Both the position numbers and the translations under genes were made by a program. This document shows, in pieces, positions 1 to 32,000 of a DNA stretch of 32,000 nucleotides; positions within the stretch are counted from its first letter, which is position 1, and every line of letters begins with the position of its first letter. This DNA comes from Flavobacteriaceae bacterium (GTDB taxonomy: Bacteria > Bacteroidota > Bacteroidia > Flavobacteriales > Flavobacteriaceae). The stretch spans positions 1,710,001 through 1,742,000 of the forward strand of contig OZ245049.1 in assembly GCA_965224465.1 (NCBI GenBank), written 5' to 3'. Below the pieces are notes generated by a model. The model saw only the letters and a list, made by a program, of their open reading frames with translations, was not told the DNA's origin and made no database searches.

Positions 1-3000
1 TGGTATGCCTATAGGATTATACCTTCCAATGCAGGTATTTCTTTGTTTTTTAAGGACGTTACTAAAAAGACAGAGGATAGGATTCATAAAACGGAGGCTT
101 ATAAATGTCTACAAGAAAATACAGATGTATCCTTTATCTGGGGCAACAAATCTGGATGGCCCGTAGAGTACGTTTCTAAAAATGTAAAGAAGTTATTAGG
201 CTACACAAAAAAAGATTTTATCAAAAATAAAATATCTTATACCGATCTTATCCATACTGAAGATCTGACATTGCTAAAAAAACAATCAAGAGAACAAGTC
301 TCCAACAAAACTACAAACATTACATACTCTCCTTATCGTATTACAACAAAAAAAGGAAAAACTATTTGGATCTCTCAATCAAACGCACTCCACAAAAATA
401 ATCTTGGAATCATAACAAGTTTCAAAGGGGTTATCAAAGATGTAACGGTACAAGAAAAACTAAAATACAGTTTAGATTTAATCACCAATGCTACTTCGCA
501 CATTGTCGGTAAAGAATTTTTGGACACCATCTGCATTGAATTGACCAAAAGTTTACATTCTGATGTAACCTTAATTGGTTTTACAGATGATAAATTAAAC
601 AAAATAAAAACAATTTCTGTTTCCAATAAAACCAATATATTAAACAATTTTGAATACAATACTAAAGGCACTCCTTGTGAGACCTCCATACATTGCTGCA
701 CAACTTGTATCCCAAAAAAGGCAGCATTACTGTTTCCTGAAAATCAATTTATAACAGATCAAAACTTTGAAGGCTATATTGGAGTTGCTCTTTTTGATAA
801 AAACCGAAAACCAATAGGGCTTATAGCTTCTTTTTTTAAACACCCCATAGAGGATGAAGAGTTCACAAAAACCATCATTCAAATTTTTTCTACTCGAATA
901 GCTGCAGAAATTCAAAGTACGCTCAGTAAAAAAGAAGCATGGGGACTATTTGACGATGCTGCATCAGCTATTTGGATCCAAGATTTATCTAAAGTGAAAT
1001 TATATTTTGACATTCTAAAACAAAATGACATTACGGACTTTAAGAAATACCTTCAAGAAAACCCAGGGGAATTACCCCATATAACATCTCTTGTAAAATT
1101 AACCAATGTCAACAAAAAAAGTTTAGATTTATTTAAGATTAAAAAAGGCGATAAATTACCACAAAACTTAAGTCATTTTTTAAATCCCAATTCAGTTCCT
1201 GCCCTATTAAAATGCCTTAACAGTGTTTTCGAAAACAAAAGGAGTTGCAAGGGAGAATTCCCAATGCTAATTGATGGTGAAGAAAAAACGATTGTTGTAC
1301 ATGCGATCGTTCCAGAAACATCCCGAACAACGTACAAAAAAATATTATTCACTTTTGAAGACATCACAGCGCAGAGAAAAACAGAAAAACTACTAAAAGA
1401 AAGTAAAAAGAGACTTCAAGACCAATTAAATAACACTCCTTTAGCAGCCATCACATGGGATTTAAACTTTAACTGTACCAGTTGGAATCATTCTGCAGAA
1501 AAAATATTTGGGTACAGTGCAAAAGAAGCGATTGGAAAGAATTTTTACACGCTCATTAATTTTGACAATACACAGGAAAAAAGAAATACATTTCTAAACG
1601 GCATCCATGAAAACAAAAATCTACAATACACACTTCAAACATGTACAAAACAACAAAAATTAATAAGCACAAAATGGCATGTTATTCCTCTAAGAGACGC
1701 TACAAATAACATTATAGGGAGTGCCTCTCTAACACAAGATATCACAGAGGAAGTAGAAGCGAACAAGAAAACAGAAAAATCAGAAAAAAAATACAGAGAT
1801 TTATTTAACAAATCCAATGATGCCGTATTTATTTTTTCTAACGAGTTGATTATAGACTGTAACAAAGCTGCTTTAAAAATTTTAGGCATCTCAGATAATA
1901 GAAACATACTCCATAAAAAAGTAGCTATTATCTCCCCTAAATTTCAATCCAACGGAGAACTATCTGAAACTTTTTCCATAAAAAATCATCAAATTGCTTT
2001 AGAGCATGGAAGTCATAAATTTGAATGGATTTTAAAGAGAAAAGACAACAGTACTTTTTATGCTGACGTCTCCCTAACATCCATTGAGACTCATCAAGGA
2101 AAAACAATAATACATGCCGTATGCAGAGACATTACGCAACGCAAAAACAACGAACGCGAATTGCAAAAAGCCTTAGAAAAAGCCAAACAATCAGACAAAT
2201 TGAAATCAGCATTTTTAGCAAATATGAGTCATGAAATACGAACCCCAATGAATGGTATTATCGGTTTTTCAGAATTATTTTTAGATCCAAAACTAAATGA
2301 TAAAGACAGAGAATACTATGCAAATATTGTAATTAACAGCAGTAAGCAATTACTAAATATTGTAAACAACATCCTTGATATCTCACAAATTGAGGCAGGA
2401 ATGGTACATATCAAGAAAGAATCTGTAGACTTAAACGAAGTACTTTCTACGACTAAAAACTTTTTTCAAGGCAAGGCAAAAGACAAGAACATAACACTTA
2501 GTATTGTTAGAGGTCTTCAAGAAAACGCTGTCATAGAGAGTGATCTTTCCAAAATCCAACAAATCCTAAACAACCTAGTTTCTAACGCTTTAAAATTCAC
2601 TAGTTTTGGAAGTGTAGAAATTGGATACAAGCAAATAGACAAACAAATTCAATTCCACGTAAAAGACACAGGTATAGGAATTAAAAACTCGAACAAAGAA
2701 AAAATATTTAACCGGTTTACCCAAGCCAACCCAAATATATCCACAGAGTTTGGAGGGAATGGATTAGGACTTTCAATTTCTAAAAAATTAGTATTTCTTC
2801 TAAACGGAAAAATATGGTTCGAATCTTCTTTAAATAAAGGATCAACATTCTTTTTCAGTATTCCTTACAAAATAAAAAAGCCCCCCACAGCCTTAAAGAA
2901 AACAGCTAAAAAAAACAGTAAACCCACTCCTGAAATCAAAAATAAAAGAACAATCCTAGTCGCTGATGATGAGATTTTCAACATTATGTTTATCAAAGAA

Positions 3001-3318
3001 GTATTTTCAAATAAAAATTTCACCATACTAGAAGCTACAAATGGAAAAGAAGCAGTGGAGTTATGTTCGCAGTATAACAATACAATAGATTTAATTTTAA
3101 TGGATATAAAGATGCCGGTAATGAATGGTCTTGAAGCCACAAGAATCATCAAAAAAAAATATCCTAAAATCCCTGTAATTGCATTGTCTGCATACGCAAT
3201 GGAATCTGACATAAACAAAGCCTTAAGCTATGGCTGTGATGCTACAATATCAAAACCCGTTAATAAAAAGACATTGATGGAAACGCTCCAAAAATACACT
3301 ACTGAATTCAACTCATAA
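1..3318 (+). CDS. multi-PAS hybrid sensor histidine kinase / response regulator (5' end probably outside window)
   Basis: Frame 1 is open from base 1, with no stop before the TTG at 43. There are several PAS-like segments ending in DIT/DVT motifs. H-box [21 protein letters not shown]; HATPase boxes ([30 protein letters not shown]); C-terminal receiver domain ([30 protein letters not shown]). Confidence 0.88.
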
Positions 3319-3321
3319 AAA

Positions 3322-4392
3322 TTAACATATAGATAGAAACGGCAATTTCAAATAAAAGGTGGTACCTAATCCTTCTACAGAAGTAAAATACACCGTTCCC
3401 TTCATAAATTTTTCAACAAATAATTTCATCGTACAAATACCTGTACCTTTCCTATTCCTATACACTTGGAGTTGTACACACAGAGGCATTACGGCATCCG
3501 TATGAAAAGAAAACACAACACTATCTACCAATCTCAGAATACTTATCTCAATGCTACCGTATTCACTAGGTACTGATAATACGCTCGTCAATAAAATCAT
3601 AAGTGCACTCATTAAAATGTTTTTATCTGAGTAAAAATTAAAAACATCAAACTCTAGACCTTTATTAATTTCAATAGATGTAACATCACAACGTGTATTA
3701 AAATGAAGCTTCATCGATTTAAAAACATCTTTAGAATTTAATTTTTCTTTACACATAGTAACTCTTGTATTCTGAGCTTCCGAAAACAAGTGTTGAAACA
3801 ACGTATACGCATCATCAACTTCCCTTCTTAAACCTCGAGAAATAACCTGTTCTACATACGTTAAATCACATTTTTCATGTTTAAAAGATTCAGCTCCTAA
3901 GTGCTCTATACCCTTACCTATATCCTGCTCATTTACTGTCAGTATTAAAAAATTACCACCCTCAAAACTCAAAGGGGTCGAAGCAATTTTATATTTTTTC
4001 TCAACAACCACATCCCCTTCATATACAACTAAAAAAACATCCATTTTATTTTTTTGTTGAGGCGAGTTTAAGTGTCTAAAAACAGATTTTAAACCACAAG
4101 AAGAACACCTTTTAGTGTTTTCAATTTTTGAAATATTGTACACACATTTAAGAGCTTCACCCATTTTTCTTCCAAGCAATTCCTCTGCCGATGCATATCC
4201 AAAATTCTCTAACAATACATCGCTTACAAAAACCAACTCGTTCGCAGTATTAATTATTGCCACCGAAGTTTCTAAACCCCTCAACATTCCATGTACTAAA
4301 ACGGACTTTTTAAATCTATCCTGTTGTGATATTAGCTTATTATTTACACTGACAGTTCTAAGATCCTTGTTTGTAGAAAATTGATTTTTCAT
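3322..4392 (-). CDS. PAS-domain sensor protein with a degenerate histidine-kinase-like ATPase C-terminus
   Basis: 356-aa ORF convergent with the hybrid kinase (3-nt gap). The N-terminal segment is PAS-like (VAIINTANELVFVSDVLLENFGYASAEELLGRKM). The C-terminal G2-like box is GTGICTMKLFVEKFMKGTVYFTSVEGLGTTFYLKLP. I could not see a clear H-box or DxGxG box. Confidence 0.55.
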   Translation of the reverse strand: MKNQFSTNKDLRTVSVNNKLISQQDRFKKSVLVHGMLRGLETSVAIINTANELVFVSDVLLENFGYASAEELLGRKMGEALKCVYNISKIENTKRCSSCGLKSVFRHLNSPQQKNKMDVFLVVYEGDVVVEKKYKIASTPLSFEGGNFLILTVNEQDIGKGIEHLGAESFKHEKCDLTYVEQVISRGLRREVDDAYTLFQHLFSEAQNTRVTMCKEKLNSKDVFKSMKLHFNTRCDVTSIEINKGLEFDVFNFYSDKNILMSALMILLTSVLSVPSEYGSIEISILRLVDSVVFSFHTDAVMPLCVQLQVYRNRKGTGICTMKLFVEKFMKGTVYFTSVEGLGTTFYLKLPFLSIC

Positions 4393-4629
4393 TTAAAAAA
4401 CTTAAAATTCAACATTCATAACTTAAACAAATGCAATTGCAATATACTCAATTCACATACCTCAATCCATTTTTAATTATTTAAATCCTTTATATTATCA
4501 AAAAAACAAAAACACCAACACATTAAAACGACATTCTCAAGGCACTATCCTATTGATTATCGTATTTTACAAGCACTAAACTAAACAACTACACAAGAGA
4601 TACTTACTACTAAAAAACAAAAAAAACAA

Positions 4630-5115
4630 ATGAAAAACAAACAGCAGATCCGTGTAAACAACCAGTTTAATTTTGTCCTGAGTCAAAACGACTTAGACGA
4701 TTTAGACATTCTAATCTTAAAAAAAGACAAGAAACATGTACTCTTAAAAAACGCTTCACATAGCATTGTTATTTCTAAAAGAGATTTTAAATTAAAAGCT
4801 TATGAGATTAACATAGATTCAGAAGTATACAACGTTGTTATAAAAAATGAATTGGACACACGTATTAAAAAAATGGGTTTTTCCATTGAAAAAACAGCTA
4901 TTTCTAAAAGCTTTAAAGCTCCTATGCCCGGATTTATTTTAGACATCCTTGTAAAAAAAGGTGCGCACGTTCAAAAAGGAAGTCCTATACTTATCCTAGA
5001 AGCGATGAAAATGGAGAATACGATAAATGCACCCATGGAGGGACGTATAAAATCCATTCATGTAACAAAAGGAGAGAATGTTGAGAAAGGAACACTTTTA
5101 ATAGAAATGGAATAA
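4630..5115 (+). CDS. biotin carboxyl carrier protein (biotinyl/lipoyl domain) of an acyl-CoA carboxylase
   Basis: Biotinylation motif EAMKMEN sits in a C-terminal ~70-aa lipoyl-like domain (APMPGFILDILVKKGAHVQKGSPILILEAMKMENTINAPMEGRIKSIHV). It is the first gene of a three-gene carboxylase cluster. Confidence 0.85.
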   Translation: MKNKQQIRVNNQFNFVLSQNDLDDLDILILKKDKKHVLLKNASHSIVISKRDFKLKAYEINIDSEVYNVVIKNELDTRIKKMGFSIEKTAISKSFKAPMPGFILDILVKKGAHVQKGSPILILEAMKMENTINAPMEGRIKSIHVTKGENVEKGTLLIEME

Positions 5116-5275
5116 TACCAATGACAATCCAAAATGACCGATATAAATAGTTTGTTTTACGTTCTAGCATTGTTAAAAAACAGAACGATAGCAAAGCTAT
5201 CCATCCATTTTTTACCAAGTTAAAACAAAAAATAATTCCATTCCTAAACCGTCACTTGGAAATGTATTTGGTATA
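5115..5275 (+). repeat. MITE-like dispersed repeat, copy A (~160 bp, terminal inverted repeats)
   Basis: Starts ATACCAATGACAATCCAAAATGACCGATATAAATAG and ends CCGTCACTTGGAAATGTATTTGGTATA. It is alignable over its full length to 6 other copies in the window. It fills the BCCP-accC intergenic gap and begins at the BCCP stop codon. Confidence 0.8.
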
Positions 5276-5298
5276 ACATTGATAACACAAAAACAAGC

Positions 5299-6747
5299 AT
5301 GAAAAAAATACTCATAGCAAACAGAGGAGAAATAGCCATTAGAGTGATGAAAACAGCTCATAAAATGGGAATTAAAACAGTTGCTGTATTCTCTGAAGTA
5401 GACAGAAACTCCCCCCATGTCAGATACGCCCATGAAGCAGTTTATATCGGCGAATCTCCCTCAAACAAATCCTATTTACTAGGAGATAAGATAATAGAGG
5501 CAGCCTTAAATTTAGGTGTGGACGCAATACACCCCGGATATGGATTCCTAAGTGAAAATGCTTCCTTCTCTGAAAAAGTAGTAAAAAACGGACTCATTTT
5601 TATAGGACCAAATGCAGATGCAATCCGAATAATGGGAAGTAAATTGGCTGCAAAAAAAGCCGTGAAAAATTACAATATCGCTATGGTTCCAGGAATTGAC
5701 AAAGCCATTACTGATGTACACGAAGCTACCGAAATCGCTATTGAAATGGGATTTCCTATTTTAATAAAAGCATCTGCTGGCGGTGGCGGAAAAGGAATGA
5801 GAATTGTTGAAAACAAAAAAAACATAGCGGAACAAATGGCGCGCGCTATAAGTGAAGCAACAAGCGCATTTGGTGATGGGTCTGTGTTTATAGAAAAATA
5901 TATCGCATCACCCCGTCATATTGAAATTCAAATAATGGCAGATACTTATGGAAACATCATTCATTTATTTGAACGAGAATGCAGTATTCAAAGACGCCAT
6001 CAAAAAGTAATAGAAGAAGCACCTTCTACCGTATTAACACCCCAGTTGAGAAAAAAAATGGGAGCAGCTGCCATTCTCGTAGCAAGATCGTGCAACTATA
6101 TTGGGGCAGGGACTGTTGAGTTTTTATTAGACAAGAATCAAAATTTCTTTTTCTTAGAAATGAACACTCGCCTACAAGTAGAACACCCCGTTACTGAATT
6201 CATCACAGGATTGGACCTAGTTGCCTTACAAATCAGCATAGCAAGAGGCGAAAAACTCCCTCTTTCACAAGAGGATGTTCAAATAAAGGGGCATGCCATC
6301 GAACTTCGAGTGTACGCAGAGGATCCCTTAAATAATTTCTTACCAAGTGTTGGTTTTTTAAAAACATACCAACCACCTAAGGGACCCGGTATTCGAGTAG
6401 ATGATGGTTATGAACAAGGCATGGATATCCCCATTTATTACGACCCAATGCTCTCCAAACTTATCACCTACGGAAAAACGAGATCCGAGGCAATCCAAAA
6501 AATGCTATCCGCAATTAAAGACTACAAAATAGAGGGGGTAAAAACTACGTTGTCCTTCGGGAAATTTGTCTGTGAACACGAGGCTTTTACTTCTGGAAAT
6601 TTCAATACACATTTTGTGAAAAATTTCTACTCACCTCAACTTTTAGAAGAAACACTTAAAGAAAAAGCAAAACTCGCAGCACTCATAGCTTTACAGGCTT
6701 ATATGGAAGACAAATCTAAATTACGCATCCCTACAATCACACCCTAA
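5299..6747 (+). CDS. accC: biotin carboxylase subunit (ATP-grasp)
   Basis: N-terminus KILIANRGEIAIRVMKTA; glycine-rich loop KASAGGGGKGMR; EMNTRLQVEHPVTE. At 482 aa it has the usual AccC size. Confidence 0.93.
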   Translation: MKKILIANRGEIAIRVMKTAHKMGIKTVAVFSEVDRNSPHVRYAHEAVYIGESPSNKSYLLGDKIIEAALNLGVDAIHPGYGFLSENASFSEKVVKNGLIFIGPNADAIRIMGSKLAAKKAVKNYNIAMVPGIDKAITDVHEATEIAIEMGFPILIKASAGGGGKGMRIVENKKNIAEQMARAISEATSAFGDGSVFIEKYIASPRHIEIQIMADTYGNIIHLFERECSIQRRHQKVIEEAPSTVLTPQLRKKMGAAAILVARSCNYIGAGTVEFLLDKNQNFFFLEMNTRLQVEHPVTEFITGLDLVALQISIARGEKLPLSQEDVQIKGHAIELRVYAEDPLNNFLPSVGFLKTYQPPKGPGIRVDDGYEQGMDIPIYYDPMLSKLITYGKTRSEAIQKMLSAIKDYKIEGVKTTLSFGKFVCEHEAFTSGNFNTHFVKNFYSPQLLEETLKEKAKLAALIALQAYMEDKSKLRIPTITP

Positions 6748-6756
6748 ATTACACCT

Positions 6757-8292
6757 ATGAAAACAAAAAGCTTAGAAGAAAAAATTAAACTCGCTCATTT
6801 AGGAGGAGGACAGCTACGTATAGATAAACAACACCATAAAAAGAAGCTAACAGCAAGAGAACGAATCACCTATTTATTAGACGAAGAATCCTTTGAAGAA
6901 ATGGGCTTGTTAGTAATACACAGAAATACAGATTTCGGCACAGAAAAAGAACTGTATTACGGAGATGGAGTAATCACTGGGTACGGTACTATAGACCATA
7001 GACTTGTATATGTTTACGCACAAGACTTTACCGTTTTCGGAGGATCGTTGTCTGAAACACATGCAGAAAAAATTTGTAAAGTAATGGATCACGCCCTAAA
7101 AGTAGGCGCCCCTATTATAGGACTCAACGATTCTGGAGGAGCACGGATTCAAGAAGGCGTAAAATCTCTAGGTGGCTATGCAGAGATATTCTACCGAAAC
7201 GTACAAGCTTCTGGGGTTATCCCACAACTTTCTGCTATTATGGGACCTTGCGCTGGAGGCGCCGTCTACTCCCCTGCCATGACCGACTTTACCCTAATGG
7301 TAGAAAACACAAGCTATATGTTTGTTACAGGACCAAGTGTGGTTAAAACAGTTACAAACGAAAATGTTAGCGCCGAGGCTCTGGGAGGAGCAAGTACACA
7401 TGCTAGCAAATCTGGTGTCACACATATTACATCAACAAACGACATTACCTGTTTAGAAGATTTAAAAAAATTATTGAGTTATCTTCCACAAAACAACGAG
7501 CAAAAAACCGCGAAAATCCCTTTCGAATTAGGAGAAGAAATGCGTACGTCTTTAGAAACCATACTTCCAGACAACAGCAACAAACCCTACGATATGCATT
7601 CTGTAATTGAAGAAATCATAGATAAAACTTCTTTTTTTGAAATCCATAAAAAGTATGCCGAAAACATTATTGTAGGATTTGCAAGGTTGGCTGGGAAAAG
7701 CATTGGAATCATCGCAAACCAACCAAAGTGTTTGGCAGGATGTTTGGATGTAAATAGTTCTAAAAAAGGAGCTCGGTTTACCCGTTTTTGTGACAGTTTC
7801 AACATTCCATTATTAGTGCTCGTAGATGTCCCTGGATTCCTACCTGGAACAGACCAAGAATGGAATGGAATAATCACCAACGGAGCAAAACTTTTATACG
7901 CATTAAGCGAAGCAACTGTCCCTAGAATTACGGTAATTATAAGAAAAGCCTACGGGGGTGCTTACGATGTAATGAATTCTAAACACATAGGCGCCGATTT
8001 AAATTTAGCTTGGCCAACTGCAGAAATTGCTGTTATGGGAGCCAAAGGCGCAAGTGAAATTATCTTTAAAAAAGAAATTGCTACAGCCGATGACCCTGCC
8101 CTAAAACTTTCAGAAAAAGAAGCCGAATATGCCCGTACTTTTGCCAACCCTTACACTGCTGCAGAACGCGGTTTTATAGATGAAGTTATCCAACCAAAAA
8201 CTACACGACGTAAACTTATAAAAGGCTTTACAATGCTCGAAGGAAAACGCGTACAACAACCTAAAAGAAAACACGGAAACATTCCCTTATAA
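6757..8292 (+). CDS. pccB: acyl-CoA carboxylase carboxyltransferase subunit (propionyl-CoA carboxylase beta / methylmalonyl-CoA carboxyltransferase 12S family)
   Basis: 511 aa. Motifs seen: [73 protein letters not shown]. All are typical of PccB-type carboxyltransferases. Confidence 0.9.
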
Positions 8293-8444
8293 GTGAAAAA
8301 AGCGACAAACCTTATATGTAAACAGCTAGCAATAAATATATTAACAAAAAAATAAATACCCCTCTATTTTATGAACGTAAACTTTTAATAAAAATGCAAT
8401 TTTATCTAAAAACAACACTTATTTTTACATTTTAAAATTATTAT

Positions 8445-9259
8445 ATGTTGGATTTATCTAAAGTAAAAATGGTGGTTACCGATATGGACGGTACTTTACT
8501 AAATGATTGGGGAGAGGTAAGCCCTGAATTTTTTCGATTGTTTACGCTATTACAAAAACACAACATACATTTTGTTGTTGCAAGTGGTCGTCAATATTTT
8601 AGTATGTTAGAAAAACTATACAGCATAAAAGATGCTATTACTATTGTTGCAGAAAATGGAGGAATGACCAATTATAATGGTGAAGTAATCTCTACCAGTA
8701 CCATTTCTCAAAAACAAATTAACATTATTATAGACACCTTAAGAAAAACTTCGGGTGCCTATATTGTTTTATGTGGTAAAAAAAATGCCTATATCGAAAC
8801 ATCTGACAAAAAATTCATCGAAATATTCAAAGAATATTACACTAAATTTGAACATGTTAAGGATTTAAAAAGTGTTACTGAAGACAAAATATTTAAGATT
8901 GCCACGTATCATTTTAAAAATTCCACCGACTATATTTACCCCTTTGTAGAACATTTAGAAGATGAAAATTTAGTAAAAATATCAGGGAAAAACTGGTTAG
9001 ACATATCTTCTCCATCTACCAATAAAGGACAAGCTATTGAAAATTTACAACAACTATTAACATCACAAAAGAAGAAACAATGGTTTTTGGTGATTACAAT
9101 AACGATTTAGAAATGTTAGCACAAGCCCATTTTAGTTACGCCATGGAAAACGCTTGTGAAGATGTAAAAAAAGCAGCACGTTTTCACACAAAAAGTAACA
9201 ACAACAATGGGGTGGAATTTATATTAGATAAACTTATAAAATCCAAAGAGCTCAATTAA
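8445..9259 (+). pseudogene. Cof-type HAD-IIB hydrolase interrupted by a 1-nt frameshift near 9057-9062
   Basis: Frame 0 gives MVVTDMDGTLLN...ASGRQYFS...NKGQAIENLQQLL and stops at 9110. Frame 2 is open from 9041 and continues ITKEETMVFGDYNNDLEMLAQAHFSYAMENA...KSKELN* to 9259. Together they form a complete Cof-like protein if one base is restored around TTAACATC. Confidence 0.8.
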
Positions 9260-9412
9260 TTCAATTACAATCCATAATAACCTATATAAATAAGTTGTTT
9301 TACGCTCTAGTGTTGTTAAAAATCAGAACGATAGTTAAGGCTATCCATCCATTTTTTATCTAGCTAAAAAAAAATTATTTATAAACCGTCACTTGGAAAT
9401 ATATTTGGTTTA
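9259..9412 (+). repeat. MITE-like dispersed repeat, copy B
   Basis: Starts AATTCAATTACAATCCATAATAACCTATATAAATAAG and ends CCGTCACTTGGAAATATATTTGGTTTA. It begins at the HAD stop codon. Confidence 0.75.
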
Positions 9413-9436
9413 ATTTAATCACAGCATCTCAAACAA

Positions 9437-9471
9437 AAAAAGCTAGTAAACATAACATTTACTAGCTTTTT
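9437..9471 (+). terminator. rho-independent terminator-like hairpin
   Basis: AAAAGCTAGTAAA / TTTACTAGCTTTT arms with an 8-nt loop, followed by T-rich sequence. It lies downstream of the HAD gene and repeat copy B. Confidence 0.55.
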
Positions 9472-9484
9472 ATCTATTATTTAA

Positions 9485-10473
9485 TAGGGTTACCCTCTTA
9501 AGTCGCAATATATTTGATTGATTTATAGGTTATTGGTTTTTCTTTACACATTCTTTTTAGTAGGTTTTCTAAGATGTTTTCTCTAAAATTGAGTCGATTA
9601 AATCGATAGAAATACTCTTGAATGTATTGATTTATATACTCTTTCTCACAATACGAATGAACGCCTCTTAACCAATTTTTAAAGTTTCTTATCTGAAAAT
9701 GTAGCATCTTAAAATTCTCACCATTATTAGATAATATTTGTGTTAAATTTGGGAAGTTCTTTTTTAAAGGTTTATATCCTGACCAGCCATCTGTAACTAT
9801 ATTGGCATCAAACTTTATATGTTTCTCAAATATTGGTTTTAATGATTTGCAACTATAATCTTCTATCACCTTTGCGTATGCTCTGCCTGGTTTACCATTT
9901 CTATTTTCAATGGCAATTACAACTCTAATTTTAGTAGCTGATTTACTACGTCCTTGCTCTCCTTTTTTTGGTGTACCTATTTCAAACTCGTCTACATGAA
10001 CTTCTTTTTCTAAAGGATATTTCTCACTACTTTTCATTGCTTCTTGTACTTTTCTTCTAAACAACCAAGCTGTCATCTGTTTAACACCGTGCCTTTCTGC
10101 TAACCAAATACTATTCGCTCCTTTCTTACTGGTAACTATATCATAAGTCGTTTCAAAGGCTTCTACAATACCAAATTTAACTTTATGAAATAGAGTGTTC
10201 GCAGTTGGAGACTCATCATATCCGCATTTTGTACAACGTCTATTATACGCTCTTTTTCCTTTTAAAAACTTTGTGTTTTTACATTTAAAACAGGAAAAAC
10301 CTTCTTCCCATTTTACAGATGATAAAAAAGATAAACATAAACTCTCTTCTCCAAACTTAGTGTGAAATTCTTTACGAGATAATTCTTTTAATATTTTCAT
10401 AGCTTTCTTTTTCTAAAAGTAAAAAATCCTTTCAGAAAAACAAAATATTAGTGAGATTTAAATAGGTAACCCT
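9485..10473 (-). mobile_element. IS1595-family insertion sequence flanked by a 9-bp direct repeat
   Basis: Imperfect terminal inverted repeats (T)AGGGTTACC..TTAA..TC at 9485-9510 and 10448-10473. Direct repeat ATTATTTAA at 9476-9484 and 10474-10482. The element contains a single transposase ORF. Confidence 0.8.
9498..10400 (-). CDS. IS1595-family transposase (N-terminal zinc ribbon plus DDE domain)
   Basis: The N-terminus has CxxC...CxxC (CFKCKNTKF...RRCTKCGY) and SIWLAERHGVKQMTAWLFRRKV. The central/C-terminal part is ISXO2-like (VHVDEFEIG, IVTDGWSGY). These are typical of IS1595 transposases. Confidence 0.85.
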   Translation of the reverse strand: MKILKELSRKEFHTKFGEESLCLSFLSSVKWEEGFSCFKCKNTKFLKGKRAYNRRCTKCGYDESPTANTLFHKVKFGIVEAFETTYDIVTSKKGANSIWLAERHGVKQMTAWLFRRKVQEAMKSSEKYPLEKEVHVDEFEIGTPKKGEQGRSKSATKIRVVIAIENRNGKPGRAYAKVIEDYSCKSLKPIFEKHIKFDANIVTDGWSGYKPLKKNFPNLTQILSNNGENFKMLHFQIRNFKNWLRGVHSYCEKEYINQYIQEYFYRFNRLNFRENILENLLKRMCKEKPITYKSIKYIAT

Positions 10474-10492
10474 ATTATTTAAATCTAAACTC

Positions 10493-10768
10493 TTATACAA
10501 TTTCCGCAGACAACCCAAGCTCTAACAACTTGGAACACTGATATTTCAAAGCATCATACTCACCTGTTTTTACGGCACATTTCCCTTTATAATGCACCAA
10601 AATAGTACATTGTTCGGCTTGCTCTAACGTATGATCACAGACATCTATTAAACTATCAATCACAAAATCAAATGTATTTACATCATCATTAAACAACACT
10701 ATTTCGTGTTTTTGAGTCTCTTGCTCCAACACATCTACCTCTTCTTTAATTTCAATTTGTGTACTCAT
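10493..10768 (-). CDS. clpS: ATP-dependent Clp protease adaptor ClpS
   Basis: 91 aa. VLFNDDVNTFDFVIDSLIDVCDHTLEQAEQCTILVHYKGKCAVKTGEY matches the ClpS core. Confidence 0.88.
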   Translation of the reverse strand: MSTQIEIKEEVDVLEQETQKHEIVLFNDDVNTFDFVIDSLIDVCDHTLEQAEQCTILVHYKGKCAVKTGEYDALKYQCSKLLELGLSAEIV

Positions 10769-10779
10769 AGTCCTCTAAA

Positions 10780-11616
10780 TTATACTTTATTATATTTCAC
10801 TGCCACCCAATTATTACGCTCTTTAAAAGAGTCTTGAACCATTGAATATTTTGTCACTTCTGCCTCTATAACAGGAATATCTTCTTTATAAAAACCACTT
10901 AACAATAAGGTACCTCCATTATTAAGACAGGTAATATACCGATTCATATCATTCAATAAAATATTGCGATTGATATTTGCGATAATTAGGTCGTATTTCT
11001 TTCCTTCCAAAAGAGAAGCCTCTCCTACAAAAACGGAAATATGATTGCATTTATTGCGTTCCACATTTTCTATAGAATTCTCGTAACACCATTGGTCTAT
11101 ATCTATAGCATCTATAGGATTTGCCCCACGCATTTCGGCAAATATCGCCAAAATACCAGTACCACAGCCCATGTCCAATACTTTTTTGTTTTCCACATTT
11201 AAATCTAGCAAATGCTGAATCATCAAATGTGTTGTTTCATGATGCCCTGTACCAAAGCTCATTTTGGGTTCTATCACAATATCATATTCAAGTTGGGGAT
11301 TCTCGTGAAAAGGGGCACGAATACTTACAATTCCATCAACTTGAATTTGGTTGAAATTTTTCTCCCACTCAATATTCCAATTGGTTTGTTCAATTTCTTC
11401 TTGCTCAAAACTAATAGTAAACTCTGCTGATTTCAGCACGTTTATATCTTCTAAAATCTGAGCATTCCATTCGTTTTTTTGAATGTACGCGATGACACCA
11501 TCTTCGTTCTCTACAAAACTTTCAAACCCAGCAAAACCGAGTTCAGCAATCAAAATTTCGGTCCCCGGTTGCAATGGGTGAACCTTAAAAGTGTAACCTA
11601 AATATATTGTATCCAT
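10780..11616 (-). CDS. prmA: ribosomal protein L11 methyltransferase
   Basis: FGTGHHETTHLM motif and SAM-binding VLDMGCGTGILAI. The start is placed at the internal ATG (MDTIYLGY) rather than the ORF-track start at 11637. Confidence 0.88.
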   Translation of the reverse strand: MDTIYLGYTFKVHPLQPGTEILIAELGFAGFESFVENEDGVIAYIQKNEWNAQILEDINVLKSAEFTISFEQEEIEQTNWNIEWEKNFNQIQVDGIVSIRAPFHENPQLEYDIVIEPKMSFGTGHHETTHLMIQHLLDLNVENKKVLDMGCGTGILAIFAEMRGANPIDAIDIDQWCYENSIENVERNKCNHISVFVGEASLLEGKKYDLIIANINRNILLNDMNRYITCLNNGGTLLLSGFYKEDIPVIEAEVTKYSMVQDSFKERNNWVAVKYNKV

Positions 11617-11638
11617 AAGTGTGCAAATATACAACAAA

Positions 11639-11681
11639 AGAGCTTATGAGTTTTTAGAAAAATCTAATACTCATAAGCTCT
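11639..11681 (-). terminator. hairpin downstream of tpiA
   Basis: 13-bp arms AGAGCTTATGAGT / ACTCATAAGCTCT, located 27 nt after the tpiA stop on the minus strand. Confidence 0.5.
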
Positions 11682-11707
11682 AATAAAACCAAATTATTTA
11701 TTTTATA

Positions 11708-12469
11708 CTACAATGTAGCGTCAATGATAGCGGTAAAATCGCTTGCATTTAATGCAGCTCCACCAATCAATCCTCCATCTACATCATTTTTAGAAAAGAT
11801 CTCTTTTGCGTTGGCAGGTTTTACACTACCACCATATAAAATAGATACGTTTTCTGCTACGTCATTCCCATACGTTTCTTTCACCAAACCACGGATAAAT
11901 GCATGCATATCTTGTGCTTGTTCAGGAGATGCTGTTTCACCAGTACCAATTGCCCAAACAGGCTCGTATGCTAATACAATATTTGACCATGCGCTAGCTT
12001 CTAGGTGAAACAAACCATTTTTTATTTGAGATTCAACCACTTTAAAGTGATTTTCCGATTTTCTATCTTCCAATACTTCACCAAAACAGAAAATTACTTC
12101 TAAATTATTAGCCAAAGCTGCATTCACTTTTTCAGCCAATAAAGCATCTGTTTCTCCAAAATACTCACGTCTTTCTGAATGTCCTAAAATTACAGTTTTT
12201 AAACCAATAGAAGTTAACATTTCAGCTGATATTTCTCCAGTAAAAGCGCCATTTTTTGCTTGATGCATATTTTGTGCAGCAACTTCTACAGCAGAACCAT
12301 TTGCCAAATCTTGAACGGCAACTAAATTTACAAAGGTAGGTGCCACCACAACTCTTGTATTGGTGAATGTTTTTGATTTAACTGCCTCCACTAGCTCTTT
12401 TACCAATGCTTTAGACTCGTTAATATCGTTGTTCATTTTCCAGTTACCTGCAACTATATATTTTCTCAT
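11708..12469 (-). CDS. tpiA: triosephosphate isomerase
   Basis: Motifs VAGNWKMN, ILGHSERR, AYEPVWAIGTG and GGSVKP. Confidence 0.95.
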   Translation of the reverse strand: MRKYIVAGNWKMNNDINESKALVKELVEAVKSKTFTNTRVVVAPTFVNLVAVQDLANGSAVEVAAQNMHQAKNGAFTGEISAEMLTSIGLKTVILGHSERREYFGETDALLAEKVNAALANNLEVIFCFGEVLEDRKSENHFKVVESQIKNGLFHLEASAWSNIVLAYEPVWAIGTGETASPEQAQDMHAFIRGLVKETYGNDVAENVSILYGGSVKPANAKEIFSKNDVDGGLIGGAALNASDFTAIIDATL

Positions 12470-12651
12470 TTTGGTCTATTTTTAAGGTGATTTCTAATCC
12501 TTATATTAATAGTACAAATGTACACTAATATTCGTTTTTATAAAATTCGTTTTTAACAAAATAACGAAAACGATTGATATCAAAATTAATAGTTCTATAC
12601 AGGACTTATCTTCAAGCTAAAAAGCTTATTTTTGCGTTTTAAAATCACCCT

Positions 12652-13470
12652 ATGACTACGCAACAACTCATCTCAGAAATAAAGAAAAAGAAATCGTTTT
12701 TATGCATCGGACTAGATGTGGACATGGAGAAAATACCTAAACATTTAGCTGCTCTCGACGATCCGATTTTTGAGTTTAACAAGCAAATAATTGATGCTAC
12801 ACACCACCTGGCAGTAGCTTACAAACCCAACACTGCTTTTTATGAGGCTTATGGTATCAAAGGATGGAAATCCTTAGAAAAAACCATTCGTTATTTAAAT
12901 GAAAAATATCCTGATATTTTCACAATAGCAGATGCCAAACGCGGTGACATAGGAAATACATCTACCATGTACGCTAAAGCTTTTTTTGAAGATTTGAATT
13001 TCGATTCCGTAACTGTAGCTCCTTATATGGGACAAGATTCTGTAGAACCTTTTTTAGCCTTTGAAGATAAAATTACCATTTTATTAGCTTTGACATCTAA
13101 CAAAGGAGGGCTGGACTTCCAAGGTTTAAAAACCGACAGACAAGAAATTTACAAGCATGTATTAGAAACAGCTATTACTTGGAACAACTCACAAAACCTA
13201 ATGTTTGTAGTTGGAGCCACAAAAGCTGAATATTTTAAAGGTATTCGAAAAATAATCCCCAATCATTTTATACTAGTTCCAGGGGTTGGTGCTCAAGGAG
13301 GAAATTTACAAGACGTATGCAAATATGGAATCACAAAAGACTGTGGCTTACTAATCAATTCTTCTAGAGGGATTATCTATGCAGGATCTGAAGAAAATTT
13401 TGCAGAAATGGCCGCAAAAAAAGCAGGTGAATTACAACAGGAAATGGCAATAATCTTAGCAACTTTATAA
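12652..13470 (+). CDS. pyrF: orotidine 5'-phosphate decarboxylase (long, type 2 form)
   Basis: 272 aa. Motifs [19 protein letters not shown] and VPGVGAQGG. Confidence 0.88.
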
Positions 13471-13473
13471 GCA

Positions 13474-14280
13474 ATGAAAACATATAAAGACCAACTAGGA
13501 AGAACCATCGAACTTACCAAGACTCCAATGCGAATCATAAGCATTGTCCCTTCTATTACAGAATTATTGCACGATTTAGGGCTGGAAGATAAAATTGTGG
13601 GGATTACTACCTTCTGCGTTCATCCGTATCATTTTTCAACAACAAAAACGAGTGTAGGAGGTACAAAAAAAGTTAATTTACAAAAAGTAAAAAAATTAAA
13701 CCCTGACTTTATCATCTGTAACAAAGAAGAAAACACTCCTGAAATGGTAAAGGAGCTCTCAGAAATCGCTCCTGTATATGTTTCGGATGTAAATACGATC
13801 CAGGACTCTTTGGATTTAATCCAACAACTTGGAAACATCCTTTCTTGCAGAACAGAAGCAATTAATTTAGTTACAAAAATCAACTATAAATTAGATGATT
13901 TTAAACTGTACATCCATAACAAACCTATGCGTAAAGTCGCCTATTTTATTTGGGCAAACCCGTGGATGGTTGCAGGAAACAACACTTTTATAAACGAAAT
14001 ATTAAAACTTAATAAATTCGAAAACATTTATCAAAACAGAGAAAGATACCCTACAATTAAATTAGAAAAGATTCGTTTTGACGGAGACCCTCGCATTGTT
14101 TTATTGCCTTCAGAACCCTTCAAATTTAACGATGATCACGCCTTTGAAATTGCCAGTTACGCCAATAGATCTATGACTGTTTTTGCAGACGGAGAATATT
14201 TTAGCTGGTATGGTTCTCGTTTATTAAAAGCTTTTGATTACTTTAAAAAATTACAAGAAAAAATAGACAGCAGTTTTTAA
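13474..14280 (+). CDS. TroA/BtuF-like periplasmic-binding-fold protein (cobalamin/siderophore-binding family), no obvious signal peptide
   Basis: RIISIVPSITELLHDLGLEDKIVGITTFC...NPDFIICNKEENT has the pattern of helical-backbone binding proteins. The start lies 3 nt after pyrF. Confidence 0.6.
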   Translation: MKTYKDQLGRTIELTKTPMRIISIVPSITELLHDLGLEDKIVGITTFCVHPYHFSTTKTSVGGTKKVNLQKVKKLNPDFIICNKEENTPEMVKELSEIAPVYVSDVNTIQDSLDLIQQLGNILSCRTEAINLVTKINYKLDDFKLYIHNKPMRKVAYFIWANPWMVAGNNTFINEILKLNKFENIYQNRERYPTIKLEKIRFDGDPRIVLLPSEPFKFNDDHAFEIASYANRSMTVFADGEYFSWYGSRLLKAFDYFKKLQEKIDSSF

Positions 14281-14298
14281 AACTACTGTCTATTTTTT
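14258..14298 (+). terminator. rho-independent terminator overlapping the stop codon of the preceding gene
   Basis: Arms ATAGACAGCAGTT / AACTACTGTCTAT (1 mismatch), 5-nt loop containing the TAA, followed by a T5-6 run. Confidence 0.65.
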
Positions 14299-14376
14299 AA
14301 ACATCGACAACCTCATCAAAGGTTGTGAGAAATGTTTGTAATACCAAACACAATGCGTTCCGCTGTAAAGAGCTGT

Positions 14377-15099
14377 CTATCTTCTCAATTGATCTTGTAA
14401 AGCAAAAACTTTTCGCAATAAATCTGTATTTCTAGACCCCATTTTAGTTCTTATATTTTTCTCTTCAATAGCTACCATCTTAAAGACACCTGCCAAAGCT
14501 TCTGTGGTTACATAATCCGTTAAATCTGGATTCACTTTACTTACAAAAGGGACACTGTTATATTTTGAAATTAAATTTCCCCATATTTTATCTGCACCAA
14601 CTTTTTGAAACGATTTTTTGATAATCGGATTAAATTTTTGATATAATGCTGCTGTCGTAGCGCTCTTCAAATAACCAGTAGCAGCCATATTATTCCCTAA
14701 TAAAATCTGTCTTGCATCATTAAAAGTCATGCCTTTAATCGCATTTACAAATACAGGGATTGCTTCCGAAACAGCATCTTCTGCAGCCCTATTCAATACT
14801 TTCAAGCCTTCATCTGCCAAACGACTTAGTCCGATAGAGCGCAATGTTTTATCTACTTTTTGTAATTCTGCTGGCAATACTATTTTTACTAAACTATTTT
14901 TATTAAAGCCATCTTTAAGTGCTAAGGTACTCACTTGTTTGGTAATACCATTATCTAAAGCTTGCTTTAAGCCAGCTGCTATCTGAGCATTTCCTATACC
15001 AGTTCCCCCATCCGTAGGCAATTGATTGATTACCTGTTGCAACTCGGCACATGCGGTACATTGAAACACCAATAACACCATCATCATTTTTTTTATCAT
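14377..15099 (-). CDS. DUF4197-family lipoprotein
   Basis: Start taken at MIKKMMMVLLVFQCTAC (signal peptide/lipobox). The body matches the DUF4197 pattern I recall (GLKQALDNG..., LNRAAEDAV..., IKGMTFNDA, DLTDYVT, LLRKVF). The longer ORF-track start at 15183 would overlap the upstream small gene. Confidence 0.7.
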   Translation of the reverse strand: MIKKMMMVLLVFQCTACAELQQVINQLPTDGGTGIGNAQIAAGLKQALDNGITKQVSTLALKDGFNKNSLVKIVLPAELQKVDKTLRSIGLSRLADEGLKVLNRAAEDAVSEAIPVFVNAIKGMTFNDARQILLGNNMAATGYLKSATTAALYQKFNPIIKKSFQKVGADKIWGNLISKYNSVPFVSKVNPDLTDYVTTEALAGVFKMVAIEEKNIRTKMGSRNTDLLRKVFALQDQLRR

Positions 15100-15109
15100 C
15101 TTTCTAATT

Positions 15110-15277
15110 TTAATTAAATCTATTTGTTTTTTTATCATATCCATACGGACAATGTTTACAACCACTCTTACAGCAATACCCACGTTTTAAATGATATTTT
15201 TCAGTAAACACTCTGTAACCTTGATCATTTGTGTAATAATCGCCCTCTTCTAAAGGAACAAACTTCTTAAACTCCAT
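15110..15277 (-). CDS. small Cys-rich conserved protein (DUF5522-like), 55 aa
   Basis: Not in the ORF track because it is under 60 aa. Translation: MEFKKFVPLEEGDYYTNDQGYRVFTEKYHLKRGYCCKSGCKHCPYGYDKKTNRFN. The YHLKRGYCC.SGC.HCPYG motif is the one I associate with flavobacterial DUF5522 proteins. Confidence 0.6.
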   Translation of the reverse strand: MEFKKFVPLEEGDYYTNDQGYRVFTEKYHLKRGYCCKSGCKHCPYGYDKKTNRFN

Positions 15278-15389
15278 AAATACAAATATAAAAAAAAGCC
15301 ATAATAATAAGTTGTTTTATCCTATTCTATTTTAATCTAAATGAATAAAACCAACTTATTATTATGACCTTACTAAACGTCCTACCAAT

Positions 15390-15917
15390 TTACTTAGTTG
15401 GCGGATAACTTTTCATTATTTCAAACACAAATTCATTAATCTTTGCCTCTTTTTTTGCAACATTCCCAGAACTAGTCAAGACTCCTGAACCAATACCTTG
15501 CCATGCCAATTCCTTTTTTCGAGCATCTATTAAATCGATAAATAAGGTACCTTCCGTATATTTTGAAATACGAGTTCCAGAATTAGGTCCGTAATACCAT
15601 GGATACCACATATCGTAATAACCGCTTTGATATATACTTACTTTCTGATGTGCTTTCGTAAAAATATTAACCAAAATATCTGGATCGTTCGATTTTGTAA
15701 AACCTTTTGCTAATAATTCTTGTTCTACTGCTGCTAAAATTCTCTTTTTATCCAATGATGAAATTTCTACTTTATCAATTCCTTTTTTATAAAAAGCAAA
15801 CGTTTTATACTTAGAAAAATCCGTTTTCGAATCATAATCTGAACTTACACGAATACTTACACAAGAATTCAGTAAAACAACAAATAGAAATACCGACACT
15901 AATTTTAAAATCTTCAT
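15390..15917 (-). CDS. DUF4136-family lipoprotein
   Basis: Lipobox LLNSC, then SSDYDSKTDFSKYKTFAF, YTEGTLFIDLIDARKKELAWQG, and a C-terminal ...MKSYPP. Confidence 0.75.
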   Translation of the reverse strand: MKILKLVSVFLFVVLLNSCVSIRVSSDYDSKTDFSKYKTFAFYKKGIDKVEISSLDKKRILAAVEQELLAKGFTKSNDPDILVNIFTKAHQKVSIYQSGYYDMWYPWYYGPNSGTRISKYTEGTLFIDLIDARKKELAWQGIGSGVLTSSGNVAKKEAKINEFVFEIMKSYPPTK

Positions 15918-16433
15918 TACATATATTTTTTAGATGATACAAAAGTCTCATAAACAGACATCATTCAGAGAAACAGCACATGCATAATGTACTGCAAACA
16001 TCTTAAATAATTAAACAAAAATCATGCCGAATAACTTATATTGAAACTCACCCGATTTTATTCTATTCTTTACAACTTACTCCTTATCAAATAAGTAGTC
16101 AATTACCTCACCAGCAAAGACACGAAGCATGTTCCCAAAAGAATATGTTCTATTATAAAAGGAATCCCCTCAATAAGGATTTAACATATTTCCTCGAAAA
16201 CGATTATGCCATTGTTTAAAAAACACGGCAAACTCAGCACAAAACTGATCTTTTACGAAAAAAACAAATTCAGTAGTAGTAATACCAATTTACAATGAAA
16301 TGAGACTAACTGCGCTATTTATTTAAAAAAACAAACCTGCTTACACCAATGTAACTCACAGTAGTTCAGCACAAAAAACAAAGATACTCTTTTTTAAACG
16401 ATAGCAAAACAAACTTTATTACTCCAAGGATAA

Positions 16434-16600
16434 ACACCAACTAAAACCCAAAATAACCGATATAAATAATCTGTTTTACGTTCTAACGTTGTTAAAAAAT
16501 AGAACGATAGCTAACCAAGGCGCTACCCTTAGATTATTTGCCTAGCTAAAACAAAAAATAATTCCATTTCTAATCCATCACTTGGAAAATTACTTGGTAT
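16434..16600 (+). repeat. MITE-like dispersed repeat, copy C (variant internal loop)
   Basis: Starts ACACCAACTAAAACCCAAAATAACCGATATAAATAAT and ends CCATCACTTGGAAAATTACTTGGTAT. The TAGCTAA..GCCTAGCTA internal stem is kept, but the loop sequence differs from other copies. Confidence 0.75.
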
Positions 16601-16725
16601 GATTTCTTAAAAACAAATAAACAAAACAGACTTCACAACCAAAAACCCTGTTTTATAACTATTCCACAATACAAACATCTTTAGACTAAATAAATGACTA
16701 AATTGCAGTATAACAATACAAACAG

Positions 16726-19700
16726 ATGACTCAACAAACACCTTATACTCCAAGTAATAAAATACGAATTGTAACTGCTGCTTCACTTTTTGATGGCCAT
16801 GATGCCGCCATTAATGTAATGCGACGCATCATCCAATCTACAGGCGTGGAAGTTATACACCTAGGCCACGACAGAAGCGTAGAAGAAGTTGTAAATACAG
16901 CCATCCAAGAAGATGCAAATGCTATTGCCATTACCTCCTACCAAGGAGGACATAACGAATATTTTAAATACATGGTTGACCTACTTAAAGAAAAAGGGGC
17001 TTCAAATATTAAAATATTTGGCGGAGGTGGAGGTGTAATTTTACCATCAGAAATCGCCGATTTAATGGATTATGGAATTACAAAAATATACACTCCAGAT
17101 GACGGAAGAAAATTGGGACTCCAAGGGATGATAAACGATATGATTTCCCAATGTGATTACCCTACAGGAGAAAACATAACAACAACTATTGATGCGTTTC
17201 AGCTACAAAACATACAAACAATTGCCAATGCCATTTCTGCAGCAGAAAATTTCCCAGAAAAGCATGCCGACTTTATAAAAACCATACGCAAAAAGGCATC
17301 CAAATCCAACATCCCTGTATTGGGAATTACGGGAACTGGAGGAGCTGGAAAATCGAGTTTAGTAGATGAACTTGTACGTAGGTTTTTACAAGATTTCCCT
17401 AGTAAAAAACTAGCCATAGTATCGGTAGACCCTTCTAAACGCAAAACAGGAGGCGCATTACTCGGAGACAGAATCCGTATGAACGCCATCAAAACAGACC
17501 GTGTCTACATGCGTTCTTTAGCTACTAGACAATCTAACTTAGCCTTATCAAAACACGTGAGCGATGCCATTGACATCTTGAAAATCTCTGCTTTTGACTT
17601 GGTTATTCTAGAGACCTCCGGTATTGGTCAAAGTGACACTGAAATACTAGATCATTCGGATGTATCTTTATATGTTATGACGCCCGAGTACGGTGCAGCT
17701 ACCCAGTTGGAAAAAATTGACATGATTGACTTTGCGGATGTAATCGCCTTGAATAAATTTGACAAAAGAGGCGCTCTTGACGCACTTCGAGACGTTAGAA
17801 AACAATACCAACGCACTCATAATTTATGGAAAGAAGACATTGACAGCATGCCTGTCTACGGCACAATCGCATCACAGTTTAACGATCCTGGTGCAAACAA
17901 CCTATACCGTGTTTTGATTCAAAAACTAAACGAAAAAACCAATGTAAATTTCGAAAGCTCGTTTGAAATCACCAAATGCATGAGCGAGAAACAGTATATC
18001 ATCCCTCCAAATAGAACACGTTATCTATCAGAAATATCAGAAAACAATCGCACATACAATCAAGAAAGCACAACTCAAAAAGAAATTGCTCAAAAACTAT
18101 TCGGTATTTTTAAAACCATCTGCTCTGTTGCAAATATCAACAAAAATCCCCATCAATTTTTATCAAAAAACGGACTGAAAGAGACTGAGATAATTTCGGC
18201 ATTAGAAACCAAAGAAAACACCGAATTCTTAGGGCTTTTATTTAAAGAATTTGCACGTGTAAAAATGGATCTAAACCCACACAACTGGAACATAATTACC
18301 CAATGGGACACAAAAAAACAACGCTACAAAAACGATGTCTTTCTATTTAAGGTACGTGATAAAGAAATTAAAATAGCGACACATAGCGAATCACTTTCTC
18401 ATACAAAAATACCCAAAATTTGTCTGCCATCCTACGAAGCTTGGGGAGACATCCTATTCTGGTCATTACAAGAAAATGTTCCTGGAGAGTTCCCTTTTGC
18501 TGCTGGAATTTACCCATTCAAAAGAACGGGTGAAGACCCAACAAGAATGTTTGCAGGTGAAGGCGGCCCGGAACGCACCAATAGACGGTTTCATTATGTA
18601 AGTTTAGGCATGCCAGCAAAAAGGCTCTCTACCGCTTTTGACAGCGTAACTCTTTATGGAAACGACCCAAACAAAAGACCCGATGTTTACGGGAAAATAG
18701 GAAATGCAGGTGTATCCATCTGCTGCTTAGACGATGCTAAAAAACTATACGCTGGTTTTGATTTAACAGCCCCAATGACCTCTGTTTCCATGACTATTAA
18801 CGGCCCCGCCCCAATGATGCTAGGTTTTTTTATGAATGCAGCCATAGATCAAGAGTGTGAGAAATACATTAAAAAAAATCATTTAGAAAAAGAAATAAAC
18901 AAGAAGATAGATAAAATCTACTCTACTAAAAATACTGAACGGACTCAATACCAAGGAGAACTTCCAGAAGGAAATAACGGATTGGGATTGTTTTTATTAG
19001 GAGTTACAGGTGATGAGGTATTGCCTTTAGATATTTACACAAAAATCAAATACGAGACCATTTCCAAAGTAAGAGGAACCGTACAGGCGGACATATTAAA
19101 AGAAGACCAAGCACAAAACACCTGTATCTTTTCTACAGAGTTTGCTTTGAGACTTATGGGAGATGTTCAAGAATATTTTATCGATAATAATATCCGTAAT
19201 TTTTATTCTGTTTCTATTTCAGGATATCACATTGCCGAAGCAGGCGCCAATCCTATTACCCAATTAGCTTTTACTTTAGCTAACGGATTTACGTATGTGG
19301 AATACTACCTATCTCGTGGCATGGACATTAATAAGTTTGGACCAAATCTATCCTTTTTCTTCTCCAACGGAATCGATCCAGAATATGCAGTAATAGGACG
19401 TGTAGCTAGAAGAATTTGGTCAAAAGCAATGAAACAGAAATACGGCGCTAATTCTAGGGCTCAAATGATGAAATACCATATACAAACCTCTGGACGCTCT
19501 TTACACGCTCAAGAAATTGACTTTAACGACATCCGAACCTCTCTTCAAGCCTTGTATGCAATCTATGACAATTGCAATAGTTTACATACAAATGCCTACG
19601 ATGAGGCCATTACAACACCTACCGAAGAAAGTGTCCGAAGAGCCATGGCGATCCAACTAATTATAAATAAAGAATTAGGGCTCACCAAGAATGAGAATCC

Positions 19701-20172
19701 TATCCAAGGAGCATTTATTATTGAAGAATTGACCGATTTATTTGAAGAAGCTGTCTATACAGAATTTGACAGAATCACGGAAAGAGGAGGTGTTTTAGGA
19801 GCCATGGAAACCATGTATCAACGCAGCAAGATACAAGAAGAGAGTTTGTATTATGAAACTTTAAAACACACAGGTAAGTTTCCTGTTATTGGAGTAAACA
19901 CCTTCTTAAGTAAAGACGGATCTCCTACCGTCCTTCCAGAAGAAGTAATACGCGCAACAGAAGAAGAAAAAAAACAGCAAATTCTCACGGTCACAAACCT
20001 ACACCATAATACGGATAAAAAAACAGCAGAACAGCTAGAATTACTTCAAATAAAATCGATCAACAATGAAAATATTTTCGAACAATTAATGGAAGCGACT
20101 AAAATATGTTCCCTTGGTCAAATTACAGAAGCACTCTTTAAAGTAGGAGGACAATACAGAAGAAATATGTAG
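16726..20172 (+). CDS. icmF: fused B12-dependent acyl-CoA mutase (IcmF-type: B12-binding domain + MeaB-like G-protein + mutase barrel)
   Basis: The N-terminal B12 domain has the DxHxxG motif ([11 protein letters not shown]). The P-loop is [17 protein letters not shown], with a NKFD box. The large C-terminal part is a methylmalonyl/isobutyryl-CoA mutase substrate domain ([43 protein letters not shown]). Confidence 0.88.
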
Positions 20173-20180
20173 ATAGGTCT

Positions 20181-20226
20181 ATAAACCAATTACATTCCAA
20201 AACAACCGATATAAATAGTTGATTTC
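20181..20226 (+). repeat. MITE-like repeat, copy D, truncated after ~45 bp
   Basis: ATAAACCAATTACATTCCAAAACAACCGATATAAATAGTTGATTTCA matches the left end of copies E/F/H. It then switches abruptly to effector-gene sequence. Confidence 0.7.
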
Positions 20227-20385
20227 ATGAAGGATTCAAAAGGAGAAAATCACCCTGATTCAGGAGCAATAGATTTAATGAAATACTATAATAACGACCC
20301 AAAATATATTGATTATAAAAGGGCTAGTTCTTCGGAAAAAGACATTCCAGGTTTACTTTGGCTCACTAAATTAGAATTAAAATGA
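20227..20385 (+). pseudogene. orphan 3' fragment (last 52 codons) of an HExxH-effector paralogue
   Basis: MKDSKGENHPDSGAIDLMKYYNNDPKYIDYKRASSSEKDIPGLLWLTKLELK* aligns to the last ~55 aa of the 429-aa protein at 21929-23218. It lacks the HExxH region. Confidence 0.75.
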
Positions 20386-20755
20386 AGTATATTGTATTAT
20401 TAATTTTTATTTCTTTTTTTAGTTGTGAAAATAAAATAAAAACTAAAATAAAAGGCATTATCTATATCAATAAAGACCTTCCTGTTTTAAACATAGAAAT
20501 TGGCTCAAAAATTATATTTTCACCTATGCATTCTAAGTATGCTAAAAGGGTAGGTTTGGTTTTAAAAAAAACGGAGAATTTGAATTCGAAATAAAAAGAA
20601 CAGAGATGAAAGGAGACAATAATTTCGCTGTCATTTTTAGAAAAAAAGGATATAAAGATGAATACAGATTTGTAGACATTAGGAAGGGTGGAGAAATTAA
20701 TTTAGATACAATCTTTTTAAAACAAACCGACAGTATAACGTTGCCTAATAACTAA
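20382..20755 (+). pseudogene. small lipoprotein (putative immunity, family 1), frameshifted at an A8 tract
   Basis: Lipobox FFSC, with an ATGA overlap to the upstream fragment. Frame 0 stops at 20594. Frame 2 continues NGEFEFEIKRTEMKGDNNFAVIFRKKGYKDEYRFVDIRKGGEINLDTIFLKQTDSITLPNN* to 20755. The paralogue at 25704 has A9 at this position and stays in frame there. Confidence 0.7.
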
Positions 20756-20841
20756 GATTCGTGTGGTGCGTAGCGCTCAGAACGAACATAATGTTGACTA
20801 TACCGACTCAAAAGATAATACTATGGGGATTTCCCGAAGTT

Positions 20842-20997
20842 ATACCAAAATAAAATAACTGATACAAATAGTTTATTTCACGTTCTAGCGTTGTTAAAAA
20901 ACAGAACCATAGCTAAGGCTATCCATCCATTTTTCGCCTAGCTAAAACAAAAAATAACTCCATTTCTAAACCATCACTTGGAAATGTAGTTGGTATA
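20842..20997 (+). repeat. MITE-like dispersed repeat, copy E
   Basis: Starts ATACCAAAATAAAATAACTGATACAAATAG (left TIR partly deleted) and ends CCATCACTTGGAAATGTAGTTGGTATA. Confidence 0.75.
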
Positions 20998-21259
20998 ATT
21001 AAAAAATAGTTTCGTATGTAATAAATTTTTCTGCGAAAATTTCAGAGTTTTTTTGCCATAAAACTCATTCTAGGTAGCCCCTTAAGCACATCTATTAAGT
21101 ACTCATAACCGTTGTGTCATAAGCGCACTGTACCCATAGCAATTATTGTTTATTTTGTTATACTAATAAAGAAGCCATATTATAAGGCAGGAAAACAGGA
21201 ATCTCCCCTTTAAAACAAGCATGTAAACAAAATTAATCAGAATAAAAACACAATAACAC

Positions 21260-21289
21260 ATACGCGTATAACATTGTTTTATATATTTG
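21260..21289 (+). promoter_or_regulatory. candidate promoter/operator: 10-bp perfect palindrome ATACGCGTAT followed by a TAnnTTTG-type -7 box (TATATTTG)
   Basis: Palindrome at 21260-21269 and TATATTTG at 21282-21289, about 175 nt upstream of the Hcp-like ATG. The whole segment is duplicated at 25194-25223. No clear -33 TTTG element was seen. Confidence 0.35.
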
Positions 21290-21462
21290 ACCTACGCTTA
21301 AAAACAAACACGCCCTAACAACAAGCCTTCCCTACATTGTAAACTAAATGGATACACTATCAAGTTTAGAATTGTTATTGTGAGGATATGTGTATTACAA
21401 AGCATTGACACACTCCAAGAACTTAATACAACATATAACAACACAACATATAACAACACAAC

Positions 21463-21927
21463 ATGGTAAAAGCAATATTAATAATAGAAGGAAAAGAAGT
21501 AAACGTACGTTGGTTTACCATCAATTTTAATCAAGGAGCAAATCCTAACGGCAGACCCTCACAGAAACCCATATTTGTAGGTTTAAAACTAATTATAGAA
21601 ACTAGAAAAGACCTAAATCTTACTGACTGGGCCTTTTCCTCTAGACAAACAAAACAGATAGTATTACATCTTAATTCCGTTATTGTGGGAGGCAAAACAA
21701 GAAAAATATTTTTCTATGACTGTCATCTTGTAAACTGGAAAACAAATTTTTCTTCTACAGGATCAGATCCAATGACGGAAACTTTAGAAATCACCTGTGC
21801 TGGTGTTGAAGATTCTAACTCGTTTGGTGTGTATTCTGCCTCTTGGAGAGAAACATTTCCTAATCTAGAAGAAAATAAAAACAATAACCAAATAATTGAA
21901 CTAAAAGTAAAAACTAATATATCATAA
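21463..21927 (+). CDS. Hcp/TssD-like tube protein (Bacteroidetes T6SS-iii type)
   Basis: 154 aa. MVKAILIIEGKEVNVRWFTINFNQGANPNGRPSQKP..GLKLIIETRKD...IFFYDCHLVNWKTNFSSTGSDPMTETLEITCAG follows the pattern I recall for Bacteroidetes TssD: K-A-x-L-x-I-x-G, x-F-x-Q-x-x-D/N-x-x-G-R/K-P, and a late PM..L.I.A motif. Confidence 0.62.
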   Translation: MVKAILIIEGKEVNVRWFTINFNQGANPNGRPSQKPIFVGLKLIIETRKDLNLTDWAFSSRQTKQIVLHLNSVIVGGKTRKIFFYDCHLVNWKTNFSSTGSDPMTETLEITCAGVEDSNSFGVYSASWRETFPNLEENKNNNQIIELKVKTNIS

Positions 21928-21928
21928 A

Positions 21929-23218
21929 ATGCCATATTTTATCCCTTTAGGAGTACCTGACTTTAACGGAAAAAAAGAAAGAGACTTTTTCCAGTTTACA
22001 TACGAAATAGAAGATAATGACGCTCTAGAATTACTTATAGAAATACGTGACGGCAGCAATGTTATATATAAAGAAAAAATAACAGATTGCTCAAAATTAA
22101 TCCAAGGAGAACATATTTGGCAATGGGACGGTTTTGATAATCATGGAATTTTAGACACTGCAAAATTCACTAATGCAAAAAGTTTAAATTTTTACGTCAC
22201 AGGAAAAGATGATGCTGGAAACTACGACCGATCTAAAACTGATTTTAAAGCAGAATATGACCAAGTAGATTGGGTAGATGTTAAAATTGATAAAGTCTCT
22301 AAACGTATTGACGTAACATTACGTGTAAATTTAACTGATGGAGGTGAAAAAGGAACTGAAACCAATTATAAATTCGAGAAAATAAGCCCAGGTGATTATC
22401 ACAATCCAAAACTATCGGCACCGAAAAAAATATATCCTTGGAGTAAAATCCCTAACAAAGCATTAGAATACTACGGAGAAACTCCTATAAAAACAAGAAC
22501 TAAAAGTTTTGAAGAATTAAAAGAAATGGTTCTAGATGGTATAAATATTTACTGGAGTCGACATCAAGGTAATATTGGTAAAAATATACAGATCAATAAT
22601 AAAAAATACGAAATTTTCGTGAATGCTATTAATATAACGGATTCTAATAAAAGTTTGGATGACATTCCTCTTATTTACAACACAAATAGTCCTTGGTCTA
22701 GATCTGGAAACACTGGAGGTAGCTACAGTGACGGGAATTTTGATGACGAAATAATGGGAATACTTCCTAATGGTTTAGTTCAACGAATTTCTTTCAATTC
22801 AGGCTATATTTATCATGATAATTGGAAATCATGGTACAAAGGACACTACATACATAAAACAAAAGGTTGGTTATTTAATTCGGAGGTTAATGAAACTAAA
22901 GACTTTGAAGAAACATCTGCTCACGAAATTGGACATGAAATACTTCAAGCTTACGCAGGAACAGTCTATTCGTGGCAACATAAAGGTAGTTCTTATTATT
23001 TACCTCAAGATATTAAACCTGTAGGAGAAGAAACTTTTAAAGAGGAATATATAAACATTGATTATATGGAAAACTCAAAGGGTGAAAACGTACCTACCAG
23101 TGGAGAAATTGACTTAATGAAATACTATAACGATTATTCTGATTACAAAAATAGAATTATAGCTAACGAAAAAGACGTACTCAGTTTATTATGGTTAACT
23201 AAACTAAATCTAAAATGA
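21929..23218 (+). CDS. putative secreted effector with a C-terminal HExxH zincin-like domain
   Basis: 429 aa with no signal peptide, starting 1 nt after the Hcp-like stop. The N-terminal segment has an FlgD-Ig-like signature (LIEIRDGSNVIYKEKI...GEHIWQWDGFDNHG). The C-terminal part has TSAHEIGHEILQAYAGTVYSWQHKGSS. HExxH plus a conserved His 14 residues later is also kept in the paralogue fragments at 26905 and 27670. Confidence 0.6.
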   Translation: MPYFIPLGVPDFNGKKERDFFQFTYEIEDNDALELLIEIRDGSNVIYKEKITDCSKLIQGEHIWQWDGFDNHGILDTAKFTNAKSLNFYVTGKDDAGNYDRSKTDFKAEYDQVDWVDVKIDKVSKRIDVTLRVNLTDGGEKGTETNYKFEKISPGDYHNPKLSAPKKIYPWSKIPNKALEYYGETPIKTRTKSFEELKEMVLDGINIYWSRHQGNIGKNIQINNKKYEIFVNAINITDSNKSLDDIPLIYNTNSPWSRSGNTGGSYSDGNFDDEIMGILPNGLVQRISFNSGYIYHDNWKSWYKGHYIHKTKGWLFNSEVNETKDFEETSAHEIGHEILQAYAGTVYSWQHKGSSYYLPQDIKPVGEETFKEEYINIDYMENSKGENVPTSGEIDLMKYYNDYSDYKNRIIANEKDVLSLLWLTKLNLK

Positions 23219-23670
23219 TATATATACTAATATTCACTTTTATCTTTTTTTCTATTTTACTAATAACTAACCCTTTGTTTAGAAAAAAAAGAATAATTTC
23301 AAAAATAATTATTTATATCATTTTCACTCTAGTAATCTTCTTAATTACCGTTTTATTTATAATGTATTTATGGAACACAAATATTGATTATCGCGAACAA
23401 AAGAAAATGATGAATTCTCATAATATTTATATTTTAAACACCCTAAATAACCCAATAAAAAACACAATAACAATACTTGAAAACAAAAACAACAAAGATA
23501 CAATTATATCAAATACTAATGGTTTTGTAAACTACAACAAAGTAAAAAACAAGACAATTATAATCCAAGCTAAAGGACATTTAACAAAGACAATAGCTGT
23601 CAATAAAATTAATAATGACACAATACGTCTAAAACAAATACAGACAAATAACCACCTACACAATAAGTAG
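23215..23670 (+). CDS. small two-TM membrane protein, putative cognate immunity protein
   Basis: ATGA overlap with the effector stop. Two hydrophobic helices (IYILIFTFIFFSILLITNPLF; IIIYIIFTLVIFLITVLFIMYLW) are followed by a ~90-aa beta-rich domain (NPIKNTITILENKNNKDTIISNTNGFVNYNKV...IIIQAKGHLTKTIAV). That domain resembles the CarboxypepD_reg-like pattern of the downstream lipoproteins. Confidence 0.5.
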   Translation: MIYILIFTFIFFSILLITNPLFRKKRIISKIIIYIIFTLVIFLITVLFIMYLWNTNIDYREQKKMMNSHNIYILNTLNNPIKNTITILENKNNKDTIISNTNGFVNYNKVKNKTIIIQAKGHLTKTIAVNKINNDTIRLKQIQTNNHLHNK

Positions 23671-23882
23671 GTAAAATACTGATATCCATCCATTTGATTC
23701 CGACTCAAAAGATGCTATCATCAGCATAATATAAATAACTGGGCTAATGTCTACTGGTCATAATAAATGTAGGCTATTTTTAGAGCTGAACTTAATTATT
23801 TTTTATACTACAAGGAACTCCTTTTAGGATTGTTTAAATGTAACAGCAGGGCAGAATAAACCTTTTATGAGGATTAAATAAA

Positions 23883-25008
23883 GCTTAAATTCAACTAATA
23901 AACGCAACTTTTCGATTTGATTCTATGATGGTTATATTTTCAAAACAGAAAAGTAGGAAAACCTACCTTTCTTGTCTTGATGGATATGTATCTTACGGTC
24001 TCAAATCTCGAAAAAAGAAGTTGTATGAAACACATCACCCAAGCGCAAAGATACACAATTTGTTGCATGTTAAAACAAGGTTATAAACAGGTTGAGATAG
24101 CAGCTGCTATAGGAAAAGACAAGTCTGTTATTAGCAAAGAGATTAAGCGTAATTCAGACAAAAGAAATGGAGTTTACAAGCATGAATTAGCCCAAAAAAA
24201 GTATGCTAAACGTCATAAAGAAAAGCCTAAAAGAAAACGCTTTACAGAAGATATTCAACAAGCAATAGAGTTGTTATTGCGAGACGATTATAGTCCTGAG
24301 CAAGTAGTTGGTGTCCTAAAAAAACAAGGTAAAGAAACGGTGTCTATTGAGCGTATATATCAGCATATTAGGGAAGACAAGAGGAATGATGGTGATTTAC
24401 ATACACACCTTCGCAGACAGGGAAGGAGATATAGAAAACGTGGCTCATCAAAGGATTCTAGAGGGGTTATAAAGAATCGTATTAGTATAGAACAACGCCC
24501 TGAAGTTGTTGAACAAAGAAATCGATTTGGAGATTTAGAGGTCGATTTAATCATAGGTAAAAACCATAATCAAGCCATACTTACCGTAAATGATAGAGCT
24601 TCTGGAATGCTTAAAATGAAAAAAGTAAGCTCTAAAGAAGCAGTTGTTGTCACTAAAGCTATCAATGAAATATTAGAAGACTGGAAGCCTTATCTACATA
24701 CTATAACAGCTGATAATGGAAAAGAATTTGCAGGCCATGAGCAGGTTGCAGAAAATTTATGTATTGATTACTTTTTTGCGCATCCATATCACTCTTGGGA
24801 AAGAGGATCTAACGAAAATTTAAATGGTTTGATTAGACAATATTTTGCCAAAGGAAGTGACTTTACAAACCTAACAGATCAAAGAATCAAAGAGGTAGAA
24901 ACAAAATTAAATAACAGACCTAGGAAGAGACATAAATATCAAAACCCTATATTTGTAATGGAACAATTATTATTTAACTAAAAGTTGCGTTTGTGACTTG
25001 AATTCAGC
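23883..25008 (+). mobile_element. IS30-family insertion sequence
   Basis: Imperfect ~29-bp terminal inverted repeats: GCTTAAATTCAACTAATAAACGCAACTTT (23883-23911) and the reverse complement of AAAGTTGCGTTTGTGACTTGAATTCAGC (24981-25008). A single transposase ORF lies inside. Confidence 0.8.
24025..24981 (+). CDS. IS30-family transposase
   Basis: N-terminal HTH (MKHITQAQRYTICCMLKQGYKQVEIAAAIGKDKSVISKEIKRN). DDE region (GDLEVDLIIG, ITADNGKEF, HSWERGSNENLNGLIRQY). The start is taken at the ATG at 24025 rather than the TTG at 23977. Confidence 0.88.
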   Translation: MKHITQAQRYTICCMLKQGYKQVEIAAAIGKDKSVISKEIKRNSDKRNGVYKHELAQKKYAKRHKEKPKRKRFTEDIQQAIELLLRDDYSPEQVVGVLKKQGKETVSIERIYQHIREDKRNDGDLHTHLRRQGRRYRKRGSSKDSRGVIKNRISIEQRPEVVEQRNRFGDLEVDLIIGKNHNQAILTVNDRASGMLKMKKVSSKEAVVVTKAINEILEDWKPYLHTITADNGKEFAGHEQVAENLCIDYFFAHPYHSWERGSNENLNGLIRQYFAKGSDFTNLTDQRIKEVETKLNNRPRKRHKYQNPIFVMEQLLFN

Positions 25009-25193
25009 AAGTGTTTAATTCTGCATTTTATTTTTAAAAAGCACTCCAAGTATTAAGTTCTCTGTTTTTATTAGTAGAAACCACAAACCCACGTTTACCA
25101 ATTAATATCATGTTTTAAAAACAGTACGATGAAGTTCAAAACTTTACAATAACTTAAAGAACAAAACTACATCGAAATTAAAACACAGAAACA

Positions 25194-25223
25194 CATACGC
25201 GTATAACATTTTTTCATATATTT
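25194..25223 (+). promoter_or_regulatory. second copy of the palindrome plus -7-box leader, now without a downstream Hcp gene
   Basis: ATACGCGTAT at 25194-25203 and TATATTTG at 25216-25223. About 140 bp (25185-25332) aligns with 21250-21395 upstream of the Hcp-like gene, then runs straight into repeat copy F. Confidence 0.3.
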
Positions 25224-25332
25224 GAACTGCATTTTAAAAAATAAACACGCCCTAATCATAAGCTAAACCAACTGTGAACTAAATAAATATGCTATCAAGT
25301 TTAGAATTGCTATTGTGAGAACATTGGGCATT

Positions 25333-25497
25333 ACACCAATTACAATCCAAAATAACCTATATAAATAGTTTATTTCACGTTATAGCATTGTTAAAAAAAA
25401 ATAAAATGACAGCTAAGGCTATCTATCCATTTTTCGCCTAGCTAAAACAACAAACAACTCCATTTCTAAACCGTTACTTGGAAATGTAGTTGGTATT
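25333..25497 (+). repeat. MITE-like dispersed repeat, copy F
   Basis: Starts ACACCAATTACAATCCAAAATAACCTATATAAATAG and ends CCGTTACTTGGAAATGTAGTTGGTAT. The left flank is the Hcp leader copy. The right flank is effector codons equivalent to ~aa 352 of the intact gene. Confidence 0.8.
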
Positions 25498-25707
25498 AAA
25501 CCTGAGAGGAAAGAATCATTTAAAGAAGAATATATTAATAGAGATTTTATGAAAGATACCTCAGGTGAGAACTCCCCTGATTCAGGAGCAATAGATTTAA
25601 TGAAATACTATAATAACGACCCAAAATATATTGATTATAAAAGGGCTAGTTCTTCGGAAAAAGACATTCTAGGTTTACTTTGGCTCACTAAATTAGATTT
25701 AAAATGA
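25497..25707 (+). pseudogene. orphan 3' fragment (~69 codons) of an HExxH-effector paralogue
   Basis: (I)KPERKESFKEEYINRDFMKDTSGENSPDSGAIDLMKYYNNDPKYIDYKRASSSEKDILGLLWLTKLDLK* aligns with DIKPVGEETFKEEYINIDYMENSKGENVPTSGEIDLMKYY...LLWLTKLNLK of the intact gene. There is no HExxH and no credible start codon. Confidence 0.75.
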
Positions 25708-26079
25708 AGTATATTGTATTATTAATTTTTATTTCTTTTTTTAGTTGTGAAAATAAAACAGAAACTAAAATAAAAGGCATTATCTATATCAATAAAGACC
25801 TTCCTGTTTTAAACATAGAAATTGGTTCAAAAATTATATTTTCACCTATGCATTCTAAGTATGCTAAAAGGGTAGATTTAGTTTTAAAAAAAAACGGAGA
25901 ATTTGAATTCGAAATAAAAAGAACAGAGATGAAAGGAGATAATAATTTTGCTGTCATTTTTAGAAAAAAAAGGATATAAAGATGAATACAGATTTATAGA
26001 CATTAGGAAGGGTGGAGAAATTAATTTAGATACAATCTTTTTAAAACAAACCGACAGTATAACGTTGCCTAATAACTAA
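25704..26079 (+). pseudogene. small lipoprotein (putative immunity, family 1), frameshifted at an A8 tract
   Basis: Near-identical to 20382-20755. It is in frame through the first A-tract (A9) but has A8 where the other copy has A7 (25964-25971). This gives a stop at 25979, and the remainder (KGYKDEYRFIDIRKGGEINLDTIFLKQTDSITLPNN*) reads in frame 1 to 26079. Confidence 0.7.
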
Positions 26080-26165
26080 GATTCGTGCGGTGCGTAGCGC
26101 TCAGAACGAACATAATGTTGACTATACCGACTCAAAAGATAATACTATGGGGATTTCCCGAAGTT

Positions 26166-26328
26166 ATACCAAAAAAAAAAACCGAAATAACTGATATAAA
26201 TAGTTTGTTTTAGGTTCTAGCGTAGTTGTAAAAAACAGAACAATAGCTAGGCTATCCATCCATTTTCCGCCTAGCTAAAACAAAAAATAATTTCATTTCT
26301 AAACCTTCACTTGGAAATGTAGTTGTAT
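26166..26328 (+). repeat. MITE-like dispersed repeat, copy G
   Basis: Starts ATACCAAAAAAAAAAACCGAAATAACTGATATAAATAG and ends CCTTCACTTGGAAATGTAGTTGTAT. It has a perfect internal stem TAGCTAGGC...GCCTAGCTA. Confidence 0.75.
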
Positions 26329-26372
26329 TACTTCAATTTATAAAGCATTACATATCTAAATAACACATCGTT

Positions 26373-26834
26373 ATGAAATACATATTAATCTTAATTATAC
26401 CATTCTTATTATTAGCATCTTGCGCTCACAACATTCCTATAGCAAATTTAAAATTTAATGAGATTAAAAAAAACAATGAAATCAACAATTATTATTCCTT
26501 AAACTTTTCATCAGATATAGAGCTTATTCATAATTTATCAGAAAAGCATACAATGGCAAGGTTTGATTGTTTTTTTAAAAACGGGAATATTGAACAAAAG
26601 GATTTCACAAACTATAACGGTTATGTATTAGTATCCGTTGGAGAATTAAAAAAAGCTTCAAATATTTCTTCAGCACAACTTTATAATTACACGGTGAATG
26701 TTACCTTTGATAAAAATAAAGGTGAATTTTTAGACGAGAAGGATATTCCTGAAATTATTAAATTACTCAATAAAAAACCAAAATATTTAAACTGTGCAAT
26801 CACAGCAGTAACATATTTACAAACTACAAAATGA
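26373..26834 (+). CDS. hypothetical lipoprotein (possible orphan immunity protein of a different family)
   Basis: Signal peptide and lipobox MKYILILIIPFLLLASC. I recognise no motif. It is embedded among the effector/immunity cassettes. Confidence 0.5.
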   Translation: MKYILILIIPFLLLASCAHNIPIANLKFNEIKKNNEINNYYSLNFSSDIELIHNLSEKHTMARFDCFFKNGNIEQKDFTNYNGYVLVSVGELKKASNISSAQLYNYTVNVTFDKNKGEFLDEKDIPEIIKLLNKKPKYLNCAITAVTYLQTTK

Positions 26835-26904
26835 TATATATCAAACACTATGTGCTTACCAAAAAAGGAATTGAAAAACCTGATAAAATAACGCTTTTAA
26901 ATAA

Positions 26905-27297
26905 CTAATTATTAGCGAAACACATAGCATCAAGCCTACACACCCTATTTCCGATGCCAACTCAAAAGAAGCTGATTTTGCAATTATGTACAGAACAAAA
27001 ATCATATATAACACCAATTACAATCCAAATCCTGAGGATAAAGAACTTAAATACACATCAGCTCACGAAATAGAGCATACAATATTAAAAGCTTACGGGG
27101 GAACATTTTATAGTTATGGACATAAAGGAAGTGTAAACACTTTTACCCAGACTGAAAGCTCAGACGCAGAAGAATACTCTAAAAAGGGAGAAATAGATAG
27201 TATGCCATATTACACAAATGTTGTTCCTTTAAGTCAGTACGAAAGGCTCTGTTCTGCGGAAAAAGATGCTATAAGTTTAATCTGGTTAACTAAATGA
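26905..27297 (+). pseudogene. orphan 5'-truncated HExxH-effector paralogue (divergent variant)
   Basis: The frame is open from 26905: ...ISDANSKEADFAIMYRTKIIYNTNYNPNPEDKELKYTSAHEIEHTILKAYGGTFYSYGHKGS...GEIDSMPYY...EKDAISLIWLTK*. It aligns with mid-region INITDSNKSLDDIPLIYNTN and the HExxH region of the intact gene. About 75 residues between these two regions are missing. Confidence 0.65.
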
Positions 27298-27665
27298 GAA
27301 TTAAAATGAGAAAATTCCTGTTTTTTATAGCTGTAGTTTATCTGATTCAGTGTAAATCAAATATAAATTACTACCAAGGCTTTATTTATGATATGAATAA
27401 TAATCCCGTAATAAATTTAAAAGTTTACGAAAAACACAATAAAGAAAATTATTCATTGACAAATAAAAAAGGATATTTTAAAATATATACAAAAAGGAAT
27501 AACATTAAACGATTTCTTTATGTTAAACTAAATGAGTCAAGAATTATTGATTCTATACAAATTACTGGAATTCAAGGAGGAGAACGAATTAAATATAGTT
27601 TTATCGAAGGAAGAAAAGATACATTATTTATAACATTGCCTAAACAACTAAATATTGCGCGCTAG
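27294..27665 (+). CDS. small lipoprotein, putative immunity protein (CarboxypepD_reg-like pattern)
   Basis: ATGA overlap with the upstream fragment. Lipobox LIQC (the start may be the second ATG at 27306). YQGFIYDMNNNPVINLKVYEK...TNKKGYFKIY resembles carboxypeptidase-regulatory-like beta-sandwich domains. Confidence 0.55.
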   Translation: MRIKMRKFLFFIAVVYLIQCKSNINYYQGFIYDMNNNPVINLKVYEKHNKENYSLTNKKGYFKIYTKRNNIKRFLYVKLNESRIIDSIQITGIQGGERIKYSFIEGRKDTLFITLPKQLNIAR

Positions 27666-27669
27666 GTAG

Positions 27670-28053
27670 TACTCAAGCCCCCTTGGAGATGGTAATGAAT
27701 GGTTCTATGATAAAATAGTTGATGCAAATGAAGAATATAAAGAAACCTCAGCTCATGAGATAGGTCATGAAATACTGCAAGCTTATGCGGGTAATGTGTT
27801 TTCTTGGCAACATAAAGGCAGCTCTTATTATATGCCTCAAGATAAAAAGCCAATAGGCAAAGAATCATTTAAAGAAGAATCTATTAATAGAGATTATATG
27901 GAAGAAACTAAAGGGGGAAATTACCCTCATAGTGGTGAAGAAATAGATTTAATGAAATACTTTCCCGAAACAAAACCCAATAATTTTTATGATAAACGTG
28001 TTGCAAATAAAAAAGATGTACTTGGGTTATTATGGCTTACAAAATTAAAATGA
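27670..28053 (+). pseudogene. orphan 5'-truncated HExxH-effector paralogue (close to the intact copy)
   Basis: The frame is open from 27670, directly after the preceding stop: GDGNEWFYDKIVDANEEYKETSAHEIGHEILQAYAGNVFSWQHKGSSYYMPQDKKPIGKESFKEESINRDYMEE...IDLMKYF...KKDVLGLLWLTKLK*. There is no ATG upstream of the HExxH. Confidence 0.7.
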
Positions 28054-28393
28054 AACTTATAATAATTTTTGCAGTATCATTTCTTACTTCATGTGTTGAA
28101 GACACCTTAAGAGATGAAGTAAAGGCTTGTGTTTACTATAAAAACGTCCCCGTTAAAGATGCTATAATATTAACATGGCAAGGCTATGAAAAAGGTTTTA
28201 CCAAGGAAACCTCTACAGACTCCTTAGGTTATTTTTATTTAAAAAAATCAGTAGATACAATTTAGGGTCAGAATCACGTACTATTTCTCAGAAATTTTTA
28301 ATTAAAAAAGAAGATTTAATATCCGATACTTTGTCAACACTTGATTATAGATGTATCGATAAAAAAAATGACACAATATATTTAAGAAAATAA
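28050..28393 (+). pseudogene. small lipoprotein (putative immunity), frameshifted at an A7 tract
   Basis: ATGA overlap; MKLIIIFAVSFLTSC lipobox. Frame 0 stops at 28265. With one extra A at 28241-28247 it would read GYFYLKKISRYNLGSESRTISQKFLIKKEDLISDTLSTLDYRCIDKKNDTIYLRK* to 28393, which parallels the C-terminal halves of the 27294 and 28457 proteins. Confidence 0.6.
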
Positions 28394-28456
28394 CGTCCCT
28401 AGCAATTGTAACCATTGCACAAAAGAATAAATTTGCCACACAAAATTAGAATTAAA

Positions 28457-28807
28457 ATGAAACACATAGCATCTATTTACTTACTCATTTGTTTTTTCTC
28501 TTGTAAAGAAAAAGAGCTTAATTATTATCATGGAGTTATTGTTGACAAAAATTTAATTCCTATTTTAGGTGTTACTGTTAAAACAGATTATGCTGATTCT
28601 GTATATACAAAAACAACAAAAAACGGTTATTTCAAATTACCAAGAAAAGCCAATAGATATGGAAGTTTAGTTTTAAAAAAAAAAGGATATAAAACGGATA
28701 CCGTAAGGACTATATGGACTCAAAGCGGTGAATTTATAGACTATAGTTTTATTAATAATAAAATAGACACCGTATTATTAATAAAAACAACGGCATACAA
28801 TAACTAA
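28457..28807 (+). CDS. small lipoprotein, putative orphan immunity protein (CarboxypepD_reg-like pattern)
   Basis: MKHIASIYLLICFFSC lipobox. YHGVIVDKNLIPILGVTVKTDYADSVYTKTTKNGYFKLPRKANRYGSLVLKKKGYKTDTV is a classic CarboxypepD_reg-like signature. It is preceded by a ~25-bp degenerate remnant of the effector 3' end (TTGCCACACAAAATTAGAATTAAAATGA vs TGGCTCACTAAATTAGAATTAAAATGA). Confidence 0.6.
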   Translation: MKHIASIYLLICFFSCKEKELNYYHGVIVDKNLIPILGVTVKTDYADSVYTKTTKNGYFKLPRKANRYGSLVLKKKGYKTDTVRTIWTQSGEFIDYSFINNKIDTVLLIKTTAYNN

Positions 28808-28826
28808 CAGCAACATACATAATACA

Positions 28827-28982
28827 ATACCAATACTAAACAACCGATATAAATAGTTGATTTCACGTTATAGCGTTGTTAAAAAACAGAACCATAGCTA
28901 AGGCTATCCATCCATTTTTCACCTAGCTAAAACAACAAACAACTCCATTTCTAAACCGTTACTTGGAAATGCAGTTGGTATA
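28827..28982 (+). repeat. MITE-like dispersed repeat, copy H
   Basis: Starts ATACCAATACTAAACAACCGATATAAATAG and ends CCGTTACTTGGAAATGCAGTTGGTATA. It marks the right edge of the island. Confidence 0.75.
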
Positions 28983-28990
28983 AGATGCGC

Positions 28991-29046
28991 GTATTGAGGT
29001 CTGAGTTTTTTAAATAGTATATCTTTTAAAACTCAGTCCTCAATAC
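28991..29046. terminator. long hairpin between the island and the recQ 3' end (possible bidirectional terminator)
   Basis: 19-bp arms GTATTGAGGTCTGAGTTTT / AAAACTCAGTCCTCAATAC (1 mismatch). On the plus strand it is followed by TTTATTTTTTT, and it ends 1 nt before the recQ stop codon. Confidence 0.55.
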
Positions 29047-29047
29047 T

Positions 29048-31144
29048 TTATTTTTTTGCCAATATAGCCAAGGACATCCTTATAGTAGTATAGCCAATTT
29101 TATCTTCAAAAAACTCATAATAAGGTTTTAACAAATCAGGATTCCCGAGTTTTTCCTTAGCAATTCTTACTTTTTCCACCTCTTCCTTTGTTACAAAATC
29201 GTACAAATCAACAGCTTTTCCGTCCGCAAATAATTTAGCAATATGAGAATACACGGTCACAGGATTTAATCCACGCTGATCCGAAATCTCATCCACAGAC
29301 AAACCTTTTTTATACAAGCGAAAAGTTTCATCAAAAGTGTTCTTCTTTTTTGGTTTCTGCCGTATAAATTTAGTAATTTCAGCTATAAATTCATCACCAT
29401 AAACTTCCAATTTACGCTGCCCTACTCCACTTATATCTAAAAAATCTGCATCACACATAGGTCTTGCACGATCCATTTCTTTTAAGGTAGCATCACTAAA
29501 CACTAAATAGGCAGGAATCCCCTCATCGGTCGCAATTTTAAAACGCAGTTTTTTCAAAACATCAAACAATGTAGACGATTTACCTGTAACTTTAGGTAGT
29601 TTCTTTACTGTTCTTTTTGCGATTTTCTTTAAATCTACAGGTTTAGTCAAACTAACTTTTTGCCCATTATAAAGTACTTTTTTAGAAAACGCTGTCAATT
29701 GCAAGGCGTTGTGTTTATGAAATGCTATTTCACACAAACCCAAATTAGTCAATTGAATAAGATACTGTTGCCAATCTTTCCAAGAGATTTCGTTTCCTAT
29801 GCCGTAGGATTTTAGCTGATCATACCCTTTGTCCAAAACAGTGGCATTTTTAGCCCCACGAAGTACATCTACAATAGTTCCCACTGCTTCCTTCTCCTTT
29901 ACCCTATATATCACAGACAATGCTTTTTGAGCAATTACAGTACCGTCAAAAATCTGCGGAGGATTTTTACATACGTCGCAGTTTCCACAATTTCCAGACA
30001 ACTCACCAAAATAACTTAACAGTAAAATTCGACGACATGTGGTGGCTTCAGAAAACTGCTTCATTCTTTCAAGTTTCGCTACTTGCACATCCGCATTGCT
30101 AGCCCCTTCCGTAAATTTTCTCAATTGAATCACATCTGCATAACTATGAAAAAGCAAGGCGTGAGATTTTAAGCCATCGCGCCCCGCTCTCCCAATTTCT
30201 TGATAATACCCTTCGATATTTTTAGGCATATTATAATGAATCACCCAACGCACATTCGATTTATCTATTCCCATTCCAAAGGCAACTGTTGCACACACAA
30301 TCTGAATTTCATCAAAAATAAAATCCTCCTGCACCTGCGTTCTATCATCAAAAGACATTCCTGCATGATACGCCGCTGCATTGATTCCGTTTTTATCTAA
30401 TTTAGCTGCCAATTGCTCGGTAGACTTACGGCTCAAACAATAAATAATCCCAGAATCTCCAGGTCTTTTATTCACAAATCGAACTATTTGACCAATTCTA
30501 TCATCAGCAGTTCTCACTTCGATTTCAATGTTTTTACGATCAAATGATGAAATAAAAATAGGCGCATTTGGAATACTTAATTGATCCAAAATATCTTTCC
30601 GAGTCGCTTTATCGGCGGTAGCAGTCAGCGCTATGATAGGAATCTTAGGCATGCTGCGTTTAAAAAAACCCAACTGTTGATATGAAGGTCTAAAATCGTG
30701 TCCCCAAGAAGAAATACAATGGGCTTCGTCGATAGCAATGCAGCTGATAAATTCTTCTTTTAAAATATTTTGCAAGAGCGATAAACTCTCAGGAGCTACA
30801 TACAATAGTTTTAAATCGTGCTTTAAAATTCGTTCAAAAATATCGGATTGATCCTCGTGATCCTGACTACTGTTATAATACGCAGCAGGAATCCCATTGG
30901 CATTTAGACCATCTACCTGATCCTTCATCAAGGCTATTAACGGAGAAATCACTAACGTAAGTCCTTTAAAAATCATGGCAGGCAACTGAAAACAAATAGA
31001 TTTTCCGCCCCCCGTAGGCATGATAACCAAAGCGTCTTCCCCTTTTAAAACAGATTCGATAATCACTTTTTGTTGGTCACGAAAAGTATCATACCCAAAA
31101 TATTTTTTTAATGTTTCTTCTAAAACTCCCTCGGTGTACTGCAT
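29048..31144 (-). CDS. recQ: ATP-dependent DNA helicase RecQ
   Basis: 698 aa. Motifs: FGYDTFRDQQ, MPTGGGKS, DEAHCISSWGHDFRPSY, TATA, AFGMGIDK and GRAGRDG. It also has a zinc-binding Cys cluster (CGNCDVC) and a C-terminal HRDC-like region. Confidence 0.95.
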   Translation of the reverse strand: MQYTEGVLEETLKKYFGYDTFRDQQKVIIESVLKGEDALVIMPTGGGKSICFQLPAMIFKGLTLVISPLIALMKDQVDGLNANGIPAAYYNSSQDHEDQSDIFERILKHDLKLLYVAPESLSLLQNILKEEFISCIAIDEAHCISSWGHDFRPSYQQLGFFKRSMPKIPIIALTATADKATRKDILDQLSIPNAPIFISSFDRKNIEIEVRTADDRIGQIVRFVNKRPGDSGIIYCLSRKSTEQLAAKLDKNGINAAAYHAGMSFDDRTQVQEDFIFDEIQIVCATVAFGMGIDKSNVRWVIHYNMPKNIEGYYQEIGRAGRDGLKSHALLFHSYADVIQLRKFTEGASNADVQVAKLERMKQFSEATTCRRILLLSYFGELSGNCGNCDVCKNPPQIFDGTVIAQKALSVIYRVKEKEAVGTIVDVLRGAKNATVLDKGYDQLKSYGIGNEISWKDWQQYLIQLTNLGLCEIAFHKHNALQLTAFSKKVLYNGQKVSLTKPVDLKKIAKRTVKKLPKVTGKSSTLFDVLKKLRFKIATDEGIPAYLVFSDATLKEMDRARPMCDADFLDISGVGQRKLEVYGDEFIAEITKFIRQKPKKKNTFDETFRLYKKGLSVDEISDQRGLNPVTVYSHIAKLFADGKAVDLYDFVTKEEVEKVRIAKEKLGNPDLLKPYYEFFEDKIGYTTIRMSLAILAKK

Positions 31145-31163
31145 GGGTCAAAAATAAACAAAT

Positions 31164-31194
31164 AAAAGCCGTTCTAAAGAATAGAACGGCTTTT
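31164..31194. terminator. hairpin terminator downstream of asnB / upstream of recQ
   Basis: AAAAGCCGTTCT / AGAACGGCTTTT 12-bp arms with a 7-nt loop, flanked by A/T runs on both sides. Confidence 0.7.
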
Positions 31195-31231
31195 ATTATA
31201 CAGTATTGAACATTAAAATACTATCTAGATT

Positions 31232-32000
31232 TTAGTAAGCATCATCATGCACAGAGGCGATGGCTCTTCCAGATGGATCATTCATGTTTTTAAAACTCTC
31301 ATCCCATTCCAATGCTATTTTTGTACTACAGGCAACAGAAGCTTCTTGCGGTACGCTTTTAGCCGCTGTATCTGAGGGGAAATGTCCTGCAAAAATGCTA
31401 CGGTAATAATATTCTTCTTTTGACGTAGGAGGTTGAATAGGGAATCTATAATGAGCATTTTCTAATTGTTCATCCGTCACTTCTTTCTCTACTACTACCT
31501 TTAAAGTATCAATCCAACTATAACCAACTCCATCAGAAAATTGTTCTTTCTGTCTCCAAGCGACACTTTTTGGCAAGTACTTTTCAAAAGCTTTACGAAT
31601 CACCCATTTCTCCATACGCTCTCCATTGATCATTTTATCTTGAGGATTCATACGCATTGCTACATCCATAAATTCTTTATCTAAGAACGGCACACGTCCT
31701 TCGATCCCCCATGAAGCCAATGATTTGTTTGCTCTTAAACAATCGTACATGTGTAATTTACTCAATTTACGAACGGTTTCTTCATGAAATTCCTTTGCAT
31801 TTGGGGCTTTATGGAAATATAAATAACCACCAAATAACTCATCTGCCCCTTCACCTGACAAGACCATTTTTACGCCCATTGATTTTATTACACGTGCCAA
31901 CAAATACATGGGAGTAGAAGCTCTAATTGTGGTAACATCATAGGTTTCTATATTATAAATCACATCCTTAATAGCATCTAAGCCTTCCTGAATTGTAAAT
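31232..32000 (-). CDS. asnB: asparagine synthase (glutamine-hydrolysing), C-terminal part; 5' end beyond the window
   Basis: The reading frame stays open to base 32000 (FTIQEGLDAIKDVIYNIETYDVTTIRASTPMYLLARVIKS.GVKMVLSGEGADELFGGYLYFHKAP...). This is the conserved AsnB synthetase domain. Confidence 0.9.
   Translation of the reverse strand, partial: FTIQEGLDAIKDVIYNIETYDVTTIRASTPMYLLARVIKSMGVKMVLSGEGADELFGGYLYFHKAPNAKEFHEETVRKLSKLHMYDCLRANKSLASWGIEGRVPFLDKEFMDVAMRMNPQDKMINGERMEKWVIRKAFEKYLPKSVAWRQKEQFSDGVGYSWIDTLKVVVEKEVTDEQLENAHYRFPIQPPTSKEEYYYRSIFAGHFPSDTAAKSVPQEASVACSTKIALEWDESFKNMNDPSGRAIASVHDDAY

Follow-up and report, generated by a model that had tools for sequence, protein, structure and literature searches.

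The dispersed repeat of about 160 bp in the window (the whole stretch of 32,000 nucleotides that was analysed) is, with a probability of about 90%, a MITE, that is, a non-coding and non-autonomous transposon, which uses TAA or TTA as insertion sites and belongs to one marine Flavobacteriaceae lineage. This reading is adopted because the repeat has terminal inverted repeats (TIRs), 3-bp target duplications (TSDs), filled and empty sites, copies in several genomes and deletion derivatives that consist of the ends only, and also because the ends are its best conserved part and no sign of selection at the RNA level was found. The initial annotation had left the choice between a non-autonomous transposon, a structured RNA element, or both; the first is retained on the evidence of the TIRs, the TSDs, the filled and empty sites and the other genomes, and the second finds no support in Rfam, in covariation or in the balance of G·U and A·C pairs. 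The element is of an ordinary kind and is not a new structured RNA.

Copies in the window

Using a repeat search, a MAFFT alignment and an nhmmer profile, we delimited seven full copies (about 151-165 bp) in the window, together with one 3'-truncated copy (20184-20227) and one 19-nt solo left end. All nine pieces are on the plus strand, as had been described, and the ends proposed at first were correct to within a few bases. Searched on its own, the 21-nt right end gives seven matches in the window against 0.00 expected by chance, and the 20-nt left end gives four against 0.02. The lack of coding capacity was confirmed, no full copy having an ORF of at least 80 aa. When the copies from other genomes are included, sizes range from 73 to 193 bp.

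Copy A (5116-5273, plus strand, 158 bp) lies between a biotin carboxyl carrier gene (stop codon 5113-5115) and a biotin carboxylase gene (start 5299); its TSD is TAA, at 5113-5115 and 5274-5276, the left one being the stop codon of the carrier gene. Copy B (9260-9410, plus strand, 151 bp), the tips of which are both mutated (TTCAA...TTGGTT), has TAA at 9257-9259 and at 9411-9413; its insertion point is the TAA stop codon (9257-9259) of a HAD hydrolase gene, and a convergent terminator hairpin near it (9437-9471) is conserved. Copy C (16435-16599, plus strand, 165 bp), located 126 nt 5' of a gene for a fused isobutyryl/methylmalonyl-CoA mutase (IcmF-like), belongs to a CCTTAG subfamily with a 6-nt insertion and is flanked by AAA and TGA, so that its TSD is not preserved. 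The other pieces are described below with the toxin/immunity island.

Terminal inverted repeats and target duplications

The TIRs are about 23 bp long and imperfect (TACCAATTACAATCC...GGAAATGTATTTGGTA); the pair can also be given as TACCAATTACAATCCAAAATGAC / GTCACTTGGAAATGTATTTGGTA, and the bounding ends as TACCAAWTACAATCC...GGAAATGTAWTTGGTA. They reach the very tips of the element, which read TACC...GGTA, and nhmmer aligns the element with its own reverse complement. The imperfect inverted repetition described at first was borne out by the alignment, in which 84.9% of cells are paired across 20 TIR pairs in 14 copies. Conservation is highest at the ends, the last 40 columns being 94% identical and the interior 88%.

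Fifteen copies, drawn from at least five genomes, were scored for TSD. The 3-bp flanks are identical as direct repeats in 11 of them (TAA five times, TTA five times and TAC once), against 4.9 expected by permutation (p = 6e-4); compared as inverted repeats, the flanks of one pair only matched. The four copies without a matching TSD are C, E, L004 and L013.

Two solo TIR-like pieces had also been proposed. That at 27012-27030 stands, with 18 of its 19 bases identical to the consensus and an exact match to the left end of copy F, but that at 16282-16298 is indistinguishable from chance. The statement that the repeat has no ends in common with the window's two IS elements holds as well: the TIRs of the IS1595-family element (TAGGGTTACCC...) and of the IS30-like element (AGGATTAAAT...) are unrelated to those of the MITE.

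Filled and empty sites, and copies in other genomes

Comparison of filled with empty sites, which the initial annotation had advised, gave three sites at which one genome has the element while syntenic relatives have a precise empty site at that very position; in two of the three (copies A and B) the target is the TAA that ends the upstream gene. The site of copy A is empty in L018, where the spacer from stop codon to ATG is 22 nt, that is, the length of the window spacer minus the element and one TSD, with 14 of the 22 bases identical (counted by hand on the alignment). The site of copy B is empty in L018, L020 and L023, and the site of the L013/L015 copy in L011 and L017. The intergenic region of copy C has no recognisable copy in the relatives, where the alignment is too diverged for breakpoints to be fixed, and a search of the relatives' intergenic regions for degenerate relics of this copy returned non-significant matches only (E about 1).

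Eight further copies were found outside the window, in three North Pond (NORP) Flavobacteriaceae MAGs and in one or more metagenome contigs. Among these, L006 is a mini copy of 73 bp that consists of the two ends only, with its TTA/TTA TSD intact, and L003, L004 and L007 are substitution variants with other inner segments. Syntenic relatives carry 0-1 copy per about 45 kb; the high density remarked upon at first is therefore real in the window but local. BLASTN of copy A against plasmid and phage collections gave no match, nor did two pattern scans of viral contigs.

The autonomous IS with matching TIRs that had been envisaged did not appear in pattern scans of genome, metagenome and viral collections. 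With the 23-base right-end pattern, a scan that covered 185,579 species by one genome apiece retrieved MITE-sized copies only.

Proposed mechanism of insertion

A transposase encoded elsewhere would most likely recognise the imperfect TIRs of about 23 bp and would cut out or copy the element, which would then be inserted where a TWA trinucleotide (TAA or TTA) has been cut with a 3-nt stagger, and gap repair would leave this trinucleotide duplicated on both sides. Several copies coincide with the stop codon that ends the upstream gene, and in each the left TSD regenerates the stop; such positions may be expected because TAA is a stop codon and selection removes insertions inside genes. The family is probably old and not recently active, since its copies are only 72-92% alike.

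As for the class of enzyme, our guess, made by analogy and from general knowledge of TSD lengths, would be a cut-and-paste transposase of the DDE type that leaves a 3-bp stagger, either IS5/PIF-Harbinger-like or IS30-like. A preference for TWA with a 3-bp TSD is a hallmark of PIF/Harbinger, to which the Tourist-like MITEs belong; the TSD is 2-3 bp in the IS5 subgroups ISL2 and IS1031 (ISfinder tables) and also 2-3 bp in IS30, and the ends of the IS5 family have G-rich tips. The 3-bp TWA TSD would suit PIF/Harbinger, and its length would also suit ISL2, IS1031 and IS30; the likeness is a mechanistic analogy only. Unlike the IS5 family, the element has tips reading TACC...GGTA and no transposase linked to it, and its TIRs also set it apart from the IS30-like element of the window. 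The 3-bp TSD of PIF/Harbinger is documented in PMC2213677.

Comparison with known MITEs and significance

Known bacterial MITEs include the Correia elements of Neisseria, RUP of Streptococcus pneumoniae and Nezha of cyanobacteria (PMC3184786; PMC10969869). The element resembles bacterial MITEs in its size (about 100-200 bp), in being non-coding, in its TIRs, flanking direct repeats and A+T-rich intergenic location, and in its long stem-loop fold, which arises simply because of the TIRs; as for Nezha, mobility is deduced from filled versus empty orthologous sites (PMC3184786). It differs from known MITEs in having no sequence similarity in Rfam, in plasmid/phage collections or in literature text, where the right-end 12-mer retrieved unrelated eukaryotic papers only. 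The TSD is TA in Correia and RUP, but 3 bp (TWA) here, and the hosts here are marine or subseafloor Flavobacteriaceae. In Chunjie, a MITE of Geobacter uraniireducens (Chen et al. 2008, PMC2516098, cited in PMC3184786), the TSD is 9 bp (PMC3184786). Chunjie likewise has a copy inside an operon with intact downstream genes, as the MITE has with copy A in the operon for biotin carboxyl carrier and biotin carboxylase, but the two are unrelated in family, TIRs and TSD length.

A poorly studied marine/subseafloor Flavobacteriaceae lineage thereby gains a well-defined MITE family, which has a 159-nt consensus, TIRs, a 3-bp TWA TSD and filled and empty sites; the family explains many of the longer intergenic repeats of the region. 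Sequences of this kind may be mistaken for regulatory RNAs by annotation or assembly pipelines or by RNA-motif screens. The insertions at stop codons and the one within the carboxylase operon are neat examples of elements finding tolerated sites. Current understanding is unchanged, because automated surveys already list tens of thousands of MITEs in Bacteroidota (PMC11602168).

Structured RNA as an alternative

It is very improbable that the repeat is instead a cis-acting structured RNA (a leader, an attenuator, an mRNA stabiliser or a small RNA gene) whose intergenic copies are kept for a functional fold. Single copies do fold better than shuffled sequences on the plus strand (z = -5.5, -3.4 and -2.0), but the minus strand folds even better, and the RNAalifold consensus (-6.5 kcal/mol), whose covariation term is +0.39, lends the fold no support. 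Covariation analysis, recommended at the outset, found four pairs changed on both sides against 4.1 in shuffles, in a test on 14 sequences that has limited power. With 25 G·U and 29 A·C pairs, the two kinds occur at about the same frequency, and therefore neither strand is favoured. Neither strand has a match in Rfam 15, whether at the gathering threshold or at E<=1, and this includes curated families such as the Flavo-1 motif, against which a search had been advised.

The two inner hairpins described initially are indeed present in the consensus, but most of their variation disrupts pairing, and neither the mobile mini copy L006 nor L007 has them, which indicates that they are dispensable. 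The replaced loop of copy C, first taken as a hint of selection on structure, turns out to be CCTTAG, which is simply the common variant among copies from other genomes and gives no sign of such selection. At the centre of copies A and F a weak hairpin is followed by a T-run; a scan for sigma-70 promoters and terminators inside the copies, unsuited to Bacteroidota promoters, gave weak and inconsistent matches. Every window copy is co-directional with an adjacent gene of the plus strand, which would suit an RNA element, but L004-L007 and L013 run antisense to the genes on either side and the orthologous sites in relatives are empty.

Orientation of the copies

The nine window pieces and the L013 copy of the syntenic region all lie on the same strand, which is the C-rich one by GC skew at third codon positions (-0.33 in genes of either orientation). 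When orientation was compared with transcription, as had also been proposed, the picture outside the window was mixed, and the idea that orientation follows transcription was rejected because of the five antisense loci just mentioned. The uniform orientation of the nine window pieces and the L013 copy is not predicted by a simple cut-and-paste model.

Elements of the IS200/IS605 and REP/RAYT types move as hairpins on the lagging-strand template, and a repeat transposed as ssDNA in this manner (a PATE or BIME) would explain the uniform orientation, as well as the position of L003-L006, likewise on the C-rich strand. We nevertheless hold this to be a shade less probable still than a structured RNA. 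IS200/IS605 and REP/BIME-type elements have neither TIR nor TSD, carry subterminal hairpins and show a strict strand bias, whereas here the direct 3-bp TSD is significant, the TIRs run to the very tips, three of the eight outside loci (L001, L002 and L007) have the element on the G-rich strand, and no Y1 or RAYT gene lies nearby. In the GC3 skew test of orientation against replication strand, six regions agree and three disagree.

Copies in the toxin/immunity island

Between the IcmF-like gene and RecQ lies a block of 8.8 kb with Hcp, toxin and immunity genes that is absent from syntenic relatives, and five full copies and two fragments of the MITE are found at its module boundaries, three left ends directly abutting 5'-truncated toxin fragments. 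From copy D (20184-20227, plus strand) only the left 44 nt remain; 7 nt of microhomology (GATTTCA) mark its junction with a fragment of a toxin gene that is truncated at the 5' end. Copy E (20843-20995, plus strand, 153 bp) has a degenerate left TIR and non-matching flanks (TTA and TAA); it looks like a chimera produced by gene conversion or duplication, because its left ~35 nt and the ~640 nt upstream match the sequence that precedes copy G at 95-97% identity. Copy F (25334-25495, plus strand, 162 bp; TSD TTA/TTA) has a left flank similar to the Hcp leader (25164-25324 matches 21229-21389) and a right flank that is a 3' fragment of a toxin, with first residues ...IKPERKESFKEEY. In copy G (26167-26327, plus strand, 161 bp; TSD TTA/TTA) an A-run stands in place of part of the left TIR and one G is deleted from the right tip. 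The solo left end (27012-27030, plus strand, 19 nt, CACCAATTACAATCCAAAT) is joined to a 5'-truncated fragment of an HExxH toxin, and copy H (28823-28980, plus strand, 158 bp; TSD TAA/TAA) closes the island and is followed by the 3' end of RecQ, a gene of the minus strand.

Once present as direct repeats, the copies of the island would have become substrates for homologous and microhomology-mediated recombination, and it is from such events that the truncation of copy D, the solo end at 27012 and the chimera seen in copy E would have arisen. The same boundary positions and truncated toxin fragments might suggest an integron-like or rAID-type recombination site that captures toxin/immunity cassettes, with the dispersed copies elsewhere as by-products, and the chances of this are as slim as those of ssDNA transposition: the block has no recombinase gene, its sole mobility gene being the IS30-like transposase, the copies at housekeeping sites (A, B and L013) are simple insertions with a TSD at A and B, junction D lies at a microhomology inside the element with no fixed crossover point, and each of copies F, G and H is flanked by a matching TSD of its own.

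With the MITE reading, the copies at cassette junctions hint at a role in the shuffling of genes for interbacterial competition. A bolder proposal, which we regard as unlikely, is that the replication fork sets the single orientation in which the element inserts or survives, the nine window pieces and the copy of the syntenic relative being on the C-rich strand whichever way the local genes run, and that pairs of copies serve as portable homology for assembling, duplicating and perhaps mobilising Hcp-linked toxin/immunity cassettes, the island from the IcmF-like gene to RecQ being a MITE-bounded and MITE-shuffled module. The arrangement recalls the IMU, a MITE-flanked mobilisation unit cited in PMC3184786, in that at least two copies in direct orientation bracket an accessory block lacking in syntenic relatives. 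In contrast to the IMU, the block has no sign of moving as a unit, and the TSD of its outer ends is ambiguous (ATA or TAA at D, TAA at H), copy H having a complete TSD of its own. The left part of copy D and the right part of copy E could be the halves of a single insertion that a cassette has separated, but the assumption can be dispensed with, since the microhomology at which D stops lies within a toxin fragment.

Repeat copies and their ends

A repeat search of the window recovered 6-7 co-linear copies, and MAFFT alignment together with an nhmmer profile built from the copies gave seven full copies and one fragment, with E-values from 1e-38 to 1e-48; the repeat family proposed in the initial annotation is therefore real. 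By end determination, the full copies lie at 5116-5273 (A), 9260-9410 (B), 16435-16599 (C), 20843-20995 (E), 25334-25495 (F), 26167-26327 (G) and 28823-28980 (H), and copy D (20184-20227) retains the left 44 nt only; all eight are on the + strand, in agreement with the single orientation claimed initially. The inverted-repeat ends described at the same time correspond to the terminal ~23 nt, and the profile also matches the reverse complement of each copy itself, so that the element is a long imperfect palindrome. Using an end-motif search, we found 7 matches to the right-end motif (0.00 expected) and 4 to the left-end motif (0.02 expected). Two solo pieces had been reported: a left end at 27012-27030 was recovered by this search, whereas the piece at 16282-16298 could not be distinguished from chance in the end-motif significance check.

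Target-site duplication and mobility

For flank comparison, TACC...GGTA was taken to mark the element ends. In 11 of 15 copies the trinucleotides immediately outside these ends match each other as direct repeats: TAA flanks A, B, H, L002 and L005, TTA flanks F, G, L001, L003 and L006 (L001-L006 being loci in NORP MAGs), and TAC flanks the copy in the metagenome contig L007. When the right flanks were shuffled among copies, matches averaged 4.9, and 0.06% of trials yielded at least 11, and a single flank pair matches as an inverted repeat; the trinucleotide is thus a target-site duplication (TSD) and not an extension of the terminal inverted repeats (TIRs). A matching TSD is absent from four copies: age or mutation may account for this in C, L004 and L013 (a syntenic relative), and E is a chimera.

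Contigs encoding the closest IcmF and biotin carboxylase proteins were taken as relatives, and these are syntenic with the window over >40 kb. Searched with nhmmer, they carry none of the window's copies at orthologous sites; the single copy detected, in L013/L015, occupies another position, flanked by COX3 and a hemerythrin/PAS gene. A comparison of filled and empty sites, which the initial annotation had proposed, was clean for copy A, copy B and the L013 copy. At the copy A site, the window reads ...GGAA TAA (158 bp) TAA followed by 22 nt and ATG, and the relative L018 reads ...GGAA TAA followed by 22 nt and ATG, the two spacers sharing 14/22 bases without gaps (manual count on the alignment). 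At the copy B site, ...CAAT TAA (151 bp) TAA precedes a terminator hairpin conserved in all relatives, where the stop codon continues directly into the spacer. Both flanks of the L013 copy align at >90% with L011 and L017, two relatives that lack exactly the element. Around A and B, the duplicated trinucleotide coincides with the stop codon (TAA) that ends the upstream gene, and the L002 copy likewise adjoins a stop codon. With its TIRs, 3-bp TSD and three filled/empty sites, the repeat behaves as the non-autonomous transposon suggested initially, and it has all the defining features of a MITE that were testable, the parent IS excepted.

Structured-RNA hypothesis

The initial annotation had also considered a structured RNA, a reading that is not supported. 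Single copies do fold better than shuffles, with inconsistent z values of -5.5, -3.4 and -2.0; the - strand of the element folds even better than the + strand. Rfam 15, consulted as the initial annotation had suggested, returned no match on either strand. Covariation, another of its proposals, was assessed with RNAalifold and pair counts: the consensus of 14 copies reached -6.5 kcal/mol and its covariation term was +0.39, giving no support for RNA structure, and on the structure proposed initially (TIR pairing plus both hairpins) paired cells amounted to 83.9% vs 82.3% in shuffles, with 4 pairs changed on both sides vs 4.1. Variation in the hairpins mostly breaks pairs, and G·U (25) and A·C (29) cells are about equally frequent, as expected of a DNA palindrome and not of an RNA read from a single strand. 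L006 lacks both hairpins and L007 lacks hairpin 1; in L004-L007 and L013, the element runs antisense to each of the two genes beside it. The loop of copy C, previously described as replaced, carries the CCTTAG variant that is the usual form among the copies read from other genomes.

Distribution and classification

One genome per species (185,579 species) was scanned for a 23-base pattern fitting all seven right ends, and the only six matches fell within three "Flavobacteriaceae bacterium NORP" MAGs; a looser pattern gave one true copy, L007, in a metagenome collection. Reading of these loci revealed the whole element at each, with a different inner segment in L003, L004 and L007; L006 is a 73-bp mini copy consisting of just the two ends. 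Fuzzy matching for additional end pairs across all fetched loci yielded only a second copy in L001 (NORP167 contig), a partial right half at 7865-7942 (+; nhmmer E = 0.002), 123 nt from the full copy at 7582-7741 (-) and head-to-head with it. On the contig L008 (Ga0190273_10159076), 27 nt at 978-1005 are identical to the consensus right end (AAACCGTCACTTGGAAATGTATTTGG...), the rest of the element being absent; this contig is unrelated, 1.4 kb long and G+C-richer, its main ORF by eye resembles a fungal HET-domain protein, and the match may be chance, chimera or contamination.

Copies are 72-92% identical (mean 84% within the window, 81% between genomes), which suggests that the family is old or has several master copies; the last 40 columns are the most conserved (94%). 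As noted initially, the element shares no ends with the two IS elements of the window: an IS1595-family element (9485-10474; ISXO2-like DDE and zinc ribbon; ends TAGGGTTACCC; perfect 8-bp TSD TTATTTAA at 9477-9484 and 10475-10482) and, inside the toxin/immunity block, an IS30-like element (23870-25022; HTH_38 and rve; ~43-nt imperfect TIRs, ends AGGATTAAAT...). Neither these two elements nor the fetched loci supplied a partner with matching ends. Among IS families, a 3-bp TWA duplication is suggestive of an IS5/PIF-Harbinger-like or IS30-like DDE enzyme, which would be the candidate transposase. We class the element as a new family belonging to a well-known type. The criteria for MITEs in reviews are those applied here, including the filled-and-empty-site logic used for Nezha, and insertion inside an operon is described for Chunjie (PMC3184786; PMC10969869); a survey counted 81,380 MITEs in Bacteroidota genomes (PMC11602168).

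Gene order and orientation bias

According to Pfam annotation, the window (G+C ~33%) encodes, in order, a PAS hybrid kinase; a biotin carboxyl carrier, copy A, biotin carboxylase and carboxyltransferase; a HAD hydrolase, copy B and the IS1595-family element, which sits just past the conserved convergent terminator at a site empty in relatives; ClpS, PrmA and TIM (- strand); OMP decarboxylase and a periplasmic binding protein; DUF4197 and DUF4136 (- strand), copy C, a fused IcmF-like mutase and D; an 8.8-kb Hcp/toxin/immunity block; and RecQ (- strand). The nearest relatives of the IcmF-like protein are from Flavobacteriaceae (88-92% identity), then Lutibacter-like (~80-83%). The HAD hydrolase gene (8445-9259) measures 815 nt and its L018 orthologue 816 nt; a base absent at ~9059 shifts the last ~50 residues into another frame, so that the gene is a pseudogene or the sequence contains an error. 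Hairpins resembling bidirectional terminators, both long and perfect, separate convergent genes at 14258-14298 and 9437-9471, and the latter is kept in all syntenic relatives.

The local orientation bias is real: ~7 independent window insertions all point one way, as does the L013 copy when read in the window's chromosomal frame (two-sided p ~0.01-0.03). Over the whole window, third-codon-position GC skew on the + strand is about -0.33 for genes of both orientations, placing the copies on the C-rich strand, conventionally the lagging strand; the copies in L003-L006 and L013 are likewise on the C-rich strand, and those in L001, L002 and L007 are not. In the window, the + strand nevertheless carries ~70% of the coding sequence.

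The Hcp/toxin/immunity island

The 8.8-kb block (20173-28990) is missing from syntenic relatives, in which IcmF is followed by an AHSA1-domain gene (-) at the block's position and then by RecQ (-). It contains Hcp (TssD; 21463-21927), a 429-aa HExxH protein without Pfam match (21929-23218) followed by small ORFs, the IS30-like element, truncated HExxH paralogues, copies E, F, G and H, and the solo end. At least three paralogues are 5'-truncated, all ending ...LWLTKLxLK and overlapping the small ORF that follows through an ATGA (repeat family D5); the block has the appearance of an Hcp-linked effector accompanied by arrayed orphan toxin/immunity cassettes. Sequence upstream of Hcp (21229-21389) recurs after the IS30-like element (25164-25324). 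A 7-nt microhomology with toxin-coding sequence marks the point where copy D stops, and 5'-truncated toxin fragments also adjoin copy F and the solo end at 27012. The D-to-E segment is 95-97% identical to the F-to-G segment while the outer element parts differ. The copies thus were used as recombination junctions or are situated at them. F, G and H retain their own TSDs and therefore arrived by transposition.

Follow-up and report, generated by a model that had tools for sequence, protein, structure and literature searches.

Orphan immunity arrays of gut Bacteroidales, the AID and rAID arrays, were reportedly described by Ross et al. in 2019. The orphan T6SS immunity genes that they hold protect against the effectors of other strains (Azhieh et al. 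2025, PMC12247911). In the V. cholerae T6SS, incoming effector–immunity modules replace the resident effector, the immunity gene of which stays downstream, sometimes together with the effector's 3' end; members of these orphan arrays match complete pairs of other strains, and both homologous and homology-facilitated illegitimate recombination have been invoked (Kirchberger et al. 2017, PMC5361080). Orphan C-terminal modules and C-terminal displacement have also been described for Rhs and CdiA proteins (Zhang et al. 2012, PMC3482391; Jackson 2009 and Koskiniemi 2014, as cited in PMC5361080). With regard to HExxH toxins, the C-terminal metallopeptidase of Tpe1/VgrG2b is delivered by a T6SS and acts in the periplasm, where its immunity protein is Tpi1/PA0261; depending on the species, immunity proteins of this type are soluble and periplasmic, lipoproteins, or anchored by a TM helix (Wood et al. 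2019, PMC6899460). Finally, F. johnsoniae Fte1 is a T6SSiii effector with a DUF4280 PAAR-like domain, according to the account of it in PMC5014421.

Our analysis concerns a locus of a marine Flavobacteriaceae bacterium, located in a window (the whole stretch of DNA analysed) of 32,000 nt (GCA_965224465.1, contig OZ245049.1, positions 1,710,001-1,742,000, forward strand). A sequence-only reading had proposed a polymorphic toxin/immunity cassette island here, and the TssD encoded upstream of the effector, the fusions and mosaicism of its homologues, the absence of the island from relatives, the 5'-truncated copies at related loci, the displacement seen in T. maritimum and the counterparts of the orphans all support this proposal. 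We consider it very probable that the island is an auxiliary Hcp–effector–immunity module of a T6SSiii, with an array that arose by C-terminal displacement around an unnamed polymorphic toxin family. Its core consists of the following features.

20173..29047, + strand: whole island, 8.8 kb; left flank a fused isobutyryl/methylmalonyl-CoA mutase gene that ends at 20172, right flank recQ on the minus strand, with its stop at 29048
21463..21927, + strand: tssD (Hcp of the Bacteroidota-type T6SS), 154 aa, PF17642, E 7e-25
21929..23218, + strand: intact effector, 429 aa, directly downstream of tssD
23215..23670, + strand: cognate partner, 151 aa, its start overlapping the effector stop by ATGA

In three close relatives, whose mutase is 88-92% identical to that of the source, the whole 8.8-kb block is missing while the flanking synteny is kept, and the mutase–recQ spacer measures 0.6-0.9 kb with one small gene. 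No T6SS core genes lie within the window.

What is the nature of the toxin? An N-terminal Ig-like beta-sandwich module (aa 1 to ~165) precedes the C-terminal HExxH domain, and residues H332, E333, H336, H351 and D395 are invariant in the family. The toxin domain has no Pfam or NCBIfam match, nothing significant was found for it among PDB sequences (best CapP, E 0.84), and Foldseek with its model (pLDDT 74.5) returned no relative below E 1e-3; the literature gave no match either, which agrees with the earlier remark that no described flavobacterial system of this kind was known. It is the invariant HExxH/H/D pattern by itself that suggests a metallopeptidase. We regard the protein as a T6SS toxin because of its genomic context, namely the adjacent TssD/Hcp and homologues elsewhere that are fused to TssD (PF17642) or to the PAAR-like DUF4280 (PF14107). 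An Hcp-like ORF lies upstream in 17 of 80 full-length copies (single-sequence search), and the F. johnsoniae family member (P0066) has no DUF4280 annotation. With 429 aa, the effector is big for a cargo of the Hcp lumen, which makes its mode of loading uncertain. The product of 23215-23670, the predicted immunity protein of the intact effector, has two N-terminal hydrophobic (TM) helices followed by a beta-sandwich domain and carries no lipobox, contrary to the lipoprotein that had been expected as its partner.

Across Bacteroidota, the family represents a phylum-wide polymorphic T6SS effector with a constant Ig-like N-terminus and a variable HExxH C-terminus. Tenacibaculum proteins are 96-100% identical over aa 1-140 and 37-50% identical over aa 231-429, and the converse pattern occurs in the pair P0022 and P0034 (N-terminus 62%, C-terminus 76%). 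Truncated copies lacking the 5' part follow downstream on the same strand, at a spacing of 300-450 nt, in 27 of 81 related loci, and roughly one in three of the 150 best toxin-domain representatives is a short, C-terminal-only protein. Partner ORFs have a median length of 118 aa and start by an ATGA overlap in 70 of 108 cases; at least 59 of the 108 possess a lipobox, and others have two TM helices. Given a CarbopepD_reg_2 match in 22 of 41 partners and a match of the partner profile to the N-terminal domain of SusC (E 4e-6), we describe the partners as membrane-anchored, CarboxypepD_reg-like beta-sandwiches. Similarity of the toxin C-termini co-varies with that of the partners (Pearson 0.48 over 3160 non-independent pairs). 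One may instead see in the pair a protease, secreted or periplasmic, and its inhibitor, which would serve the bacterium's own envelope physiology or target a eukaryotic host, given that no toxin domain is recognised in the effector and that family members occur in the fish pathogens T. maritimum and F. columnare/covae. Yet the association with Hcp and PAAR-like domains through genetic linkage and fusion, hypervariable C-termini with co-varying partners, orphan arrays and allele replacement from strain to strain are hallmarks of interbacterial effector–immunity pairs and not of housekeeping enzymes, and the envelope-anchored partners parallel the Tpe–Tpi metallopeptidase pairs (PMC6899460), so that we deem this explanation very improbable.

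A tblastn search of the window with the 429-aa protein yielded exactly four additional in-frame copies, all on the + strand, and the family HMM scored at the same four orphan places (E 5e-17 to 9e-50) and nowhere else. The array contains the four 5'-truncated paralogues that had been recognised from the sequence, at the coordinates given there, and a remnant of a fifth copy.

20218..20385, + strand: orphan fragment A, aa 377-429, without HExxH (tblastn 20218-20382, 62% identity, E 1e-13)
25495..25707, + strand: orphan fragment B, aa 362-429, without HExxH (tblastn 25495-25704, 63% identity, E 4e-20)
26905..27309, + strand: orphan fragment C, aa ~290-429, HEIEH (tblastn 26986-27306, aa 308-429, 40% identity, E 5e-15)
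27670..28053, + strand: orphan fragment D, aa ~265-427, internally deleted, HEIGH (tblastn 27700-28047, aa 314-426, 63% identity, E 2e-41)
28433..28460, + strand: remnant E, last ~7 codons (..TKLELK and stop) of a fifth effector copy, with ATGA overlap

For C and D, in-frame homology extends by eye to about 26905 and 27670. As had been read from the sequence, two fragments keep HExxH while A and B begin downstream of it, and the fragments are diverged variants of one domain and not unrelated toxins. All copies share the tail ..EKD..LLWLTKL.LK, which forms a 68-nt repeat family of six copies that includes the ~25-nt remnant before 28457, and the ATGA overlap into the next ORF recurs at 20382, 25704, 27294, 28050 and 28457. 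Fragment C belongs to the subtype of an expressed T. maritimum allele (P0043) and a Gangjinia effector (70-72%); it carries E at the family-invariant G335 (G335E), and its stop (27295-27297) lies 4 codons ahead of the ancestral ATGA (27306-27309).

Three mid-region pieces (20760-20841, 23696-23734 and 26084-26165) had also been taken for effector remnants. They score no better than shuffled controls, with 192-278 of 300 shuffles scoring equally well against the family HMM, and comparisons with the DNA of the effector gene and with aa 211-262 of 27 family members likewise remained at shuffle level. Rather than effector homologues, the pieces next to A and B are part of one duplicated segment, described below.

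The orphan partner genes and the motifs at their ends are as follows.

20382..20755, + strand: lipoA, lipobox ..FFSC, frameshifted in an A8 run
20735..20751, + strand: cassette 3' boundary motif ATAACGTTGCCTAATAA, at the lipoA end
25704..26079, + strand: lipoB, frameshift in a poly-A run other than that of lipoA
26059-26075, + strand: boundary motif of lipoB
26373..26834, + strand: lipoX, 153-aa lipoprotein of another family, no effector fragment in front
27294..27665, + strand: lipoC, intact
27629-27647, + strand: degenerate boundary motif TATAACATTGCCTAAACAA, at lipoC
28050..28393, + strand: lipoD, frameshifted, first frame ending at 28265 and continuing in another to 28393
28389-28405, + strand: boundary motif AATAACGTCCCTAGCAA, containing the lipoD stop TAA (28391-28393)
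28457..28807, + strand: lipoE, 116 aa, intact

Every orphan of the window, with its partner, has counterparts in complete effector–immunity pairs of other genera. Homologues of lipoA in Flavivirga aquatica (76%) and T. ovolyticum (70%) are intact immunity genes with a full-length effector beside them; lipoC shares 54% identity with the immunity gene of the T. maritimum allele P0043, and lipoE 52% with the one beside a full-length Cellulophaga effector (L003). For lipoX, we found no Pfam match and no homologue at any related locus. With lipoA, lipoB and lipoD frameshifted, the fact that three of five orphan partner genes are broken, only lipoC and lipoE being intact, argues against strong current selection; the poly-A frameshifts of lipoA and lipoB, of 1 nt each, could alternatively be assembly errors. 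The idea that each fragment has a different lipoprotein gene has to be given up for A and B, since lipoA and lipoB are duplicates within a segment (20221-20855 versus 25543-26179) that is 95-97% identical. Fragment A duplicates the 3' part of B, from which it differs by 12 nt, 8 of them non-synonymous.

How much of the array may be a product of local rearrangement? Several features of the island are relevant here.

20173..20227, + strand: 5' 55 nt of D1, joined straight to fragment A (repeat family D7, alignments)
20842..20998, + strand: D1 copy 1 (repeat analysis, alignment)
21215..21400, + strand: P1, putative promoter region 5' of tssD (repeat families D11/D12/D15, motif scan, alignment)
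21282-21289, + strand: TATATTTG, Bacteroidota-type -7 box of P1 (motif scan)
23870..25022, + strand: IS30-family insertion sequence, 43-nt terminal inverted repeats, transposase 23977-24981
25150..25335, + strand: P2, copy of P1 at 78-85% identity, in which the TATATTTG box recurs at 25217-25224
25323..25498, + strand: D1 copy 2, abutting fragment B
26175..26331, + strand: D1 copy 3 (repeat analysis, alignment)
28811..28983, + strand: D1 copy 4 (repeat analysis, alignment)

D1 is a dispersed MITE/REP-like repeat with four copies in the island, and its junction with fragment A shows a ~17-nt patch similar to the INRDFM codons of fragment B. Where P1 is followed by tssD, P2 is followed by D1 and then fragment B. 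The IS30 element and D1 copies, the D1-flanked A/B duplicates, P2 as a duplicate of the region upstream of tssD, three frameshifted partner genes and mostly non-synonymous A/B differences would all suit an array of pure debris, formed from one or two ancestral modules by tandem duplication, IS- or MITE-associated deletion and decay, with nothing imported or kept for a function. The array is indeed partly decayed, as the frameshifts, G335E, the premature stop and the A/B differences attest. However, the toxin and immunity subtypes differ between cassettes A/B, C, D and E, and the closest relatives of these cassettes are complete pairs of other genera (52-76%, well above their mutual similarity), which is not expected if they had diverged after local duplication; moreover, lipoC and lipoE have stayed intact, and the same architecture results from displacement in T. 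maritimum. Debris as the whole explanation is therefore unlikely. For A and B themselves, the position of A upstream of the expressed gene and of B behind a promoter-region copy fits duplication and deletion better than displacement.

The T. maritimum comparison documents cassette displacement at one locus. There, the 3' 225-243 nt of the expressed allele plus its immunity gene recur as an orphan in other strains, with 97-100% identity, in arrays of 2 to 9 orphans. These orphans have only two start points, aa 221 or 338, and those of the 221 type contain the complete toxin domain and ~100 nt near-identical to expressed alleles. A homology handle at aa ~228-250 had been suggested for the array of the window; it exists in T. 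maritimum orphans as a true ~100-nt block at aa ~219-255, spanning the constant/variable junction, but not here, where the fragments start at aa ~265-377, within the variable domain. In addition, the 3' end of the partner genes is marked by an 18-nt DNA motif that is conserved between genera, a finding new here.

For orphan Rhs modules in Salmonella, switching of the toxin by recombination into the expressed gene has been shown. It is conceivable that the orphans here likewise form a silent cassette library, an idea to which the T. maritimum start points, complete 221-type domains and near-identical block, the boundary motif, the 68-nt tail in all window copies and the 94-nt blocks around HExxH in C and D (72-78% identical) lend some weight. 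Against it, all window fragments start downstream of both the constant region and the aa 219-255 block, and the handles proposed within the window are not homologous to the effector; A and B lack the catalytic motif, C has its premature stop as well as G335E, and D is internally deleted. The fragments are 60-78% identical to the expressed copy over short blocks only, a poor substrate for homologous recombination. We find a library kept for this purpose decidedly unlikely.

We instead propose the following displacement model. Through its constant Ig-like module, the intact effector would travel on, or together with, the Hcp of the gene directly upstream. Once in the periplasm of a neighbour, its HExxH domain would function as a zinc hydrolase; the membrane-anchored, periplasm-facing partner would bind and block its own toxin variant. 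Recombination of a new variable C-terminus and immunity cassette into the expressed gene (C-terminal, or sequential, displacement) would push the old toxin 3' end and its immunity gene downstream, leaving fragments. Local events were superimposed: deletion probably removed a second tandem module, of which P2–D1–fragment B is left, duplication of the B unit gave A, and an IS30 element inserted. The toxin fragments are dead, since none has the N-terminal module and two are without the catalytic motif, while orphan immunity genes could be retained by selection, as protection against relatives firing older toxins.

The principle of C-terminal displacement and orphan immunity arrays is well known, whereas the toxin family that hosts it here is unnamed. 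The T. maritimum comparison gives the displacement pattern of the V. cholerae arrays. Unlike that proteobacterial T6SSi, the present system is a Hcp-linked module of a Bacteroidota T6SSiii, its cassettes are all variants of one toxin domain and not unrelated toxin families, effector 3' fragments are kept regularly, and a conserved motif lies at the cassette ends. A constant N-terminal part, a variable C-terminal toxin, an immunity gene directly downstream and strings of 5'-truncated toxin ends, each with its own immunity gene, are shared with Rhs and CdiA, as is, in T. maritimum orphans, retention of part of the constant/variable junction; however, the carrier is a ~165-aa Ig-like module without Rhs/YD or filamentous haemagglutinin repeats, PxxxxDPxGL or VENN motif, and the window orphans lack homology to the constant part. 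As in Tpe1–Tpi1, partners alternate between lipoprotein and TM-helix anchors, but the effector shows no detectable similarity in sequence or predicted fold to Tpe1/VgrG2b, the immunity fold is a CarboxypepD_reg-like beta-sandwich, and delivery would proceed by Hcp or PAAR-like linkage instead of a VgrG fusion. AID and rAID arrays belong to the same phylum and also consist of orphan T6SS immunity genes; whereas rAID arrays are recombinase-associated and apart from the effector, this island has only IS30 and no recombinase, is contiguous with the expressed effector and retains toxin fragments. Lastly, as in specialised Hcp and PAAR-like T6SSiii effectors, homologues fuse the Ig-like and HExxH module to TssD or DUF4280, whereas in the window the effector follows a separate tssD.

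In keeping with the central claim of the sequence-only reading, the 8.8-kb island (20173-29047) is very probably a polymorphic toxin/immunity cassette island. A tblastn search of the window with the 429-aa effector encoded by the intact gene (21929-23218) revealed four additional, in-frame, 5'-truncated copies of its C-terminus on the + strand (E 1e-13 to 2e-41), which identifies them as diverged, homologous variants of the intact gene, as had been proposed. A separate family HMM built from 27 homologues recovered the same four places (E 5e-17 to 9e-50) with no other match within the window, and both searches bear out the coordinates first assigned to these paralogues:

20218-20382, + strand, fragment A: aa 377-429 of the effector, 62% identity (tblastn)
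25495-25704, + strand, fragment B: aa 362-429, 63% identity (tblastn)
26986-27306, + strand, fragment C: aa 308-429, 40% identity (tblastn)
27700-28047, + strand, fragment D: aa 314-426, 63% identity (tblastn)

As originally described, the HExxH motif is kept in two fragments, C (HEIEH) and D (HEIGH), and the other two begin 3' of it; in fragment C, moreover, the invariant G335 is replaced by E and the reading frame stops prematurely. A tail, ..EKD..LLWLTKL.LK, is common to all copies, including a sixth reduced to a ~25-nt remnant before 28457 (remnant E), and the reported ATGA overlap of the tail with the next open reading frame is seen at each copy. Other elements of the initial description did not hold. 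The "mid-region pieces", taken for further effector remnants, scored no better than shuffled sequences in HMM, DNA and targeted protein tests. A recombination handle in the orphans, homologous to aa ~228-250 of the intact gene, fails here, as the fragments start at aa ~265-377 and the remnants are at shuffle level. Nor does each fragment adjoin a different lipoprotein gene, since A with its partner gene lipoA and B with lipoB are duplicates of one unit (95-97% identical), and the partner of the intact effector (23215-23670) has two TM helices and no lipobox.

The open reading frame directly 5' of the intact gene (21463-21927) encodes TssD, the Hcp protein of the Bacteroidota T6SS (PF17642, E 7e-25). 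We collected 579 homologues of the 429-aa protein from Tenacibaculum, Flavobacterium, Elizabethkingia, Chryseobacterium, Pedobacter, Chitinophagaceae and others, all named ones being annotated "hypothetical"; some are fused at the N-terminus to TssD or to the PAAR-like DUF4280. The Hcp/PAAR-like linkage that marks a T6SSiii effector is thus present both as a tssD gene 5' of the effector, in the window and in T. maritimum, and as fusions among homologues. In F. johnsoniae Fte1, DUF4280 serves as the PAAR-like domain (PMC5014421). T6SS core genes are absent from the window, where the neighbours are housekeeping genes only, which points to an auxiliary module located apart from the main T6SS cluster; a second Hcp paralogue is present in the source genome.

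In an AlphaFold model of the effector (pLDDT 79), a mixed alpha/beta domain at the C-terminus follows two Ig-like sandwiches at the N-terminus; H332, E333, H336, H351 and D395 are invariant in the family. Judging by its HExxH motif, the C-terminal domain would be a metallopeptidase. It has no Pfam or NCBIfam match at E <= 0.1, Tox-MPTase1-5 included; its top PDB profile match is to the HExxH helix region of the CapP peptidase (E 0.84), and a PDB sequence search with the effector returned no significant relative of this domain. Foldseek gave no match at E <= 1e-3 for the model of the domain, which is of moderate confidence (pLDDT 74.5), and with the whole-protein model only matches to the Ig-like sandwiches, all above E 1e-3. 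Clustering at 50% identity yields 282 representatives of the toxin domain in a set of 1.84 billion proteins. They span Flavobacteriales, Sphingobacteriales, Chitinophagales and Cytophagales, with Elizabethkingia and, among fish pathogens, T. maritimum and F. columnare/covae included. The position of the domain is always C-terminal, and about one third of the best 150 of the 282 representatives are short, C-terminal-only proteins. Two very long proteins, P0333 (2487 aa) and P0378 (1329 aa), also match the C-terminal part of the domain, one of them in seven stretches; these matches hint at other carrier architectures or at a repeated GEIDLMKYY-like motif.

Across 81 loci, we identified 108 partner open reading frames (predicted immunity genes) 3' of effector copies, with a median length of 118 aa; 70 start with an ATGA overlap. 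A lipobox is present in at least 59, and two N-terminal TM helices, as in the product of 23215-23670, are present in others. Both modes of anchoring would place the predicted partner domain in the periplasm, and a like alternation in anchoring mode is reported for the immunity partners of the Tpe/VgrG2b metallopeptidase toxins, which are unrelated (PMC6899460). The partner domain is CarboxypepD_reg-like: 22 of 41 partners match PF13715 at E <= 0.01 (the lowest E being 1.7e-8), most of these matches falling short of the gathering score, and the partner profile matches the SusC N-terminal domain (E 4e-6). Similarity between toxin C-termini co-varies with similarity between partners (r = 0.48). 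Every orphan pair of the window has a complete-pair counterpart elsewhere: fragment B and lipoA/lipoB in Flavivirga aquatica (74% and 76%, respectively) and T. ovolyticum, fragment C and lipoC in T. maritimum (P0043; 70% and 54%), and lipoE, adjoining remnant E, in a Cellulophaga immunity gene (52%). Three partner genes, lipoA, lipoB and lipoD, are frameshifted, lipoA and lipoB being broken in different poly-A runs. The two duplicates differ by 1 nt in length at 20555-20575/25880-25895 and at 20640-20650/25960-25972 (A8 versus A9; A7 versus A8), and these breaks could be due to slipped strands, to decay or to an assembly error in a homopolymer. The array also contains a gene for a 153-aa lipoprotein (lipoX, 26373-26834) without a Pfam match, without a preceding effector fragment and without a homologue in 88 related loci; it may encode orphan immunity to some other toxin family.

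How do such arrays arise? Throughout the family, 5'-truncated downstream copies occur in 27 of 81 loci, for example in F. covae (six), F. columnare (three), Bergeyella, Riemerella and Pedobacter; in the window, four fragments and one remnant with their own immunity genes adjoin the full gene. Tenacibaculum proteins combine a constant N-terminus (aa 1-140, 96-100% identical) with a hypervariable C-terminus (aa 231-429, 37-50% identical), the pattern of polymorphic toxins, and converse combinations are also found. In four T. maritimum genomes, tssD and the effector lie at the same conserved position on the chromosome; among these genomes there are three different expressed alleles, and the orphans number 2-9. 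A fifth strain has two complete modules at a different chromosomal site. The last 225-243 nt of an expressed allele, together with its immunity gene, recur as an orphan in other T. maritimum strains at 97-100% identity (for example, 8931-9555 of locus L083 equals 9548-10172 of locus L081), and a 957-nt segment of L081 containing a new C-terminus, immunity gene and boundary stands in place of 340 nt of L083. At the level of sequence, this strain pattern is that of sequential, or C-terminal, displacement, a process known from Rhs loci and from the T6SS clusters of V. cholerae (PMC5361080).

The T. maritimum orphans start at two points only, aa 221 or aa 338. Those of the 221 type share ~100 nt that are nearly identical to the expressed alleles, and this block (aa ~219-255) is a true homology handle. 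A conserved ~50-nt spacer ending in GTTAAC precedes every 221-type orphan in the five T. maritimum loci (L081-L085), and the same ~48-nt junction (ATAACGCTGCCTAACAAAGATGGCTATAAGTAATTGCTACTTTTAGTT|GTCTTAAAAGCC..) precedes every 338-type orphan there (for example, L082 9500-9560). The T. maritimum arrays are assembled from units with fixed boundaries. Breakpoint mapping by megablast (>=97%) in this species was uninformative because the HSPs extend into neighbours that are themselves 85-92% identical. The segment just 5' of tssD is variable as well (L081 and L083 4585-6822 versus L082 and L084): a CBASS-like set (HNH, CD-NTase, TIR-STING) is found there in L081 and L083 and is missing in L082 and L084. 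The tssD site of T. maritimum has the look of a general conflict-system hotspot.

Displacement does not account for all of the array in the window, part of which appears to stem from duplication, deletion and decay. Fragments C and D and remnant E follow the preceding gene directly, as displacement would give; the A unit would be a duplicate of the B unit, and at its 5' end a patch of microhomology links it to the start of a copy of D1. The D1 repeat (~157-176 nt) is present in the window as four copies and one 5' stub, all in direct orientation and bordering blocks of the island, and a further copy lies in a relative:

20173-20227, window: 5' stub of D1
20842-20998, window: D1 copy
25323-25498, window: D1 copy
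26175-26331, window: D1 copy
28811-28983, window: D1 copy
21679-21841, locus L087 (close relative): D1 copy, 77% identical

The copy in L087 lies between COX3 and a hemerythrin/PAS gene, in a spacer that otherwise measures 33 nt, and is found in this one relative only. Its presence in an unrelated spacer marks D1 as a dispersed MITE/REP-like element and excludes an island-specific repeat; D1 is not the native mutase-recQ spacer either, as it is missing at that site in the relatives. D1 had no Rfam match, and its core was not found in a metagenome scan. The homology behind the A/B duplication was probably supplied by this repeat. Just 3' of the partner gene of the intact effector, an IS30-family element bounded by 43-nt inverted repeats is inserted (23870-25022). 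Beyond it, a ~190-nt segment (P2, about 25150-25335) is a 78-85% identical copy of the region upstream of tssD (P1, 21215-21400), and the Bacteroidota-type -7 box TATATTTG is conserved in both (P1, 21282; P2, 25217). P2 is followed by D1 and then fragment B, an order suggesting a second tandem Hcp-effector module, of the kind present in L085, L059 and L060, that has lost tssD and aa 1-361. P2 may thus mark a lost module, and it could drive the orphan array. A scan for sigma-70 promoters, a model that does not apply to Bacteroidota promoters, and for terminators gave no enrichment over shuffles.

The three closest relatives are metagenome-assembled contigs whose mutase is 88-92% identical and whose flanking gene order is kept. 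Between mutase and recQ they hold only one small gene, AHSA1-like in two and a 124-aa open reading frame without a Pfam match in the third, and so the 8.8-kb block is an insertion. The AHSA1-domain gene (L086 13512-13937, L087 13514-13939) is missing from 20173-29047 of the window; the island replaced this gene and was not merely inserted beside it. Elsewhere in the window, an ISXO2/IS1595-type transposase gene (9498-10400) lies between a HAD hydrolase gene and prmA, where the three relatives have clpS alone.

The 3' ends of otherwise unrelated partner genes share an 18-nt motif, AATAACGYTGCCTAAYAA, conserved base for base in Tenacibaculum, Cellulophaga, Flavivirga, Lacinutrix and the source genus; uncultured Flavobacteriaceae have it too. 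A count over 1.54 Mb of loci put its 12-nt core, AACGYTGYCTAA, at 34 copies on the effector strand against one on the other, and a 17-nt pattern with up to two mismatches gives the same strand count. Each of the effector-strand copies sits at the 3' end of a partner gene, 323-460 nt beyond the effector copy that precedes it. In the window, the motif is confined to four partner genes and is degenerate at the last two:

20735-20751: end of lipoA
26059-26075: end of lipoB
27629-27647: end of lipoC
28389-28405: end of lipoD

It is also found in L003, L005, L012, L031, L039, L041, L069 and L081-L085, and several partner subtypes carry it. The motif is an island of identity between unconserved flanks. 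Most partners read it as ITLPN, with two or three different frames in all; in some, a stop codon lies within it (at ..GCC TAA, or an internal TAA as in lipoD), and in others it extends 3' of the stop codon. Being conserved base for base at the ends of unrelated genes, and in several frames, the motif looks functional; it might anchor recombination, direct processing or act as a site of regulation, and a functional motif would bear on how such arrays are built. We entertain, tentatively and with considerable doubt, the idea that dedicated cis elements (the ~100-nt handle on the left, AATAACGYTGCCTAAYAA on the right), not chance homology, delimit the cassettes. In the same reading, the toxin domain would be a new zincin-like fold with a predicted periplasmic target. 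If the motif were a recombination or processing signal, the arrays would constitute a programmed toxin/immunity switching system, and could be likened to pilE/pilS with its downstream Sma/Cla repeat.

What is the relevance of this family? To our knowledge, T6SSiii effectors outside gut Bacteroides are almost uncharted. The principle of displacement is already known; in the literature searched, we found no description of the boundary motif, nor of the toxin family and immunity fold and their spread across the phylum. The pairs probably bring two new folds, that of an HExxH toxin acting in the periplasm and that of its immunity protein. As variants of one domain, the cassettes of these arrays provide natural specificity panels for studies of effector-immunity recognition, and the toxin family is a marker of strain competition in aquaculture pathogens.

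Known systems match this family to different degrees. An integron-like or rAID array was rejected for want of a recombinase: the window encodes only the IS30 and IS1595-type transposases and no tyrosine recombinase or integrase for the array, and none was seen beside the T. maritimum arrays. An Rfam search of the island and one T. maritimum array gave no relevant match. With Tpe/Tpi, in which the toxin is the VgrG2b C-terminus, the toxin domain described here shares no detectable sequence or structural homology (no PDB sequence match; no Foldseek match at E <= 1e-3 with the model of pLDDT 74.5). Homology of orphans to the constant part of the effector, a feature of C-terminal displacement, is missing in the window but present in the 221-type orphans of T. 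maritimum, and cassette exchange between strains of one species is seen in T. maritimum at 97-100% identity. With its strain-specific alleles and long orphan arrays, the family resembles a classic polymorphic weapon.

Follow-up and report, generated by a model that had tools for sequence, protein, structure and literature searches.

A T6SSiii Hcp-effector-immunity module with a candidate zincin-like toxin and neighbouring orphan cassettes in a Flavobacteriaceae genome

We analyzed a 32,000-nucleotide stretch of Flavobacteriaceae DNA (hereafter the window), in which all the features described below lie on the + strand. At its centre are three genes, found exactly where the first-pass annotation of this sequence had placed them: tssD/hcp (21463-21927, 154 aa), an effector gene (21929-23218, 429 aa) and a candidate immunity gene (23215-23670, 151 aa). 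The first two are separated by a single nucleotide (TAA A ATG) and the last two overlap by four (ATGA), as had also been described. The long leader reported ahead of the operon is likewise present, since there is no + strand ORF of at least 50 aa between 20595 and 21462. Positions 21229-21462 of this leader are the probable promoter region, and are duplicated within the window. It contains a Bacteroidota-type -7 box, TATATTTG, at 21282-21289, within an 83-nt stretch that has a second copy at 25164-25246; the leader copy as a whole (25163-25335) has 79% identity and keeps the box. Judging from its sequence, the box probably functions as a promoter element (the motif TAnnTTTG is expected about once per kb by chance); if it is used, the 5' UTR would be roughly 170 nt long.

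The 154-aa product had been considered a TssD/Hcp tube protein from its sequence pattern, and profile searches agree. It matched PF17642 (TssD/Hcp, Bacteroidota) with an E-value of 7.2e-25 and 87.8 bits, against a curated Pfam cut-off of 25.8, with residues 2-116 aligned on profile positions 3-117 of 128. It also matched in sequence the solved Bacteroidota Hcp structures 6bdc (F. johnsoniae Hcp1, E-value 1e-4), 7yw0 and 9qwl. The Hcp domain (residues 2-116) is followed by a C-terminal tail of about 35 residues, ending in IIELKVKTNIS. A TssD paralogue (P0123), encoded on a 5,241,564-bp contig that we take as the source contig (5.24 Mb), has 94% identity over 136 aa and a different tail. The gene in the window would encode a specialised T6SSiii tube protein, an Hcp with a body like that of the cell's own tube protein and a tail specific to its cargo.

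All the window proteins that we looked up are recorded on the 5,241,564-bp contig. T6SS genes were searched for in this genome, as the first-pass annotation had proposed, and the same contig was found to encode ClpV, TssE, TssF (P0261), TssN, VgrG, TssD and PAAR. Its ClpV, TssN and TssE are identical to those of an ENA contig (L088) that carries a whole T6SS cluster together with the dispersed repeat of the window; for VgrG, TssD and PAAR, the identity between the two contigs is 90% or more. The TssC of L088 had no counterpart among the protein clusters of the 5,241,564-bp contig.

The effector has two parts. Residues 1-111 (21929-22261) comprise a conserved FVPLGI segment and an Ig-like (FlgD-Ig-like) beta-sandwich with a WDGFD motif, and residues 112-429 (22262-23218) form a beta-hairpin module followed by a zincin-like catalytic domain. 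The motifs originally noticed are all in place: GEHIWQWDGFDNHG at residues 60-73, HEIGHE at 332-337, WQHKGSS at 349-355 and GEIDLMKYY at 392-400. These are not chance matches, since key residues are invariant in an 83-sequence alignment of the family: W66, G68, F69 and D76 in the N-terminal domain, and H332, E333, G335, H336, H351, M397 and Y399 in the catalytic one. HEIGH (residues 332-336) is encoded at 22922-22936, the third histidine (H351) at 22979-22981, and the Met-x-Tyr pair (M397, Y399) at 23117-23125. From this arrangement, H332, H336 and H351 may be the metal ligands and E333 the general base, with Met-x-Tyr below the site. Conservation falls at about residues 361-390 (23009-23098), a variable loop that probably sets specificity. 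The FlgD-Ig signature attributed to the N-terminal part holds for the family, where 35 of the 83 members match PF13860 (best E-value 1.1e-6), whereas the protein of the window gave no match at E <= 0.1. The AF2 model of this domain (pLDDT 88-97, strands within residues 21-110) has generic Ig-like neighbours only in Foldseek (E >= 4e-3).

The catalytic domain could not be assigned to any named family, in agreement with the first-pass annotation. Pfam and NCBIfam profiles gave no family match for the 429-aa protein, nor any Pfam peptidase match above threshold; no PDB chain was matched by it at E <= 0.3, and no PDB or BFVD structure by the catalytic domain below E 0.35. The AlphaFold models are confident (pLDDT 90-91; 90.4 with a pTM of 0.88 for the catalytic domain), and every top Foldseek match is a metzincin, with E-values of 0.35-9 and probabilities <= 0.13. 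The best of these weak matches are ADAM10, TACE and stromelysin (MMP3), at E 0.35-3, and a poxvirus fragilysin-like protease. As in metzincins (astacins, serralysins, ADAMs, MMPs, fragilysin), the predicted elements come in the order helix, mixed sheet, long HExxH helix, irregular lower half, invariant Met-x-Tyr and C-terminal helix. The metzincin motif HExxHxxGxxH/D itself is absent: the effector reads HEIGHEILQAYAGTVYSWQH, where position +3 after the second His is not a Gly and the next His of the motif comes only at +15. Since neither sequence nor structure searches gave a significant match to any peptidase, the name hydrolase rests on motif and topology, from which we infer that the C-terminal domain is a zinc-dependent hydrolase.

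Its target would be a periplasmic or envelope substrate, either a protein or a peptidoglycan peptide. That the toxin, delivered in the same way, hydrolyses the stem peptides or cross-links of peptidoglycan and is not a protease of envelope proteins seems to us rather unlikely, although the cell wall is the target of many periplasm-acting T6SS toxins and the predicted periplasmic orientation of the immunity proteins (see below) would fit. The metal-dependent cell-wall peptidases of M15 and M23 have motifs other than HExxH, and Pfam, PDB sequence and Foldseek searches revealed no similarity of the effector to any cell-wall hydrolase. A new-fold, periplasm-only, peptidoglycan-degrading T6SS toxin was described in 2026 from Chryseobacterium (bioRxiv 10.64898/2026.09.28.754971), a genus in which the effector family is abundant, and this would favour a cell-wall target; that report, however, mentions HExxH only for another toxin, T6EC12, and presents T6EC11 without a sequence.

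Among 1.84 billion cluster representatives, 302 match the effector at E <= 1e-3. The 579 homologues are annotated as "hypothetical", and all those with an organism name are from Bacteroidota; the family is widespread, yet has no name in any database. Chryseobacterium is rich in members. Several hosts are pathogens of fish or humans (T. maritimum, F. columnare, Elizabethkingia), and the family is also common among free-living soil and marine genera.

These homologues tie the effector to T6SS delivery, as the first-pass annotation had proposed. Six of them are covalent TssD fusions (TssD-fused homologues include P0021, P0033, P0094 and P0097), others, such as P0050-52, are fused to a DUF4280 PAAR-like domain, and in F. 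johnsoniae the homologue (P0066) is flanked by vgrG and tssF within a T6SSiii cluster that also has TssO, TssC, TssE and two TssD. Of 80 species-representative loci, 37 have VgrG within 10 kb, and 46 have a TssD-domain ORF. Copies with an N-terminal tag ("MSRxRIVxG") are directly behind a VgrG gene in 21 of 24 cases, and tag-less copies directly behind a TssD gene in 14 of 23. The split junction TAA-N-ATG is kept in the window and in loci L001, L004, L005 and L006. The tail of the window TssD aligns with a strand, (D/E)F-x-I-x-F-x-L, that precedes FVPLGI in all fused or extended homologues. Since tail strand and toxin form one polypeptide in these relatives, the TssD and toxin of the window look like a split Hcp-toxin fusion.

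We propose that the 429-aa protein acts as an antibacterial toxin and is loaded onto the Hcp encoded by tssD. With its mass of about 49 kDa, it probably does not travel in the Hcp lumen and is more likely tethered to the tail of the Hcp. The lumen is the classical route of Hcp-dependent effectors, and in other genomes the toxin core is linked to VgrG or PAAR for its delivery. It is nevertheless unlikely that the toxin travels in the lumen or on VgrG/PAAR, with the adjacent tssD providing only a co-regulated spare tube subunit. The 429 residues, modelled as a rigid two-part fold (pTM 0.88), appear well over the usual size of lumen cargo, and the toxin is a stand-alone protein without a VgrG/PAAR tag; the 14 tag-less copies behind TssD are 1 nt downstream of a tailed one. 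The six covalent fusions, and a tail strand that belongs to the toxin chain in every extended form, also argue against this reading.

The gene that follows the effector was confirmed as a conserved partner. We found 91 effector partners (62 lipoproteins, 9 two-TM proteins and 20 unclear), most of which overlap the toxin gene by ATGA; small lipoproteins homologous to the outer domain of the third gene of the window come after nearly all effector homologues. The 151-aa protein itself is of the two-TM type. Its two N-terminal TM helices are joined by a loop with five positive charges (RKKRIISK), and its C-terminal domain, of about 95 residues and CarboxypepD_reg-like, is predicted from the positive-inside rule to face the periplasm. 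An orthologue is found behind the effector in Tenacibaculum sp. Ill (35% identity, E-value 8e-26). The outer part of this protein had been said to resemble the lipoproteins encoded nearby. The resemblance was recovered by profile comparison (hhalign 96.8%, E-value 2.7e-10), but direct pairwise BLAST against a very small database did not recover it (E >= 5e-4), and the window protein had no match to the lipoprotein HMM at E <= 10; its link to the lipoprotein family runs through its orthologues and through hhalign of the C-terminal domain. The window lipoproteins matched PF13620/PF13715 with E-values of 9e-5 to 2e-3, under the gathering score, and an F. johnsoniae lipoprotein of the partner family, encoded three genes after the effector, gave an unmarked match to PF13715.

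The island also contains truncated relatives of the same genes. As previously noted, paralogous toxin fragments occur nearby, at 20227-20385, 25549-25707, 26986-27297 and 27796-28053, and behind each of them comes a lipoprotein gene. The fragments form a classical orphan toxin-tip/immunity array, which was not recognised at the time. Orphan cassette 1 (20227-20750) combines a 52-aa C-terminal toxin fragment (20227-20385) with a lipoprotein immunity gene (from 20382 on; lipoprotein HMM E-value 1e-9) broken by frameshifts at poly-A runs, of which the 131-aa partner in locus L011 is a full-length homologue. This cassette shares 95-97% DNA identity with the one at 25543-26179, that is, with orphan cassette 2 (25549-26079). 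There, homology to the toxin begins at about 25498, ahead of the ATG of the 52-aa tip (25549-25707), and the lipoprotein immunity gene (25704-26079; lipoprotein HMM E-value 4e-13) has one frameshift at a poly-A run. In orphan cassette 3 (26986-27665), a 103-aa toxin fragment (26986-27297) with a degenerate HEIEH motif is followed, with an ATGA overlap, by a lipoprotein immunity gene that is intact (123 aa, 27294-27665; lipoprotein HMM E-value 4e-25). The subtype of this cassette is that of the orphan cassettes of T. maritimum, in which the cassette layout is as in the window. Finally, the region 27796-28807 contains orphan cassette 4 and a further immunity gene: an 85-aa toxin tip (27796-28053) with 75% DNA identity to 22886-23107 of the active effector gene, a truncated lipoprotein (28032-28265) and an intact one (28415/28457-28807), the two with lipoprotein HMM E-values of 2e-11 and 4e-31 and weak CarboxypepD_reg Pfam matches.

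Active and orphan types change places between genomes. The tip subtype of orphan cassette 2 (YYNNDP..DY) and its partner type are the active pair in the Tenacibaculum loci L007 and L008, and the active partner type of the window is an orphan in these two loci. The two-TM partner type is also an orphan gene in the array of L027, and as such an orphan it still has the final 17 codons of its cognate toxin ahead of it. We suggest that the toxin tips and lipoprotein genes of the window are displaced or spare tip-plus-immunity cassettes, which may protect against the toxins of relatives and serve as raw material when tips are swapped by recombination.

An IS30-family transposase (23977-24981; NCBIfam NF033563, E-value 1e-86) is inserted between the intact module and the orphan array. 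The element shapes the island but stands outside the mechanism. With such an element nearby, and with lipoprotein genes broken by frameshifts and shortened toxin tips around it, the module might be taken for another decaying, disused remnant. We regard this as highly improbable, since its three ORFs are intact, tightly coupled and keep every invariant residue, the conserved leader retains its -7 box, and T6SS core genes are present on the contig taken as source.

The partner genes also bear on whether the HExxH protein is a toxin at all. HExxH domains act as processing peptidases in some polymorphic toxin proteins, and fish or human pathogens are among the hosts, so one could imagine a secreted factor with an accessory or processing role, or else an effector aimed at eukaryotes, with chaperones or unrelated proteins downstream. 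We consider this very unlikely. The HExxH domain is terminal, with nothing downstream to release; the partner gene is translationally coupled to the effector gene; and partner genes accumulate in toxin-less orphan arrays, the signature of immunity genes of antibacterial systems. The occurrence of the family in free-living soil and marine genera also counts against this alternative. Partners also diversify together with the toxin tip in close effectors, although not across all pairs: among effectors with >60% identical N-terminal parts, partner identity is 0.42 with similar toxin tails vs 0.24 with dissimilar ones, whereas across all pairs partner and tail correlate weakly (Spearman 0.20), not more closely than partner and N-terminal part (0.21).

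Several known systems resemble this module. "Evolved" Hcp proteins with a C-terminal toxin extension (Hcp-ET) are analogous to the six covalent TssD-toxin homologues, of which the window pair is an apparent split version, and near-identical Hcp bodies with different tails in one genome are another shared trait. In contrast to Hcp-ET, the window and at least 14 of the 80 species-representative loci have separate genes for Hcp and toxin, with a conserved TAA-N-ATG junction; the toxin domain is, to our knowledge, unrelated to the described Hcp-ET toxin domains. As in polymorphic toxins (Rhs, CdiA-CT, the orphan immunity arrays of V. cholerae and Bacteroidales), a conserved body has a variable C-terminus with the cognate immunity gene next to it, truncated tips and immunity genes lie downstream in the window, and relatives have pure immunity arrays; the window shows both the variable residues 361-390 and the four tip fragments, each with its lipoprotein gene. 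The catalytic centre of the module is conserved, however, and variation is limited to a loop of about 30 residues and the tail. For this reason the polymorphism appears to concern immunity recognition and not toxic activity, and is closer to colicin DNase/Im specificity than to the exchange of Rhs tips.

The Tpe/Tpi pairs, P. aeruginosa VgrG2b C-terminal domain/PA0261 and A. baylyi Tpe1/Tpi1, resemble the module in its predicted function. They are periplasm-acting T6SS toxins with HExxH; their immunity proteins, with most of their mass in the periplasm, are soluble in some species and lipoproteins or TM-anchored in others (PMC6899460), and the module likewise combines an invariant HExxH with lipoprotein or TM-anchored partners. 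This is a likeness of function and not of membership: no VgrG2b chain was found at E <= 10 by phmmer and profile searches of all PDB sequences, and VgrG2b is absent from the 50 best Foldseek matches. The module also differs in its host, from another phylum, in its T6SS subtype (iii), in its probable delivery via Hcp and not only by VgrG fusion, and in the probable CarboxypepD_reg-like fold of its immunity protein.

Taken as a whole, we consider it likely that the region is an auxiliary T6SSiii Hcp-effector-immunity module with a periplasm-acting zinc-hydrolase toxin tethered to the Hcp tail. T6SS firing would carry the Hcp-toxin complex into a neighbouring Gram-negative cell. The producer would be shielded by the 151-aa protein, anchored in the inner membrane by its two TM helices, with the periplasmic transthyretin-like (CarboxypepD_reg-like) domain binding the toxin. 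The intact module is a real T6SSiii Hcp-effector-immunity module, of a known class but with a new zincin-like effector family, and the C-terminal tail of its TssD offers a concrete lead on the question of delivery that the first-pass annotation had left open.

The three open reading frames (ORFs) proposed in the first-pass annotation are present in the window: tssD (gene 1; 21463-21927, + strand, 154 aa), a predicted effector gene (gene 2; 21929-23218, + strand, 429 aa) and a partner gene (gene 3; 23215-23670, + strand, 151 aa), with the 1-nt gap (TAA-A-ATG) and the ATGA overlap that had been described for the two junctions. The window is AT-rich (GC ~26-41%), and the surroundings of the module are housekeeping genes, with an IcmF-type fused mutase (16726-20172) on one flank and recQ (29048-31144, - strand) on the other. 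We did not find T6SS core genes within the 32-kb window. The leader 5' of tssD is free of ORFs and contains a Bacteroidota-type -7 box, TATATTTG, at 21282-21289.

Gene 1 matched the Pfam profile PF17642 with 87.8 bits (curated cut-off 25.8; E 7e-25), and its sequence matches among solved Bacteroidota Hcp/TssD structures were 6bdc (E 1e-4), 7yw0 and 9qwl. On these sequence grounds, gene 1 is a TssD, with a tail of ~35 residues past the Hcp domain. All window proteins that we looked up are recorded on one NCBI/ENA contig of 5,241,564 bp, taken here as the probable source. A contig of this length also encodes a 229-aa TssD paralogue (P0123) that is 94% identical to gene 1 over 136 residues and has a different tail, so the two proteins look like a single Hcp body with cargo-specific tails.

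Using a Polaribacter TssF as query for T6SS genes, we identified a TssF (P0261; PF05947) on a contig of that length, with 73% identity to the query. A protein identical to P0261 is also found on a 43-kb ENA contig (L088), which carries genes for TssC, a TssB-sized ORF, ClpV, TssO, TssN, TssE, TssF, two TssD, VgrG and PAAR. On the source contig, ClpV, TssN and TssE have sequences identical to those of L088, and VgrG, TssD and four PAAR proteins show at least 90% identity to it. L088 and the window also have in common their GC content and a dispersed 160-nt repeat (12384-12661 and 13244-13281 in L088). The TssC of L088 (552-1895) is the single member of its 90% cluster, with no counterpart recorded for the source contig; in the source genome, this sheath gene may be divergent, miscalled or broken. 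For T. larymnensis and T. ovolyticum, too, genome papers describe T6SS genes.

Gene 2 did not match any Pfam or NCBIfam family, nor any PDB relative by sequence search; the sole near-match in these searches was the CapP toxin (E 0.5), limited to the HExxH helix. A homology search identified 579 homologous proteins, all unnamed or annotated as "hypothetical"; where an organism is given, it belongs to Flavobacteriia, Chitinophagia or Cytophagia. Scanning 185,579 species genomes yielded 142 relatives. Of these, 80 loci were kept, all from Bacteroidota, including Tenacibaculum, Flavobacterium columnare, F. covae, Chryseobacterium, Elizabethkingia, Pedobacter and Sphingobacterium; the closest species-representative locus to the window is 63% identical. 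When all 1.84 billion cluster representatives (50% identity clusters) were searched with HMMER, the catalytic part was detected in 302 of them, and it is C-terminal in nearly all of the 150 representatives listed. Residues H332, E333, G335, H336, S348, H351, M397 and Y399 do not vary in an alignment of 83 sequences, and neither does the WDGFD signature in the N-terminal domain. PF13860 (FlgD_ig) is matched by 35 of these 83 family members, the window protein not being among them.

Confident AlphaFold2 models of the whole gene 2 protein (pLDDT 91.0, pTM 0.88) and of residues 112-429 (pLDDT 90.4) predict an N-terminal Ig-like sandwich (residues 21-110) followed by a long beta-hairpin module, and a C-terminal alpha/beta domain in which the HExxH motif lies on a 25-residue helix; past this helix come an irregular half and one last helix at the C-terminus. 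Queried with the whole model, Foldseek gave nothing beyond generic Ig-like domains, and with residues 112-429 it gave no significant match in PDB and BFVD (best E 0.35). In PDB, the best of these weak matches for the catalytic part were ADAM10, TACE and stromelysin; in BFVD, they were a poxvirus protease of fragilysin-like type and an MP-nase. The extended metzincin motif is absent, because the third His sits 15 residues past the second. Given that all structural matches are weak, we call the modelled domain zincin-like with a metzincin-like topology, outside every described family.

The main evidence linking the predicted gene 2 toxin to the T6SS comes from its comparative context. Some gene 2 homologues are fused to TssD (P0021, for example), and others to the PAAR-like DUF4280. 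The F. johnsoniae homologue (P0066), whose partner has 186 aa, lies inside a T6SSiii cluster with TssO, TssC, TssE, two TssD, VgrG, a DUF3289 effector and TssF, and Tenacibaculum sp. Ill and T. maritimum have the same layout as the window (a TssD of 156-168 aa, then the effector after a 1-nt gap, and a partner gene that overlaps it). Of the 80 species-representative loci, 37 have a VgrG homologue at 10 kb or less, and 46 a TssD-domain ORF. When sorted by N-terminal architecture, toxins without extension (n=23) have TssD directly upstream in 14 cases, the rest being mostly truncated copies or contig ends, while toxins with an N-terminal tag of ~70-120 aa starting MSRxRIVxG (n=24) have VgrG directly upstream in 21. 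Six toxins are covalent TssD fusions, for which the upstream neighbour is not applicable. The 30 with other extensions have upstream VgrG (4), TssD (1), another ORF (7) or nothing within 60 nt (18); about nine of this type, counted over all loci examined with reference loci included, are Cys-rich and PAAR-like. The TssD-fused or TssD-adjacent, VgrG-adjacent and PAAR-like forms thus place a single toxin core on all three known T6SS carriers.

The tag (starting MSRxRIVxGxxTKxxGGxHN, ~50-70 residues) is common to the toxin family and to an unrelated, adjacent DUF3289 effector, as in F. johnsoniae (locus L002, 7757-9403 and 10001-11653), and is also present in many Chryseobacterium loci. It has no Pfam family, and looks like a modular VgrG-loading tag. 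Sphingobacterium sp. Mn56C has four full-length toxin paralogues (591-608 aa) arranged head to tail (L067, 5402-13008), with gaps of 2-4 nt between three of the four and no partner gene between them, an arrangement unlike that of any other locus. In one T. maritimum strain (L004, 6585-8822), an HNH protein, a CD-NTase and a TIR-STING, a CBASS-type defence set, lie directly upstream of the tssD-toxin module; other strains (L005 and L006) have other genes at this place, so the T. maritimum site is a variable island.

The sequences around the tssD/toxin junction bear on how the toxin is loaded. All extended forms have a short strand, (D/E)F-x-(I/V)-x-(F/I)-x-L, at 4-6 residues ahead of the conserved toxin motif FVPLGI. 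In the split form, with the toxin gene separate from tssD, the TssD tail ends in the corresponding strand, and the stop and ATG codons fall exactly between strand and FVPLGI (IIELKVKTNIS/MPYFIPLGV in the window; TNFSVTPKLS/MPSFVPLGI in Tenacibaculum). The window pair thus looks like a split version of an Hcp-toxin fusion. A programmed frameshift joining tssD to the toxin was also considered, but nothing speaks for it: visual inspection showed no slippery site, and different genera retain both the stop and the ATG. Translational coupling is the simpler reading of the junction. In the simplest mechanism, the Hcp tail would bind the toxin, possibly through strand donation. Carriage inside the Hcp lumen is unlikely, because the gene 2 protein is rigid and has 49 kDa. 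Tail strand donation, if true, would be a previously undescribed route for loading Hcp with large cargo, one that evolution interchanges with the toxin's other forms (covalent Hcp, PAAR and VgrG-adjacent). We put forward only tentatively, and consider rather doubtful, the full combination of a new structural family of zinc hydrolases, a new periplasmic target and a split tssD/toxin pair joined by beta-strand donation from the Hcp tail.

The gene 3 protein, the candidate immunity protein, has two TM helices, with five positive charges in the loop between them, which by the positive-inside rule would place its C-domain of ~95 residues in the periplasm. Compared with the partner of the Tenacibaculum sp. 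Ill effector, it shows 35% identity (E 8e-26). Genes of this type also occur as orphans in L007 and L008 (both Tenacibaculum) and in L027, the one in L007 being still preceded by the 17 final codons of a window-subtype toxin. The 91 partner genes found after homologues comprise 62 lipoproteins, 9 two-TM proteins and 20 unclear cases, and most have an ATGA overlap with the toxin gene. Profile-profile comparison joined the two-TM C-domain to the lipoprotein partner family (96.8%, E 2.7e-10), which resembles CarboxypepD_reg domains. Co-variation of partner and toxin tail was weak and not discriminating across the whole set; closely related toxins alone gave the expected pattern.

Five further members of the lipoprotein family were detected by HMM in the window, at 28457-28807 (4e-31), 27294-27665 (4e-25), 25704 (4e-13), 28032 (2e-11) and 20382 (1e-9). 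The toxin fragments of the window begin within or just before a variable stretch (residues 361-390), each with a lipoprotein gene after it. Polymorphic toxins have this same layout of orphan tips and immunity genes, which is found also in T. maritimum. In L007 and L008, the active pair consists of the tip and lipoprotein type that are orphans in the window. Two orphan lipoprotein gene copies (20382-20750 and 25704-26079) are 95-97% identical and have poly-A frameshifts, two in the first and one in the second, which could reflect decay, homopolymer sequencing error or phase variation; an intact homologue (L011) has 131 aa. The orphan array also contains a 153-aa lipoprotein (26373-26834) outside the CarboxypepD_reg-like immunity family and without family match, which may confer immunity to an unrelated toxin.

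An IS30-family transposase gene (23977-24981) directly follows the intact module. The leader stretch with the -7 box is duplicated at 25164-25324 (79% identical), 3' of the IS30 gene, and this copy now leads into an orphan toxin tip, which suggests a second tssD-toxin operon minus its 5' part. The intergenic repeat (~160 nt, copies 77-91% identical, all on the + strand in the window) has seven full copies (5112-5279, 9257-9413, 16433-16600, 20842-20998, 25337-25496, 26185-26325 and 28811-28990) and one partial copy (20181-20227) in the 32 kb; some copies lie in the toxin island and others between housekeeping genes. Rfam gave no match for it, and covariation did not support its predicted hairpins. 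We rejected these repeats as cassette recombination sites, given their genome-wide dispersal, which includes housekeeping intervals and the T6SS cluster contig. A second transposase gene, IS1595/ISXO2-like (9498-10400, - strand), adjoins one of the repeat copies.

The closest system in working mode is Tpe/Tpi (VgrG2b C-ter/PA0261 and Tpe1/Tpi1), in which HExxH toxins act in the periplasm and are paired with periplasmic immunity proteins that are variously anchored (PMC6899460). PDB sequence searches and Foldseek did not support membership of gene 2 in this group. The delivery of the module resembles that of Hcp proteins with toxin extensions, and its genetics resemble a polymorphic toxin system. 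The toxin family was not described in the literature searched. A 2026 preprint reports T6EC11, a periplasmic peptidoglycan hydrolase of a new fold from Chryseobacterium sp. OV279 (bioRxiv 10.64898/2026.09.28.754971), and the gene 2 family may conceivably be related to this protein.

The first-pass reading of the three genes as an Hcp-linked effector-immunity module is supported by the TssD profile match, the T6SS linkage of the toxin family, the conserved partner family and the T6SS genes on the contig taken as the source. The system is of a well-known kind, and the predicted effector-immunity family within it is new, widespread and unannotated. Few T6SSiii effectors have been charted beyond gut Bacteroidales. 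Hosts of the toxin family include fish pathogens (Tenacibaculum maritimum, Flavobacterium columnare, F. covae), the opportunists Elizabethkingia and Chryseobacterium, and genera from soil and sea, yet the family is without any annotation. Its catalytic site can be tested, its immunity family is defined, and its member in the F. johnsoniae T6SS cluster is genetically tractable; once named, the family would give a new antibacterial toxin activity to characterise and would mark T6SSiii effector islands distant from the core cluster. Its split, Hcp-fused, PAAR-fused and VgrG-adjacent forms would be a natural series for studying the attachment of large cargo to the T6SS, and the immunity lipoproteins and orphan arrays could mark strain-level competition in aquaculture pathogens.

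Follow-up and report, generated by a model that had tools for sequence, protein, structure and literature searches.

Copy F of a short repeat stands, in the window (the whole 32,000-nt stretch of Flavobacteriaceae DNA analysed here), between a second leader of an Hcp operon and the C-terminal end of an effector gene. We propose, with a probability of roughly 45%, that F is the trace of a second Hcp-effector-immunity operon, which would have been lost by recombination in situ between two copies of the repeat. The repeat itself is one of the MITEs (non-autonomous transposable elements), has TWA trinucleotides as its insertion targets, and belongs to a family for which no earlier description was found.

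The base composition of the window is that of low-GC Flavobacteriaceae DNA. F is one of five MITE copies, all in the same orientation, in an 8.8-kb island (20185-28980) that occupies the interval between the stop codon of a mutase gene and the terminator proximal to recQ. Apart from the operon, leader and repeat copies described below, the main features of this region are:

16726-20172: fused isobutyryl/methylmalonyl-CoA mutase (icmF-type) gene
23870-25022, + strand: IS30-family insertion sequence (NCBIfam transpos_IS30, E 1.2e-86) with 43-nt inverted repeats
26373-28807, + strand: array of orphan modules, located by tblastn with effector and immunity proteins
first part of the array: ORF153, an effector fragment from about residue 308 (26986-27297) and an immunity gene (27294-27665)
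second part of the array: an effector fragment from about residue 314 (27700-28053) and an immunity gene (28415-28807)

Orthologues of the mutase reach 88-92% identity in metagenome contigs of marine and subseafloor origin, and about 80% in Lutibacter. Five syntenic contigs of relatives share the gene order DUF4136 gene, mutase gene, small AHSA1-family gene, recQ and asparagine synthase gene, and the island is wholly missing from them, their mutase-to-recQ interval containing nothing of 20185-28980; the island is lineage-specific. It begins at copy D, preceded by TAA and 12 nt downstream of the stop codon of the mutase gene, and ends at copy H, which is followed by TAA and the recQ-proximal terminator. 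Its left half consists of D, an effector tail with immunity gene and a short effector remnant (rem), E, then a spacer, the intact leader, TssD, effector, immunity gene and a third remnant (rem3), and the IS30 element, which separates the intact operon from the second leader (leader'). The right half continues with leader', F, again an effector tail with immunity gene and rem, G, then ORF153, a fourth remnant (rem4) and two orphan effector fragments each with its immunity gene, and H.

The intact operon, against which the F region can be read, comprises three genes:

21463-21927, + strand: TssD/Hcp, the Bacteroidota-type T6SS tube protein (Pfam PF17642 TssD, E 7e-25, 87.8 bits vs a cut-off of 25.8)
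21929-23218, + strand: intact effector of 429 aa, with HEIGHE at residue 332 and TTA at 23013-23015 (codon 362)
23215-23670, + strand: gene in the immunity position, encoding a membrane protein and overlapping the effector stop codon (from the list of open reading frames)

The effector has 579 homologues, the closest 67-68% identical and the best named relatives being Tenacibaculum proteins at 65-67%; some are fused to TssD (P0021, P0033, P0094, P0097) and others to a PAAR-like DUF4280 domain (P0050-P0052 among them). The first ~250 residues, through ...DDIPLIYNTN, are conserved in the family, while the C-terminal HExxH domains are variable and fall into several subtypes. A TssD gene lies directly upstream of the effector homologue in all five distinct homologous loci (six locus records), the immunity-gene position is conserved across them, and every one of these loci is a compact TssD-effector-immunity triad with one upstream region in front of it. 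By its sequence the operon would be a Hcp-effector-immunity module of the Bacteroidota T6SS (T6SS-iii), with putative secretion and toxicity of its effector.

What is the repeat then? Eight copies are found in the window, all on the + strand, and a match to the core motif occurs seven times in the window as against none expected in shuffled sequence:

5116-5273, + strand: MITE copy A
9260-9410, + strand: MITE copy B
16435-16599, + strand: MITE copy C
20185-20227, + strand: MITE copy D, truncated to the left 43 nt (nhmmer E 2e-6)
20843-20995, + strand: MITE copy E (nhmmer E 3e-45), flanked by TTA on the left and TAA on the right
25334-25495, + strand: MITE copy F, full length, with ends CACCAATTACAATCC...GTAGTTGGTA (nhmmer E 1.7e-46; RNA/DNA hairpin z = -3.9)
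26167-26327, + strand: MITE copy G (nhmmer E 6.6e-39), with a degenerate poly-A left end and TTA on both flanks
28828-28980, + strand: MITE copy H (nhmmer E 5.9e-48), at the right edge of the island
27009-27030, + strand: TAA and the first 19 nt of the MITE left end (trace at 27012-27030; 21/22-nt match to the left end of F, E 4e-4)

The last of these, the left-end trace, is fused into an orphan effector fragment and read there as ..NTNYNPN... The element is 151-165 nt long (about 160) and contains no ORF of note. Its imperfect terminal inverted repeats of about 37 nt read (T/C)ACCAATTACAATCCAAAATRACCGATATAAATAG ... CCATTTCTAAACCGTCACTTGGAAATGTAnTTGGTA, alignment of the element with its reverse complement gives a match along the whole length (nhmmer E 1e-8 to 1e-6), and the long terminal stem folds with z-scores of -4.3 and -3.9. 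The flanking trinucleotide is equal on both sides at copies A and B and at the loci L001, L004 and L008 (TAA), and at L003 and L009 (TTA); the chance probability of 6-7 matching flanks in 7 is about 0.03, given two alternative triplets. At C, H and L006 the two sides differ by one base. Copy B sits exactly on the TAA stop codon of a HAD-hydrolase gene, and three loci of relatives (L012, L014 and L016) show the corresponding empty site, in which about 30 nt separate the stop codon from the same terminator. A copy present in L014 is in turn missing at the orthologous spot in L012 and L016, its right junction being exact. Syntenic relatives are without the MITE at the B, C, D, E and H sites (the A site falls outside those loci), the intergenic region of copy C being too diverged in relatives for an empty-site alignment. 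The inverted repeats, TWA target duplications and empty sites together identify the repeat as a MITE whose insertion duplicates a 3-bp TWA target. Such a duplication is typical of IS5/Harbinger-type transposases; no transposase with matching ends is present in the window, where the inverted repeats of the IS30 and IS1595 elements are unrelated to the MITE ends.

MITEs with the same ends, in short and long internal variants, occur in several other Flavobacteriaceae metagenome-assembled genomes, where a scan of contigs gave at least nine loci among the matches listed, in unrelated contexts. Within the window, copies occupy housekeeping sites as well, after an accB-like gene, after the HAD-hydrolase gene and upstream of the mutase gene. 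No Rfam family matches the repeat at the gathering or E-value threshold, and no paper describing this MITE family was found in the literature. A role as a structured RNA was also considered and rejected: besides the Rfam result, RNAalifold found one compensatory pair and almost no covariation, and a tRNA scan was negative. Nor is orientation a sign of RNA function: 8/8 copies in the window are on the + strand, co-directional with the neighbouring genes, but recombination links five of them, and the copy in L014 runs antisense to the two minus-strand genes around it.

The sequence to the left of F is a copy of the leader of the intact Hcp operon:

21226-21462, + strand: leader of the intact Hcp operon, in which TTA at 21395-21397 corresponds to the left junction of F
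25160-25333, + strand: leader', the second Hcp-operon leader, in which TTA at 25331-25333 abuts F

The two leaders are 79% identical over 178 nt (25160-25335 vs 21226-21399, BLASTN E 1.5e-35), with the ACATACGCGTAT palindrome (21258 and 25193) and the TAnnTTTG box TATATTTG (21282 and 25217) kept in both, and their homology ends where F starts. The first-pass annotation had pointed out a leader copy with palindrome and box at 25185-25332, and the alignment bears this out well beyond chance. Similarity to the leader is absent upstream of TssD in Tenacibaculum and the other homologous loci, and the 20-nt core of the palindrome has no match in metagenome contigs. Leader' retains promoter-like motifs, which would be directed through F into the effector tail and immunity gene that follow:

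25496-25707, + strand: TTA (25496-25498) and an effector C-terminal remnant, codons 362-429 of a paralogue
25704-26079, + strand: immunity-type gene encoding a lipoprotein with CarboxypepD_reg-like relatives, frameshifted at an A-run
26114-26166, + strand: rem, an effector mid-region remnant (about residues 233-249, NVDYTDSKDNTMGISRS), ending in TTA that abuts G

The junction reads ...GGGCA TTA / CACCAATTAC...GTAGTTGGTA / TTA AACCTGAG..., with both element ends complete. Immediately after F the effector frame resumes (IKPERKESFKEEYINRDF...LWLTKLDLK*) for its last 68 codons, with no in-frame start before 25549 in the list of open reading frames; the tail is 69.6% identical to the intact effector over 260 nt (BLASTN E 4.6e-23) and 63% over 71 aa (tblastn E 4e-20). 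The direct joining of the leader copy to an effector tail by F, as first described, is thus confirmed. The position within the effector has to be moved from codon ~352 to codon 362, as DIKPVG is residue 361 onward, and what is missing at F, besides Hcp, is about 361 effector codons and not about 350. A search by tblastn found no second Hcp and no effector N-terminus elsewhere in the window.

A trinucleotide TTA is native at both aligned positions, that is at 21395-21397 in the intact leader, about 66 nt before the Hcp ATG, and at 23013-23015 in the intact effector. Since the termini of F are complete and TTA is native at both aligned sites, the junctions are of the transposition type and not arbitrary breakpoints. 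F thus stands, with exact element ends, between sequences that are non-contiguous in the intact operon. With TTA native at both presumed target sites, F shows no hybrid target duplication, and this classical signature does not discriminate here.

The junction between MITE and effector tail is found a second time beside the mutase gene, in a duplicated block:

20228-20842, + strand: block 1, with effector tail, immunity pseudogene and duplicate of rem, 96.4% identical (596/618) to 25550-26166

With the MITE included, 20209-20992 and 25532-26325 are 93.8% identical over 796 nt. Copies E and G, which had been taken as separate truncation events, belong to this one duplicated block. They were also said to cut effector remnants at SYTK codons; a remnant does abut the MITE in each case, but SYTK is partly MITE (TACCAAA at E and G is the MITE left end) and the remnant ends ...ISRS plus TTA. 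In the left block D is joined to the effector tail at about codon 378. It corresponds to an F-type junction minus 172 nt; the deletion ran across two stretches that are alike by chance at 17/21 nt, GATATAAATAGTTGATTTCA in the MITE and TATATTAATAG-AGATTTTA in the effector tail. The MITE/codon-362 junction would therefore be older than the block duplication, and the history of the island goes beyond the deletion first proposed at F. The surviving 43 nt of D match F at 39/43 positions (91%), below the 96.4% of the block interior, and in our reading of the alignment three of the D-vs-F differences are common to D and H.

The MITEs that bound the two blocks on the right, E and G, are only 86% identical as against 96.4% for the block interior, E and H are 91% identical, and the flanks of E are unequal; this suggests that the duplicate of the block arose from an exchange inside MITE copies. 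From these comparisons MITE-MITE recombination appears to operate in the island. A crossover point within E or G shows no clean breakpoint, the differences being patchy. The immunity-type gene overlaps the stop codon of the effector tail, as in the intact operon, and is related to the product of 28415-28807 (tblastn E 1.7e-7). In the alignment of the two block copies both immunity genes are frameshifted, at different A-runs, and are either decaying pseudogenes or carry homopolymer sequencing errors; the A-runs concerned lie at 20564-20571 and 20643-20649 in the left block, matching 25887-25895 and 25967-25974 in the right one. All effector fragments in the island, starting at residues 308, 314, 362 and 377, are followed by a small lipoprotein gene (tblastn). 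The identity of rem comes from its translation, compared with ...TDSxxSLDDIPLIYNTN of the family; this is weak alone, but the remnant recurs after four immunity genes, and the rem pieces (..TDSKD..) correspond to the start of the next orphan.

The sequence of events that we favour would begin with two MITE insertions at TTA in the second operon, one in its leader, about 66 nt upstream of the Hcp start, and the other in its effector gene, at codon 362. A homologous exchange between these same-orientation copies would remove Hcp, about 361 codons of the effector and the remainder of the leader, leaving leader'-TTA-MITE-TTA-effector tail-immunity gene. The MITE-bounded block may later have been copied by MITE-to-MITE recombination into a MITE beside the mutase gene, giving D..E, and D was probably trimmed there by the further 172-nt deletion across short similarity. 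That a copy of the leader points to a lost triad follows from the homologous loci, which always are compact triads with a single upstream region. Several observations count against this scheme. A hybrid duplication, expected in ~2/3 of two-copy recombinants, is absent at F (TTA/TTA), and the four TTA flanks of F and G are ~3x likelier as two pairs (F-left/G-right and F-right/G-left) than as three independent sites. The effector tail could be one more orphan module, like the two downstream that have no leader. The first-pass annotation had called this a two-copy deletion, and the mobile nature of F and its exact TTA-flanked ends agree with that; on the other side, none of the relatives or metagenomes searched yielded a precursor, be it a pair of full operons or a MITE inserted at one of the two TTA sites, the closest syntenic relatives having no island at all, the right-junction pattern of F has no match in metagenome contigs, and an origin by block insertion is a live, if rather doubtful, alternative.

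According to the latter, an orphan module with a MITE in place of its middle part would have integrated into a MITE resident at the TTA of leader', the unit rem-TTA-MITE-TTA-tail-immunity either looping out between rem repeats or moving as a MITE-bounded composite, and the same block would have entered the MITE beside the mutase gene in a second event. The right junction of F would then never have been part of the operon that owned leader', and the orphan would have had a MITE replacing residues ~250-361. The block is indeed present twice and MITE-bounded each time, it is a circular permutation of rem-MITE-tail-immunity, and its flanks pair as such an insertion would have them, on the outside as TTA...TTA (F-left and G-right) and as TAA at D-left and E-right/H-right, on the inside as TTA/TTA (F-right and G-left). 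The MITE left-end trace at the 5' edge of another orphan (27009-27030) fits as well, and MITE-bounded composites that move with target duplication have been documented as integron mobilization units (IMU, PMC3184786). The sequence to the right of G, which begins TTAC and contains AAAGCATT-ACA, weakly resembles the 3' continuation of the leader, TTACAAAGCATTGACA (local p 0.08, global shuffle p 0.05, with 1 of 23 real upstream regions equal). Yet this similarity is far below the 79% of the 5' part of the leader, needs a 10-nt insertion and aligns poorly in the rest. The absence of Hcp and effector after leader' would require a separate explanation, ORF153 standing in their place, and a source locus would be required that is absent from the window. 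The identities of the bounding MITEs (86%) and the block (96.4%) also argue against recent composite transposition of the whole unit.

An unlikely alternative needs no second copy and no homologous recombination: a single MITE, in leader' or at codon 362, with an adjacent deletion made by transposase into a nearby TTA. IS-mediated adjacent deletions are established, one insertion suffices, and both junctions of F are exact element ends beside the preferred TWA target; but a transposase gene with matching ends is missing from the window, its IS30 and IS1595 inverted repeats being of no relation, and the product would have the same sequence as that of two-copy recombination. It is improbable, too, that the family is a portable recombination module packaging T6SS effector-tail/immunity cassettes, which built the whole 8.8-kb island and reshuffles it, with cassettes bounded by two copies looping out, re-entering any other copy or transposing as composites; if true, this would be a transposon-derived, recombinase-free analogue of the integron for interbacterial weapons. 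A dedicated system in which the repeat is a recombination site, integron-like or as in recombinase-associated immunity arrays, for swapping effector and immunity cassettes we regard as very improbable. Five same-orientation copies at module boundaries within 8.8 kb would suit it, and orphan immunity arrays with conserved intergenic repeats occur in Bacteroidales; however, copies lie also at housekeeping sites and in unrelated contexts in other genomes, the repeat has transposon-type inverted ends and target duplications, and the 35 ORFs of at least 85 aa include no tyrosine or serine recombinase, Pfam and NCBIfam finding only the IS30 and IS1595 transposases. Just as hard to credit is a false join at F produced in assembly by the repeats and the 0.8-kb duplication. 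Homopolymer frameshifts in both immunity copies and in the HAD gene do hint at error-prone reads, but with differences of 3.6% between the blocks and 14% between their MITEs these are not collapsed copies, the junctions are exact element ends, and the source contig measures 5.24 Mb.

The element is a typical bacterial MITE. Like Correia/CREE of Neisseria, ERIC and RUP it is ~160 nt long, has no ORF and carries long imperfect inverted repeats folding into a hairpin, and as in known bacterial MITEs it makes a short target duplication, is dispersed in many copies, which frequently lie within operons or directly follow stop codons, and provides portable homology for deletions and duplications. It differs in a sequence that matches no Rfam family and in a target duplication of 3-bp TWA instead of TA. 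A segment that lies between two copies of a bacterial MITE can be mobilized by them, as in the MITE-bounded IMU (PMC3184786). The array is likewise a typical orphan effector-tail/immunity array, of the kind that arises by successive displacement in the T6SS auxiliary clusters of V. cholerae and among Rhs/CDI orphan modules (PMC5361080). As in those arrays, 3' effector fragments, all of them with an immunity gene of their own, come after a single complete effector-immunity pair, the 5' part is conserved and the 3' toxin part variable, and in front of the orphans stand short stretches (rem) of the conserved region. In contrast to them, the island here contains a Bacteroidota-type TssD-effector-immunity triad, a second promoter/leader copy survives, and at several boundaries MITE ends take the place of simple illegitimate joins facilitated by homology. 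As in IS- or repeat-mediated deletion between direct copies, F alone remains between formerly distant sequences with exact ends, although the unequal target duplications usual for such deletions are absent at F (both TTA) and present at E (TTA/TAA). The island also shares with recombinase-associated acquired immunity arrays and integrons immunity genes separated by a recurring same-orientation sequence; unlike these, it has no recombinase in the window, and its repeats are transposon-like and occur genome-wide at housekeeping sites as well.

Less common are the MITE ends at several module boundaries and the bracketing of the entire island by MITEs. The join at F is an instance of ordinary repeat-driven gene loss and shuffling, a tidy example involving a new MITE family and no new principle or mechanism. 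As such it gives a clean example of a small non-coding transposon reshaping a T6SS effector/immunity island in the genome of a marine Flavobacteriaceae bacterium, with visible effects that would include gene loss, the duplication of an orphan immunity cassette and the placing of a cassette behind a surviving promoter. The definition of the MITE family, by its ends, TWA target and empty sites, is useful for the annotation of Flavobacteriaceae genomes.

In the intact leader upstream of the Hcp gene, two tandem copies of ACAACATATAACAACAC (21430-21462) form the 3' end, immediately 5' of the Hcp start codon; the second leader copy, which runs into copy F of the MITE (the mobile repeat of the window), is truncated upstream of the duplication point. 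To its left lies an IS30-family element (23870-25022) with imperfect inverted repeats of 43 nt. Inspection of the ends of this element revealed no obvious matching target duplication; it could therefore likewise occupy a rearrangement junction, with the short effector mid-region remnant that follows the immunity gene of the intact operon on one side and the second leader on the other. Another element, of the IS1595 family (9477-10482, 300-aa transposase, 34-nt inverted repeats), is found between the HAD hydrolase gene and clpS and is missing in syntenic relatives.

A trace of the MITE is retained within an orphan effector fragment (ORF 26986-27297), where TAA and the first 19 nt of the left end of the repeat are found at 27009-27030, while the remainder of the repeat and ~55 effector codons have been lost. 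The trace is in frame with the fragment, and the MITE DNA is translated as ..NTNYNPN.., which resembles the conserved IYNTN motif of the effector family. Copies A (5113-5276) and B (9257-9413) are inserted precisely within TAA stop codons, of the accB-like gene and the HAD hydrolase gene, respectively, and in both cases the stop codon is restored by the target duplication. Copy A lies between the biotin-carrier and biotin-carboxylase genes, within an apparent operon. In other genomes the family differs in size, with 'mini' copies of about 75 nt, consisting of the two inverted ends only, in L007 and L009, and longer copies with an additional internal segment in L002, L003 and L006.

Both copies of the immunity gene in the duplicated block (effector tail, immunity gene and remnant) are disrupted by a one-base length change, in A-runs that differ between the copies:

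A-runs of the block immunity gene, in its two copies
20564-20571 and 25887-25895, first A-run
20643-20649 and 25967-25974, second A-run

An intact gene of ~125 aa would require 9 A in the first run and 7 A in the second. The breaks reflect either independent decay of the copies or homopolymer sequencing errors. The HAD hydrolase gene (8445-9259) is likewise split as compared to its 271-aa orthologues.

Comparison of window 20185-28980 with five syntenic contigs from close relatives (L012-L016) showed that the entire 8.8 kb Hcp-effector-immunity island is absent from them, its place between the mutase gene and recQ being taken by a small AHSA1-family gene. In the window, MITE copies D and H form the two edges of the island, each adjoined by TAA. 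Between the AHSA1-family gene and recQ, L012 (13940-14390) and L013 (13940-14090) carry another short tandem or dispersed repeat (GGTCCTGACTCCAGTATCAATAACCGCCATGAGTGGCTCTCAATACTAATATC...), as well as assembly gaps. The AHSA1-recQ intergenic spot is therefore considered unstable throughout the clade.
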